64,000 bases of DNA, from the NCBI GenBank assembly GCA_965113315.1, contig OZ220369.1; one strand, written 5' to 3'. Origin of the DNA: Podarcis vaucheri (Eukaryota). A program made the position numbers and the translations under genes. Shown in pieces: positions 1 through 64,000 of the stretch (positions within the stretch are counted from its first letter, which is position 1; every line of letters starts with the position of its first letter). The notes below the pieces were generated by a model. That model did not search any database and had not been told where the DNA came from. It saw only the letters and a list, made by a program, of their open reading frames with translations.

Positions 1-792
1 AGAAGACCCAAATCACCACTGAGAACAGAGCTTGGGTTGGGTTTTGAGCTGAGAGTTATTGCAATCTTCCAGAAGGCAGAATCAATTTTATCTTTACAGA
101 GGTACTATTGAAAACTATTTTGGAGATGCATGCCATGTATGTATGTAAGGATCATGGAACCATCCAAGGCCTACATTGATTTTGTTCCAGATCCTTAAAA
201 CACGCACACAGCCATGAAAGAAGTGTGTGACTTTCAAGGGAATTTGCTAATGATATGCATCCTAAACCTTGGGGAATCAGGATGAAGGTCAACACAGCAT
301 AACTGTCTGATTGACATTTTCAGTAGGTACCGGCAAACTGGAGGATGAATTAAATTACATATTATGCAAGTGTAGCAAAACACCTTCATTGCCAGCCTTT
401 TGATTGAATTGTAGAAGACCGTCCTTTCAGCCTTAATAAGGAGAGCCATTGTGTTCAGAGCCTCCATGAAATGTTCGTCATGGAGGAGATGTCAAAATGT
501 TCGGGTTGGTCATTCCACCAGAGGCATGAAAAACAGGGAGTGCCAATAAATTAAATTAATAAATACTGGTGGATCAGGATCTAGTCCAGCATCATCTTCT
601 CACAGAGGCCAACCTGATGGCTTTGGGAAGCCCACAAGATGGACTCATTTGACTCTGGTTCCTTATGGGTCTCTAATTTCATATCCTTTTGTTGATATTA
701 TTCATTTTATCTGGAATTTTATTTTTGTGTGTTGTGAAAGAAGGGCAGGGTGTGCAAATGATCACAATCCAGAAGGAAATGTAAATTAATAA

Positions 793-1058
793 GGGCTGTA
801 TCCAATGCAGCACTAAGTTAATACGTCCCATCAGTTGAAGGATTTTCATCTGTGCTGTGTCACTTCCTTCCTCTCTCCTCCCTGCTTTGTGCCTCTTAAA
901 CTAGTTCTAGTGGTTCCCCCCTATTGTTTCAGAGGTTTCCCAACCTGTAGTAGATTTTGGGAGGATGCAGTGCAAACACGGAGTGAGGAAAGGAAGGGTG
1001 AGCCATTGCACAAGCGTAAATTCTTGTACTGGCAGGATGCGTGAGTTGAATACCACCC
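793..1058. mobile_element. PIF/Harbinger-like MITE
   Basis: Imperfect TIRs GGGCTGTATCCAA...TTGAATACCACCC flanked by TAA on both sides (790-792, 1059-1061). A related shorter palindromic copy lies at ~42810-42930. Confidence 0.55.
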
Positions 1059-3079
1059 TAAAGCTTTTATTTTTAGAGCAAACAAAAAAGAGAGTATCCG
1101 ATGTTCAATCTCAATAACTATTTTGGTATTGCCAACACAGGACATTTTTGATGCAAAGATAGATAATTTTGTATGCATATAATATAGCAACTCATTTCAT
1201 TGTTTAAAGAAGGCGTGGCCACAATGGTGCACCCTGGGTGTTGTTGGGCTCCCATCAGTCTTAACTAGTATGGTCAATGGGAAGGAAATATGGGATATGG
1301 AGTCTGACAACTTCTGAATGCCACCAGGTTGGGTATCCCTAGTTTATAGCGTTAGTCGCCCACTGTGTCTACTCACTGAGCTGAACAGAAATGTAGATGG
1401 CCTTGAGACATAACCAGATGAGGTTTAAAATATGAAGTAAGGCAGATGCCCCATGTGTTGCCATCAATCGCATTTTATGATGGCTTTTCTCCTGTGCGAA
1501 GCAAGCAACTTAAAGGAAACAAGGCATTTCTTTATAAGCTGTTCCTTTGAACAACAACCAGAATAATCACAAGGAACATGAGGACATGGATGGCTGGGTG
1601 AGCCAACTATAAATCTAGCAGTGAAATGTGGCAAAACGATGCATTAACTGATGTCTTCATCGTTAACGTGCTTAAAATTCTGCTGCAATAGGTAGTGAAA
1701 ATCATCTGCTCTTCACCATCTGGCACTTGCTCTAGGATCTAAAAAATGCATCCTAACAGGAAGTGATATACAGTTGCTAGACAATGGCAGTGATCCCTGT
1801 TTGAGGGTGAGATATTTGGTAGCGTAACTGTTATGGCTTTGGTGGAAATTAGAGAGGGAGGAGAAATTCAATTCAGTTCTTATTTAAAGGCAAACTTATC
1901 TAAGGTGGTGTTCAACTAAGCTTTACTCAAAGAGGACCCATTGAAATGAACAAACCTGACTGAGATATAGCCACTTATTTCAGCTGGCGGGGGCATCCAA
2001 TGAAATTTGCACTTCTCTGAGTTTTGTAGTGCAGTTCTCTGGCCAAGCAATGTGTACAAAAATGGTGGATCAATGTTTCTCTGCTTGTATGTATTGCTTC
2101 CCTTCCACTGGGACTACTGATCATGTAGAGGTCACAGTTTTGTGAAAGCCTACTCTTGTGTAGGCTTCTTTGTGTGCAGGTACCCCTACTAACATGTAGA
2201 TATGCATGGGCAGGGCCAATGGCATGCCTGACAACAGGTTGACAGCATACCCCACCCCACCCCTGGGTAATTGTGTGAATAATTCACATCTTAAGGCTAC
2301 CTAAAGGACCAGTGAAGTCCATTCAGAGACAAGAAGAGAGGACAATGCAAACAAATAAAGAATCCATCCTTGCCCTCAGCGGCAAAAAGGAAGTTTTTGA
2401 TGCTGCTGAAAATGTTCCCAAGAAACAGGGCCCACTTTGAGCACCATCTCCCAAAATTTTGAGGGGGTCTCAGATAGGCCCCATGAACTATGAAATCTAG
2501 TCTTCCTTTAGTCTTCTCCGATGCACCACACAGTGCTGAGAAGGCAAGTGAGCCCATTGTTCAGCTCAGAGGCCCAGCAACTTTCTGACCTTGCCACACT
2601 ATAATCCCATATCTAAATCAATCTCATTCCACCTGCAAAAGGAACCTTTTATTTATTTTTCTTCCTCCTTCTTTATCATTATCATACCACGTGTGCCCAA
2701 CTCCAGTGTTTTATCTCCAGTGGTTTCCCAAAAGCAACTCTACATTTCTTTCTTGCTGATTAGATTTGTTGCACTTCTCTCCCAATCCTTTTTTCTTTTA
2801 ACTACTTTAGTTCTCTGCAGTGAAATAAAATCTATAAATTCCATCTTCCAGGCAGCGGGGGGAGGTAGGGAATCCATTCCCAACTGCTATCCTCCAGCGT
2901 TATTCTCACATTTTGTATTCTTGCAAAAAAAGGAAAGGAAAGAAAAAAAGAAACCACGCTCTGCTCTGACCTCCTTCCCTCTCTCTGGATGCCAGCGCGA
3001 GTTACGTGTGGCGTGCCTTTCTCTTTAAAGAAGATATATCAAACTCCCAGCTTCCCCAGTGTCCCTTCCTTGGCCACTG

Positions 3080-3109
3080 GTAACCAAGGAAACCAGATAC
3101 TATGGTAAC
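3080..3109. promoter_or_regulatory. Tandem RFX X-box-like motifs
   Basis: GTAACCAAGGAAAC (3080-3093) and GATACTATGGTAAC (3096-3109) resemble the X-box palindrome GTTGCCATGGCAAC. They sit in unique sequence near a small CpG cluster at ~2994-3014. Confidence 0.45.
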
Positions 3110-3469
3110 TAAGGGATGAAAAACAAGACATTCAATATTCCTTAATCTCCACCCTGGGTTGAAAGTCCTCATCTCTTACTTTCCCCAGGTGCTAAAACAT
3201 CAACAATAAAATTTGTAGCTTCGAGGGCCTCATCTTGATTCATGCAGGGTACTTAACTAGGTAAATGTTGGGCTTCTATTTTTCTAAATCTCCAAGGGAT
3301 CTGCTCTCTGCCTGGCCATTTGGGGCTTAAGATGTGCAGACTTTCAGAACAAAAGAGAAAGAAGGGAGTGGACCGGGAGTTGCTTATAGCTTGCAGTAGG
3401 GCACTGGAGTTGAGTTTAGAAGCTCAGGAGGGCAACATGGCCTATGAATCTCTTCGTGGGGGTGGTTTG

Positions 3470-3750
3470 ATGGGGATAGAATGGGGGAAACTGATAAACT
3501 TTTCTCCTTTAACACTAGAACTCCTGGACCTCCAATGAAGCTGAATGTTGGAAAATTCAGGACAAATGAAGCCTATGTGCTTCTTCACATAGAACATAGT
3601 TAAACTATGGAACTCATTCCCACAGGAGGCAGTGATGGCCACCAACTTGTATGACTTTCAGAGATGATTGGATAAGGTCTTGGAGGAGGAAGCTAGCCAC
3701 AATGACTATGCTCTGCTTCCACAGCTGGAGGCAGTATGCTTCTGAATACC
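3470..3750 (+). mobile_element. CR1-type LINE 3' fragment
   Basis: Contains AAGCTGAATGTTGGAAAATTCAGGACA...TTAAACTATGGAACTCATTCCCACAGGAGGCAGTGATGGCCACCAACTTG, homologous to the other CR1 copies in the window. Confidence 0.7.
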
Positions 3751-3769
3751 ACAGTACCGAACGCCTATC

Positions 3770-4362
3770 TCAAGAGTGGGGAACATGTGGCCCTTCAGAT
3801 GTGGTTAGACTGGAACTCCCATCAGTCCCAGCCAACTGTCAGGGGCTGGACTGAGGAGGAATGGGAGCCGCCGCTCCCCCCTCTCCTGAGCCTTCCCAAG
3901 GACAGGAGGACAGTATTGATTTAGAACAGTGGTTTGCAGAGGGGCATAGTCAAGCTAGGAAATACTGGGTGAGGAACATCTAGAAGATGACACAGAGAGA
4001 CAGCTGGCAGATTCAGTCTCCTTGGACAGCACTCCTGACCCCACCCCCCTCACCTAGGACTAGGCAGGCTCTGAGAGTGATAGAACAGAAAGCGCATAGG
4101 CAACAATTTCAGGTTACCTGACACAGGAGTGGCATAGAGTAAGGGAGCAACACCACTTTTTTAGGGATATGCATTCCTTTGTCTTTCACTGTGATTATTA
4201 AAGAAACTCTGGTAAGAGCACTCCTTTCGTTTGATCTTCTTAATCACTGCCACTGGGGGAGGGATCCAATTCCCCAAAGCCTGACACCAACATGGCCAAT
4301 GCTCAGGAATGATGGGAATTGTAGTCCAGCAACATTGGAGAATCAGAGGTTCACCTAGTCCT
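3770..4362. mobile_element. Short palindromic hAT MITE split by a solo LTR
   Basis: Halves 3770-3836 and 4292-4362 join into a sequence like the intact MITE at 37871-38006. Confidence 0.65.
3837..4286 (+). mobile_element. Solo LTR (450 bp)
   Basis: TGTCAGG...CCTGACA termini, perfect 5-bp TSD CCAAC (3832-3836, 4287-4291) and an ATTAAA poly(A)-type signal near 4197. Confidence 0.85.
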
Positions 4363-6221
4363 GTTCCCCACAATGGCCAACCAGAGGCCAATTGGAAGCC
4401 TATAAACAAGACATAAGGGGAAGTGAACGTCTCTCACTTCTATTCCCCAGCAATTGTTGTTCAGAAGCATGTCAGAGGTAACAATGAGCCATTCTAACTA
4501 GTAGCCGTTGATAGTGAATTGCATAGTTTAACAAAGGGTGCCAGCAATCATCTGGAGATTCTTGTATTGAAAACATATTTCTTTTCTTTTCTTTTCTTTT
4601 CTATGAGGCTGAGATTAGCCAAAGTGGATACAATTTAGCAGCAATTGAGAGGATAAGGTTTCTGATTTGGCAGTCAGCAAACATAACACTCCCCCGCCAC
4701 CGCCACCGCCCCCCCCAAATACATACACATAATCCAAGTTTAAAATGAACATTGTGAGACCTCACTGGTGAAGACTTAGCAAGAGCCCACGGAAGAAGTT
4801 AATCAAAAATAAAATGTCAATGCACACAGCATAAAACCTCCTTTGTCTGTAGCTTAAGAGATTTTGCAGAGGTGGTCCTGCTTAAAAAATAATAATAACC
4901 ACAAAGAATTTGAAGATTCTGATAAGAAAATACATTAGCGGGCACTTTGTTTTCTGAAGTGAAAAGGAAGCTTTGAGTTTGCACCACTCAGTTGGCGTCA
5001 CTCTTCCAGGGAAGGATGCAGAAGTTCAACCGTAATATTTCCAAACAATGGAAGGCAAAAAAAGGAGTACTTATTAGACTAAGGAGCTGCTCTGTCATTA
5101 CCTGAGAGAAGGAAATCACACCATCCGCTGCATTCTGTGTTTGACAGCATGCCTCCATCAGACAATGAAGAGTCCTAGGAAAGGAGCTACGTCAGTGGTT
5201 TACAAGGGGGAAATCGCCAACTTATTTTACAAGGAGAGACGGCTTGAGTCATGGATGAAATAAAAGGTATCCCAGTCGGAACTTAAAACAGGTTGTTCTT
5301 TCATGCATCCGTTTGAAAGCCGTATCATATTCTATAGGGCTATTTTGGTATATCATGTAGCCATCATGATTACTCTGTTTAGAGATAAAATGTCAGACAT
5401 TATTTGCCACCACTCCGAACATCTAAATCTGACTATTATTATTATTATTATTTCACAACATTTATATACAACTTGATTGCAATGAAACCTCAAAAACAAT
5501 AAAATTACAAGTAAAAACCAGTATTTAACACATTCAAAAGCAATTGAAATCAACAATAAGCAAAAGCCAGATTAAAACGCAACATGTCTAGATAGGCTCG
5601 CCTAACCAAAAATGTTTTTAGCGGGTGCCAGAAAGAGTATTGTGAAGGCGCTCATCTGATGTCAACAGGCGGGGAGTTCCAAAGTGTGGGTGATTGAATT
5701 CTTAGAAGAGCAGTTCCGCAGAGCTAATCGGTTGGCCATATGAGGTATCGATCCGCTGGTTCATATATGGAATTTGCCCCAGTAATGTCCATCTGGCAGT
5801 GGATATCTAGGGCTATCCTTTCTTAGCCCTGGAAATGCATGGGATTGGATCAATGACCCTCAGTATGCACATCCACTTGTTCTGAGTCCAGAAAGCATGA
5901 TCCACTTAACCTGTGCTTTCTAGGCGCAGTTTTCCCCTAGCCTCATTCCTTTCCTGGGAACAGTCTTTACTGCTAAATCAGTCAATCCAGAGTAAACCCA
6001 AGTTGCCATTTGCTCTGATTGAGTCCTAAAGTTTGTTTTTTCCCCAGGACAAGAAGAAGTGTGGAGAAGCCCAAAGCAGAGGTGCTTTAGTGGGCAGTGC
6101 AAACCCATGGGGTAATCAGTCTTACAGAAACCTGCTGGCATTCTAACCGTAGCTGAGGGTCTAATATATTTTATATCCTGAAATTCTGGGAACTGTAGTG
6201 AGACCCCTATTCCCCTCATAG

Positions 6222-6739
6222 GAAGGTGACTTGGAAACTACAGCTAATACAGAATGCAGCATCTAGACTGGTGACTGGGGGCGGCCGCCGAGACCACATA
6301 ACACCGGTCTTGAAAGACCTACATTGGCTCCCAGTACGTTTCCGAGCACAATTCAAAGCGCTGGTGTTGACCTTTAAAGCCCTAAACGGCCTCGGCCCAG
6401 TATACCTGAAGGAGCGTCTCCACCCGCATCATTCTGCCCGGACGCTGAGGTCCAGTGCCGAGGGCCTTCTGGCGGTTCCCTCATTGTGAGAAGCAAAGCT
6501 ACAGGGAACCAGGCAGAGGGCCTTTTTGGTAGTGGCGCCCACCCTGTGGAACGCCCTCCCATCAGATGTCAAAACGATAAACAACTACCTGACATTCAGA
6601 AGACATCTTAAGGCAGCCCTGTTCAGGGAAGTTTTTAATGTATGATATTTTAGTGTTTTTTGGTTTCTATGGAAGCCACCCAGAGTGGCTGGGGAAACCC
6701 AGCCAGATGGGTGGGGTACAAATAATAAATTATTATTAC

Positions 6740-6784
<45 letters not shown>
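6222..6784 (+). mobile_element. L2-clade LINE, 5'-truncated, with (TAT)n tail
   Basis: ORF 6226-6489 (KLQLIQNAASRLVTG..HITPVLKDLHWLPVRFR) is typical of the L2-type ORF2 C-terminus. (TAT)n tail at ~6730-6784. Close to the copy at 30467. Confidence 0.9.
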
Positions 6785-6785
<1 letters not shown>

Positions 6786-9700
6786 GTGCTACCATTTCCA
6801 GAGTTCCCTGTGAGGAAGAATTGAATGTTAAACTACCCTGGAAATTAAAGCTCTGTGGGGGGAATCCCCTGACGAAACATCAAGAATAATTTTCTGGTGG
6901 TAGGAGCAGTTTGACAGTGGAATGGATTCCCTCAGAAGGTGGTGAACTCTCCTTCAGTGGAGGTTTTTAAAACAAAGGTTGGATGGCCATCTGCCATTGA
7001 TTCCTTCTCTGCAATTCCTGCCTTGATGACCCTTGGGTCCCTTCCAACTCTACAATTCTATGATTCTAATATCTGGAGGGGTCACGGGTGCCTTCTTCCT
7101 GCTTTAGCCAATTCCCCATCTCTTGGCCTCAGTTGCTCAAGTCTGTGATATGGGGATAAGGACAAATCGCCTGTTAAAAGCACTGTGAAAATCAGCAAGG
7201 TGAAAGCCTAAAGAGCATTTTGTGCTCAGACAGGGCTGTATAAATGATAAACAATGCCTCTCAAGAGTTCTTCACAACAGGACAGATCTGTACTAAGCTT
7301 TCTGGTAAAACAGAGAAAGAGAGCAGACACCAGCTACTTTAATTGGCTTTCCAAAGTCCTACCTGCATATCAAACATCCGTGGACAGGCCTTAGGGAGTT
7401 GAGGCTGGATTTATTCCTTAAGTGAATTTACGGGTCACCTTTGTAATCATAGATGCCTTTATAGACTTACAAGAAGCAAAAAAAACCAAGAGACAAACAC
7501 ATATTATTTCCTCTTTATTGCCTATTGATGATGATCTTCGGGTTACAGTGAATTTACCTGCTTTATGTCTGCCCAAAAAGCTCTTTTTATTGCAAATTCT
7601 AAATAAAGCCTTTCCTTGATTCCCAGAAATCTGTGGCAAGGTAGGCTAGCAGCAAGAAACAGGCGATGTAACAACTTGCGTTCAGATAAGAGAGAAATGA
7701 GAGTTGTTCCACGGTGCTGCTGAATATTATGTCATCGGTATTGTTTAATTATAGCCCCAGAGGCATGGAAACGTTCTTTTGAACCCTGCCCTTGCCGCTT
7801 GTTTAATTAAGGGTTGTATGTGCCTCCCAGTGTATGCGAAGTGCCATACTCTTTAGTCTTCACCCTCGATAAAGACACCTCAACTAATGTGCTTTGAATG
7901 CGGTGCAGCACTTAGCTCTGTTAATTCTTGAGAAACAGAATCATTAATGGTCAGAGATGTGTGCTTCGCTTGCTAGCTAGCTTTCTCAAAATCAACATAT
8001 GCGAGGCTTCCCCCATGATGCTTTTGTGGAAGAGCCATGCTTGGCATGCGAAAGGTCCTCGCTTCAGTCTGCCCAGGTACACCTGCACAAGGACTCTACC
8101 TGAAACCCTGGAGAGAGCCCTGCTAGCCAGTGTTCATAAGAAAACGTGAAGAGCTTGCTGGACCCTAATATTACTGTTCAGATAACGCAGACAAATGGGC
8201 CCCGCCACCAAAAAAAATGAGGCTTGTCGTTATCAGAGTGGCTTGCATTAATAATCATAATCCCAGTCGTTTGTAGCTTATCAAAACAGAAGGTGTGGAT
8301 CACACAAAGGCTTGCGTGGGGAGAAAGCTCTGGGTCTTAAGGAGACACAAGCAATTGTTCTGCTCAGTATGAAAGTGAGAAGTGCCACCAAATGCTTCCG
8401 GCTTGAGTGAGACATCAGAGGAATGCAAGGAAAGCGCACACACACAAGGAGAGCTTTGAGAAGGCCATTCCTGATCTAAGAACATACAAAGAGCCCTCTA
8501 AATCAGGCCAATGGCCCATCTAGTTCAGCATCCTGTTCCCATGCTGGCTGACCAGATGCCTGCGGGAAGCCTGCAAACAGGATTCACGCACAAGAGCTTC
8601 CAGCTACTGGGTTTCAGAATCACTGCTGCCTCCAAGCATGGAGGCAGAGCATAGCCTTCAACCCTCCTTATCATAAGCAAAACAGCTCTTTTGTTGCACT
8701 CCTAAACTTTCTTTGGAAACTTAGACCAAGATCCATCCAAATCAGTCTCCTAACTGATTTTGGCAGTTGTTAGACCAGTCGCTGGCTGCTCTGTTTCTCA
8801 ATTCAGCGTCCATCCTTGATACCTTAGATACCATTTCTCCAGCAATTCATCATATCTCCTGTAAACGGCTTTATACAAGAGCAGGTAAGGGAATGATGAC
8901 TTATGACCACCACTGTCCCCAAGGGTCACTGTGTGACAGGTGGATGCATTGTGTGGCTGGCAATAAACACACTGGGTCTTCTTCTTTTTAATCTCCTCCG
9001 TAAATTTCCAAGCCAATTTGTAAAGCAAGAAGACGATGACTTATAAATAATGACAGAAAACAGTTTTCATGATTTTCATAGATTGCAGGATAAGTAAAAA
9101 CGTCTGGCAGAGAAGAATGAGTATTGGCAACTTCATTGGAGCCATACAGCAAGAGAATAAATTGAAGCCATAAAGGACTTTAGCAAAGTTCAGCCATTGA
9201 TCACTGGAAAAAGTCATTATGAAGAAAGCGGTGTGTGTTTTAAACACACACAAAAAACCCTGTCACCTTTCTTTTCCTTTATCTGAACTTTCCCCTTGCT
9301 CTCCACCCTTTTGACAAAAAGTATTTTTGCCCATCCCTATTAAACATCCTAATACTTTCAAATCAGGAGCTGTTAATAAAAGCGGACACATGCACACATC
9401 CTTCCTCCTTTCCTGCTATTTAATTCTCTGTCACTTTTCAGCTAGCAAGTTCCCAGAGTCTTCATAAATAACCCAATTTAAAATACGATAGAACGGTAAC
9501 TTAATCTATCATTAAAAGACCTCTAAAATCAACAATTGGCTAATCAAATTGTAGAAGGTCAAAAATTCCCACTACGCTCATTACAACCACATAGAATAAC
9601 CGCTTGGTGTTGTGTCTAGCCCTGACCTGGTAGCAGCCATGGAGTTCTCCGAGGACAAGTCAGATTAATTCAAAAACAGGGCAGAACGGACTTATGAATG

Positions 9701-10434
9701 AAGAGCTAGGCAAGGGCCCACAAAGTTGATGGGCTTTGCCATTAGAACGGTGTGTGTGCACCATGTCATGTGATTGATTTTGTGGGGTGGGGCTTACCTG
9801 CCCACTCCCCAATATTTTATTCAAGTTAGCACACCTGTCTCCACATCATACAGTTAAAGTGCATGGCTTTCCCCCCAAAATCCTGGGAACTGCAGTTTGT
9901 TAAGGAAATGTAGTTCCTTGAACTAATGTTCCCAGGATTCCTTGGGTGAAGCAATGGGCCTTAACTTAGCCTTAAATATATGGTGTGGATATGATCCAGC
10001 TGCTGACTGATCAAGACTTAATACATCTATCAGTTAAGAATAAAGCAGAACACACACCATCTATATCTGTCTCTAGCCAGCAGACAGTCCTAGTTATAAA
10101 GTTCAAGGTTTCTCCATTAGCAAAGTAAGCTTTGGAGATGTTTCTACAAGGTGATGCATCAATATAATTCTTCTCAGGCTGTGGCATTCAAGCTACATTG
10201 CTAGAGCTCTGAAGGTTTTTAATTGCATGCTTATTTGGGGGTTCCTCAATGAGAAGAGCAATTGTGATGGACAAGCTTACTTGAAAATGAGAAAGAAAAG
10301 GATCCACCAGTCTGAATCTTCCTCTGTGATATACAGCCACTGGAAAAGGTTTGGTGAATTAGGGTTGTGTGGCAGTTCACATGGGATGGTTATATGAGGC
10401 TCATCCAGCCTGCACAATCTGAGCAGGCACACAG

Positions 10435-10755
10435 GAACATAAGAACAGGAGAGCATAAGGAGAGCCCTGCTGGATCAGGCTAATGGCACATCTAGTCCAG
10501 CATCCTGTTCTCACAGGCTAAATGCCTGTGGGAAACCCGCAAGCAGGATTTGAGCACAAACAACTCTCCTCTCCTGTGGTTTCCAGTAACTGGTATTCAG
10601 AAGTATTGCTGCCTCCAGCTGTGGAAGGCAGAGCATAGCCATTGTGGCTCATAGCCACCAATAGCCTTATCCCCCATGAATTTGTCCAGTTGTCTTTTAA
10701 AGCCATCCAAATTGGTGACCATCTCTGCCTTCTGCAGAAGCAAGTTCTGTAGTTC
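10435..10755 (-). mobile_element. CR1-type LINE 3' end
   Basis: GAACATAAGAA tail, CTGCTGGATCAGGC..CATCTAGTCCAGCATCCTGTTCTCACA, and minus-strand translation VTNLDGFKRQLDKFM. Confidence 0.8.
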
Positions 10756-11839
10756 AGCGAGGCTCTTTGTGAAGATGTCCCCTAGCACAGATGTTTACAT
10801 GGAAAGAGTAGCAAATTTCAAGGTAAGCTGTTCTAAGGCTCTCCTAGTGGGGAGCCCACTGTCAATGACAAGTGGTTATTTACCAGACCTGTTATTCTTG
10901 ACTTAATCGGGGAAATTAATATCCAGGTGGATAAATGAGTACAGGAAGACCATTTTTGTTTGTTTCCACCTTCCATTTGCAAACCGTTCAGATTTAAATG
11001 CCACGCTTCCCTGGGCTAAACCCACACATCTAGCTAGCTTTGATCATCGGTGCTCTCTAGCAGAGAGCGGACTCCTCGTCTTCCCCGCTGACAGACAGGG
11101 GTTGCAAAAAGCACCCGTTTCTTTTCTGTGCCTGTAAGTACTGTTTTAAATGCTCATGACGCCCTTTGCCGTTTTTAAATGCTCACAACGGCCTTTGGCA
11201 GCTTCAAGTATAATCTTCTTGTCAGGCCGACTGGAGAGACAATAACCGTGATTAGGAGGTGAGACGTCAAAGGCACCCGTCTGTTATTTAAAGCGTCTCA
11301 CCAAGAGGAATCTGACGAAAGGAAAGGAGGAGCTGCTCAACCAAGCCAGTTGCAGTCTGCCAAACCACAAATGCTGTGGAGAAATAAGAAGGATCACCAC
11401 AATGATGAAAGGGCTGGAGGAACTTCCCTTACAAACGCAGGGACTGAGGTGCAGTGATCAGGGGTCATAGATTGCTTCCTTTTTCTGCAGCAGGGTCCCA
11501 GCAGTTCCCCTGTCCCTGCCATGCTGGAGCTACCCAATCAGCACAGAACGGGAGCTTTTTAGACACTGTGCTGATCAGAGGCAATCAGACCAGAAGGAGT
11601 TGAGTCAGCCATTAAGGATGAGCTCCTAGGGTAACTCTGGAGAAGGTACATGGAAAGGACACAGAAGAGTTGTTCCTCTGTATGCACCAAAGCTGAGCAC
11701 TTAGGAACATTGTAACACAAGCTTTAAGAGAATTGGGTGCAAGTTCCGTAACGTACAATGGAACTTCTCAACGAAAAGACAATGAATGTGGCACCAATAG
11801 AAGAGGAGGAGGAGGCGGAGGAGGAGGAGGAGGAGGAGT

Positions 11840-12066
11840 TTGGATTTGATATCCCGCTTTATCACTACCCTAAGGAGTCTCAAAGCAGCTAACAATCTCC
11901 TTTCCCTTCTTCTCCCACAACAAACACTCTGTGAGGTGAATGGGGCTGAGAGACTTCAAAGAAGTGTGACTAGCCCAAGGTCACCCAGCAGCTGCATGAG
12001 GAGGAGCGGGGAAGAGAACCTGGTTCACCAGATTACGAGACTACTGCTCTTAACCACTACCCTACA
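11840..12066 (-). mobile_element. tRNA-headed CORE/MIR-like SINE
   Basis: CCCAAGGTCACCCAG core and CTCTTAACCACTAC tRNA A-box (reverse strand), adjacent to a (GAG)n tract at 11801-11838. Confidence 0.7.
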
Positions 12067-13790
12067 CTGCAAGGTAGTCCAAATGATTTGCCTGTGTACA
12101 TGGACAGAAAATAATAGATCTAACTGAAAGGCAACACGTGGAGATCTGCGCTAATTGTTGCAATGCAACCCCAATTCATGGAGGAATGGCTGCTAGTGGG
12201 CCCTGCAACAAAATGGTGCAGCATGGAGGGTTGCTGTTCAAGTTTCCATCCATTCCATTCCATTTTGTTAGAGGGTTTTTTTTTCACTGGTGGCAGATGG
12301 CAGAAGCTATGACACCACAAGACCGGTGTGAAACCAAATCAAATAAAGGTTTTATTACAAAACAACAAACAGCAAAGCTTGTGGGTGTTTTTTCTGCAGG
12401 CAAAGTTCAAACTGCAGCTTTTCTCCTTTTGTAGTCATGACCAGCTGCAACCAATCTGCCCAAAGCTCCCATAAACAGTTCTTAAAGGTACAAACATCTT
12501 TACTGTTTCTATGCAGAATGATTCCCAACACATTTCTTCTCCCACTCAGTTTCATACAAACACAGCAGACAGATGGCATTGCGTGACCCACTGCATAAAA
12601 AGAGTCCTCATTAGACAGTTTGGGGGGAGTCCCCCTCCCTTTTTAGAAACCCCCCTAAAGATTTTTTTGTACTTTGTTGGGGTTCCCCCAATCCTATTAA
12701 TCCCAATTTTTTTGCTGCATAAGGAGCAGCAGGCTTCCTGAACCCTAGAAATAGAAGGAACAACTGTAAGAATGGCTGTGAGCAACCTCCCGCTTCAGAT
12801 ACCATGTACCATTGAATACCATCAGCTGGGAGAAGCAATGGAAGCTACCTTTTTTTTTTTTTTTTTTACAAAATCTCAAATTAAAAAAATGAAGTTTTTG
12901 AGCTATTTTAAAGGAAATTTGGCAAAATCTAGACTTCTGACATGGGTTTTCCCAGACAGTCCAGTGATTTCCGCCCAGGTGCTGCTCCTGACTGCCACAT
13001 TCCGGCAATGTCCGGGAAATTCCAGACGTATGGCAACCCCACAAAAGGCTGCTCTTAGGGGCTTTCAAATCTGGAGAAATGATGATGTAAGAAAAATGCA
13101 TTTGCTGCTTGGTATTTGGCCAAAGTTTCTTCCATTGCAGCACCTGCAGATAGAGCATGTTGAGCAAATGCTTAAACTAATCCCATAAAAATCAATAGGT
13201 TCATTTATTTATTTATTTTTAAACAAACCTAACTTTGGCTGGATGGTGCCCTGTGTGTTTAAACTTTCACCATTTCGCTTGACCAACTAATAAGACCCTA
13301 AAGGTTCTCTCTTGAAGGTCAGATGTAATAACCAGCCTGTCAATCATCCTAGCATTTTTAAACAAATAATATCGATTTGAGACACTGGTGTGATGCTGTA
13401 TAACGTGGCAGACATGGCTGTCGACGTTATGGGGGGGGAGTTGATATGTTTGATTAGAGAAAAACTATTGCTGAAATTTATTAATAACCATAATCAGAGA
13501 ATGCCTTTTGGACTTTTCGTGTAAAAGGGAAAAGGAATTCATCTGAGACCTTTGGGTTGGCATCCCCAACACTCCAGGACCCCCTGTCCACTGGGATCAG
13601 CCTTCTTTGTGTTCTTTTCAGTGCCTGCTGAAACATTTATTGTTTAGACAAGTCTACCCATAAAGATGCAGAATGCTGAGGTGTGCTTTAGTCGGTTTTT
13701 AGTTGATCATTAATTTTAATTCTTTTAAATTGTTGTTGTTTTAAAAAAATTAACTGCTTAAACAAACAATCTTGCTTAAACAAACAATCT

Positions 13791-14048
13791 TGTGAGAAGC
13801 AAAGCTACAGGGAACCAGGCAAAGGACCTTTTCTGTAGTGGCGCCCACCCTGTGGAATGCCCTCTCGCCAGATGTCAAAGAGAAAAACAACTACCAGACT
13901 TTTAGAGGACATCTGAAGGCAGCCCTGTTTAGGGAAGCTTTTAATGTTTAATAGGTTATTGTATTTTAATATTCTGTTGGAAACTGCCCAGAGTGGCTGG
14001 GGAAACCCAGCCAGATGGGCGGGGTATAAATAATAAATTATTATTATT
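13791..14048 (+). mobile_element. L2-clade LINE 3' fragment
   Basis: Aligns with 6486-6740 and 31102-31350; short TAT tail. Confidence 0.85.
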
Positions 14049-15301
14049 TAAATATGCCTTAAATGTACAGTGTGTTGGCAGCCAACTTTTTTTAAGGAGG
14101 CTACAGAAGTGGAACCATAAACATTCCCATTGCCTGTTTCCTTGTCCCCTTTCTGTCCTTTTATGTATTTATGAGTTTCTTCTAAACAAATATTCTAAGC
14201 AATGTAGGAAAGGGGGAAAGTTTATATATATATATATTTAAGTAACGAATAATAACAGGCTTGTAAACAATAAAAGCAAAAGGTAATAAAACACAGATTA
14301 AAAATGAAATACATGGAAACGACAACATAGACAGAACAGGGGGGAAACATATTTTTTTAAAAAAACCCAGCTCACAGTAAGCATTTGTTCATCAGAATAT
14401 GTCATTCACCTGGCAAAGGCATATCAAATTAAAAGATGTCTTAATATGATAGGTGGTCACAATACTGGCAGACTAACTTATATGGGAATATATCCCATAA
14501 AACAGATACCAGCCACAGCTAAATTTCTGTAAGCCCTTCGTTTAAATGGGAGGGGAAGATTGGGGCTGTGGCCAAATGTCACCCCCCCCCCCAGGCCCGT
14601 CTACCCAGCATTCAGAACTCTACTTAGATTGCTCACCAAGCCACACCCCCTCTCCCTAGGCCACTCCCATAAGCTGCCCTGCTCTGAGCCCTTTTCTAGT
14701 GTTTCTGTTTGGTTGGAATGTGTCTTGGAACTATGACAATGCCTTTTGCTTTCCTGTATGGAAAGGGGTGCCTGTGTGCATTGAAACCTCTTGTACGCGG
14801 CTGGAATATAGCTACTATACAAAATAAGAATTGCATCATCTGGTCTACCCTCTTTTGGCTATGATTCCGCCTGCCTTTGGCATCTGGTTCCTGGAAGGCT
14901 AGCTACAAGGGAATGCAACCCTTGGGCTGAAAAAGGTACCCCATTGCCGATTTAAACACCGGCGCATGATTTATGCATCCTGTTTAGAACTGGTCTGATT
15001 TCAGCCTGTGCATCTCCCCTAATACATATTTCCCTAAGGATGTCATCACACTCCAGTTCATGTGGCTGCCAGCAGGTGGCACTGTGAGCTACAGTGTGGT
15101 GACAAAATGGGTTTTCAGAGCTTCTGGGCCATCTTAGCGGTGCCAGAAGGCAAGGAGGTGGGAATCAAAGATGCAGACAGGCATTCGGCTGGCCAAAGCC
15201 AGCCAGTGTAGGGTGGGGGGTGGGTTTGAAAGGTGGCTTGGTTGAGCTCAAGGTGGAAGCGGGTAGCGAGCATTGGCATGCAAAGCAAGCGGGGGTGCAG
15301 C

Positions 15302-15332
<31 letters not shown>

Positions 15333-15819
15333 ACATGCACGTGAAACCTTAATTCTCTACAAGCTCCAAAGTCCTCTTATTTAGTAGAGGAAATTCCCGG
15401 CACGATAATGAGCCAAAATGTGACAAAGCATCAATCAAAGAAGCTGATGGCTTCTGACCCCTTTCTAGGTTTGGTTTCATAACTTTCATATCTTTGAAGT
15501 TATGAAAAGAAGACAAGATGTGACAGGTGCTGTGCTTGGAGAAACCACTTAGTCAATTTAATTCCAGCCACCTGTGAGTAACTCTGCCGAACTACTTCAG
15601 CACATTTGAAAGTTTTTCACCCCTCTAGTAATTCCATCCTTACAATGCGCCTGCCATCAGTGCTCACTCGTTGGCTGCTCCATCAAGTGAAACATTTTAG
15701 GTTTTGAAATCTCCAGCATTTAAATGGCTGGGAGATTCCTTAAATCTTAAGCCTACCATAGAGTAAACTGTGGTTTAATTGTATTTATTTATTGTTGCGT
15801 GGGACCCCTGACCATTTGG

Positions 15820-16012
15820 TCCAGTCGTGCCCGACTCTGGGGTTGCGGCGCTCATCTCACTTTATTGGCCGAGGGAGCCGGTGTACAGCTTCCGGGTCAT
15901 GTGGCCAGCATGACTAAGCCGCTTCTGGCGAACCAGAGGAGCACACGGAAATGCTATTTACCTTCCCGCTGGAGCGGTACCTATTTAACTTGCACTTTGA
16001 CGTGCTTTTGAA
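15820..16012 (-). mobile_element. Sauria SINE, 3' part
   Basis: Reverse complement of the 3' half of the SINEs at 20514 and 56683. Confidence 0.9.
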
Positions 16013-16117
16013 CTGTATAGCTGAGTTTTGCTGGTGGTTTGCTATACTTGTTTTTAGTGTGCTTTTGTTTTTGTAAACTGCTGTGGGTTACTTTTCTTTG
16101 GAAAACGACGAACAAAT

Positions 16118-16482
16118 GTTGTTGTTGTTGTTTAGTCGTTTAGTCGTGTCTGACTCTTCGTGACCCCATGGACCAGAATACGCCAGGCACTCCTGTCTTC
16201 CACTGCCTCCCCCAGTTTGGTCAAACTCATGCTGGTAGCTTCGAGAACACTGTCCAACCATCTCGTCCTCTGTCGTCCCCTTCTCCTTGTGCCCTCCATC
16301 TTTCCCAGCATCAGGGTCTTTTCCAGGGAGTCTTCTCTTCTCATGAGGTGGCCAAAGTATTGGAGTCTCAGCTTCAGGATCTGTCCTTCCAGTGAGCACT
16401 CAGGGCTGATTTCCTTAAGAATGGATGTGTTTGATCTTCTTGCAGTCCATGGGACTCTCAACCTCCAGCACCATAATTCAAA
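16118..16482 (-). mobile_element. BovB (RTE-clade) LINE, 5'-truncated
   Basis: ORF 16132-16503 (ELWCWR..PWTARRSN.SILKEISPECSLEGQILKLRLQYFGHLMRREDSLEKTLMLGK) is the BovB RT C-terminus. (CAA)n tail; 10-bp TSD ACGAACAAAT (16108-16117, 16483-16492). Confidence 0.95.
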
Positions 16483-16640
16483 ACGAACAAATATTAACAA
16501 CAACCTTGTGTTGCAGGTTAGGCTGGGATGAGGCTACTGGTACAAGGTGCATGGCCAATGGGGATTTGAACTCAGGTCTCTTACCACTACACCACACTGA
16601 AAACTCCCATTGACTTGTACCTTGCTGTAGCTTGTTTGTT

Positions 16641-16682
16641 CCTTCCTTCCTTCCTTCCTTCCTTCCTTCCTTCCTTCCTTCC
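16641..16682. repeat. (CCTT)n microsatellite
   Basis: Direct reading. Confidence 0.95.
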
Positions 16683-17399
16683 TAGGCCTCCATTACATCT
16701 ATTTGTAGCATGTAATTAGTCCCCAGTAGATTTATTTGCATGGCTTTAGAAAGAGAGCGTCCTCTTTCATTTAAAAACCAACAAAGAAGCTTCAAGCTTT
16801 TCTTGTCTGGGGGGATCTTTCAAACACCTGTTCTTCAGAAAGTTTTAATTGCGTGCACTGCTTTGGGCAATTTATCGGGAAAGCAGCCTATCGAGTCTCA
16901 AGTTTGTGGATCCAGGTGAAGAAAAGCGACGCCCTCACCTCTCACCCAATGTGTTTCCCTCCGCTGCACATGGCTCAAGATAAAGTTTATTGTGTACAAT
17001 TTTTCACCGTATCTTCCCCTTCCTTTAATATGAGGCCTTGGAAACCAAAGTTATTACCGTAGCACCAGCCTGAGGCGGTGAAGAAAAATTGGCATACACA
17101 CTTTCATACAGTGAACTTTTGAAAGCCCTGGATTTATTTATTTTTGTTCGAAGGTAGAAATGGTGGGGGCTCGTTCCTGTCTATGTTGAGAGCAAAGGTG
17201 AACACAGGGGTTGCCGTTAACTGTATGGCATGTCCACAAACATTACCCATCAGCGGGCCTGCGTTCAGATCTCACAACATAATTTGAAAAACGCACAAAC
17301 AAATGTTAAAATGGTAACACATTTGTAAATTCTCAGGGCGCTGGAAGGACTCCCTTATGAGGGAAAGTTACCATGTTCACAAGATATTACTATGTATTT

Positions 17400-18963
17400 T
17401 TTTATTAAAAATTTTTGTTTTGTTTATTTAACATAATTGTTACAAAATATAAGCAAAATATTGCAAATACATACATACATATATATTTCAAATGAGCACA
17501 TATACATGAAAAAATAACAAAGAGAGAAGAAGAAAAGAAAAAAAAAGAAGAAAAGTTGGAAGAATTTCTCCCAAGTTTATTTTACAAATATCTCAATATG
17601 AAAATAATAAAAAAATTGCATTGACTGACTTCCATCGCTTACACTGCACTTCCTATATACATTTTAAGCAAGATTGTATCTGTTATTCCTTATTTTTCCC
17701 AATCTCATACAAATATTCTAATCAATAAGTTTTCTAAATCTCTCATAAATCTATTCTAAACACAACCAATACCTTACATTTAATCCTTGTCTGCATAAAT
17801 ACTCATTTAAGCATTTCCATTGTTTCTGGATTATATTTTTTGGTTTTTGTCTTAACAAATCAATCAATCACATAATTTATTCAACCATTCTTCTTTGATT
17901 GGAATATAATTTCTTTTCCAATTATTGGCTATGAATATTCTCGCTGCTGTTGTCACGTATAAGAAAATATTAATTTTGTCATTTGGGATGTCTCCATTCA
18001 AAATTCCTAATAAATATGATTCTGCTCTTTTATTATGTGATTTTTTATTAGCCTTTTAATTTCCTCATGTATCATATTCCAATATTTCTTAATTTTCGGA
18101 CAGGACCATCGCATATGGTATAAGGTTCCAATCATTCTATTATACCTCCAACACTTGTTATCACCCAATTTTTTCATTTTTGCCAACCTATCTGGCGACA
18201 TATACCATCTGTGATGCATCTTCATGAAGTTTTCTTTCAATTGATAAGAAGCCGTAAAAACTAAATTTTTTGTCCAAAAATTAACCCAATCTTTGTATTC
18301 GATTTCATAACCTAAAGGTGTCCCCCCCTTAATATATTCTTACTTTTGATTTCTTGATTATTTGTATATTATTTAATAATTTATGCATTTTCATATTTTT
18401 TGTTTACTCTGTAAGACTTCTTTATCTAACTTCAATATTTTATTTTCAAAGCCTCTGCTTTTTATATCTTTTTCAAAAGTCACTTTCAATTGAACATATT
18501 CCAACCAATTTATTCCCATCTTTTTAAATTCTTCATAGTCTTTTAATTTTGGTTTTTCATTCATTTCTTCCACTAACTCTTTGTAGGTTGGCCACAGTTT
18601 TCTTGCATTATTCTTGAGTGTGGAAGTTGCCTTTACTGGGGAGATCCACCACTGAGTTTTTTCTATGATTTTCTCCTTTGTTCTTTCCCAAACTTCAAAT
18701 AGAGCCTTTCTCACTAAATGATTCGTAAATCTTTTATGTACTTGTATTTTCCCATACATTAGATAGCCATGCCATCCATAAATTCTATCCCAACCTTCTA
18801 ATTGCAAAATCTCCATATTTTTAAGTAACATCCACTCTTTCAACCAGCTCTAACATGCAGCTTCATAATATCTTCTTAAATCTGGAATTGCAAAGCCTCC
18901 TATTTCTTTAGCCCCCATCATAATTTCAGATTTAATTCTAGCTTTTTTCCTTGGGGGGGGGAG
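17400..18963 (-). mobile_element. L1-clade LINE, 5'-truncated and degenerate
   Basis: ORF2 remnants at 18391-18843 and 18007-18240, the latter with a degenerate CCHC knuckle (KCWRY..GTLYHMRWSCPKIKKYW). A-rich coding strand, poly(A) end at ~17400, and an ~18-bp TSD AGATATT(AC/GG)TATGTATTT (17382-17399, 18964-18981). Confidence 0.9.
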
Positions 18964-19701
18964 AGATATTGGTATGTATTTGATATGTGCAAGGAGATTG
19001 CAACTTACACTGGTAACTCGTGCAGTCACAAGTTTCTGCAGATCACAAAAGAAAAAGAAAAAATAAAGAGGGTGTGGGATCCTTGCTTACTGGACTCTGG
19101 AGGCTCTCGCAAGATCTCACAGGAACCTCCAGAGGCCTCACATGACCTTCTCAGAACCTGGTCAACAAAGCAGAGGACTTAGAAAGGCATTTCCACAAAG
19201 GGAAAACCCTTCTCGGAAAATGGTTTTAAGCCCTCTGCCTTGCTCACCAAGCTTTGGGACAGTTGCACAAGCCTTTCTCGGAGGCTATGACATCTCTTGG
19301 GGTCATCTCAGACCTCACAAGATCTCAGACAGCCCCAATCTTGTGAGATCTCAGATGTGGTTCTGAGGCTCATTCTCACTTCGCATGATTTTGCCCTTAC
19401 AAGGAACCCCCAGGAATGTAACCCTTGCAGAAATGTCTATCGCCCTGTATCATAAAGCACCATATTGCTATTATTTTTACGATACAATAATCTTTATTGC
19501 CATTGTCCCATACAGAACAACGAAATTGAAAAATCTACATAAGACATTCAAAAATTATTATTTTTGTTACTACTACTATTACTTCTATTACTGTTATTGA
19601 TTTATTACCCCTCAGCTTGCATGTCTTTCTTTGGCCTGAGCACTGCTCCCACTTGTAGGGCTGTGTAGCACGATGGCCTCATCTTCAGACCAGCCTCTGG
19701 A

Positions 19702-19791
19702 CATAGCTGTCAACTTTTCCCTTTTCTTGCAAGGAATCCTATTCGGAATAAGGGAACTTCCCTTTAAAAAAGGAAAACATTAACAGCTATG
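19702..19791. mobile_element. 90-bp hAT MITE
   Basis: TIRs CATAGCTGTCAA...TTAACAGCTATG; perfect 8-bp TSD CCTCTGGA (19694-19701, 19792-19799). Confidence 0.85.
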
Positions 19792-20513
19792 CCTCTGGAG
19801 AAGAGCGTTGTCCTATGGGCCAAGGTACTGGCTTCCTGTAGAGTATCCCAATGTTGCTGTCTAGTTTCCTAATACCTTAGGGAAATGCAGAAGTAGTACA
19901 GGCTGTGGCATTCAACATAGGAGCAGCAGAGTCAAGGAGAGATGGGTGAGAGCCAGTACAAATTGCTGGGGCCCGGCAGTCTGGAAGGGGAACTGGGACT
20001 TAGCTATGCTGCATATTTTCCTCTGTCTTTATCATTATTTGTTGATGTTTCATTCATATGCCAGGCAGGGCATATTTGTTCACGGGTGTTTTTCCCTCCA
20101 TTATTTTGCACATCAATACAAATCCCATGTAAAGATTTTTAGCCTGTCCTTGCTGGGGGCCCTGAAGAACATTTTTTTCACCCAGGCCCAAACCCATTTT
20201 CAGCAGTTCTGAGCAGTTATGCTTTGGGGAAAGAGCTGATTAATTACTTTCCCAGCCACAGGAGAGAGAGAGAAAACAACCAGGGATATTATTGTGGGTA
20301 GAGAGAAGTACGCTCTGTGAGCCCCTTGACTACATTCTCGCACAGTACAGCACACCACTACCAAAGGAAGTATATAGCTAGAGCTGCAGCAAAGTTGAAT
20401 CTGTAAAGGGGAAGGAATGATGGTTGCAATTTGTGGAGGTGGTGGTGAATTGGGAGTGGGGAAAGAAGCCAGAAATTCTTATTTGGCTTGAATTACCGGT
20501 AAACTAAGTGTCA

Positions 20514-20870
20514 GGTACACGGGTGGTGCTGTGGGTTAAACCATAGAGCCTAGGACTTGCCAATCAGAAGGTCGGCGGTTCGAATCCCCGTGACAGGGTG
20601 AGCTCCCGTTGCTTGGTCCCTGCTCCTGCCAACCTAGCAGTTCGAAAGCACATCAAAGTACAAGTAGATAAATAGGTACCGCTCTGGCGGGAAGGTAAAC
20701 GGCATTTCCGTGCGCTGCTCTGGTTCACCAGAAGCGGCTTTGTCATGCTGACCACATGAGCTGGAAGCTGTATGCCGGCTCCCTTGGCCAATAAAGCAAG
20801 ATGAGCGCCGCAACCCCAGAGTCGGTCACAACTGGACCTAATGGTCAAGGGTCCCTTTGCCTTTACCTTA
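20514..20870 (+). mobile_element. Sauria SINE, full length
   Basis: tRNA-like A box (GGTGGTGCTGTGG) and B box (GGTTCGAATCC), body shared with 47481 and 56683, ACCTTT-type tail. Confidence 0.92.
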
Positions 20871-20877
20871 AACTAAG

Positions 20878-21080
20878 GCCTGGGAGACAAGGGGTTAAAT
20901 CCCCACTTGCTCATGAAGCTCTCTGGGTAACCTTGAGCCAGCCACTCACTCTGAGCCTAACTTACCTCACAGGGTTGTTGTGGGGGTTAAATGAGGACTG
21001 GGAGAACCAACTACATCACCTGAAACTCCTTGGAGGAAAATGTGAGGTATAAATGCAATGAAAGGAGAAAATGAAAGAAA
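20878..21080 (+). mobile_element. CORE/MIR-like squamate SINE
   Basis: Homologous to 53634-53865 (CTGGGTGACCTTG..CCTACCTCACAGGGTTGTTGTG..CTCCTTGGAGGAAA). Confidence 0.75.
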
Positions 21081-21822
21081 TAAAATCTGACCTGGAAGAG
21101 AACTTGGGGGAAGGGGTTTGTAAAACTCCCTGTTTTTGAGATATGTTTTGTGAGGTTCATTTCTGTGCCTGGAGAAATTCACACATAAGCTCGAGTTTGG
21201 TACTCTCACTGCTGGCTTGATGTTGGTTTCTCCTCTTAAGAAATTTCAGATGGGCATATGAGGACACAAAAGTAATGATTCATCTACTCAGCCTGGAGTC
21301 AGCTATCTCTAATTTCTTTCTAGGTCAACTTAAACTAATGTCACACGTCCACAACAACAACAACCACCAAAAAAGTGTAAAGCTACTGAAGGAACTTGGC
21401 AGAAGAATATGTGGCTGTCAAATCTCCTATGCACAACAGGAAAGAAAAATGGGAGGGGAGGAAAAGATATTTATTAGCAACTTTCCGCCTATTAGAAAGC
21501 ACCTTGAGTTGTCTTGGCACAATAAGTTAACATATGGAGCGAGTGTGACCTGTGTTAATTTTGTACGTATCAAGAGAGTTTGGGCAATATCAACCTCTAT
21601 GCTGTGATGGGAATTTTGGGCCCCATATGGCTGCAGGGATACAAGGAAAATATACAGCTTTTCTTTTCTTGCTTTTCTTTTCTCTCCCCCCCCCTTTTTA
21701 TTGGAAGAAACAGATTATCCTCCACATCAAACTGAAGAGTCCTCAGAAGGCTTTATTGCTACAAACTAAGCTGAAGGTGGCTCTGCGGAAGCAGCAGATC
21801 ATGTGGTTAAATAGCTCCTAGA

Positions 21823-21860
<38 letters not shown>
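21823..21860. repeat. (CTAT)n microsatellite
   Basis: Direct reading. Confidence 0.95.
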
Positions 21861-21861
<1 letters not shown>

Positions 21862-22316
21862 GATGTGAAGTCATATGGCTTCAACCAAAATCCTATGCTC
21901 CTTGAACTCATAGGGGATTACTTCAATTTGACATGCACAGAAATGCAGTAACAGTCTTAACAATGGCCTGATCATTCATCTACTTTTGAGGCAGAAGAGA
22001 GAGTGAGTGCTTGTGTGCTTCTTTGGGGGTATAGGTTTAGCTAAGAGAAGTCCAAACTAATATTGGTCTCAGACTTGTTTCTTCACATTTCACCCTATCT
22101 GTCCCACTGTAAAACATTCAATGTATGTCAGCCTTCAATAGCATGGTACCTTCCAGATGTTTTGAACCACCACTCCTATCAGGCCCAGCTAGCACAGCCA
22201 TACTGGTTGGCGATGATGGGAGCTATAATCCAAAAGAGCAGGGCAATACAGTATGGTGGGAGTTGTAGTATGAAGCAGCAGGGCAATACTGGCAGAGAAG
22301 GATGGGAGTTGTGATC

Positions 22317-22625
22317 TAGTGGCGTAGCGTGAGTAGCCAGCACCCGGGGCCTGAGGGAGGGAAACGGACAGAATACGCATGTGCATTCAACTGCCTAACG
22401 CTATTGGCATCACCCAGGAGGTTGCAGCCACAGAGATAAGAAAAGAAGAGTCATTCCATTGTCTGGAGAGGTCCTTGCTAGTTCACATGAAGAAGCCATT
22501 TTCAACAGAGCCCAGTGATGGAAGCGTGCAGCTATATTAAGGCAGCACCGGGTGTTGAAATTTTGCACCCCTAACAATATTGTAGCCAAGGCAACCCCCT
22601 GTCGTCCCCCCATGCTACACCACTG
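22317..22625. mobile_element. hAT non-autonomous element
   Basis: Termini TAGTGGCGTAGC...GCTACACCACTG; 8-bp TSD with one mismatch, TTGTGATC / TTGTGATT. Confidence 0.75.
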
Positions 22626-23339
22626 TTGTGATTCAAAACAACTGGAGGACACTCAGTTGGCAAAGATTAATGAATGTCACCCATGGCACTGTTGATCTAT
22701 ATTGCAGGTTATTTTGAAGAGGGAACGCAACTCACTCAGGGAGGGGTTATCTCAAGAAGCCAGCATGCCATTCCCTCCCAGAAGAGTTCTAATCAATATC
22801 AAGTAATCACAGATCACTTCACATAGATCTCTTTGTCAATGCCTTGACAGAATAATGAGTTATAGCCGCTGCCAACCTTTTTGGTCTTCACAGGAGCCTG
22901 ATTTCAAATACTGACCAAGATTATCAAGTCTCTGAGACATCAGTGACATGTGGCAAGCCCTTTCCTGAACTCCAAAGGGATACTTATTAAAGGAGCAACA
23001 TGAAACAGAAGACATCAAATAAGCAAAATATAGCTGTTGGTCAAAAGGTAACTATATTCATCCCCCCCCCACCTCCAGTAAATCCAAGGAGACTTGATAT
23101 CACCAGCTCAAAACATTAGCCATTTGTACACAGAGTTTCATGGCGGAGTAAAAAGAAAGGCGTTATCTGGATCTACCTTTGGTGTCTTTCCAGACTAGCG
23201 CGAAATGGGAACTTGGGAACAATGTATAGCATATTTATTAAATTGATATCCCACCCTTCTTCACAGAGAAGCCCAAGGCAGCAAACACCAAAAGATGGAA
23301 AAAATAAAATCCTCTTAAAAGCAATGCAACGTGAGAGAA

Positions 23340-24079
23340 TGTTGTGCTGATATAATAGGTGATGTAACTGCTGTTAGCCAGTCTGTCTCTCTCAAGGCAT
23401 TCCGGGCAGTGTAGTCAGCATGAAACCATGTTAGGTTTTCTTTGTGGGATGTATTATTACTAGAGCAGTCAAGTACATTTTCCTGTTGCCTAGAATGGAC
23501 ACACAGGGGAATGTGGCTCCAGGCAGGGAGAACTCCCTGTCATACCTGGTCTGGAGCTTCCTCCTCCCGTATGTGACCAGGTAGATGGGTGTGACCCTAG
23601 ATGACCAGATAAAAGGGCTGGCCACGCAACCATCTCTCTCTTGGACTCTTATTCTCTTACTCTTACTCTTGGACTGTAGCTCTCCTGGCTCTTAGCCAGC
23701 TCATGGCTCCACCTTCACATAGGATGGAGTCCACAAGCAGAAAGTATGAGATGTAGCTCAGACTTCTTTTCACTGTAACCACAAGATAAAGCCTGCCTTC
23801 AGATTACTGCTGTGAACTGAACGTGAGTAAAGCTTTATTCTTACTTTTAAAGAAGACTGTGTTGTGTTATTATTATTTTAAGGGGGAAATAAAGGGGAAA
23901 CTTACCAGGAACAATCCAGACTGAACAAGCCAGACTGGATTGCTTAATTAAAGGATTCTAATGAATCATCAACTTGCTTCCAGTAAGTTGCAAAGGGAAT
24001 GTGCTCTGTTGCTTCCTCACTAGTGTGAGTGAGGAGGGATAATACCAAATCAATATATCCTCTCCTACCTTCCTTAACA
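23340..24079 (+). mobile_element. Probable solo LTR
   Basis: TGTT...AACA ends within a longer imperfect inverted repeat, TATA-like GATAAAAGGG (~23608) followed by a CT-rich R-like tract, and AGTAAA/AATAAA signals. No clean TSD found. Confidence 0.45.
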
Positions 24080-25654
24080 TTCCCACATTCTTTGCAGCTT
24101 ATCATCGGCCATACTTCTCAGTGAAATCTGATAAAGTAAATGGCCACCCCACCTTAAAATTTTGGAGAAATGTATTTCTTCCCCACTTCCAAGAAAGCAG
24201 CAGAAAATTGGCCTCCATTTTTGCAGGGAGAATGTTTTCAGGAAACAGGGAGGGCTGAGGCAGGATTTCATCCCAGCCTTAGGTAGGAGAAAGCAATCTA
24301 GAGAAGGCACAAAACAGGATAGGAAGGCAGGGACCAAGACAGAATAAAGTGGCCTTCCTTAACCCAAAGCCATCCAGCTGTTCAATGACTACAACTTCCA
24401 TCACCCTTGACCATTGGCTATGCAGGCTGAAATAGATGGAAGCTGTGGTCCAACAACATCTAGAGGGCATCAGGTGGGGGAAGTTTTGTCTAAGAAGTAA
24501 CACACACACACACACATCACAGAGACAGAGGCTATAGAGAATAAAACTGAATTTGCAAGGGGGCAGATCAGCAAACCAAGCTTTAAGAATGAAATCTGGG
24601 AGAGAGTTATGAAATTTATATGACCCAAGAACTTCCCTATTGTTGAAATAGCTGTTCCTACTTGGCTGGAGACCTATGGCCAACAATCTAGGAGATCCTG
24701 GATGAAAGCTCAGCATCCACTGGATTGATTGGGGTGGTCATAGAAACTTGCCTGGCCTATGCCAGTAGTCTCATAATGGCTCTTAGTCTGCAGTTTAGAT
24801 GAGTCATGTGGCCATCTCTGGCTATTGTGTGTGAGAGAGAGTAAAGCTACACTTGGTCAGAAGTTCACAAGATACATCCCTCCCCCATGAAAAGCTAGGA
24901 GGAGAATCTCCTTTAGAGGTGACCTCAGTGCTCTTAAGTGCCATCAGGGATCACAGCCTGTTTGCATCAATGAAGTATATCCACAACCATGAACAAAGAG
25001 AGAGGTTTGGTGCCAAGTCTTCAGGCACCTTGTTGCCATGATTACAAATCAAGGGAAAGTAATATCCTTTATTGGCAATCAAGGGTAGGAAGCACATCAC
25101 CAACCTCCATTGATTTCTCCATTTATCTTGAAAAGAAGCCAGGAACAGTTGAGTCTCAACAAGGCAGAAGAGAAGCAGAGGAAATGGGACAGAAGGGTGA
25201 CCCCCCCACCACCATGAATCACATATGTATCCCACTGGCTACCTTTGCCTGGCATCCATGAGGTTACCACCTTTGACCAGGTGTGGGAAACCTCATAACT
25301 GGATGCTGAATGTGGCTTTCCGGATCTCTCAGGGTCATGTCCCTTAAAGGGTCCTTAAAGTGTGGTGATGCCTCTGGATGAAGAGAGAAGTGTTAGCATA
25401 GAACCCTCTGCCTTCCATGTGGTTTAAATGTATCCTGATGTGGAAAAGTAAGTGTCACATCCATTGCACCACCCATATTTTCCTCCACCTCTGCTCACCA
25501 CTAGAATGTGCCACCTAGAAGGCTGTTCATGAGGGAATGTGGTCCTTGGGTAGAAAGAGACCCCCTATCCCTGCCTAGGACCTTTGCACAGCCTTGTGTG
25601 TTTAGTAAGGCTGAGGAATAGTGGTGGGTTCATGATCACGCAGTGAACTTCATA

Positions 25655-26005
25655 AGCACCTAAGGAGAGCCTACTGGGTCAGGCCAAAGACCCAACTAGT
25701 CCAGCTTCCTATTCTCTGATGCTTGAGGGAAACCTACAAGCAGGATCTCAACAAAAGGACACTCTCCCCTCCTGCTGTTTTCAGCAACTACTATTCAGAA
25801 GCATTGCTACCATAGCAATCATGGCTGGTAGCCACTGAAAATCTTATCCTCCATGAATTTGTCCAGTCTTCTTTTAAAGTCATCAAGCATGGTAGCCACC
25901 AATGCCTCCTGGGGGAGCAAGTTCTATAGTTTAAGTATGCGCTGCATGAAGAAGGGCTTTCTTTTATCTGTCCTGAATCTTCCAACATTCAGCATCATTG
26001 GATTC
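25655..26005 (-). mobile_element. CR1-type LINE 3' fragment
   Basis: Homologous to 10435-10755 and 48770-49060. Confidence 0.75.
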
Positions 26006-26677
26006 ATGGGACTTCATTTTCCTGGACCCAGAACCACCCTTTCCCCCCTTTTTCCTATAGCACCACAAATCCCACTTCACCATTTTTAAACTCCTTCAGG
26101 TATACAACTGTATTAATAGTTTTATGTATTGGGTAAAACAGTTTTGTAGCTCCCTCAGGATCCCGAGGAGTGAAAATGAGATGAGTCTGCGGTCCTCTTT
26201 TGTACTCATCAACTTTACTGAAAGCAGTTTCAGGATAAACATTGAATAAATCACCAGCACAATCCAAAAACAGCAGGACAGTGAATTTGTCCTAGACTTT
26301 ATTGGGCAAGGCTGAAGAGAACCTTCCTTGCATAACAGCCACGGCCTTCAAAGAAAGTCAAGATGGTGATTTGCACCATCGAGAAATGTGACCCAAGTCT
26401 CCAGCAGAGACCAAATATTAGGGACAAAAAGAACTCCATAACCTCAATTTGTCAACACCTGCAACTGCAGTTTCTCATGGAATGAAGCGGGGATGCTCTT
26501 CCACCTGGGTTAATTCATTTAAATGCATGCAAAGTTGAACTGGCCCATTGCCACACAATGAAGTTAAAGAAGCAAGTGCAAAATTCATCAGGTCTGCGAT
26601 CTGCACTTCTTTGGTAGAGGTCTTGATAAGTCATTTACCTATCTCTGATTGGCTGGGGTCACAATGCACATGCTTGA

Positions 26678-26857
26678 TGCTTTGGAATCTGCCTCATGCC
26701 AAGTCAGAACACTAAGTTCAGTATTGTCAACACTGGCTGGCAATGGCTCTTCAAGGTTTCCGGCAGGAGTCTTCTGGAGCCCTACCTAAGAATGCCAGGG
26801 ATTGGACCTTGGGACCTTCTACATGCAAATCAGATGTTCTACCACACAGCTATGGCC
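26678..26857 (-). mobile_element. tRNA-derived SINE
   Basis: Reverse complement of the family at 36089-36266. Confidence 0.7.
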
Positions 26858-27523
26858 TGTGCCTACAGTTCCCACAGAGGTCTCTGATTCAGACCAGACC
26901 AGACCAGCACTTGAGGCTGAAGGCTTTGAGTGGGAGGACAGAAGGAAGAGACTATGAAGCAGACACCACTTGATGAATCACCACTCTGCCCTCAGATGTG
27001 CTGGGACCTCATGAGATGGGAGATTCAGGGGCTACCCCTTCTCTGCCTGTGAAGCATGAGGTGGACTCAGGGACACAACCTACCATGACACAGTAGGAAA
27101 ATTCAGAGAAGGTGCGCCCATCTGCCAGGGGGAGGTGATGCCTCAGGAGAAGAGGACCCCCTCCCCCGAGAAGTGCCTGTCTTCAGGCCAGGAATTCTTG
27201 CAGGAGGAAGGATTCTTGTTACTGAGGTTTCTCCATGCTTGCTTTAAGACTTGGTGAGTAGGCGAGGAACCTTGTTGGAACAGCTTCGTTGCTCCCATGC
27301 ATTTCTGGACCTCTTGCTACTGATCTTGGACTCTTGAACATTTATTGGTATCAATGTTCGGATTTATTGCCATTACTCCATTGCCTTGTTAAAGCACAAG
27401 GACCAGTCTCTGCTCTTTCCTATCTGCTGGGTTTGTACTGCTAGACTGCTACCACAAAAGTTTACTTCTTTACTTATGAGTAAACACCTCTGTGCTTTGG
27501 TTTTGGGAGCGAGCCAGGACAGA
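26858..27523 (+). mobile_element. Probable solo LTR inserted at the SINE head
   Basis: TGT...GGACA(GA) ends, GGCC on both sides (26854-26857, 27524-27527), a TTTAAGA TATA-like site and an AGTAAA signal. Confidence 0.55.
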
Positions 27524-30129
27524 GGCCTTCTAGCTGAAAAAGTTTCCCTAGCTGTGCTTTAAGGTGTAATGTTCTGTAACCCCTTGCTAGACCAAGCTAA
27601 AGGGGGGCTTTTCCTGTGTGACATCAATCCACCAGCCACTGAACTACAGAGGATCTGCCCCGCTTTTTTTGGTAGAGTCCAACATGTATTATATCATAAC
27701 CCTAAGCAGGCTGTCTATGTTCAAAATTTGCTGTGTTTAAAAACACTTCTATCCTTCCATTTATAGCCACTCTCGAAGCCAAGAGACATCAGTGAACAAA
27801 ACACCATAACTGTTCCTTTACAAATCAAATGATGTTAGACAAGGAGTATGTGTGTGTGTGTGAATAAATACCACAGCTTGATCCTTAAGGGGTGGGGGGA
27901 ACCAGAAATGAAGAAACTTTATTTGAAACTTCAGGGTGGAAGTGTGATGGGTCAATCTCACCTAAATTAAATTACCCTACTCTATTAGCAATACAAATTC
28001 AGTGTAACAAAAGCGTCATGAATCTCTGTGACAAGGTAAAGGCGGGGCTCTCGCCTCAGATGAACAGAGCGCTTGATCGAGACCGAAGTGAACACAGCTC
28101 ACTCATATTTAAAACATTCTTTCATATATTTTTAATAAAACAACTGATACCAATTCAAAACTGCCTTCATAAATCAAACATTATTCAATGTACCGGCGCT
28201 CCAAGGTTTTCTCCCACTGAAGCATGCCTGTCTCGGAGACAAGGGTGGGGTGGGGTGTTGTGTGTGGGGGTTTTCCCCCCCTTCTTCTTCCTCACATGAG
28301 TGCTTGAGGTTTTATGAAAGGTTTATTGGATTTCATAGTCCCTTAAGGGGAAACCCTTTAAATGTCTCCGCAATTATAAGACTAATAACACTTTCAGCTC
28401 TTGGACACAGCCTTGACTTGACAAAGATAAGGAACTGGAAGTTACTCAGTCAATACAAAGCTATTAATCTCTGTCACCCTGCTGTCAATGCGGCTCAGGG
28501 AAACAATGTCGTCTCTTGACCTACGCGGAGTCATGTAGTGATTTTATTCAGGATGTCAGCATTCATTGGGACAGGTTTTGTCACACCCCGACTCCCTCCA
28601 AGAACTCCCGGTTCTTTATCTTGACTGCAGTGACACCCTTCAGATAGCAGGAGTTTGTTTCCGTCTCGGCTTATTGTTGTCATTTAGCAGTTATTCATGG
28701 GTGGAACCTTTTCTGGGAGAGAAAATTGGCATCCTCTGCGACAGAGAAAGAAAGACAGAGAAAAGGAGCAGGGACTGATGCATACACCTGCTCACTACTC
28801 AATTAGTCTATACTATGGCTCTCCTTAGTACCCCATGCATTTAAAGCTCATGGCTTCCCCTAAATAATCCTGGGAACTTAATTTACCCCTTGCATTCTCC
28901 AGCACTGCAAAGAAACTACAGCCCCCAGGATTCTTTGGGAGAAGTCATGTGCTTCAAATGTGCTCTCAGTTGTATGGCATGTGGGGAGCTTTAGGTATAC
29001 ATGTTTTATTGCCAGCCTCTGGTGGTGACCTGCAGTTCTGAGTGTGCCAACCACAGATATTCTGTGGATCAGCATCCCACTTGAGATGAGACAGGCACGC
29101 CCAATCTGTTGAAGACATTTTTGGGCCAGCAGCTGGATAAATGGGTCTTTGTCACAAGATTTCACTTATCAGGGTTTTAGCCTTGCTAAATTAGGTGGAT
29201 ATTGCCTTGAGATGGTGATTTAGAAGGACATTAATAGATTAATTGCAATAATAGTAATTAGTTGGTCACTGTGAGAACAGGATGCTGGACTGGAGAAGCC
29301 ACTGGCCTGATCCTGCAGGCTCTTCTCAAGTTCTTATGCTCTTAATTTGTTGTTGGGTTTGCAAATCAGTCTATAGCAAGGAAAGGAAACAAGTGGCCTT
29401 CCAGATGTTGTATTCGGGCAACCATCAGCCCCAGCCAGCATGGCTAAAGGTCAAGGGCGATGGGAGCTGTAATCCAGCAGCATCTGGAGGACCACAGCTT
29501 CCCCATCCCTGATTTAGAGTATGGGTGGAGAGATTCTTTCATTCAGCCTGAAGGCCTGTCTATACCTCCATCACAGATCAAATCACACCAGCAGAGCCTT
29601 CGTCAAGTGGTTAAATGGTGAACTTCCATTTGTGAAGCTGACATGAATGCATGAACATATTCCTCTGTATATCACCTTGAGGAAATATGAAAGGCCTGTC
29701 TGTTTTGCTTGATCAGCAATGCCCCTTTCCCGCATGCAAAACATCACCTGATGTTGAGGTCTTCAAGAGGCAGAAATGCGTATGTGAACCAGACCTGCCA
29801 TTTTCTTGCCTGTTCCAACACAGGTTGATTCTAATCTTTGGTAAAACTGAATGTTCCCCCTCCCACCCACCCCATCCTCACTGCTGAAGTTTAATTTGTT
29901 TGTTTGTTTTTCTACACATATCACATTTTGGTTGAATTTATCTGGGATAATCTATGCTTCAGGCACCTCTGGCACAGTGCATCGAAGGCTGCTTTTGAAC
30001 TAGGGATTAGCATCACAGCCTGTTGTCAGTGCAGCAACTCAGTACTGGAAATGGAAAATAAGAAAATTCAAACAGGCCATGAAAGAATGGGAAAGGGAAC
30101 CCAAACAAGCACACTGAAATGCAATGGAG

Positions 30130-30462
30130 AGAATTGAAGGTTCCACATTTTGGGGGAGCAGGCTGTGGGGGATCAAATACACTGGGACAATGAAAACTTG
30201 GCTTGACATTAGTAAATGTGAAAAGGATGTGTGGATTATATACCAATAACACAAGCTAAAAGCTCAGCCAGGTGTGTGATGCAGCTTCCTAAAAGGCTAA
30301 TGTGATTCTAGGCTCCATTAATAGAAACATAGTTTTCAAGTCAAAGGAAGTAACAGTTCCATTTTAGCTAGGCCTCATCTGTGGTCAATGCCAGTTGCCA
30401 AACTTTAAAGCAGGATATATCAACAATAGAATGCATTCAGAGAAGGGCAACAAAGATGGTCA
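30130..30462 (+). mobile_element. CR1 LINE ORF2 fragment (degenerate)
   Basis: Remnant translation KANVILGSINR...DISTIECIQRRATKMV, typical of CR1 ORF2. Confidence 0.75.
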
Positions 30463-30466
30463 GCAG

Positions 30467-31345
30467 TACAGGGCAAGGCCCCATCTGCCTGGAGGCGGTT
30501 GGTGGATGGATGGCGGCTAACAGATTGAGGTTGAATTCTGACAAGACAGAAGTACTGTTTTGGGGGGACAGGGGGTGGCAGGTGTGGGGGACTCCCTGGT
30601 CCTGAATTGGGTAACTGTACCCCTGAAGGACCAGGTGCACAGCCTGGGAGTCATTTTGGACTCACAGCTGTCCATGAAGGCGCAGGTCAATTCTGTATCC
30701 AGGGCAGCTGTCTACCAGCTCCATCCGGTACACAGGCTAAGACCCTACCTGCCCGCAGACTGTCTCGCCAGAGTGGTGCATGCTCTGGTTATCTCCCGCT
30801 TGGACTACTGCAATGCACTCTACATGCGGCTACCTTTGAAGGTGACCCAGAAACTACAACTAATCCAGAATGTGGCAGCTAGACTGGTGACTGGGAGTGG
30901 CCGCCAAGACCACATAACACCAGTCTTGAAAGACCTACAGTGGCTCCCAGTACGTTTCCAGGCACAATTCAAAGTGTTTGTGCTGACCTTTAAAGCCCTA
31001 AACGGCCACGGCCCAGTATACCTGAAGGAGCGTCTCCACCCCCATCATTCAGCCCAGACACTGAGATCCAGTGGCGAGGGCCTTCTGGTGGTTCCCTCGC
31101 TGTGAGAAGTGAGGTTACAGGGAACCAGACAGAGGGCCTTCTCAGTAGTGGCGCCTGCCCTGTGGAACACCATCCCATCAGTTGGCAAGGAAATAAGCAG
31201 CTATCTTATTTTTAAAAGACATCTGAAGGCAGCCCTGTTTAGGAGAGTTTTTAATATTTAATGCTGTATTGTTTCTAAAACTCGATTGGGAGCCGCCTAG
31301 AGTGGCTTGGGAAACTGAACCAGATGGGCGGGGTATAAATAATAA

Positions 31346-31384
<39 letters not shown>
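30467..31384 (+). mobile_element. L2-clade LINE, 5'-truncated, with (TAT)n tail
   Basis: WMAANRLRLNSDKTEVL followed by ORF 30560-31105 (LGVILDSQLS..VHALVISRLDYCNALY..LQWLPVRF); (TAT)n tail at 31346-31384. Confidence 0.92.
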
Positions 31385-31387
<3 letters not shown>

Positions 31388-32647
31388 TATCATACCACTT
31401 TAAACAATCACAGCTCCTCCCAAAGAATCCTGGGAACTGTAGTTTGTTAAGAGTGCTGAGAGTTGCTAGGAGGCCCCTAATCCTCTCAGAGAGCTACAGT
31501 TCCCAGGGTGGTTTATCCATCCATCCTCTTTCCTGGGAATTCTGGGAATGATACTTTTGTGAGATGAGTAGGAATAGCTGTCTTACCAGCCAAATTTTGT
31601 AGGAGGAATTCCTAGCCACTGAGGTCACGTGGCCCTCTAGCAACAAAGATGGGTCCAGGAGCATCCTCACGCTATGAACAACTCCCTCCAAAGGTGGATG
31701 GATAAGCAGTTGGTGATATGGTATGGGTCTGATCTATAATCCCACAGGTCACGCATTCCCAAACCCTCAAATTGGCCTAAAGTAGTTCATTGGTTTCCTG
31801 CCAATACGCGCCTTGAGATGCAATTAAACAAAGCATGTAAATAGGCAGCTGATCTAAAACAAATTAACTACAAATATTCCAAAAGCATACTTCTCATTTT
31901 TAGAATTTTTTTTAATTATAAAATCTGAATAAAGGAATCAATGAATAAAAATGTGCAGCAAGCTGAAATTTCATTAAATGATTGATTATTAATAACTTAT
32001 GAATAATGATGATCCCTGTCTGGCTGCATTTCATAAGATTGTCATTTTGCCCCAGCCTTCATTTGGGTACCACTGAAAACGAGGACTTGAACTGAAAATG
32101 ATGTAGCCGGTCTCCTAAACAGATACGTTTACTGGGTGTTTATTTTGCTATCCCTTATACGGTTGGATGGCCATCTGTCATATATAATCTAGTTGAGATT
32201 TCTGCATTGCAGGGGGTTGGACTAGATGGCCCTTAGGATCCCTTCCATATTTACAGTTCTATGCTTCTATGATTTTATTATTTGTTTTTGGACCCTCTAG
32301 ACATCTCAGGCACCCTGGGATCAGACCTGAGGATCTGTGAGGAGGAACAGCAGCAGGCAACCAACTCAGCCCAGACTCCCTAGGTTGTCTCCAGCCAAGT
32401 TCTACTCAAGGGTAAATCCACTGAAATTAGTAAACCTAGGTTATTCGTACCCATTAATTTCAATGGGTCTAATACTCTCTGATGTTGGATGCGGCTTCCT
32501 GTTTAGTTAGAAATATCTGCCACTATTTCAGCATTACAGCGGAGATGGGCAGATCACTTTATCCAGATCTTTCTCCCATTTGTTCACTCTTAAGTCTGTT
32601 CCATTCTGTTGCCATGCTCATCATCTATTTAAATCCACCCCACCACG

Positions 32648-32649
<2 letters not shown>

Positions 32650-32719
<70 letters not shown>
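32650..32719. repeat. Compound (CT)n(CA)n microsatellite
   Basis: Direct reading. Confidence 0.95.
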
Positions 32720-32721
<2 letters not shown>

Positions 32722-33399
32722 ATATTTTTAAATTATCTGGTTGGCCTTGGAAGAATAAGAAGAAACTTAACCCTTGGTGATTTATGTAATGTACAGTATA
32801 AAATGTAATGTACTACATCTCCAATTTGGCCTTTTCTGCATATGCAAATAAACTTCCTTTACTGGCTTATTAGAAAATCCACCCACCAAATATGTTAGTA
32901 GAAATGGTTTAGAATCTAAGCTAGGTAAAAGTATGCCTAACCAGTGGGGGTTGTTTTTTTAATCCCCACAGGTAGTTGTCCTTTAATGGTCAGATTTGAT
33001 TTGATTATACCAAAAGGCAGGTTTACAATCCTTCATCTGTTCACTTGGAACTCTCCATGGTGCTGAAATAACCGGGCTGCCTTGACCCCATGGGTACCAG
33101 ATACTGACAAGACAGAGAGCTATTGTGAAGATAAAATGGGTGGTGGAGAGGACTGTATGCAGCACCCTGGGGTCCTTGGAGGAAGACTGTATCATAAATA
33201 TGAATATGCAAATAATATTTCACTGTGGCTGTTCCTTAGTTCCTGACTACTGTTTGGCGGCCATCTAATGGTCCAGCTTCAACATATCTTAAAGATGGGC
33301 ATCATTGTGAAGGTGGGGCCAAACAGACTTACTTAGGAAGATAGGAAGCTGCCTTATGCTGAGTTAGACCATTGCTTCATATAGCTCAGTATTGTCTAC

Positions 33400-33620
33400 A
33401 TGGCTACTAGCCATGATGGCGATGCTCTCTCTGCCTCCATGATCAGAGGCAGCAATGCTTCTGAATTCCTGTTACTGAAAACCACAGGAGGGGAGATGGC
33501 TGGTGCTCTGGTCCTGCTTTCCAGTTTCCCACAGGCACTTGGTTGGCCTCTTTGAGAAGAGGATGCTGAACTAAATGAGCCATTGGCCTGATCCAGCAGG
33601 GCACTTCTTATATTCTTATG
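33400..33620 (+). mobile_element. CR1-type 3' end
   Basis: Reverse complement of the family at 10435; TTCTTAT(A)TTCTTATG tail. Confidence 0.7.
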
Positions 33621-35819
33621 CACATTGACTCTAGGGCTTCTGGAAGGATTCTCACCCAGACCTACCTGGAAATTCCAAGGATCAAAGTGCTCCACCACCC
33701 AAAAACCACCAAGAAGGAAAGCCATGGCACCTAAGCCAATTTAACTCCACAGTATGGACCTTACCTACTAGGGGCAAGTCACACAACCTTGGCTTATATT
33801 GTTCCAGGTGGTGGCTGTGGTTGGCCATGAGAGGGTCTCTCATTTGGAATTCACCATCAGTTTTGGAGACATCCCTCATCTTACTTTAAGCTGCACACTC
33901 TGATCCTCTCTGATCGTTATATCTTGCACCTCTGGACTTCTGCCAGCGCCACATTGCAACCTGACAGGATGCACTGTAAAGTCTCTCCTTTGCCGATACA
34001 CTGTATGCAGCTGTCACCTCTGCTTAGCCTCCCATCGTGCAAATTAAATGTGACTGGCAGGAGAGGATGGGACAGAGAGTTTCAGACACTTGAAGTTCTG
34101 GGACAAGGTGTGCTTTCACTTTCAAAAGACATTCCCTTTGGAGAGCCCTCTCCTCCCACTCACCTTAATGCTACTCCTTTGGAAGCTGCTGCCACTAAGT
34201 GTTTCTTTCTTTTGTCACTCCTTGTTTGTTTGTTTGTTGACCACATTTCTATCCTGCCTTTCCTCCAAGGAGCTCAAGATGATGTGCATGGTTCACCCCC
34301 TCTCCATTTTATTCTCACAACAACCCTGCGAGGTAAGTTAGGAACTGGCCCAAGGTTACCCAGTGATCTTCATGGCTAAATGGGGGTTTGGGCCCAGGTT
34401 TCCCAAGTCCTAGACCCTCGTCTGCACTAGACATTTAAACAGTCATGGCTTCCTCCCCAAAATCCTAGAAATGGTAGTATGACAAGGGTTGTGGTAGGAA
34501 ACCCCTATTTGCCCTACAGAGCTACAATTTCCAGAATTTCTTTCCAAAGGGATTGGTCACTAAGCCACTCTGAGAATTTTAGATTTTGTTTTTAAAACAC
34601 ACCCACACACCCACACACACCCACACACAGACAGACAGACAGACACACACACCAGTGCATGGATTCTAAGTCAGCTTCTACTGGTGTGAGAATCCCCAGA
34701 CTGAAATCCACTCACAGGATGCTTTCACCAGCAGAAGGAGGGGAGTAACTTTCACCTTAGTGAAATCTGCTCTGGGAGGGTTGGAAGGGCTCTGGAGGAG
34801 TATGAAAGGCAGTACAGGGGAAACTGGTATAAATTGCTTTTCCTCTCTCCCATCCATCAGCAGATTCCTCCATTGGCTATCTGTTCCACCCATGAAGGAA
34901 GAGAAGGAGCCCTTCTCTAAACAGATGCCTAGTTAGGATCCGAGCCATTATATATTTTAAACATTTTATAGCACTGGACACATAAAGTTTATGCATTGGT
35001 TTTGGACCATTAACCCGTTGTTTCTGAAGCAAGGACCTAAACGTTTTGTCATCCTAGATGAAAACAGGCCAGTGAAGTGACTTCTAAAGGACAATGATTT
35101 GGAGCTATTCATAGGTGCATATGCTTAAAGACAGAGTATTGGCACTAGGAAACTGCACCTGTTTACATGTATCCCTCATCCGCCCTCAAGAGAGATCATT
35201 TTTAAGACACACTGTGAGATTCTTAAATTCATCACCTCTGGAAACAGGCCCTTAAAATATCGGAGCATTTAAATTTTAGTGTGTGTTAATGGTTTGGCCA
35301 CAAGAATATTTCACTGCGTAATGAGTTAATTTGGAAGTTGAGTCGTAAAAGTGAGAACCGAACGAAACCATTTTCAGTTTTTAATTGGGTGGAACAACAG
35401 AGGCAGGGCCAGGATGTTTCGCCTGCTGTGGAAACCATAAATCAGTGCAGGAGCCAGTATGTAGAAAAGTAATGTGTCCCTTTCAAATTGCTGCAAGGAA
35501 AAACGGCTCCATCTGCTTGCCACTCCGTAATAAATAATGCCATATAAATGGATTTTAGGATCACTGGGAATGTGCCTTTTAAAAGGAGAGTGTAAGCTGT
35601 CAGGAGGGGGCAGAAAGAGAAGAAGGGACACAACTATTGTAGTGGTTTAACCTGCCCAATCACAACACCTCTCTCCATTATTATCTGATGCTACAGTCAG
35701 CTACACAATAAAGGGACATAGTTGCTGAAAAACCTTATTGCAGGCTAGATCCATTTTAAAAAGAAGAAAGCATAAAAGTTGTTTAATACCTCTTTCTTTA
35801 TTTTAAAAAGAAATCCTAT

Positions 35820-36020
35820 GAACAGGAAAACATAAGGAGCCCTGCTGGATCAGGCCAATAGCCAGTCTAGTCCAGCATCCTGCTTTCACAGTAGCCATCC
35901 AGATGCCTGTGCAAAACAGGGATTCAGGATTTGAGCACAACAACATTCTCCTCTTCTGCAGCTTCCAGCAACTGCTATTCAGAAGCATTACTGCCTCCAG
36001 CTGCAGAGGCAGAGCATAGA
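35820..36020 (-). mobile_element. CR1-type 3' end
   Basis: Homologous to 10435-10640. Confidence 0.75.
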
Positions 36021-36088
36021 TGGAGGAGGGTGGAGGAGGTAGGTTCCCGGGGGAGAATACAGGTGCATGCGGAAGAATTTAAGAAGAA

Positions 36089-36266
36089 AGCCCGTAGCTC
36101 AATAGCAAAGCATCTGCTTTGCATGCAGAAGGTCCTAGGTTCAATCCCTGGCACCCCCAAATAGGGTTAGAAAAGACTCATTGTCTGAAAACTGGAGAGG
36201 CAGTGCCAGTACTGAGCTAGATGGACCAATTGTCTGGATCAGCAGAAGGCAACTCCTATGTTCCTT
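36089..36266 (+). mobile_element. tRNA-derived SINE
   Basis: Head GCCCGTAGCTCAATAGCAAAGCATCTGCTTTGCATGCAGAAGGTCCTAGGTTCAATCCCTGGCA followed by a shared body; other copies at 26678 and ~51990. Confidence 0.75.
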
Positions 36267-36975
36267 TGAGAATTCATGGTGGAAGGACCACCACCTCCAA
36301 ACCACTTGACGGACTTGGGATGGCCAGGGTTGAAGGCAGGGTGGGAGTAGCTGGAGGATACATAAGTACAGCAGCTCCAGGAATGGCAAATTCCCCCCCC
36401 CCCTTCTTGAGGGCATGCCAGGGGAATTAGAGGGCCTTGGGTCCTGTAAATTTAAAGGAAAACAGGGAGCTGCCTTATATCTACTGCTCTATCTACTATT
36501 CTAAGGTGGTCCAGAAGCTGCTGCTAGTGCATAATGCAGTGGCTGGGTTGGTGAGTGCAGCATCTTGATGGGACCATGTGTAACCAGTCCTACAAGTGCT
36601 GCACTGACTGTCAGTGAGCCACTAGGTCCACGCCAAGGTGTGAGTTTTAGCTTGCAGAGCTGTAAATGGCTCGGGAGCCCACAACCTAAGAGAACCCCAG
36701 TTATCAATCAACTCAGGTCTTTCAATTGGCAGGAGATGCCCTATTGGTGTTGCCTGGATGGTCCTGACTCATGACAAGGCCTTCTTGGTAGTGGCTCCCT
36801 GTTTGCCCTCCCTGGTGAGGTGTGCTGCCTGCCTCCTTCATTATTAACATTCAGGTGGAATTTAAAGACATTGGTGTGTCCCCAGGCATTGGGTGGCTTT
36901 CACAAACTGTTGCAGGCAGCCTTTAAATGATTGATCTGTGAAGATATTTGGTCGCTTTTAAAATGTTGTTTATTG

Positions 36976-37812
36976 CAGTGTTTCCCAACCGGTGTTCCGC
37001 GGCACACTAGTGTGCCGCGAGATGTTGCCTGGTGTGCCGTGGGAGGGAGGCGGGCGAGGCGGGCGGCGAGAGGCGGGGCGGCGGCGGCGAGGAGAGGCCG
37101 CCCAGTGCGGGGCTCTCGCAGTCTGCCTGCCTGGCTGCCTGCGTGGCGCTGACGTCACGGGGCTGTAACGTGCCCCACATAGGCACACGCGGGGCGGCAA
37201 GCGAGCTCCCTCCCACATCCCATCGCCCCTCGCTACGGCCGGCCTACTGGGCTGTCGCAGGCGGAAGGCCTGCGCATGCGCGAGGTTTTTGCGCCTTCGG
37301 GATTCCCTTCACGCCTTCCTCCTCCCGGGTCCTTGAGAGCGCGGGAAGCGGCAGCGCGAGACCGCCGTTGAGCCTGGTAGGTATTGTGCTTGCCAAGGCA
37401 GTCATTTGGGAAATGAAAACTTGCAAAGCAAGCAACCAGTTCAATCTGAAGTACGTGTATGCTTAATATCCTGTATCTGAAACCTGTTCTGCCCCCTCCC
37501 CCACACTTGGTGCCATTTTCATCTACACATGCAGCAGAGTAAGTTGACCCAGAATAGTACCAATTCAGATGGCAGATGGGAGAATGACAGTGCTGAATGC
37601 TTTCCCATGTAGAACAGTCCCTGCAAATAAAAACCTAGCATATTTGGAAGAGGGATGCTAGCCTAACCATTACCTTCTATGCTGTTACTATTTTTTTATT
37701 TTTTTTTTACATAAGTAAAAAGTGACCTTTCCCCATCTGGCATGGTGGTGTGCCTCGAGATTTTTTTCATGAAACAAGTGTGCCTTTGCTCAAAAAAGGT
37801 TGGGAAACACTG
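36976..37812 (-). mobile_element. Cargo-carrying non-autonomous hAT element, copy B (837 bp)
   Basis: 15-bp TIR CAGTGTTTCCCAACC / GGTTGGGAAACACTG; perfect 8-bp TSD GTTTATTG (36968-36975, 37813-37820). Ends shared with 49063-50431 in opposite orientation; interior unrelated and CpG-rich. Confidence 0.93.
37146..37385 (+). promoter_or_regulatory. CpG-island promoter-like cargo within hAT copy B
   Basis: CRE TGACGTCA (37150-37157), ETS-like GGCGGAAG (37260-37267), NRF1-like TGCGCATGCGC (37271-37281), then a pyrimidine-rich leader and donor-like CTG|GTAGGT at 37377. Confidence 0.55.
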
Positions 37813-37870
37813 GTTTATTGGTTTGTTGTTTGACTGTTTGCTCCCCCAGGATCCACCCAAGGAACTAGCC

Positions 37871-38006
37871 CAGGCTTCCTCAACCTCGGCCCTCCACATG
37901 TTTTGAGACTACAATTCCCATCATCCCTGACCACTGGTCCTGCTAGCTAGGGATCATGGGAGTTGTAGGCCAAAAACATCTGGAGGGCCGAGGTTGAGGA
38001 AGCCTG
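37871..38006. mobile_element. 136-bp palindromic hAT MITE
   Basis: TIR CAGGCTTCCTCAACCTCGGCCCTCCA / TGGAGGGCCGAGGTTGAGGAAGCCTG; perfect 8-bp TSD AACTAGCC (37863-37870, 38007-38014). Confidence 0.93.
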
Positions 38007-39724
38007 AACTAGCCTATCATAGAAAGGCACCATTTATGTTCAGTGCTCTAACCACTTTCGCCTCCGTCTCTGCCCACTAGTGCCCTTTAGCCTCCCCAAA
38101 AATTACCAAGGAGGGAGCTTGGTTTTCATGCTAAACAATGTTCCCTCACCCATGGTTTATAGTGGAAACATCCATTATGTTTCACTGAACAGCTTCATGT
38201 GTTTTGTCACCATCATCATCATTATTAAAATAATTTATATACCACCTTCTATTTCAAGAAGAAATACCTTTTATGTAATGGAAAAGCAAGAGTACCACTA
38301 CATCCATTTCTTGTGTAGCAAAGACCTGCTGTGTTGCAGTTGCTGTCTTCACACTGTGAATAATTTGACTCTGCTGCTCATTATGTATTGCTTTTAAAGG
38401 TATTATTATGTGTTATTATGTGTTTATTAAATTGAATTGCATTTATAGAACTTTTAATTTTCAGCATTTTTATGGATATTACAGTATGTGTGTTCATTCT
38501 GTGGTTTATTACAGTACTATGTTGTAAGCCACCCTGTTGTCTTTTGACAAAGGACAGCCAATAAATTTCTCATAAATAAATGACCATTTGTGCCCACAGG
38601 TTTCATGCTCCAGTACAGACTTGGGTTTGAAGCATAGTTGTTTTCTGTATGCAATGCCCCTAAACTGTTTCCTGGATTGGAGCTTTGCTTGTCTTAGAAA
38701 AATCTCCATGCATGATCCAATAGAATTTTAAAGGGCTTACGAATGAGGAACGCTGGCCAGGTGTAAAAATAGAGGTTCTTCCACTTCTATTGCATGATCT
38801 GCGTGGTGCCTGGTTTTCTTCCATCTGTGCACGTTTCAGACGGTGTAATTAAAGCCACACGCTGACAAAACTGGTGCCCGGATTATGTTTGGGTCAAAGG
38901 AACCTGTGAACGGCTTGGGAAATCTTTGAAGCGGGCCAGGCTGTGAGGTGAAACAAAAGGGATGGATTGTGTTAACTTCAAAAGAAAATAAGGAATTCAG
39001 GAGCACAGGCCATCTTTGGCTGTCTGGCTACACGACAGTGCGTGGATTTTTCCGCTCTAGACTGGTGGATGCCTTTCGTTATTCTCCTTTTGTTTACCCC
39101 TAGAGCTTACGCACAGGTACAGTACAATGATCTCCCGCCAGGAGGTATGATAGATTCATCTCTTTTCTCCTCTCTCTTATCACCTTGTTATTACCTTTGA
39201 CCTCTGGGTAAATTGGATTTGGGTTTAAATTGCACAGATGCTGCGTCTCCATATTTATTCCGAAAAGGCAAAGAGTTCAGAACCTTGATACTTGGCACAC
39301 GGTGTAGAATGGACTCTTGGAAAATATGTGCAACTCACTCTTCACTATTTGCATTTATAGATTTCCCCCTAACCCCACTTCAAGCTAAAATGAATTGGGA
39401 AGAGGACATTCACAGGCAAATTCACTCAACTTCAGTACTCTTGTAAAAGCATCACATCCATATTTTCATCTGACCGTTTTGACACAGAATTTTCTATTCT
39501 TTTGGATTTAACTACCTGATCTCCCCAGCTCCTCCCCCATAGACTTCATGACATCACAGTAACTCAAAGGGGGCTTATAGATGGATAGCAGACAGTCAGC
39601 TGAATTCTTGCAATGCTGCTGTTGTCATTATCAAAACTCATCTCACACAGCATCGTTCCTGGTGGCTGCCAGGAAAGAAAAATTGTGGCCACCAGTGAGT
39701 AGCCAGAAGAAGAAACTCTGGTTT

Positions 39725-40455
39725 AGGGTGATAACATCATTCCCAAGCTTCATCTTGTCCACCCCCTGCAATGCAGGAATCACAGCTAAAGAATCCCTGA
39801 CAGATGGCCTTCCAACCCCTGTTTAAAAACCTCCAATGAAGAAGAGTCCACAACCTTCTGAGATAGTCCATTCCCCTGTCAAGCAGCTCTTACCATCAGA
39901 AAGCTCTTCCTAATATTTAGTTGGAATCTCCTTTATTGTAATTTGAATCCAATGGTTAAGGTCCTACACTCTAAAGCAGCAGAAAGAAGAAGAGTCCACA
40001 ACCTTCTGAGATAGTCTATTCCCCTGTCAAGCAGCTCTTACCATCAGAAAGCTCTTCCTAATATTTAGTTGGAACCTCCTTTATTGTAATTTGAATCCAG
40101 TGGTTAAGGTCCTACACTCTAAAGCAGCAGAAAGCAAGCTTGCTCCATCCTCCATGTGACAACCCTTTAGATATCTGAAGACAGTTATCATGTATCCTCT
40201 CAGTCTCCTCTTTACCAAACTAAATATACCCATCTTCATCAACCGTTCCTCATAAGGCTTGGTTTCCAGACCCTTGATCATCTTTCACCCTCATTTGAAC
40301 ACATGTCAGCTTGTCAATATCCTTCTAAAACTATGGTGCTCAGAACTGGACACAGGATTCCAGGTGGGCTCTGACTTAGACACTATACCTCTGTTGATGC
40401 AGCCTAGAATCGCATTCACTTTTTTGCTGCTACATCACACTGTTGACTCATGTTG
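39725..40455 (-). mobile_element. CR1 LINE ORF2 3' region with an internal 148-bp tandem duplication
   Basis: ORF 40081-40281 (MIKGLETKPYEERL..LVKRRLRGYMITVFRYLKG) is CR1 ORF2. Duplicated units begin near 39843 and 39991. Confidence 0.88.
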
Positions 40456-40611
40456 ACTTTCTCTTGAGTAGAGGAGACATTTGTTTTGGTGACCTATGTG
40501 ACCTGTTTTGGCCAATAGGCTCGGGGAAAGGGGTTGCCTATAATAGGCTTCTGCTGCGTCCTTTATTTACAAATACAAAAGAGGACTTGGAGGAGGGACA
40601 GCCTGTTCCAC

Positions 40612-40653
<42 letters not shown>
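40612..40653. repeat. (CA)n microsatellite
   Basis: Direct reading. Confidence 0.95.
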
Positions 40654-40657
<4 letters not shown>

Positions 40658-42164
40658 TCCTTTATTTTCCTGGCTGGAAAAATATTGCAACATTGAAAAA
40701 TGCACATACAATTTAGAGGGTGTCAGATATGAGCAACAGATTGAGGTCAGCAAGGAACCATGTGATAAAGTCTTAGACTTAAGGCAGAACCAGAAGGCAA
40801 ATCAGGAAGCAGGACTGAGCACTCATTGTTCTCACCACCCAGATTTAGGAGTGTGGCGTGGGAAGGGGTATGATCTGGGAAGAGGCCCAGAAGCCTGATA
40901 AAGATGAATGGAGGGTTACATTTGACCTCTAGACCTGCGGTTCTCCACCCCTGCTCTAAGCATAGTCTGGGAGCTTTGGGGTGAAAGGAGTCAGCTTATT
41001 TATTTATTTTTTCCCAGCTGCATTGTAATTTAAAGGATGGAGCACCCTAGTTATTTTCCTTTAACTTGGTTTTCTCTTCTGACAATTGCACTAACAGACC
41101 TGGTTCTATTTATGCCATGAAATTTATGTATCTTTACTAAGGGAGAAGCTCATCTATCTGCCATCCCGTGTCAGCAGAATTATAAACCTGTCAATGGCAC
41201 AGTATTTCAGAAGTGACCTATGCTGGCAGTAAACACCAATGCAAATGCTCCGATAATGTATCATGCGCAATGAAACAATTCCTGGCAAATAATAACCATG
41301 CTATGAAATAAAACAGTGGCATACTTCTGTGTCTTTAAAATAATGAAGAGCTTATACATCAACTCCCTTGAATCATTTAGAGGTTGTCTTGTTGTTGTTG
41401 CTTGAACGTTTTGTGTTTAAGAGCTCAGCATATATTTGCCTTCCTTTTTAATTCACCAACAAATGAAACTTTTACTGCCATTAAAGAGGAATCACTAATA
41501 TGGGCCAGGCAAGCACAGCACACTAGCTATAGACGTGAACTGAGGAAAGCCATGTTTATGGCCTTCCTGACACTGAGCCTCCTGGGACTCTGTGGTTGTT
41601 CTTTTCCCTTGAGAACCTAGCAGACCACAAAGCAGGGCTGGTGCATTGTATTTGACTGTGAGAATTTAAGGTGGCTTTGCATGATCTCCAGGATCAAAGG
41701 GAGCATGTGTCTGAATTAGGGATGGGCAAATCGGTCGATTTCAGTTTTTCTGCATTTTTCATTTTCCCCACACCACTCTTAAGTTCTGTCCTCCACATTT
41801 CCACATCTGTTTGCAATTAAAAACAACAACAAATCAAGTTTGCATGAAAATTCAACAGCATATTTGCACGAAACTCTCTGAACAGGTATGCAATTTTGTC
41901 CACAATCTTTCTATGCAATTTTGCCTAATATGTGCATTTTTGCACAGCGATTTCCCCTTATAAAATGTATTTCCATATGCTATTTTCACAAACACATGCA
42001 TTTCTATACAAACTTTATACTAACATACTGGTTTTTGTGTGCATTACTTGGCAGGAAAAGTGCATTGTAAAATTCAGAGAAGTGGGCCTTTTTAATAATG
42101 GCTCTGTTTCATGTCACATATTGTTTCAGAAAGTATTACTTTGGTGCTGTTTAGGACTAATCAA

Positions 42165-42625
42165 GCACTAAATGACTTGGGCCTAGGCTACCTGAAAGGC
42201 CTTATCTCCCTATATGAACCTATCCAGGTGCTAGGATCCTTGGGTGAGCACCTTCTCTCGGCCCATCGTTATCAGAAAGATGGTTGGTGATGACATGAGA
42301 GAGAGCCTCTGCTGTGGTCACTCCCAGATTATGGGATTCCCTCCCAAAAGAAGTTAGACCAGCTCCTTCTTTGCCATCCTTCCACCAGCAGCCTAAGACC
42401 TTCCTATTCAGACAGACCTTTGAAAATTAAAGTGCAGATGATATTGAACACTGGGTTGCTGTCAGGGCAAACTGTGTTTTAATTGCTGGTTCTAAATGTC
42501 TTTTGTTCTAATTTAACTATTGTTTCTAACTAGCTGTTTTTTTTTTAATCTGGTTTTATAATGTTGTTTTTAAATGCTGGAAGTTGCCTCAAAACCCAGC
42601 TTGGGAGAAAGGAGGGATATAAATA
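42165..42625 (+). mobile_element. Old L2-clade LINE 3' fragment
   Basis: Degenerate homology to the L2 3' ends (GCACTAAATGACTTGGGCC..TACCTGAA..; GGGATATAAATA tail). A related minus-strand copy lies at ~62130-62445. Confidence 0.6.
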
Positions 42626-44844
42626 GATTAAGTAATAATAATACAAGCTTAACTGAATTTCTACTCTAAATGTCAGGAGAATAGCAAGAATTTACTATTG
42701 CGCTCATGTCCTGCATGTGTCCTTCCCATAGGCATCTGGATGGTGGATGAAATGGATCCTTGTTCTGGTTCTATTTTCTTATTTGATGGACAGAGTCATC
42801 CTGAATCAAGGGTGGTACTCAATACTAGTCCTACCCAGAGTAGACTCACTGAAATTAATGGGCATGGTTAACTTAGGGTCATGAATTTCAATGGGTCTAC
42901 TCTGCGTAGGACTTAGTTGGCAGCAACCCAAATATTTCTAATGAGTAATGAGTTATTTTCTTCTTTACTTCTGCGTTAGCCGCACAGCATTGTCCTCTTA
43001 CTTTTAGCCGATTTATAAATATTCTCCTCCCATTAAGATTTTGTTCCCTGGAGTCTTTTTTCCAATCCACCACACTCTTCCCCATGTTGATAATCAATTT
43101 GTTGCTTCAACATGCTCAAGCTGAAAATTAATCAGGGCCCTTTGAAAGTCTACAAACGGCACTCACATGTTGTAGGAATGTCTTACAAGGATAAGTCAAA
43201 TTAGTGTAACCAGCACAAATTAGCTCCGTTTCAGAAGGCGTGTAACCCAGCAAATCCCATCTTTCACTCACTGCATGCCATAGGATTATGAAGGATTTGT
43301 CTTATAACAGAACAGCTAATTACATCTACACATTTAGAGCATTGCTGTTTTTGCCATCAACATTCAAAGACTGAGACATTCCATTAAATGATTAAGTGTA
43401 TTGAATCATTGGACTTCATTCTGCTCAGTATTACAAGGAAACTAACCCAGACAGGGCATACAATGAAATGCAAATGTTAAATACTTAATCCTTTGACTTA
43501 TGTATTTATCCAGAACTGGTCTTCTGGGAATCAAACATCTTCCCTCCTGCTGCAGCATTCCTTTGGAAAGCAATAGGTTCAAGCACAGTAGGTCACCTGT
43601 AGGGATGAGTGAATTTGCCAAATTCGTTTTCTGACGGTTTCTCGTTTTTCCACTTTTAACAGCTCTCCACATGCAGCTTGTGGTTTCTTTTTCAAAGTCC
43701 TCATGAAAATCCAACAACATTTAGTGCAAACTTCTCCTGATGTTGCCTAAGATACACATTTTTGCAATGCAATTTCTCCTCATAGAATGCATTTTAATGT
43801 TGTTTTTACTAATATATGCATTCCTATGCACACTGTAGTATATAGATTTTTGATCACGTTACTTGGCTGGAAAACTGTACTACAAAATTCAGAGAAGTGC
43901 AAAGTTTGAAGGATGGCTGGGTTTCACTGTGGGTAAAACTAAGAAACTCAAAATTACAGAAGAAAATCTGGCAGTGCTCAGAACTTTCCCTCAAAAGCAG
44001 TTCACTTATACCTCGCTGCAAAAAAAGACATAGAGGGGCAGAAAAATGCAGAGAGACTGAATTGTGAGCCTTTTCCCTGTGTACATTCTTACTCTCTCCC
44101 ATGTCCCATAATTAAACCAGGAATTCTCAAATTAATTACAGATTTCCATTTCATCAGAACTGGGAAACTATGGTTACCAGTTTTAAAACAAGCCAGGATA
44201 TTTAACCAACTTCAGACCATGTTTTCATATCTTGGCTTGTTCTAAAACCCTCGTTTCCTGGACATGCATCACACAGGAAACAATGGTTAGCTGAAGACTG
44301 CTGGGTTTCATTGCTGGCTCAAGCAAAAGGAGGGAGAAGCAAAGGGGCTACATGCACCACCCAAAGGCTTGCGCATATTTCACCTTATTAAGCTGAGATG
44401 TGATCATCTGAATTTGGCCAGTAAAAGGATGTCAAAACATGGGTTAGATTGAACTGGATGTTGTGGACGGGGCAAGGGTAAATAACACACGCCTGCCATT
44501 TTCAGCAACGGTCCTACTGTCAGACTTGGGTCTCTCACACACACGCACAACAGCTCTAAAAGTTAATTATTTCAGATTTATTGGCTCTTTAAAAAGCCCT
44601 GGTTGGAGCTCAGCTAATTTCAGTCTTCTTCCAATGACACAGTTGCCTGAACTAAGCTCCGCCCCCTTTTCCCCCAATAGGAAAAACGCCACTTTCTCTT
44701 CCGATTAGTTTGGCGCTTCTTGTTTAATCTTGTGATTCTACGAGATCTTGGAGATTGTACTCCCACTATTTCTGTGTCTGCGTCACTATCTGAGTTCTGC
44801 AGCTGTATTCCTGCTCTGTGTCTCTCTGCTTTCCTCTGTGTGTA

Positions 44845-45104
44845 CAGTGGTACCTCGGGATGCAAGCGGGATCTGTTCCGGAGCCCTGTTCGCATCCCGA
44901 ATGGAATGCAAGACGCGACGGCGCATCTGAGCATGTGCGAGTCGCGTTTTGCCGCTTCCGCGCATGCGTGTGATGTCATTTTGAGCATCCGCGCATGCGC
45001 AAGCGGCGAAACCCAGAAGTAACGCGCTCCATTACTTCCTGGTTGCCGCGGAGCACAACTCAAATGCGCTCAACCCGAAGCACATTCAGTTCTAGGTATG
45101 ACTG
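44845..45104. mobile_element. Tc1/mariner (Tigger-like) MITE, CpG-rich
   Basis: TA|CAGTGGTACCTCG start, AGGTATGACTG|CA end; interior contains GCGCATGCG repeats. Confidence 0.75.
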
Positions 45105-45287
45105 CACGAAGGTTGGATTCCTGTGGCTAATTGCTCCCCGCCCCCCCCACTAAGGAATTCTCTCTGTTCTTCCACTGTCTCTGTCCCTGTCCTGCCTGTC
45201 AGAGAGTCTCGTTCTCTGACACCAACTTTCTTGCAGTGTTGTCTTCCCTGCTATGCAGAATCCTCAAGGAGCCTGAATCAGTGCATG

Positions 45288-45500
45288 AGAGCCAGTGTGG
45301 CGTAGTGGTCAGCATGTCAGACGAGGCCTTGGGAGGCCAGGGTTCGAATCCCCACTCAGCCATGAAGCCCATGGGGTGAGCATGCCTCTCTGCCTAACCA
45401 GAGAGTTGTTGTGAGGATAAAATGGAGAGGAGGGAGAACGATATACACCACTTTGAGCTCCTTGGAGAATAAGGTTGGGCATAAATGTAATAAACAAATA
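45288..45500 (+). mobile_element. CORE/MIR-like squamate SINE
   Basis: A box TGGCGTAGTGG, B box GGTTCGAATCC, body shared with 53634. Confidence 0.8.
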
Positions 45501-45905
45501 AATGATTATGCCTGGGTCTGTTCCAACAGTATGCATGTGTGTGTGTTTTCAGAAATGCCTTGAAAAGGCTAATATGCAACTCAGGGGGGCGGGGCAGGAA
45601 GCTTGACAAACTAGGTAGCTGAGGGACTCTAAAGTGATTGTCGGCTGTCGCTTTTGACTGATGCATCTGCCAAGAATCAGAGGCTCGTGGAAGGCTGACC
45701 TTGTGCTGGGGGTGATCTGTCTTCATGGGAACTGTCATGTGCACAAGTCTCAATTTCACAGAGGAAGAGCCCGGAGTGTGAAATGAAAGAGCCTTGGACA
45801 TTGCTAAGGAGGAAAAATGTGGAAAAGCGTCAGGGTCTCACCAGTGGTTAAGAAACCATCTGCAAAGGCTCTGCTCTCTTCAGCACCACCACACATACAT
45901 ACATA

Positions 45906-45946
<41 letters not shown>

Positions 45947-47237
45947 ATCTGATAAAGATAGGCACAAACTATTCACTATGTAGACTCCATGATTCCTTGA
46001 CACTCTGCAGTTTTTTTAATCAAAAGCAGCCCAAGGCAACTTGCATATGAGCAGTAGTTGACAGTTGGTTGCAGGGTAAATGGGGAAACATTGCTTAAAA
46101 CTCCCGCCCCACATGTAAATCTCTGTGCAGAGGGATCGATTGTTTAACCACTCTGGAAATTGTAGCTCTGGAACAGAGGTCTCCTCATAATTCTCAGCAC
46201 CCTTAACAAACCACAGCTCCCAGAATTCTTTGGGGGAAGCCATGATTGTTTAAAATGGTATATCGTAGCACTTTAAATATGCAGTGTGGGTGTGGCCTAA
46301 GACTCCATCTCCCCTACTTTATGTGTGACCGTGGTGGACACAGGAAAATACACCTTTGCCTCTTGTCCCCAGGTCATCTTGTTTGGCCTTTATTGCTGAA
46401 AAGGCGATTGGGATAATTCTATAAGGTTTTCCTTCATACTAAGCAGTTCTTATTTTTTAATCCGCCCTATGTCCGTGCAGCAGTAGGGAGAAAAGGGGCT
46501 AAAATAAGTGTGATGTTTTAATTGTGCTGCCTTTTAGAGTGTTGGGTAAGCTGCTTTTGTTCTTGTTTTTTTTCATGCGGGGGGGGGGGATTCACATACT
46601 GACAGTTCAAACAGAGATTTCTCTCTGGGTTCTGAAACAGCATTAAAAACAGCAGACAAACGGATCTGACAGGAAGCACTGACTGATGTCCAATATTCAC
46701 TTATTAAAGAATATAAATGAAGTAAGGAAAGGCTGGGAGCTGATTTGATATGTCCATCTGGGATCATTTTGGAATGACAGGAATAGCAGAGTATTATTAG
46801 GTGACAGAATTCTGTTGTTCTGAGAGGTGCCAAGTGAGTGAATGTAATTTTGTGCAAAAGGAGTGGGGGGGGCAAAGATTAAGCATTGCACTTACTCTGG
46901 AATTTAAAAAGGTTGAAAGCCGTTCTTAGTGATCTTTGCTGATTCTTTAAGATGGGTGGAGAATGGTGTTTTTTGTTGTTGTTTTGGCAAGGAAGCAAAC
47001 AAACAAAAATATGAATAGATTGCAATTTAAGTTTCCCCCTTCTAGTCTAGAAGACTGTCAAAACATTTAACATAAATTTCAAAAGTTCAGATAACTGACA
47101 GTGCTTTTAAAAAAGAAAAGTATTGCACAGAGATGAAGTTGCATGCATATGAATAGGAGCAGGGAGCAGAGGAAATAATAAGTTTAAAAGTTTCACAATG
47201 GTGAGAAATGAGTGGTGGTGATCTCCAAAGTTCTGTA

Positions 47238-47479
47238 CAGTGGTGCCTCGGGTTACATACGCTTCAGGTTACATACGCTTCAGGTTACACACTCCGCTAA
47301 CCCAGAAATAGTGCTTCAGGTTAAGAACTTTGCTTCAGGATGAGAGCAGAAATTGTGCTCCGGTGGCGCGGCAGCAGCAGGAGGCCCCATTAGCTAAAGT
47401 GGTGCTTCAGGTTAAGAACAGTTTCAGGTTAAGAACGGACCTCCGGAACGAATTAAGTACTTAACCCAAGGTACTACTG
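47238..47479 (+). mobile_element. Tc1/mariner (Tigger-like) MITE
   Basis: TA|CAGTGGTGCCTCGGGTTA...TAACCCAAGGTACTACTG; four copies in the window. Confidence 0.9.
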
Positions 47480-47480
47480 T

Positions 47481-47838
47481 GGTGGCGCTGTGGGTTAAAC
47501 CACAGAGTCTAGGACTTGCCGATCAGAAGGTCGGCGGTTCGAATCCCCGTGAGGGGTGAGCTCCCGTTGCTCGGTCCCTGCTCCTGCCAACCTAGCAGTT
47601 CAAAAGCATGTCATGTGCAAGTAGATAAATAGGGACCACTCTGGTGGGAAGGTAAACGGCGTTTCCGTGTGCTGCTCTGGTTCACCAGAAGCGGCTTAGT
47701 CATGCTGGCCACATGACTCGGAAGCTGTCTGCGGACGAACGCCGGCTCCCTCGGCCTATAGAGCAAGATGAGCGCGCAACCCCAGAGTCAGTCACGACTG
47801 GACCTAATGGTCAAGGGTCCCTTTACCTTTACCTTTAC
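47481..47838 (+). mobile_element. Sauria SINE
   Basis: Homologous to 20514 and 56683; (ACCTTT)n tail. Confidence 0.92.
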
Positions 47839-49848
47839 CACTGTATTGTGGATTTCACATACGCCCCATCAGCACTTTACATTCAAAGCAGTATCACGCC
47901 ACTTTAAACGGCCATGGCTTCCCCTGAAGGATTGTGTCAATCTGAAGTTTGTTACACACTCCTCTACCTAGGCAAGCAAAAGGCAGTATCAGACAGCAAG
48001 GACATATTCCAGCCAGGCATAAACACCCAAGGAGGGCACAAAGCACTGCTGATGAGAGGTGTGTCTAGGGAGGGTGTGTGGCCTTGCACTCATCACCGCT
48101 CATCCCAACCAAGGTTTGCATCTCATCAAAAATGCTTGGTGCTTTTCTTCAAAGAACCTCCCATTTGCAGAGAGTAAATTGGGAGCATCCAAAATGGAAT
48201 TGCTGGTAGTTGAATGAATGGAACACCAACCACCACAAAAGAAAGAGGGGAGGGGGAACCCGGGAGAGTGTGTAGGAAAAGTAGACAAATCAGGAGAAAT
48301 AATGTCAACAAACTCCTGCAGATACGCGAGGAAATCCAAAATCCAGCAGTGCAAGCAGATGGCTGTAAAAGCTGTGCGATGAAACAGATTACTGGGGGCT
48401 CACCCAAACAGAGAGCTCGCAAATGAAAACAAGGCCCTTTTTTTTTACCATGTTGGAGAACAGGATGTAAGAAAGCTGTTCGGATATTAAGCAGAGAGAG
48501 TTAAACGAGGGGAGATGTGCAAGGATTTTAGAAATCCGCAAGGCTCAATTGTCAGACTCCTGACTGAAATCTCAGCCTGTTCATATCCACAAAGCAAAGC
48601 CTCCTTTGCTTCCTCCAGGGCTCTCATAACTTCTGAGAAAAACCTGCTCTGAGTGCTCCTGTTGTCTGAAGGATGGTAGGCTTGCCTCACCGTTGATCTA
48701 TACAAATGATTTACCCACAAAAACCCATGTGTTTCAGTGGATAGACTTGGCATCCGCTGTGAATTACTATGCAGGATTCAAACACAAGCACTCTCCCCTC
48801 CTGTGGTTTCCAGCAACTGGTATTCAGAAGCATTTACTGCCTCCAGCTGTGGCAGCAGAGCAGTCATCATAGAGAGTAGCCATTGATAGCCCTCTCCTCC
48901 ATGAATTTGTCTAATCCTCCTTTAAAGCCATCCAAGTTGTTGGCCATCAATGCCTCCTGTGGAAGGGAGTTCCATAGTCTAACCATGCACAAAGAAATCC
49001 TTTCCCTCCCCCTCCCCTCTGTCCCAAATCTTCCAACATTCAGCTTCATGGGATGTCTAGTGCAGTGTTTCCCAACCTTTTTTGGGCAAAGGCACACTTG
49101 TTTCATGAAAAAAATCTCGAGGCACACCACCATTACAGCCCCGTGACGTCAGCGCGCAGCGTCACGCCGGGAGGGACATGAATTGCTAGCAAATTACATA
49201 ATCACCTCCTTGAGGGCTGGCTCATCTTCTCCGAAGGCAGAACCCCATTAATTAACAGCACAGACTCACACCATAGCCAAGACGAGGGGGGAAAACCTCA
49301 GTCATGCACAGTCATGCACATGTGGGGGCTAAATGAGGATGAAGACCGGGCAGAGATCAGGGTTCAAATCACCCCACCTGGCCAGGACAATCCCTGGGTG
49401 CTCCCTTGGGCCACTCGCCTGACCCACCTCGCAGGGCTGTTGTTGCGAGGATAACACGGGGAGAACCACGCGCGCCCCCGGGAGCTCCTTGGAGGAGAAA
49501 GCGGGCGATGAATGCAATGCACGAAATATATGAGAGGCGACCAGGTTTTGCAGGTGAGGGGCCCCCGCCAGCCTCCACTTCCAACACCCGGCGCAACGAC
49601 GCCGAAGTTTTCCCCCGGGCTCGGCTCGGGGAGCAGCGCTGCTCCCCCCCTGGCTCCCCTTCGCCCTCCCGGCTCTCTCTGCCGCCCACTGGGGACCCCC
49701 CTCACCTGCCAAGTCCGGAGCGCCGGTGGAAGTTGCATGCATGCATGGCCTTGCACGCCCGCCAAGGGGTCTCCCCACGGTCCGATGCGTCCCCTCCGGC
49801 GCGGATGCAGCATTGCAAAAATAACACACACACCCGACGCAGCCCTAC

Positions 49849-49905
49849 CTGGGGGGCAGCCTCCGCCTCCGCCGCTCCGCCTCCGCGGGGATCCCCGGGC
49901 TCCAT
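49849..49905 (-). pseudogene. Putative captured first coding exon (MEPGDPRGGGAAEAEAAPQ) inside hAT copy A
   Basis: Strong Kozak context GGCGGCAGG-ATG-G, 19 codons, then a phase-0 donor CAG|GTAGGG, with GC-rich leader and promoter-like sequence upstream. Parent gene not recognised. Confidence 0.55.
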
Positions 49906-50050
49906 CCTGCCGCCTGATCTCCGCGGGGGCGCAGGCAGGCTGCGCGGGGTCTGCGCGGAAGAGCCCCTGCCCGCCCGGCCGCCACCGCTGCGCTCATTCC
50001 ATGGCCGGGAGAAGAGCGCTTCAAACAAAACGCCCGGCCCGCCAGGCCAC

Positions 50051-50126
50051 GCTGGGAAACGTAGTTCGTGCACCCCGTGCAGGCGCGGAGCCCAAGGGCG
50101 AGGGGACTACGGATCCCGGCAGCCCC
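50051..50126. promoter_or_regulatory. Divergent pair of ZNF143/SBS-like (ACTAC-N-TCCC) motifs within the cargo
   Basis: GCTGGGAAACGTAGTTC (50051-50067, reverse) and GGACTACGGATCCCGGCAGCCCC (50104-50126). Confidence 0.5.
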
Positions 50127-53100
50127 CATGCCGGGGACGGAGGAGGAGAGGCCGGGTGCAGGGATGGAGGGACGGGTGGGCGAGCGAGCAAGTGGCAGCC
50201 GCCAAGCCTTGGCCGAGAGCCAGGAAGGGCCTCCCTGGAGGAGGAGGAGGAGGAGGGAGGCGCAGAGTGGGAGGGAGGGAGGGAACCCCAGGGGTCATCT
50301 AGTGACGGCGCCCCAATCGAAAATTTGACTTTAAAAAAAAATCTTTCGAATTTTTTAATTTTTCCCGCGGCACACCAGGCAACATCTCGCGGCACACTAG
50401 TGTGCCGTGGAACAGTGGTTGGGAAACACTGGTCTAGTGTTACAAGAGCGGGAGAAATACTTTCTCTATTCACATTGAGACAGAAGTCAGGGGAATGGTG
50501 TCAAGATACAGGCCGGGATGAACAATGTAAGCCAAGTGTGTATCAATAGCTAAACCAATACTTACACAGACGAATGAGATTTCTACAAATACCTGGCTGT
50601 TAGCTTGCATCGCAGGGGAAATTTGGAACCACTGACTGTCATGAAAATTGTCAAGTGGTGGGAAATATGTGTGCACTTCACACTTCTGGTTCGCTCCACC
50701 ACTAACCTTATCAGGGGCGCTTGCAAAGCAAGTCTCTGGAAAAGAAATTCTAAACAAATAGGCTAAAAGTTAGCAAATAGCAAAAGGAGTTCCCAACAAT
50801 CATCTGATATACAGAACGCCCCTCAAGCAATTTGCACTTGGCGGTTCAGCAGGGTGGAAAGGAAACATAACTGGGGGTTTGGAAGCTACAAAGCTGTAAA
50901 AGAAACTGGGAATTTGTGGAAAGGAATTCAGATCAGCGAAGAGTGGCTAAGAACGATAGGGTGACTTTGGAGCAGAAATAGCCTTTTAAGAGAGAACAAA
51001 TATGCTCATATATAATGTTTACATATTTAAATGGAGGTCTCAGCTACACGATGCATTTATCCTGATTTTGTGCCACTTTTAAGTCATGGTTTTCTCCCCC
51101 GCCCTGGCTCTACTGAATGCTGGAAACTGTAGTTTGCTGTGAGTGCTGGGGATTGTTTGAAGTCTGCTACCCATCTCAAAGAACTACAATTCCCAGGGTT
51201 CTTAGGGAAGAGGGATTGTTTGTTAAACCAGTCTGATTAAGATTAAATTAAATTTAAATTATTATTTAAAAATAGAAAATGCTTCACAGCATAATTTATA
51301 GACTGCTTTACAGCATACAGCCATCAAAGCAGTATACAAGAGAAAAACAGAGTATCCAGGAGTTGCAAGGACAAACTGGTTTGAGCAGGGGTTGAAGCCA
51401 TTTAAGAGAAACGCCATCACACAGACTTGTTTGTGAACGTCTCTGTTATCCAAATGATGGTGAGTGACTCTCCCCACCCAGACTGGTCACTGGATCCTGC
51501 TGGGCAGGAAGGAACGTGAGCACTTCCTGTTACAAGCTGAGCCTTCTTCAGGTACTTCCGAGGTTTGGGTGTGTTCCTGCAGGGATTTTGTAATAATGTT
51601 TGTGGAAAAGTGGAAATTTCAGGAGGGACTAGAATTAAGAAACGTGGCACCATGCAAATGTTGATGGAGGCAGTGGAGGCACAAAGAGCAGGAAGGGTAG
51701 AGGTGCTTGAAGAAGCAGAATACTCCCATATTGTGGAATTCCCTCCCAAGAGACGTTAGACTGGCTCCCTCTTTGCTATCCTTCCGCCATCAGGCTAAGA
51801 ACTTCCTAATCAGGCAGGTCCTATTCAGACAGCATGTGCTCAGAATAGCTTCAATAACCTGGCATTAATAAACCTGAGTTTTCTTACATCCTTTCAACAA
51901 TAAGTCTTACCAGGCTATTTATACCTGCACCCTGATGCAATATTTACCAAACTCCAACAAGACTGAGTTGGGTTTCAGGCAGAGTTCTCTCTCCCAATCC
52001 TTACCTGGAGATGCCAGGGATTGAACCTGGGACCTTCTGCATACAAAGCAGATGCTCTACCACTGAGCTAAGGGCCTTTCTGCTAAATAGTCCATCAAAG
52101 GCTCTGAAGGTAAGGACAAGGGTTTCCTTAAAGCAGGCAGGAAGCCACTGCATTGATAACTAGGAACACATACAATGAAAAGCAACTTCTAAGAGACTGA
52201 TATGCAAGGTCAGAGACAACCAAAGGGCTGTTGGGGTGGGGGGGATAATTAGCCCAGTTAAAAGAGAGATGGGGGGAATCACTGAAGTGAAACCAGCTAT
52301 GACTAAGGGCCATAAAGCAAACTGTGAGATGCAATGGTCTGATTATGCTTTTTTGACCTCTGTGGACCATCAAGACCAGAGCTGCCATTTACAATGTCAA
52401 GCAAACCGGGACGAACAAGCACAAATTTGCATAAGATATCCAATCGGCAATTTATCCATAGAAGTTGCTTACCCAGGGAGCAGTGTTGAGAGGGTCAGAT
52501 CTGCAGGCACTCATCAATATCTTCTTTTCGTTTCCTTTACAAAAGGAAAAAAGACCTCTCAGACCTACAAACAGCAGCCTAAGGCTGTGTGCACATTCGA
52601 AACACATTATTTCCCTCAAAGAATTCTGGGCACTGTAGTTTATCTCTCACAGGGTTACAATTCCCAGTATCCCTTAACAAACTACAATGCCCAGAATTCT
52701 TTGGGGGAAAGCTTGTGCTTTATAGTGTGTCTTTAGCCTCAGTTAGCTCCATCTCCTCCAAAACATGAAGCTGCTTGAGGCCAGTGTTGAGTCCTTGTTG
52801 CTTGGAGTCTACAGGAGAAGATGGTTCCACACAACTGGGAATTCCTATTCTCCTGTTACTTCAAATGACCCTCACCAATGAGCAAGTGAATCAATGGTAC
52901 AAGAAGAGTAGAGAATGTCAACTCTGGAAGCCACAAGAAGCCCAGCCAGCGGTCAGAAACAAATCCAAGTGTTACTTCAGGAAGGCATCTGAGTTAAGTT
53001 CAGGACAGAAGTCAAGAAGGCAGCGATGGAAGCCAAGGGAGACCTGTAAAAAAAGGCAGCTCAGGACTTACCACCACCCTGAGATAGGCAGATGAAAATT

Positions 53101-53160
53101 CTAGCCAATCAGAAACTGGGGAAGCTCCGTTGTCACATGAAGGCACCTGAGATTAAAGAG

Positions 53161-53292
53161 CCAGGAATCTTTTTCAGCCTGGAGGATGTATTCTGCATGA
53201 AGGCAACCTTCTGAGGACCCCAAACCAGGAATCTTTTTCAGCCTGGAGGATGTATTCTGCATGAAGGCAACCTTCTGAGGACCCCAAACCAG
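53161..53292. repeat. 64-bp perfect tandem duplication
   Basis: CCAGGAATCTTTTTCAGCC...GAGGACCCCAAA begins at 53161 and again at 53225. Confidence 0.95.
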
Positions 53293-53633
53293 TAGTGCGA
53301 CTGTCCAAAATGGGCAGGTTAGTGGGTGTACCTCTTAACTTTGTTTATGGGGGAACATTTCAGCCATGCAGACATCACAAACCCAATTACTTATGTCTCT
53401 CTGTTCTCCATCCAGACAAGCCAGAGACATGATAACAGTCCAAGGACACATTCCAGTTAGACAGAAGCACTCCAGGTGAGGGTGGAGCAAGGCAAGTGAG
53501 GGGTGTGGTGTGGCCTGAGGAGCATTGTGGGGGGTACAGAGACTGGGGTGCTGCATTCAGCCCCTGTGCCTGAGCTTCCCCACCCTTGTTCTCCGGCTGC
53601 TTCTTCTTGGTCATCCACTTATCCCTAAGTGAG

Positions 53634-53865
53634 AGTCAGCATGGTGTAGTGGTTAGACTGTTGGACTAGGCCCTGGGAGACCAGGGTTCAAATCCCCACT
53701 CAGCCTTGAAGCTCACTGGGTGACCTTGGGCCAGTCCCTGCCTCTCAGCCCAACCTACCTCACAGTGTTGTTGTGGGGATTGATGGAGGAGTGTGGGAAG
53801 CACATACGCCGCCTTGAGCTCCTTGGTCGAAAAAAAGAAAAAAGTTTGTTATAAATGAAATGAAT
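53634..53865 (+). mobile_element. CORE/MIR-like squamate SINE
   Basis: TGGTGTAGTGGTTAG A box, GGTTCAAATCC B box, CTGGGTGACCTTGGGC core. Confidence 0.85.
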
Positions 53866-53885
53866 TTGTCAATATGAACTAGATA

Positions 53886-54662
53886 CAGTGGTACCCCGCA
53901 AGACGAATGCCTCGCGAGACGAAAAACTCACAAAACGAAAGGTTTTTTCGTTTTCGAGTTGCCTCGCAAGACGAATTTCCCTATGGGCTTGCTTCGCAAA
54001 ACGAAGCTTGCCCCGGGGACAGCGGGTCTTCTCTTTTGAAGCAAGGAGCGGCGGGGAGAAGCAATCTTCTGCCCGCAGCCCCAGGTCCGGGGACAGCGGG
54101 AAGTGCTTCCCGCTGCCCCCGGACCTCTTTTGAAGCAAGGGGCGGCGGGGAGATAGCTTCTCCCGGTGCTCCGAAGCGGGGCGGGGGGGCGGGAACACCT
54201 GCCCCAGCCGCCCCGCTTCGGAACGCTGCTCCGAAGCGGGGCGGGGGGGGACACCTTCTGAAGGCGGGCGGGGGCCGAAAGTCTTTGTCCCCCCTGCCTG
54301 CCTTCCCAGGGGCTTTTAAATCGCCCCGGACAGCGGAGAAGTCCTCCGCTGTCCCGGGGCGATTTTAAAATGCCGCCCGCCAGCATTTTAAGATCGCCCG
54401 GACAGCGGAGAAGTCCTCCGCTGTCCCGGGTTTTTTTAAAATGCTGGGGGTGGGAAGAAAAGCCCTTGTGTCCCCCCCCCCAGCCTTCAGAAGAGGTCCG
54501 GGGACAGACTGTCCCCGGACCTGGTCTGAAGGTGGTTTCCCAAGGAAAGCATTAATTGATTTTCAATGCATTCCTATGGGAAACCGTGCATCGCAAGACG
54601 AAAAACTCGCAAGACGAAGAGACTTGCGGAACGAATTAATTTCGTCTTGCGAGGCACCACTG
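53886..54662. mobile_element. Tc1/mariner (Tigger-like) non-autonomous element with GC-rich hairpin interior
   Basis: TA|CAGTGGTACCCCGCAAGACGAA ... TTCGTCTTGCGAGGCACCACTG|TA, with subterminal CGCAAGACGAA repeats. Confidence 0.92.
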
Positions 54663-55163
54663 TACACTTCTCAACTTACCCCCCCCCCAACACACAGCAG
54701 GAGATAGCTTGGACACATAATATATAGGGATTAATCAGGGAATAGCAGTACTCCGTATTGGTAGGCAATACGAAGGAATTTATAGTCCAATGCTGTTTCA
54801 CTTTTAAAAATTCATTTAACTAGGGTCCACATTCTATGGACAGTGTTGGAGTCCTTCTAAAAAAAATAATGACTACTCATCTCTTTTCAACCAGTCATTC
54901 AGTTTGGCTGACAAGCATGAAGGATGCTGAATACAGTGATCTCCCAAATATCCAACTGAAGAATTAATCAGCCATGACTTCTTAATATTCTGCATTTTCT
55001 GGGAGGTTCTGCAGATGTGCGTGAAACACACAACAACCAGCTTTACTTCCGTTCCTCTTTGCTGTATGCTTTGATTGAATAATGGACCCAGGAACCCTCT
55101 CTTTTGAGTGGTGGTTGCTAATATTAAAATAACTGGAATAATAATAATAGTCAGTGTTTATAG

Positions 55164-55585
55164 CAGGGGTCGGCAACGTTTTTTGAGGCCAGTCTGGTCC
55201 ACACCCCAGCAGACCTCTTGGTGGGCCGGAATGTGTGCGCCCGAGCATGTGCTCAAGCTATTTCCGGTGCTCTTCCAGATCGGAAGAGTGCCAGAAATAG
55301 CATGTGCGCATGCGCATGGGCGCTCCTCTGTCCCAGAAGTGTGCCACAAATAGCATGTACGCACGCGTACGGGTGCTCCTCCAGGTGAGGAGCGCCTGTG
55401 CGCATGCGCACATACTATTTCCGGCGCTCTTCCGACCTGGAAGTCAGTCCCTGTGTCAAGGAAAAAAATGGCACCACGAAAAAGAAGCATGGAATCCCCA
55501 CACCAATCCACGGAATGGTCGTGGGCAGGTTCCAGGGAGCTCATGGGCCAGAACCGGCCTATGGGCCTTAGGTTGCCGACCTCTG
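55164..55585. mobile_element. hAT MITE with NRF1/ETS-motif-rich interior
   Basis: TIR CAGGGGTCGGCAAC / GTTGCCGACCTCTG; perfect 8-bp TSD GTTTATAG (55156-55163, 55586-55593). Confidence 0.92.
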
Positions 55586-56682
55586 GTTTATAGGCACATT
55601 ACGCTGCATGTGCCTGGTTTATAGGCACATTACTCACATTTGAGTAAGTTCCAGATGTTGTTGGACTCCCAACTCCCATCAGCCCCAGGCAGTGTGGCCA
55701 ATGTCCAAGGATGATGGAAGTTGTGGTTCAGCAGCACCTGGAGAAGCCACTGGTTCTGCATTCTGGCTGTAAAGAGAATGATGGATATATCTTTCTTTAT
55801 GCAAGATAGGGATGAGTTAAATTATTACAAGATTGAAGCATGAGTATGAATCCCACCGTTTTCACAACTTATACCCAAATGTATGCTTTTTCTTCCTAGG
55901 TTTAGGAAGATAAGGAGAGCCTAGCTGGATCAGGCCAATGACCCCTTCTAGTCCAGCATCCTGTTCTCAAACTGACCAACAGCTGCTTGTGAGTAACCCG
56001 CAAGCAGGGTCTGAGTGCAAGATGTGCTTTCCCCACTTGGGATTCTCAGCAAGTATCCAGGTATTCAGATACATACTACCTCCAACACTGAGGTGGAGCA
56101 CAGCCATTGTGGCCTTATCCTCCATAGTGGATGTGCTTGGTGAATATCTGGGGGAACATATTCAGAGCCGGCATACCACCACTGAAAAGGCCCTGTTCCT
56201 TGTAACATCCTCCACACCTCAGATGGCAAGGAACCTGCTTACTTCCTTCTGGAAATTCCACTTCGGTTAGCTACATCCTGGTTGTAGCCCTCCTCCAAAG
56301 GCCACATCCACACCATACATTTAAAAGCACAAATAATCCTGGGAACTGTAGTTAGTTAAGGGTGCTAGGAGTTGTAGCTCTGTGAGGGATCCCCTAGCAA
56401 CTCTCTGGAATTGAACCTGAGACTGCCTGCTTACTACTCAACTACAGCCCTTTCCCATCATTGTAGAATATTTAAATCTTCTGGGCCTGTTTTCCATTCT
56501 GTGCTGTTGGTGTTGTATTCCTTTCAAGGGGTTGTTTTATTCTTGTAAGCTGTACTGAGTGTTGCAAATGCATTTGAAAGGTGGGACAGGCACATTCCAA
56601 ACAAACACTCAGATTGGAAATGCCAACAGTGAGGACAGGATAAGAATCTAACGAGACCACATAATAAGTGTTCTCTAACTTA

Positions 56683-57035
56683 GGGATGCAGGTGGCACTG
56701 TGGGTTAAACCACAGAGCCTAGGGCTCGCCGATCAGAAGGTCGGCGGTTCGAATCCCCACGACGGGGTGAGCTCCTGTTGCTCGGTCCCTGCTCCTGCCA
56801 ACCTAGCAGTTTGAAAGCACGTCAAAAGTGCAAGTAGATAAATAGGTACCGCTCCGACGGGAAGGTAAACAGCGTTTCCTTGTGCTGCTCTGGTTTGCCA
56901 GAAGCAGCTTAGTCATGCTGACCACATGACCCGGAAGCTGTACGCCGGCTCCCTCGGCCAATAAAGCGAAATGAGCGCCGCAACCCCAGAGTCAGCCACG
57001 ACTGGACCTAATGGTCAGGGGTCCCTTTACCTTTA
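56683..57035 (+). mobile_element. Sauria SINE, full length
   Basis: GGGATGCAGGTGGCACTGTGGGTTAAACC head, GGTTCGAATCC B box, CCTTTACCTTTA tail. Confidence 0.93.
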
Positions 57036-58699
57036 GCTTAGGGTCAGCCCTACCATTAGGCAGAGCAAGGCCACTGCCTCAGGTGACATATCCTGGGAGG
57101 TGCTGGTGACCCTGAGCTCCCTGACCATACCCTTCTGTGGGAAAAGAGAGCTGTGTATCACGCATCTTGTTCTCTTCCCTTATAAGTATCCTACTGACCC
57201 CCTTCAGGGGCAGCGTGGTGCCCCATTGCTAGCACTGGAGTAGAATTCACTACTGTGTGTTTGCGTGCGTGTGTGCCTGTCTCCATGCGCCATTTTGTCC
57301 TTTGCCTCAGGCAGCAAAATATATTGGACTGACCTTGTTCCGGCTCTCAGACTTTTGTTACCATTTTCCCATTCCTCACCAAGGACTAGAAACTTGTTCC
57401 CTCTCCTTGCCCTTCTCCTCTGCACTAGCCGCACTTTGTGAGCAGCTGCAGCATAACGATACAAAGGAGGAAAAGCCCTTAACACTTTTCATTCTCCCCC
57501 TCCGTTTGTGTTTTTGGAGACAGTCCTTGACTTCTGTCCTCTGGGTGTTTTCTCTAATTAGTTATGATGGAGCATTAGGAGGTGCAAGGGCAAGAGATTG
57601 TGGGAGGAGAGTGACTCCTTAATAAGCATGAGTTCATTGGCCATCCCTCCCCGCCTCCCATTCCGGCCCTCGCCCAGCCTTCTCCATCACAAGCTGCTTG
57701 CTGCTTGTTATGAAATAAGAGGAGGTGGAGGGGGTGAAACCATCCTAAAAGGGAATGAGATAGAAGGGGCTTTGTGCCAGCCTGACACCCGGTGGGCCTT
57801 CTGTCTTGCCAAAACCACTCATTAGATCCGCTCGAGCAAAGTGTGAGGAGCATGCTGATTCTGCAGCTGCCGCCGAATTTGTCATGTCCTGCAATGGTGG
57901 AATCGCAATCAGGATCCCTTCCCACACAACGCTGCTTAGCTCACCATGCAAGCACAACAAAACGCCCACTTCAGGACAGGTTTCCAAAAATTGATGGCCC
58001 TCTCATCGTAAAAACAAACGGGCAGGAACACTGGAAGCTGCCTTGTACCAAGGTCTCGTTTGCACTGTGCACTGAAAGTACAACACTACCACTTTGAATA
58101 GTCATGGCTTCCCCCCAAGAATCTTGGGCACCGTAGTCTGTTAAAAGTGCCACTGACCTTGCAGATCTACAGTTCCCAGCATCCTTAATAAACTACAGTT
58201 TCCAGGCCTCTCCATGGCCACATTCACACCACATATTTAAAGCACTGTGATACAACTTTAAACAGTCCCACCTCCCTGCACCAAGGATTTGGGGAACTGT
58301 AGTTTTTTAAGGGTGCTGACAGCAGTTAGGAAGAGACCCCTGTTTCAGAGATTTGCAATCCCCAGAGGTTCCTGAGAAGATAAATTGATGGTTAAATCAC
58401 TCCGCAGACTGTAGCTTTGTAAAGGCAATAGGAAGGTCTTCTAACAACTCTAAGCACCCTTAACATACTACAGCTCCCAGAATACTTTGGGGGGGACCAT
58501 AGCTGTGGCCCTCAGAAGATTGCCTAGATGGGAAAATGGCCCTTGGGCTTAAAGAAGTGTCCCCCCCCCACCTCTGGTACAAATGACCACCTATGTAGTC
58601 TTATGTGGTTTGATCAATTTTGTTTAGACAAGAATCCAAAAATTCTATTATCACTTTGGTCACTGACAGAATTACAAGGTGATATTGTAAGAACTTCAG

Positions 58700-59020
58700 A
58701 AGATAAGAAGAGCCCTGCTGGACCAAGCCAATGGCCCATGTAGTCCAGCATCCTCACAGGGGCTACCCAGATGCCTGTGGGAAACAGGCAGGCGCGACTC
58801 AAGTACAAGAGCTTTCTGCTTCCCTGTGGCTTCCCGCAAGTAGTATTCAGGTATTCAGAAGCAATGCTGCCTCTGACTTTGGAAGGAAAGGACAGCCATC
58901 ATGGCTAGCGGCCACTGATAGCCTTGTCTGCCATGAATTTGTCCAATCCTCTTTTAAAGGTTTCCAAGTTGGTGGCCATCACTGCCTCCTCTGGGAGTAA
59001 GCTCCATAGTCTAACTATGA
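58700..59020 (-). mobile_element. CR1-type LINE 3' end
   Basis: Homologous to 10435-10755. Confidence 0.75.
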
Positions 59021-59120
59021 CTGGATCTACGCTGATCTGTAAAAACGCTTTTTTTAAAAAAAAACCTGTGATATAGCTCTCAATTCAATTTTCAATTAAT
59101 GGCAGATCATTGCTCTAGAA

Positions 59121-59222
59121 CAGTGTTTCCCAACCTTTTTTGGGCAAAGGCACACTTGTTTGATGAAAAAAATCTCGAGGCACACCACCATTACAGCCCC
59201 GTGACGTCAGCGCGCAGCGTCG
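59121..59222 (+). mobile_element. hAT cargo-family copy C, left end only (runs into gap)
   Basis: About 100 bp nearly identical to 49063-49163; preceded by CTCTAGAA. Confidence 0.88.
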
Positions 59223-59422
59223 NNNNNNNNNNNNNNNNNNNNNNNNNNNNNNNNNNNNNNNNNNNNNNNNNNNNNNNNNNNNNNNNNNNNNNNNNNNNNN
59301 NNNNNNNNNNNNNNNNNNNNNNNNNNNNNNNNNNNNNNNNNNNNNNNNNNNNNNNNNNNNNNNNNNNNNNNNNNNNNNNNNNNNNNNNNNNNNNNNNNNN
59401 NNNNNNNNNNNNNNNNNNNNNN
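59223..59422. other. Assembly gap (200 N)
   Basis: Run of N. Confidence 1.
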
Positions 59423-59429
59423 TTTAATA

Positions 59430-59644
59430 CAGGTTACATACGCTTCAGGTTACAGACTCCGCTAACCCAGAAATAGTGCTTCAAGTTAAGAACTTTGCTT
59501 GAGGATGAGAACAGAAATCGTGCTCTGGCGGCGCGGTGGCAGCAGGAGGCCCCATTAGCTAAAGTGGTGCTTCAGGTTAAGAACAGTTTCAGGTTAAGAA
59601 CGGACCTCCGGAACGAATTAAGTACTTAACCCGAGGTACTACTG
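59430..59644 (+). mobile_element. Tigger-like MITE, left end missing
   Basis: Same family as 47238-47479; ends GAGGTACTACTG|TA. Confidence 0.88.
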
Positions 59645-59740
59645 TAATGTATTTTTAACATTATAACTGACCAGTGTAGATTAGCCCTATGTGCTGTACA
59701 ATCTATCAAGAGGTAAAGTGATTGTTACATACTAGCCTAG

Positions 59741-60020
59741 AGAGCCAGTAGAGTGTGGTGGTTAGATTACTGGACTTGGACCTGGGCAACCAGGTTTTGA
59801 ATCCCCATTCAGCCACCGTTTCTCAGCCTTACCTGCCTACCAGGGTCGTTGTAAGTCTAAAATGGGGGAGGATGAAAACCATTTATACCATGATTCCTGT
59901 GATTCCTGTATTGCAGGGGGTTGGGTTAAATGTCTCTTTGGGCCCCTTCCAGCTTCTGCAATTCTACGACCACCTTAAACTCCTTAGAGGTAAATGTGGC
60001 ATATAAATGTAAGAAATAAA
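59741..60020 (+). mobile_element. CORE/MIR-like squamate SINE
   Basis: Homologous to 53634; interrupted by a short CR1-like tail at ~59891-59967. Confidence 0.65.
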
Positions 60021-61562
60021 CAGAACAAAACATAAGTAAACCTGCCAATTAGAACCTTGCTCTGTTCACTGCCTCCGATAAACAAAGATTCATTTCTTAA
60101 GAGTTCTCCTCACTTTGGATTTTACAGCTGCAGCACTTTTCTCTGCTCCAGCCCAGATGAGAGTGGGTTTTGCTTTGCGAAATCAAATCAAGCAAAACAG
60201 GCAGCTCTTTCTCTAAATTCATTCATGCAGCTGCTGATCCCTGATCTGTGGCGTAGCTTGGAGTTTGGTATGGTAAGAAGAGGGTGTAACTCATTTAGGC
60301 TGAATAATTTATGCGTATTTAGAGTGCTCAGAAGCCAGAAATAGGCCCCCCCGGCAAAACTACCGGTGGTTAATAAAAATTGCTTTCCTTGTGCAGATCT
60401 CCAATTTGCCAATTAACCATTAACATGTTGGCGGGCGGTAGGGTTAGATGCCGTGTTTTTTACACCCTTAAATTATTGTTGTAGCTGCACAGTGCTCTTA
60501 GATTTACTCTTTTCCTGAGCATTAAAATGGAACAGAGTCAAAAATCGTAACGTGGTGTAGTTGTGGGAGAAGCTTTTTCATGTGAGCCTTTCCAAATTTC
60601 TTGTAACACTGTGAGAGAAGGAGACCTTGTAGGGTGTTGCAGGGAATGAATGAATGGAAGAAGCTGGTAAAAGCCACATCTATTGCTCTGTCCAGTTTTG
60701 CTTCTGGCCCCTCCCACCTCTAGCATGTGGCCCCCAGAAGGGAATGTGGCCCTCAGCTGATAAAGCCCACCCCCAGCCCTGTTCTGAAGAACTGCAGCAT
60801 CCTTAAGCATCTGCATTCAGTGCCGTGCATTGGAGCCATCATCTACCAAGAAACAACTGGATGGCGATGAACCTCCACATTGGCTTTGTGTAAGAAATCA
60901 GGGCAAATGCTCATCAAAAGGGGTCAGATGGAGTGGCCCTGAGTATGCTAGCAGCATATTGGATTGCATCATCCAGATAGCTCCCACCAGAGGACGCAAG
61001 TCAGGACGCAGAAAGAAGCAGCATAGGACATGTCCTGTGGTGCCCAGAATCAGAAGCCTACACAATGGGGGAGAAATTGCAACTCTTAACTCACATTCTG
61101 GCTCCATCTCACATCATGAAGCCCACCTGAAGGGCCTGTACTCAGGAGTTGCATCCAAGATCTCACTAGCATCCCTTGGCACAAACCCATCTCTGAAAAA
61201 CAGCCTTTCCTCCCAAGCTGGTTCCTTACTTTCTTCTTCTGTTCCTTTTTCTTTCCCTTTTAAGCAAGCATTACCTCACTCACTTCTGATCTGCCTTTTA
61301 CCCTCGAGTGTTTGTGTCTGGTTGCAATATGGCCTTGAACTCAGATAATGCCTTTTGTTCTCTGGGTGGATAGAGGGTGGCTATGAGCAGCTATAGAAGC
61401 AAGTCTACAAAGGTAAAAGTCACACTTGTTGCTCCACCCACTTTTGCCTCTGTCCCCGCCCAACATTGCCATGAAGCCCCAGAAGGCTGCCCCAAAGGGA
61501 ATGTCGCCCTGGAGATGAAAAACATTCTCACAGCCCTGCATTTGAAACTCTTCCCCCTTATA

Positions 61563-61788
61563 CAGTGATACCTCGGGTTACATACGCTTCAGGTTACAGA
61601 CTCCACTAACCCAGAAATAATACCTCGGGTTAAGAACTTTGCTTCAGGATGAGAACAGAAATCGTTCTCTAGTGGCGCGGCAGCAGCAGAAGGCCCTATT
61701 AGCTAAAGTGGTGCTTCAGGTTAAGAACAGTTTCAGGTTAAGAATAGACCTCCGGAACTAATTAAGTACTTAACCCGAGGTACCACTG
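61563..61788 (+). mobile_element. Tigger-like MITE
   Basis: TA|CAGTGATACCTCGGGTTA...TAACCCGAGGTACCACTG|TA. Confidence 0.92.
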
Positions 61789-62523
61789 TACACACCCCAT
61801 ACATACACACCCCAAACCATGCAACCCATTGGTTCCTCCTGCCTCTGGACCTCTGACACCTTGGCTTTGCTCTAGGTGCCTCTTCTGATCAGTCAGAACT
61901 TCCCCAACTCTTCTAGCTTCCCTATTTGCTCTCATATGATTCTGCCTGTTCCTCCTTCTGCTGACACCCAACCCTGCCAGCAAGGCATTGGTTCATTCTG
62001 ACCTAGCTCTAGATGTCTCTGGGTCAGTCCAACTTTTTTCCTGGGTAGCATTCAGAACTCTGTCCCTGCCAGCCTTTCTATGGGCTGGTTAATAATAATA
62101 ATTAAAATACATCAAAACACATTGGGAACCAGCAATTAAAATGCAGTTTGTCCTGACAACAGCCCAGCGGGCAGCATTCTCCGCACCTTATTTTTCAAGG
62201 GCCTGTTTGAACAGAAAGGTCTTGACCTGCTGGCAGAAGGATAACAAGGAGAGAGCCAGTCTAACTCGCTTGGGAAGGAATTCCACAATATGAGAGCAGT
62301 CACTGAAAAGGTTCCGTCTGTGTCACCTCCAACCATGCCTCTGATGTTGGTGGGACCAAAAGAAGGTGCTCACCTGAGGATCTTAGCACCTGAGCAGGTT
62401 CATAGATGGAGATATAATCTTCCCAGTAGCCTGGGCCCAAGCCATATCATTCTGCCCTTTGATTGCTGACATCTTCATTCCAGCTCTACTCTGGATAGAT
62501 TTCTCAGCTCAGACTCTGGAGGA

Positions 62524-62525
<2 letters not shown>

Positions 62526-62567
<42 letters not shown>
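62526..62567. repeat. (CT)n microsatellite
   Basis: Direct reading. Confidence 0.95.
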
Positions 62568-62571
<4 letters not shown>

Positions 62572-63089
62572 CTGTTCATGCCAGGATTCTCACATCAGCC
62601 CAGTGCTAACTAGTAGACAGCGGGGAAACCAAAACAAAGTGTCTTCCTAAATCCAGGAGCACCTAAGGTGCTTTAAAAAAATGCCTCTATCGATTCTCCT
62701 GCTGCTGTCCACAGTTCTAATCAGTGCTTCCATCTTATATCTTCTCTCGTTGCTCCCTGACAATTAGTGAAGTCTAAGAAAGAAATATGCAAACACAGTG
62801 CCGTTAATTGCAAGGTGTAAATTCAGCAGTGAAAACTCACCAAGGATCCTTCTCCAGGTGTGATGTGCATCTTGATCACATGGCTTCATGGTTCATTGCC
62901 ATGCAGCCAATAATTCCAAGGAGGCTGCAACAATGTATTATATACCTTGGGCTCATCCATGAACAGCATACAGAGAAAGGTGTAAGGAGTTTGATGGAGA
63001 GGGGGACAATAAGGAGGGCCTTGCAGGTAAGCCCAAAGGATTAAAGAACAAGAAATTATTTCACATGATGAAAAACACTTGTGCACATA

Positions 63090-63347
63090 CAGTGGCACCT
63101 CAGGTTAAGAACTTAATTCATTCTGGAGGTCTGTTCTTAACCTGAAACTGTTCTTAACCTGAAGCACCACTTTAGCTAATGGGGCCTCCTGCTGCCACTG
63201 CGCCGCTGCTGCACCATTTCTGTTCTCATCCTGAAGCAAAGTTCTTAACCTGAGGTACTATTTCTGGGTTAGTGGAGTCTGTAACCTGAATCGTATGTAA
63301 CCTGAAGTGTATGTAACCTGAAGCATATGTAACCCGAGGTACCACTG
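63090..63347 (-). mobile_element. Tigger-like MITE
   Basis: Reverse-complement copy of 61563-61788 with TA on both sides. Confidence 0.92.
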
Positions 63348-64000
63348 TACTATATAGCTAATCTGTCAGGCACACCATGTAATGTTCCCTGCAGGTGAGT
63401 CCAAGTGTTCCCTTGAAGAGGATTCATATTTGGACAAATAACAGATGACCCCACTTGGAGGGGCAGGAAAGCCCTCAGCACTGTCTTCTGTACCCTCCCA
63501 TCAGCCTCACACTACAGGAATTACTCCTCTGTAGCTTTTTCTGCTCCACAGTCGCAAAGCGGCATGGCTTTACATCATAGCTCTACGCCCTTCAAGGTTT
63601 GCAAACACCTCCACTGGAAAGTGGAGGTCACTGCAAAAGAAGGGTATACCAGCATTTTTAAGCCTCCAGATGACTTTGACCCTTTCCTGAGACATTTCTC
63701 ATAGCTCAGTCAGCAGGACCCACTGAGAGCTGTCCAGGGTCCTGACCTACATTGCCTGGACCTGCCTGAAAAAGACTATGTCTTTCCACTTTCCCTGTGA
63801 ACCCCAAGCCCCAGCAGAACAGGGTGCAACCTATGTTTGTACGCAGGCACTCTGTTTCTACACATTGCATTGGGAGCTGTTGTACTAACTGACAGAGAAA
63901 GGTAGAGAAAGTGAGTGGAAATTTTGGCGCAGAGCTAATCATATATTTCAAATTATAATAAAAATCCAACATGTCAATAAATCAAAATACCTGTTTAAAA

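Follow-up and report, generated by a model that had tools for sequence, protein, structure and literature searches.

A high-copy Buster-type hAT transposon of a lizard is built from four host loci, and its full-length parent likely uses a captured TFDP1-like promoter

Cargo uptake by lizard hATs, template switching in Pack-TIRs and promoter capture by Helitrons are all already in print (PMC3014272, PMC8277862 and PMC4224331, as far as the available text of each goes). The hobo_AC hATs of Anolis carolinensis take up extraneous genomic DNA in autonomous and non-autonomous copies alike (PMC3014272, Novick et al.). The family described here, of which a member that we call copy B is the main subject, resembles them in being a lizard hAT with cargo uptake, recombination between copies and continued mobility. 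The cargo of hobo_AC is bulk DNA with old transposable element fragments, and gene promoters, traced parents and cargo-driven transposase expression were not found in the available text of that paper; the copy B family also differs in being Buster-type, with a size range of 0.5–4.3 kb. The animal Pack-TIRs, for which the FoSTeST model was put forward, comprise four multicopy cases in 100 reference genomes, one example having three copies (PMC8277862, Tan et al. 2021, available text). They share with copy B the host fragments between TIRs and probably a course of template switching followed by transposition; their short microhomologies have a counterpart in junction overlaps of copy B that may be chance, and one frog hAT carries a 5′UTR piece (PMC8277862); the words lizard and anole are absent from the main text of that paper. 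Copy B likewise holds host DNA between its TIRs with parent loci elsewhere, and is multicopy with distinct TSDs. Its family differs from the Pack-TIRs, as far as these are described there, in copy number (at least 614 and 834 copies), in having four parents within 837 bp and in that autonomous copies capture too.

Bat Helitrons, for example HelibatN3 with the NUBPL promoter, have captured promoters and first exons and are present in thousands of copies (PMC4224331, Thomas et al. 2014, available text). Promoter and first-exon capture, sometimes sequential, and the higher copy numbers reached by 5′ gene pieces are points in common with copy B, whereas captured promoters driving the element's own enzyme are not reported in the available text of PMC4224331. 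Helitrons are rolling-circle elements, and copy B is set apart from them by its TIRs, its 8-bp TSDs and the hAT-type transposase of its family. The Pack-MULEs of rice belong to the plant Mutator superfamily, with long TIRs and TSDs of 9–10 bp, whereas copy B is a vertebrate hAT; they have a GC-rich 5′ bias and form chimeras of several loci. Like copy B they are non-autonomous TIR elements carrying gene fragments (as cited in the available text of PMC8277862 and PMC4224331). A literature search, mostly of papers outside subscription and largely at the level of titles, found neither a TIR transposon with its transposase driven by promoter DNA taken from the host nor, in the same scope, an autonomous TIR element that owes both its promoter exon and its splice sites to captured host sequence.

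The DNA analysed here, referred to as the window, is a stretch of 64,000 nucleotides from Podarcis vaucheri, and its repeats, too, point to a squamate. Copy B occupies positions 36976–37812 and is an 837-bp cut-and-paste transposon that ends in 14-bp TIRs and is flanked by an 8-bp TSD. hAT elements have short TIRs of 10–25 bp and 8-bp TSDs, and their groups differ in target choice (PMC3942097, available text). Both features of copy B fall within these bounds. It is non-autonomous, present in many copies and filled with cargo, and appears to derive from a Buster-type hAT. Buster elements prefer TA-centred target sites, and TSDs with TA at positions 4–5 were found in 153 of the 160 distinct full elements fetched. 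Our main reading, with a probability of about 0.78, is that copy B was built from four host loci and that its parent likely uses a captured TFDP1-like promoter to transcribe its transposase. The structure with its four source loci is firmly established, whereas the view that the parent relies on the captured promoter is tentative, and we would put it a little short of even odds. The features are collected in Table 1, where, as in the text, G000 is the genome searched, C numbers are contigs, L numbers are fetched loci and X21–X24 are RNA runs. At a distance of 50 bp from the end of copy B there is a MITE-like palindrome of 148 bp (window 37865–38012).

Table 1. Features of copy B and of the related copies A and C, in window positions
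Feature	Position	Strand	Remark
TSD left copy, 8 bp	36968..36975	.	same letters as 37813-37820
Native hAT 5′ end, TIR and subterminal repeats	36976..37044	+ (= transposase sense)	matches 5′ ends of autonomous copies and older relative
GC-rich linker, 18 bp, without assigned source	37045..37062	.	between native end and inverted piece
Inverted copy of host DNA adjoining the C25 piece (G000:C25, ~4,418,615-4,418,650)	37063..37094	+	junction alignment
Host CpG-island capture, 53 bp (G000:C25:4,418,561-4,418,613)	37091..37143	-	L188 without TIR at match
DP-family gene promoter capture, likely TFDP1 (G000:C18:81,751,474-81,751,696)	37146..37374	-, = host gene sense	8 mismatches/222
CRE; ETS-like motif; NRF1 palindrome	37150; 37261; 37272		inside captured C18 promoter piece
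Last 32 bp of 1.1-kb captured flank (G000:C19:44,904,849-44,904,880)	37374..37405	-	sequence match
Splice donor; exon end at 37376	37377..37382	+	RNA loose ends at 37376/37377
AT-rich host capture (G000:C10:110,497,168-110,497,573), 55-bp and smaller deletions	37403..37744	-	4 mismatches/342
Native hAT 3′ end; 3-bp CAT microhomology with cargo	37742..37812	+	longer precursors L073/L075
TSD right copy, 8 bp	37813..37820	.	equals left copy
Copy A, high-copy derivative	49063..50431	-	native 3′ end and host CRE joined at TTA 49133-49135, then ~1.2 kb other GC-rich cargo
Copy C, junction as in copy A	59121..59223	-	stops at assembly gap 59224-59422

The interior of copy B traces to four host loci on four contigs, none of which has a transposon end at the matching place. 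These parents were found with patterns that excluded the element's next base, which leads to loci without TIRs. At the C18 source (81.7515 Mb) the CRE piece and the ETS/NRF1 stretch form one unbroken run of 223 bp, and no TIR was found in 60 kb there. The C10 source (110.497 Mb) retains 55 bp that are also kept in L073 and L088 and are lost in copy B, and the C25 source (4.4186 Mb) has a GC content of 0.75 and a CpG o/e of 0.83. The captured C25 piece is likely the first exon of a host gene; 104 frames scanned there, of 125 listed, gave no Pfam hit. No family element is present at the C19 and C10 source sites in this assembly. The original prediction, which foresaw at least two independent captures, was surpassed by the four parents traced, and separate searches with the parts of the interior did lead to different parental loci; its suspicion that the CRE piece is a relic of earlier cargo agrees with the C18 origin of that piece. 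Two candidate parents were rejected: L077, considered for the AT-rich part, is a copy B derivative with additional cargo, and C10:115.54 Mb, considered for the GC-rich part, is a further family member. Only 6 kb from the C10 parent, and in the same orientation, lies an older relative of 1,032 bp that still holds a transposase relic (G000:C10:110,490,145-110,491,176); this proximity may be chance.

The C18 island lies 20 kb upstream of the exons of a DP-family gene, on the same strand, and a Na/H-exchanger exon lies on its other side; the first coding exon of the gene we take to match the N terminus of TFDP1. In human, TMCO3, a probable Na/H antiporter, adjoins TFDP1 (PMC3722009, available text). 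Since the neighbours match the human TMCO3–TFDP1 order we call the gene TFDP1-like, and the captured promoter likely belongs to this DP-family gene, TFDP1. Copies differ from their host source by 3.0% at C18, by 1.3% at C10 and by 1.0% over the 1.1 kb taken from C19, values that would be consistent with C18 having been captured first, though C18 is CpG-rich.

Copies of the B type number at least 614 in the genome, this being the count of exact matches to the end junction of copy B (control 0). Its 574-bp stretch gave 921 first-look candidates, and all 40 that were scored were full length at 98–100%. Both ends and an 8-bp TSD were present in 29 of 30 fetched copies, in 29 different flanks, and the mean divergence from the majority was 0.73%, a value biased low because the fetched copies were the best-scoring ones.

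A search with the transposase relic gave 84 matches, of which eight have open frames of 642–680 aa; seven of these loci resolve as elements of 3,981–4,281 bp with TSDs, the exception being L217. The 430 bp that open copy B (36976–37405) are the 5′ end of full-length copies with a 674-aa open transposase frame, unbroken in L216, and copy B as a whole is this start of the full-length layout followed by C10 DNA and the native 3′ end. Read in transposase sense, L216 and L219 consist of the native 5′ end, the C25 piece, the C18 promoter piece (reversed with respect to its host gene), the 1.1-kb stretch from C19, a remnant of the 5′ TIR 35 bp long, the 218 bp of C18 that adjoin the promoter piece in the host, native sequence and the transposase. 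The second C18 piece carries a splice acceptor. The acceptor piece, the internal TIR and the start of C19 are found in all seven resolved full-length copies and the donor in two, and in these donor-bearing copies everything from the promoter through first exon, donor and intron to the acceptor is of captured origin. The two autonomous copies with a donor have it in the GC form, while 40 of 42 B-type copies have GT, two forms that cannot be told apart in spliced reads. The remaining autonomous copies include a second subtype (L218, L220–L223) with other cargo and without the donor, whose alleles fit the expressed transposase at 23–24 of 24 sites, these having been picked as differences from L216.

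The best matches of the transposase, at 0.97–0.99, are the ZBED5/FAM200/GTF2IRD2 clusters of a protein atlas. Pfam gave a Spin-doc zinc finger alone, below cut-off, and a sequence search of the PDB was without a hit; candidate catalytic motifs of the DDE core were picked out by eye. Among ten short relatives found via the transposase relic and with both ends resolved, none matches the C18 promoter, and the one displayed has another native upstream region.

RNA was drawn from 6–12% of four raw-read runs and from one contig set, of other individuals that bear the same species label as the best-matching genomes and may not be the same species; X21 and X22 are single-cell RNA runs of one study, and X23 and X24 are bulk runs. 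Over the transposase frame the sense strand reaches a depth of 23–87, versus 0–3, in two stranded runs, with 2–6 beyond the captured acceptor. In X21 the donor exon is joined to the transposase acceptor in 15 reads with ten different starts, one of which has 58 bases on its shorter side and runs past the host piece into native sequence. The donor-like site that the original prediction pointed out at 37377 is in use, as reads aligned to copy B leave at 37376 into the acceptor exon (18 in X21, 15 in X22). No transcription start sites were called in the RNA runs, and the unique flanks of copy B drew no reads, so transcription of copy B itself is unsupported by these runs.

From these data the full-length parent likely runs partly on the hijacked host promoter. 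It is possible, if on balance doubtful, that the captures are real but neutral filler, that transposase RNA comes mainly from copies lying inside host genes and that the captured exon is a minor by-product. The commonest exon upstream of the transposase acceptor is indeed a host exon (C26:27.55 Mb), with 20 reads in X23, 43 in X24 and 79 in X21, the last against 15 for the captured exon, so that more of the transposase RNA sampled here would come from read-through. Among the best-supported joins listed, the donor joint occurs in X21 and X22 only, the bulk runs listing the host join alone. The donor is also absent from five of the seven full-length copies, and cargo of CpG-island type may mirror chromatin that was open at capture rather than selection. 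Against this reading, the captured acceptor stands in place of the native upstream region in seven of seven intact copies, depth in X21 and X22 climbs over 37268–37375 and falls at the donor, and the GT form of the donor prevails among the B-type copies. The C26 exon is duplicated (G000:C26:27,548,792 and 27,551,100), and by hand translation its join is out of frame with the transposase.

Chimeric reads also run the other way. In X21 the first exon of the element is spliced to a coding exon of the host at G000:C34:16,984,521 (L230), which has a canonical acceptor and a zinc-finger-like frame, in 11–17 reads, the alignment to copy B giving 11 that leave at 37376. No family copy was found in 120 kb around this exon, 90 kb of it upstream, nor in 70 kb around the C26 exon, so within those ranges the source copies of the chimeric reads are not in the assembly; the C34 reads possibly stem from an insertion absent from it.

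As to how copy B arose, its junctions offer several clues. The native end and C10 overlap by 3 bp, C10 and C19 by 3 bp and C19 and C18 by 1 bp; two extra bases lie between C18 and C25, and a local inversion lies at the C25 junction (37063–37094). Overlaps of 1–3 bp, which may be chance, and a local inversion are what the template switching proposed by the original prediction would be expected to leave. The join of both C18 promoter pieces as in the host occurs once in the genome, at C18, and no element with the two uninterrupted was found in the genome; as none survives, the early ancestor is a reconstruction. Parts of the C18 island abut or overlap in host order in three lineages. Early on, the native upstream region would have been replaced in one capture by 769 bp or more from the C18 island. 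Template switches during repair or replication would have followed, and on two occasions, at C19 and at C10, synthesis would have run beyond the 5′ end of an inserted copy and on into the flanking DNA. Microhomology deletions would have given rise to the B and A/C lineages, and each product would have been amplified by the transposase. The C19 piece, and in L220 the C10 piece, begin directly after an internal TIR remnant with an 8-mer having TA at positions 4–5, in line with the target preference of the family; the simplest reading would be that copying ran beyond the 5′ end of an element at that site, took in flanking DNA and then switched back. Such relics of TIR plus flank would imply that element and parent were adjacent, at C19 and C10 only.

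An internal TIR remnant, a target-like 8-mer and host flank are also what composite transposition would leave, in which a pair of nearby copies would have transposed as one unit along with the intervening DNA and no template switching. We consider this unlikely, as the two host pieces on the borders of the TIR and C19 block are exact neighbours in the genome without a base missing, neither flank of the C19 stretch holds an element in this assembly, and several junctions have inversions or fold-backs. The exact C18 abutment, the inversion and the fold-backs in other copies would rather favour template switching. Several subfamilies (L032, L090, L111 and L166) have fold-back or inverted duplications beside the 5′ end, some with a second partial end.

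Far less probable still is the reverse direction, in which the C18 island would be a domesticated remnant of the transposon's own promoter: the 60 kb examined at C18 hold no TIR, the island marks the start of a DP-family gene whose neighbour is of the Na/H-exchanger type, as in human, the short relatives have another upstream region and no island, and the host holds in one run the pieces of which the elements have broken subsets.

Copy B came to attention through a string at the left end of copies A and C that is split in it, and this holds: the CRE piece lies at 37146–37168 and the end resumes at 37742/37743, 574 bp apart with one base in common. The absence of a TSD and of poly(A) at the borders of the 574 bp was likewise borne out, and the ETS and NRF1 motifs and the donor-like GT were located (Table 1). 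The donor is not derived from the gene of the captured promoter and lies in the 32 bp that come from a different locus, C19. What does not hold is that a second cargo landed in a conserved end module, because in the host the CRE and the ETS/NRF1 stretch belong to one unbroken sequence. In the autonomous copies and the older 1,032-bp relative, the native end runs on into the transposase 3′ region and not into the CRE, so that the seemingly intact A/C string is itself a join of the native end to host CRE DNA. The A/C and B lineages overlap in the 23-bp CRE piece alone, which is why the string looks split. Longer forms (L073, L075) gave rise to the end junction of copy B through a deletion at the common CAT. 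That one 574-bp host fragment was inserted into a module kept by A and C is thus scarcely credible: the halves of the A/C string do flank the 574 bp with a shared base, but the CRE piece is unbroken with the promoter part at C18, the 574 bp are three pieces from three contigs, the native end continues otherwise in autonomous and older copies, and longer precursors of the junction exist. The opposite possibility, that A and C derive by deletion from one contiguous ancestor, stands in part, as 36976–37405 is contiguous in the autonomous parent and A and C look like a deletion product.

The A/C junction has 834 exact matches in the genome (control 0), and copy A's family has 1,163 genome candidates. 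In copy A the 45 bp that come next after the join of native end and CRE are again of C18 origin, and four other loci (L192–L195) have 355 bp of C18 from the CRE onward, followed by the C25 piece. That a Harbinger-type element had inserted here and duplicated TTA was rejected as an explanation, the TTA being common to the native end and the host. The 1.2-kb GC-rich cargo of the window's copy A (49176–50340) is without ~47 bp that are found in most copies. Copy C comprises 103 bp only before the run of N, and since its final bases match subtype L032/L090, not copy A, it is probably a different derivative.

Capture in this family reaches beyond copy B. C18 DNA was present in 135 of the 160 full elements, C25 DNA in 126, C10 DNA in 62 and C19 DNA in 58, shares that are not genome-wide because the sample was drawn with GC-rich patterns. 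Twelve further multi-copy cargo clusters were found, nine of which are CpG-island-like, versus 4 of 275 flank windows. One cluster, a SIX-domain exon, is placed inside the cargo of copy B and represents a later round of serial capture. Six B derivatives have their cargo interrupted by a SIX1_SD-domain first exon: L077 (G000:C26:10,776,245-10,782,860), L134, L138, L141, L148 and L149, the latter five being full copies with TSDs. We take this exon to be SIX4/5-like. In L077 a ~5-kb LTR element lies at the end junction.

Multicopy Pack-type capture by cut-and-paste transposons is reported to be rare in animals, with four cases in the available text of PMC8277862, and here there are hundreds of copies. 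Nearly all steps have left surviving intermediates, so that the junctions show how capture proceeded, and as the family is young, with open reading frames, promoter hijacking is directly testable. A captured promoter exon spliced onto the transposase suggests how capture could pay for the element. Copy B has promoter, exon and donor without an acceptor, and so would act as a mobile first-exon cassette. It is conceivable, though less than an even bet, that an active vertebrate hAT swapped its upstream region for the reversed promoter of a cell-cycle gene, with first exon, intron and acceptor from three captures, that its autonomous expression depends on this, and that through its B derivative over 600 cassettes of promoter and donor were dispersed, which supply host genes with new first exons by splicing. 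B-type copies, with promoter and donor and no acceptor, would be a ready source of such exons, and one splice into a host coding exon is seen in RNA.

What the first reader, a model, noticed from the sequence alone, without database searches (positions are those of the whole stretch)
36976..59222. A 'Pack-hAT' family: identical transposon ends carrying different CpG-island promoter or first-exon cargo
Seen: three copies (B 36976-37812 minus, A 49063-50431, C 59121-gap) share a 15-bp TIR (CAGTGTTTCCCAACC). A and B share ~70 bp at one end and ~70-93 bp at the other, with repeated GGCACAC subterminal motifs. Each has a perfect, different 8-bp TSD (GTCTAGTG, GTTTATTG), so each moved as one unit with its interior. 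Their interiors are unrelated, lack transposase, and are CpG-dense in an otherwise CpG-depleted window. Established: 8-bp TSDs with NTCTAGAN-like targets typify Charlie-group hATs; plant Pack-MULEs preferentially capture GC-rich 5' gene fragments. Inference: this lizard family may capture and disperse host promoters and first exons, a promoter-shuffling system that is poorly described in vertebrates. I cannot confirm novelty without a literature and database check.
Basis: partly seen in the sequence, partly recalled or inferred. Interest (0 to 1): 0.88.

Follow-up and report, generated by a model that had tools for sequence, protein, structure and literature searches.

The report
Lizard hAT transposons with promoter-like interiors
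Three copies of a very abundant, young, transposase-less hAT transposon sit in this lizard window; two carry different CpG-rich segments built like gene 5' ends, but one of those segments is a repeat present hundreds to thousands of times, and no source gene could be found for either.

Summary
The sequence facts hold. There are five exact 15-bp TIRs, two perfect 8-bp TSDs, shared ends of about 70 bp, GGCACAC subterminal motifs, no transposase, and CpG-island-grade interiors.

- **Copy B.** Public reads show its whole interior is high-copy in three related lizards, at hundreds to thousands of copies. A second copy at another locus has a different flank. B looks absent from this site in two sister organisms. 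So this interior does travel with the ends, but it is a transposon subfamily consensus, not a one-off capture. Whether it came from a host gene or from the element itself is unresolved.
- **Copy A.** Its cargo is low-copy. It reads on the minus strand as ZNF143-type box, ATG exon of 19 codons, splice donor, and intron holding an old SINE that kept its CpGs. This is probably host DNA.
- **What is missing.** No TIR-free parent was found for either cargo. No promoter activity was seen in one RNA run.
- **Reasoning error.** TSDs alone do not show that cargo moved with the ends, because in-situ gap filling gives the same picture.
- **Weak evidence.** Promoter motifs and CpG richness also occur in other young transposons in this window.

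Pack-hATs in vertebrates are already described (Tan et al. 2021), so this is a new member of a known kind. The scan flagged similar elements elsewhere in this genome; those notes are unchecked.

The parts
36968..36975 (.). TSD of copy B, left (GTTTATTG)
   Evidence: identical to 37813-37820
36976..37812 (-). Copy B, 837 bp, element orientation opposite to A
   Evidence: The whole length is high-copy in three organisms. About 10 sites differ from the family majority.
36976..37044 (+). B end homologous to A's right end (69 bp, 94%), with TIR, the palindrome CGCGGCACACTAGTGTGCCGCG and 3 GGCACAC sites
37045..37145 (+). GC-rich stretch of about 100 bp with GGGCGG boxes, between the end and the CRE module
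   Evidence: Depth falls stepwise from the TIR inward.
37146..37168 (-). 23-bp CRE module (TGACGTCA) shared with A and C
37169..37376 (+). B promoter- and exon-like CpG-rich part: GGCACAC at 37182, NRF1-type box GCGCATGCGC at 37272-81, ending at CTG|GTAGGT
   Evidence: There is no depth step at 37168/37169 in X1 or X4. P0016 carries the same segment at another locus.
37377..37741 (+). B intron-like part: 41% GC, about 1 CpG in 360 bp
   Evidence: Single contigs lie at about 320-370 times unique depth in X2. No Pfam match.
37742..37812 (-). B end homologous to A's left end (71 bp, 98.6%)
37813..37820 (.). TSD of copy B, right
49055..49062 (.). TSD of copy A, left (GTCTAGTG)
49063..50431 (+). 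Copy A, 1369 bp
49063..49167 (+). A left end (71 bp) plus CRE module and its short inverted-repeat extension, shared with C over 101 bp
49168..49848 (-). A cargo, intron-like part; 49360-49535 is an old SINE copy that kept its CpGs
49849..49905 (-). A cargo, ATG plus 19 codons (MEPGDPRGGGAAEAEAAPQ), ending at donor CAG|GTAGGG
   Evidence: This stretch reads identically in the Logan relative P0001.
49906..50362 (-). A cargo, leader and CpG-island promoter-like part, with a ZNF143/SBS-like box at 50046-50065. The last ~70 bp (50295-50362) is AT-rich and of unknown origin.
50363..50431 (+). A right end (69 bp)
50432..50439 (.). TSD of copy A, right
59121..59222 (+). Copy C, left 102 bp only, then the assembly gap; target CTCTAGAA at 59113-20

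Best explanation
A, B and C are recent insertions of one very abundant, non-autonomous, Charlie/SPIN-like hAT family. Its ends are present in the order of tens of thousands of copies per genome in at least three closely related lizards. Members share about 70-bp ends with GGCACAC repeats and a CRE-containing module, but their interiors are mosaic.

Copy B belongs to a large subfamily. The consensus of that subfamily already includes the promoter-, exon- and intron-like segment, so the segment is mobilised in trans with the ends.

Copy A carries a low-copy 1.2-kb piece. It is most likely host DNA from a CpG-island gene 5' end: promoter, first coding exon, donor, and intron 1 with an old SINE.

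Inferred mechanism: template switching to ectopic DNA during repair or replication of the element (gap filling or FoSTeS-type), followed for B by transposition catalysed by an unseen autonomous hAT.

Shown: the family, its ends and TSDs, B's multicopy state, and a second B locus.
Inferred: the host origin of the cargoes, the capture mechanism, and any promoter function.
For: Family and hAT hallmarks.

B is high-copy. Summed contig depth over 37170-37740 is hundreds to thousands of times the unique flanks in X1, X2 and X4. In X2, single contigs at 37368-37497 and 37550-37672 have depth 2817 and 3195 against 8.7 for unique sequence. About 10 sites differ where every contig differs from this copy.

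Independent B-type copy: P0016 has a different flank, then the TIR, then the same interior.

Likely empty site in sister organisms. X2 and X4 contigs stop matching at 36968 but run on 80 and 68 nt. In X2 that lands at the same break (37893) where an X1 contig ends.

A cargo anatomy: SBS-like box, ATG exon, donor. It holds an old SINE about 70% identical to four window copies, with CpGs where the others have TG/CA. Close relatives exist, at about one contig per run in about 24 Logan contigs, which means low copy.

No transposase remnants.

Precedent for hAT capture in animals and in a lizard: PMC8277862, PMC3014272.
Against: - No TIR-free parental copy was found for either cargo.
- B's interior carries a further GGCACAC site at 37182. 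It also shows no depth step at the supposed cargo junction and a U-shaped depth profile. This is what a deletion series from a longer native element would give.
- NRF1-type and SBS-type boxes and CpG richness also occur in unrelated young MITEs in the same window.
- RNA coverage is flat and on both strands, with no start sites and no step at the donor.
- Copy numbers come from summed contig depth, which the tool warns is not a copy number.
Confidence: 0.55

Rival explanations
1. B's interior, and possibly A's, is native transposon sequence: the promoter, untranslated first exon and start of intron 1 of a longer, intron-bearing autonomous hAT. On this reading B is an ordinary internal-deletion derivative and nothing was captured.
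For: - B's interior is a family consensus at high copy.
- Depth declines gradually from both ends to a minimum near 37500, as in a deletion series.
- There is no depth step at 37168/37169 in X1 or X4.
- A subterminal-type GGCACAC site lies at 37182.
- P0016 shows further internal deletions.
- Most Anolis non-autonomous hATs are deletion derivatives (PMC3014272).
Against: - No transposase-like open frame or Pfam hit was found anywhere in A or B.
- A and B have unrelated interiors, so one autonomous parent cannot explain both.
- A contains an old host-type SINE with preserved CpGs.
- The Charlie-like hATs listed for Anolis are compact, 2.2-2.8 kb (PMC3014272 table).
- The switch in B from CpG o/e near 1 to near 0 exactly at a donor site looks like a host CpG-island edge.
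Confidence: 0.25
2. A's cargo was never mobile. A plain short element inserted here, making the TSD, and a later break inside it was repaired by copying a nearby or distant host CpG island. This is the transposition-independent gap filling that Tan et al. describe as the main route in animals.
For: - The TSD is equally expected under this model.
- The A-type interior is low-copy, about one Logan contig per run.
- Only 4 of the animal Pack-TIRs in PMC8277862 are multicopy; the rest are single-copy, attributed to gap filling.
Against: - C shares 101 bp with A, including 8 bp beyond the module that B lacks, so it could be a second A-type copy. The gap hides the answer.
- The lengths of most Logan contigs that hold A-like ORFs (1170-1406 nt) fit an interior bounded by high-copy ends. 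This is also compatible with orthologous copies.
Confidence: 0.3
3. The gene-like features are chance. The interiors are just young GC-rich transposon DNA whose CpGs have not yet decayed, and the boxes, ATG and GT sites mean nothing.
For: - Other young MITEs in the window are CpG-rich and carry GCGCATGCGC or ACTACAATTCCCA boxes.
- GGTAGG-type donors are common by chance.
- There is no RNA evidence of exon use.
Against: - In B, CpG density changes from about 12 per 100 bp to 0-1 per 100 bp at the donor itself. Uniform youth cannot explain that.
- In A the box, leader, ATG, open frame and donor come in the right order and spacing, followed by a SINE-bearing intron-like stretch.
- An SBS-like box is expected about 0.005 times by chance in 1.2 kb (my own estimate).
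Confidence: 0.12

Closest known systems
Pack-TIR / Pack-hAT elements of animals (Tan et al. 2021, PMC8277862)
   Same: Both are non-autonomous TIR elements, mostly hAT (208 of 370), whose ends enclose duplicated host DNA. One Xenopus case, hAT-N8_XT, carries a 5'UTR fragment in three copies with distinct TSDs. The proposed origins are gap filling and FoSTeS followed by transposition.
   Different: Those cases have an identified unique parental copy, and almost all are single-copy. Here no parent is identified, and B's interior is present at hundreds to thousands of copies. No 5'-end or CpG-island bias is described in the parts of that paper I read.
Pack-MULEs of rice and other plant Pack-TYPE elements (PMC5861414, PMC8903248; Jiang et al. 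2011 from my own knowledge)
   Same: Shared ends with varied gene-fragment cargo, a preference for GC-rich 5' gene parts, and amplification of some chimeras.
   Different: Different superfamily (Mutator, 9-10 bp TSD, long TIRs) and kingdom. Parents are known for Pack-MULEs.
Anolis carolinensis non-autonomous hAT families (Novick et al. 2010, PMC3014272)
   Same: 8-bp TSDs of the NTCTAGAN type and a YARNG terminus. The TIR of hAT-N3_AC, CAGTGGTTCCCAACCT, differs from ours at one base. Eight 'orphan' families share only TIRs with any autonomous element. hobo_AC relatives incorporate filler DNA that includes other TEs.
   Different: No promoter or first-exon cargo is described there. Family identity with any Anolis family was not tested, because no Repbase or Dfam library was available.
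Helitron capture of promoters and first exons in vespertilionid bats (Thomas et al. 2014, from my own knowledge, not checked here)
   Same: A vertebrate DNA transposon that amplifies host promoter, 5'UTR and first-exon fragments to many copies.
   Different: Helitrons use a rolling-circle mechanism with no TIRs or TSDs, and capture by read-through rather than by repair.

Membership tests
hAT superfamily (non-autonomous member) | 8-bp target site duplication | tested here: met
   Two perfect 8-bp TSDs
hAT superfamily (non-autonomous member) | Short TIRs with a 5'-YARNG terminus | tested here: met
   CAGTG...; a 15-bp perfect TIR occurs 5 times; criterion as stated in PMC3014272
hAT superfamily (non-autonomous member) | Mobilised by a transposase with an RNase-H-like core and hAT dimerisation domain | not testable with these tools
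   No transposase ORF in the window; the genome was not searchable
Charlie/SPIN-like hAT group | NTCTAGAN-like target and a CAGTGnTTCnCAAnC-type TIR | tested here: met
   Targets are GTCTAGTG, CTCTAGAA and GTTTATTG. The TIR is one base from hAT-N3_AC and close to SPIN and hAT-HT3 (PMC3014272 table). This rests on resemblance only; there is no transposase phylogeny.
Pack-TIR (criteria of Tan et al. 2021) | Internal sequence of 100-5000 bp flanked by both ends of one TIR element | tested here: met
   A has about 1195 bp and B about 700 bp between the shared ends
Pack-TIR (criteria of Tan et al. 2021) | A unique parental copy elsewhere in the genome (at least 90% identity, 80-120% of the length) not flanked by TEs | not testable with these tools
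Logan ORF relatives of A exist, but their flanks are unseen. For B the interior is multicopy, so a unique best hit is unlikely.
CpG-island promoter | Longer than 200 bp, GC above 50%, CpG o/e above 0.6 | tested here: met
   36901-37500 has o/e 0.90; 49351-50450 has o/e 0.76
CpG-island promoter | Transcription starts and a spliced first exon | tested here: inconclusive
   B only, with one bulk RNA run from a sister organism. Coverage is flat at 10-16 reads on both strands, with no start clusters and no step at 37376/37377. A was not tested.

The most novel reading that the evidence does not exclude
This lizard hAT family repeatedly acquires CpG-island 5' ends of host genes (promoter, first exon, donor). 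It then amplifies some of them to hundreds or thousands of copies, seeding the genome with portable promoter/first-exon modules. That scale and 5' bias would go beyond what is reported for animal Pack-TIRs. Unchecked notes from other windows of this genome name POLR2H, PKD2, RANBP9 and CDK5R2 fragments in similar elements.
Probability: 0.3. Interest if true: 0.75.

Novelty: new member of a known kind. Interest (0 to 1): 0.45.

Why it matters
Suppose the cargoes are host 5' ends and B-type copies number in the thousands. This would then be by far the most amplified Pack-type DNA transposon seen in an animal, and a natural system for spreading CpG-island promoters and splice donors. That bears on exon shuffling, new transcription starts and chimeric transcripts in squamates. 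If B's interior is native transposon sequence, this is an ordinary young MITE family with one probable transduplicate (A). In that case its main value is for repeat annotation, and as a caution against calling CpG islands or promoters in lizard genomes without masking young DNA transposons.

Tried and rejected
The DNA around the Logan ORFs P0001-P0016 could not be fetched, so A's junctions in other runs remain unseen.
- **ORF spanning A's right junction:** no homologue.
- **Exact-pattern scans for both ends:** 0 hits in metagenome contigs and genome contigs. This was expected, since those collections are microbial.
- **The search of earlier findings by sequence:** blank for both cargoes.
- **Pfam on all ORFs and open frames of A and B and on ten other long ORFs of the window:** nothing.
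- **Rfam:** only two tRNA-like SINE heads outside the elements.
- **HMMER against 1.84 billion representatives with B's 85-aa open frame:** one weak hit, E = 7e-4, in a repeat-rich 1039-aa protein. I dismissed it.
- **'B is a 264-bp mini-element plus a later 573-bp insert' (serial capture):** I dropped this idea. The 37167->37742 joints match only about 22 nt on the module side, so they come from A/C-type copies. Depth also shows no step at 37168/37169 in X1 or X4.
- **Whether A's SBS-like box belongs to the SBS-bearing TE families of the window:** no extended similarity.
Full report
**Observation**

The 15-mer CAGTGTTTCCCAACC occurs five times exactly: at 36976 (+), 37812 (-), 49063 (+), 50431 (-) and 59121 (+). 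Shuffles give 0.3.

- Copy A (49063-50431) is flanked by GTCTAGTG on both sides.
- Copy B (36976-37812, opposite orientation) is flanked by GTTTATTG on both sides.
- Copy C starts at 59121 after CTCTAGAA and runs into the 200-N gap at 59223. No right end follows.

A and reverse-complemented B share 71 bp (98.6%) at one end and 69 bp (94.2%) at the other. A and C share 101 bp at 99%. GGCACAC occurs 20 times in the window, against 7 expected, and 14 of those sites lie in the three copies. One end carries the palindrome CGCGGCACACTAGTGTGCCGCG.

No ORF or open frame of A or B matches Pfam. The window holds no transposase.

CpG o/e is 0.74 over A and 0.95 over the GC-rich half of B, against 0.30 for the window.

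So the description is accurate, with three amendments:
- A 23-bp module with a CRE (TTACAGCCCCGTGACGTCAGCGC) is shared by all three copies. It abuts the 71-bp end in A and C but lies 573 bp further in for B.
- Twelve other CpG-rich patches exist. All that I read (44751-45200, 47251-47900, 53901-54700, 55151-55600) fall in other young transposons or SINEs.
- The TSDs show that the two ends inserted together. They do not show that the interior was already there.

**Anatomy of the interiors**

A, read on the minus strand, runs in this order:
- a ZNF143/SBS-like box at 50065-50046;
- a leader;
- ATG at 49905;
- 19 codons (MEPGDPRGGGAAEAEAAPQ);
- CAG|GTAGGG at 49849/49848;
- a CpG-rich, then CpG-poorer, intron-like stretch.

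The intron-like stretch contains, at 49360-49535, a copy of the window's SINE family. It is about 70% identical to four other window copies. It keeps CpGs where they have TG or CA. That is what long residence inside an unmethylated island would give.

B, read on the plus strand, runs in this order:
- the end;
- about 100 bp with GGGCGG boxes;
- the CRE module;
- a GGCACAC site at 37182;
- an NRF1-type GCGCATGCGC at 37272;
- CTG|GTAGGT at 37376/37377.

CpG density falls from about 12 per 100 bp to 0-1 per 100 bp exactly at that donor, and GC falls to 41%.

Both gene-like units point the same way relative to the element.

**What public reads add**

I laid window:36700-38100 on Logan contigs of three DNA runs from three coded organisms and on raw reads of one RNA run.

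*B's whole interior is high-copy.*
- Unique flank contigs have depth of about 84-200 (X1), 8.7 (X2) and 50 (X4).
- Summed depth over B's ends is 3.1 million, 0.5 million and 1.5 million respectively.
- Summed depth over 37170-37740 is 75,000-630,000 (X1), 2,800-16,000 (X2) and 126,000-657,000 (X4).
- The tool warns that summed depth is not a copy number. But single X2 contigs inside the 'intron' (37368-37497 and 37550-37672, with 1 and 0 mismatches) have depth 2817 and 3195 against 8.7, which is roughly 320-370 copies.
- At about ten sites (for example 37059, 37106, 37199, 37365, 37790) essentially every contig carries a base different from this copy. So B is a roughly 1% diverged member of a family whose consensus includes the interior.

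*Depth profile.* Depth falls gradually from both ends to a minimum near 37500. It shows no step at 37168/37169 in X1 or X4. The joints 37167->37742 match only about 22 nt on the module side, so they come from A/C-type copies. I therefore do not support the companion idea that B is a mini-element with a second, later insert.

*Likely empty site in sister organisms.* X1 contigs cross both junctions of B without mismatch. The X2 and X4 flank contigs stop matching at 36968, the start of the TSD, yet continue 80 and 68 nt. For X2 that is exactly what an empty site would give up to 37893, where an X1 contig also ends. This suggests B is absent at this site in the sister organisms. It is an inference, because the corresponding joint was not among those listed.

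*RNA.* Coverage is flat at 10-16 reads on both strands across the 'exon' and 'intron' alike. There are no start clusters.

**Independent check through ORFs**

*B-type.* B's 144-aa ORF finds one Logan ORF, P0016. It reads: unrelated flank, then the TIR (QCFPTGVLRHTS), then the same interior. It has a deletion of about 95 nt near the end. This is a B-type copy at another locus. B's interior therefore travels with the ends.

*A-type.* A's 298-aa ORF finds four clusters, P0001-P0015, on about 24 contigs of 0.9-1.4 kb.
- They map to 49508-50192 with 94-100% identity within frames.
- All carry about 69 nt that A lacks.
- P0001 reads identically through the ATG exon; I did not compare the others there.
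- About one contig per run, assembled over more than 1 kb, means the A-type interior is low-copy.

Whether these are the parent locus or orthologous A-type elements cannot be told.

**Interpretation**

The family is a non-autonomous hAT: 8-bp TSD, YARNG terminus and NTCTAGAN-like targets. Its TIR is one base from Anolis hAT-N3_AC and close to SPIN and hAT-HT3 (PMC3014272).

A's cargo is best read as host DNA from a gene 5' end. I put this at about 0.7.

For B the evidence is split.
- For a host origin: the CpG-island edge at a donor, and the absence of any coding remnant.
- For a native origin: the extra GGCACAC site, the deletion-series depth profile, and the lack of a junction step. These fit native sequence, or a very early capture that became the subfamily master.

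Promoter boxes are weak evidence in this genome.
- A different hAT MITE at 55164-55585 (TSD GTTTATAG) has GCGCATGCGC palindromes.
- Tc1-like MITEs at 44846-45100 carry the same box.
- The very abundant hAT MITE at 37872-38006 (TSD AACTAGCC) carries ACTACAATTCCCA.
- SBS-like boxes occur nine times in the window, mostly in repeats.

**Mechanism**

Template switching during repair or replication of the element is the established route for such chimeras. In animals most are single-copy products of gap filling inside a resident element, and only four multicopy cases were found (PMC8277862). A could be either kind. B, if it was captured, is of the transposed and amplified kind.

**Novelty**

Pack-hATs in vertebrates, including a multicopy 5'UTR capture in Xenopus, and filler-DNA capture by lizard hATs are already published. 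This is a new member of a known kind.

The scale of B-type amplification and a possible 5'-end bias would be new if host origin is shown. Other first-stage notes on this genome report similar elements and name host genes (POLR2H, PKD2, RANBP9, CDK5R2). I could not check them and do not count them as support.

Noticed in passing
window 37872-38006: A 135-bp palindromic hAT MITE (TIR CAGGCTTCCTCAACCTCGGCCCTCCA, TSD AACTAGCC) lies 60 bp from B. Its summed read depth (up to 14 million in X1) exceeds even that of the hAT ends under study. It carries ACTACAATTCCCA (ZNF143/SBS-like) boxes on both arms. Loose ends show a sister family beginning CAGTGTTTCCCAAACTTGGGTCTCCAGC.
   Followed up: partly
window 55164-55585: Another non-autonomous hAT (TIR CAGGGGTCGGCAAC, perfect TSD GTTTATAG). 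Its CpG-rich interior is a 57-nt inverted repeat built around GCGCATGCGC (NRF1-type) palindromes. So promoter-type boxes occur in clearly transposon-structured DNA here.
   Followed up: partly
window 44846-45100, 47238-47480, 53875-54665, 59423-59646, 61561-63349: Several Tc1/mariner-like MITEs with TACAGTGGTACCTCGGG-type termini. They are CpG-rich, and some carry GCGCATGCGC boxes. One pair has 221-nt arms at 90% (61570-61790 and 63088-63308).
   Followed up: no
window 36982-37075 and 37734-37827 (RNA run X23): RNA reads over the family's ends show a 2-3:1 strand asymmetry (first mate on + against -). The neighbouring palindromic MITE is 1:1. This could reflect orientation bias within genes or element-driven transcription.
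   Followed up: no
window 37207-37209: About two-thirds of the RNA reads (19 of 29-31) carry a 3-base variant (TCC to GAG) that is almost absent from the DNA contigs of the same organism. One or a few variant copies, or a related locus, seem to supply much of the RNA.
   Followed up: no
window 36094-36152 (+) and 52014-52070 (-): tRNA-like Rfam matches, probably heads of tRNA-derived SINEs.
   Followed up: no
Read laying depth, X2 against X1 and X4: B-type interiors make up about 1-3% of the family's ends in organism B but about 17-20% or more in organisms A and D. This suggests lineage-specific expansion of the subfamily.
   Followed up: no
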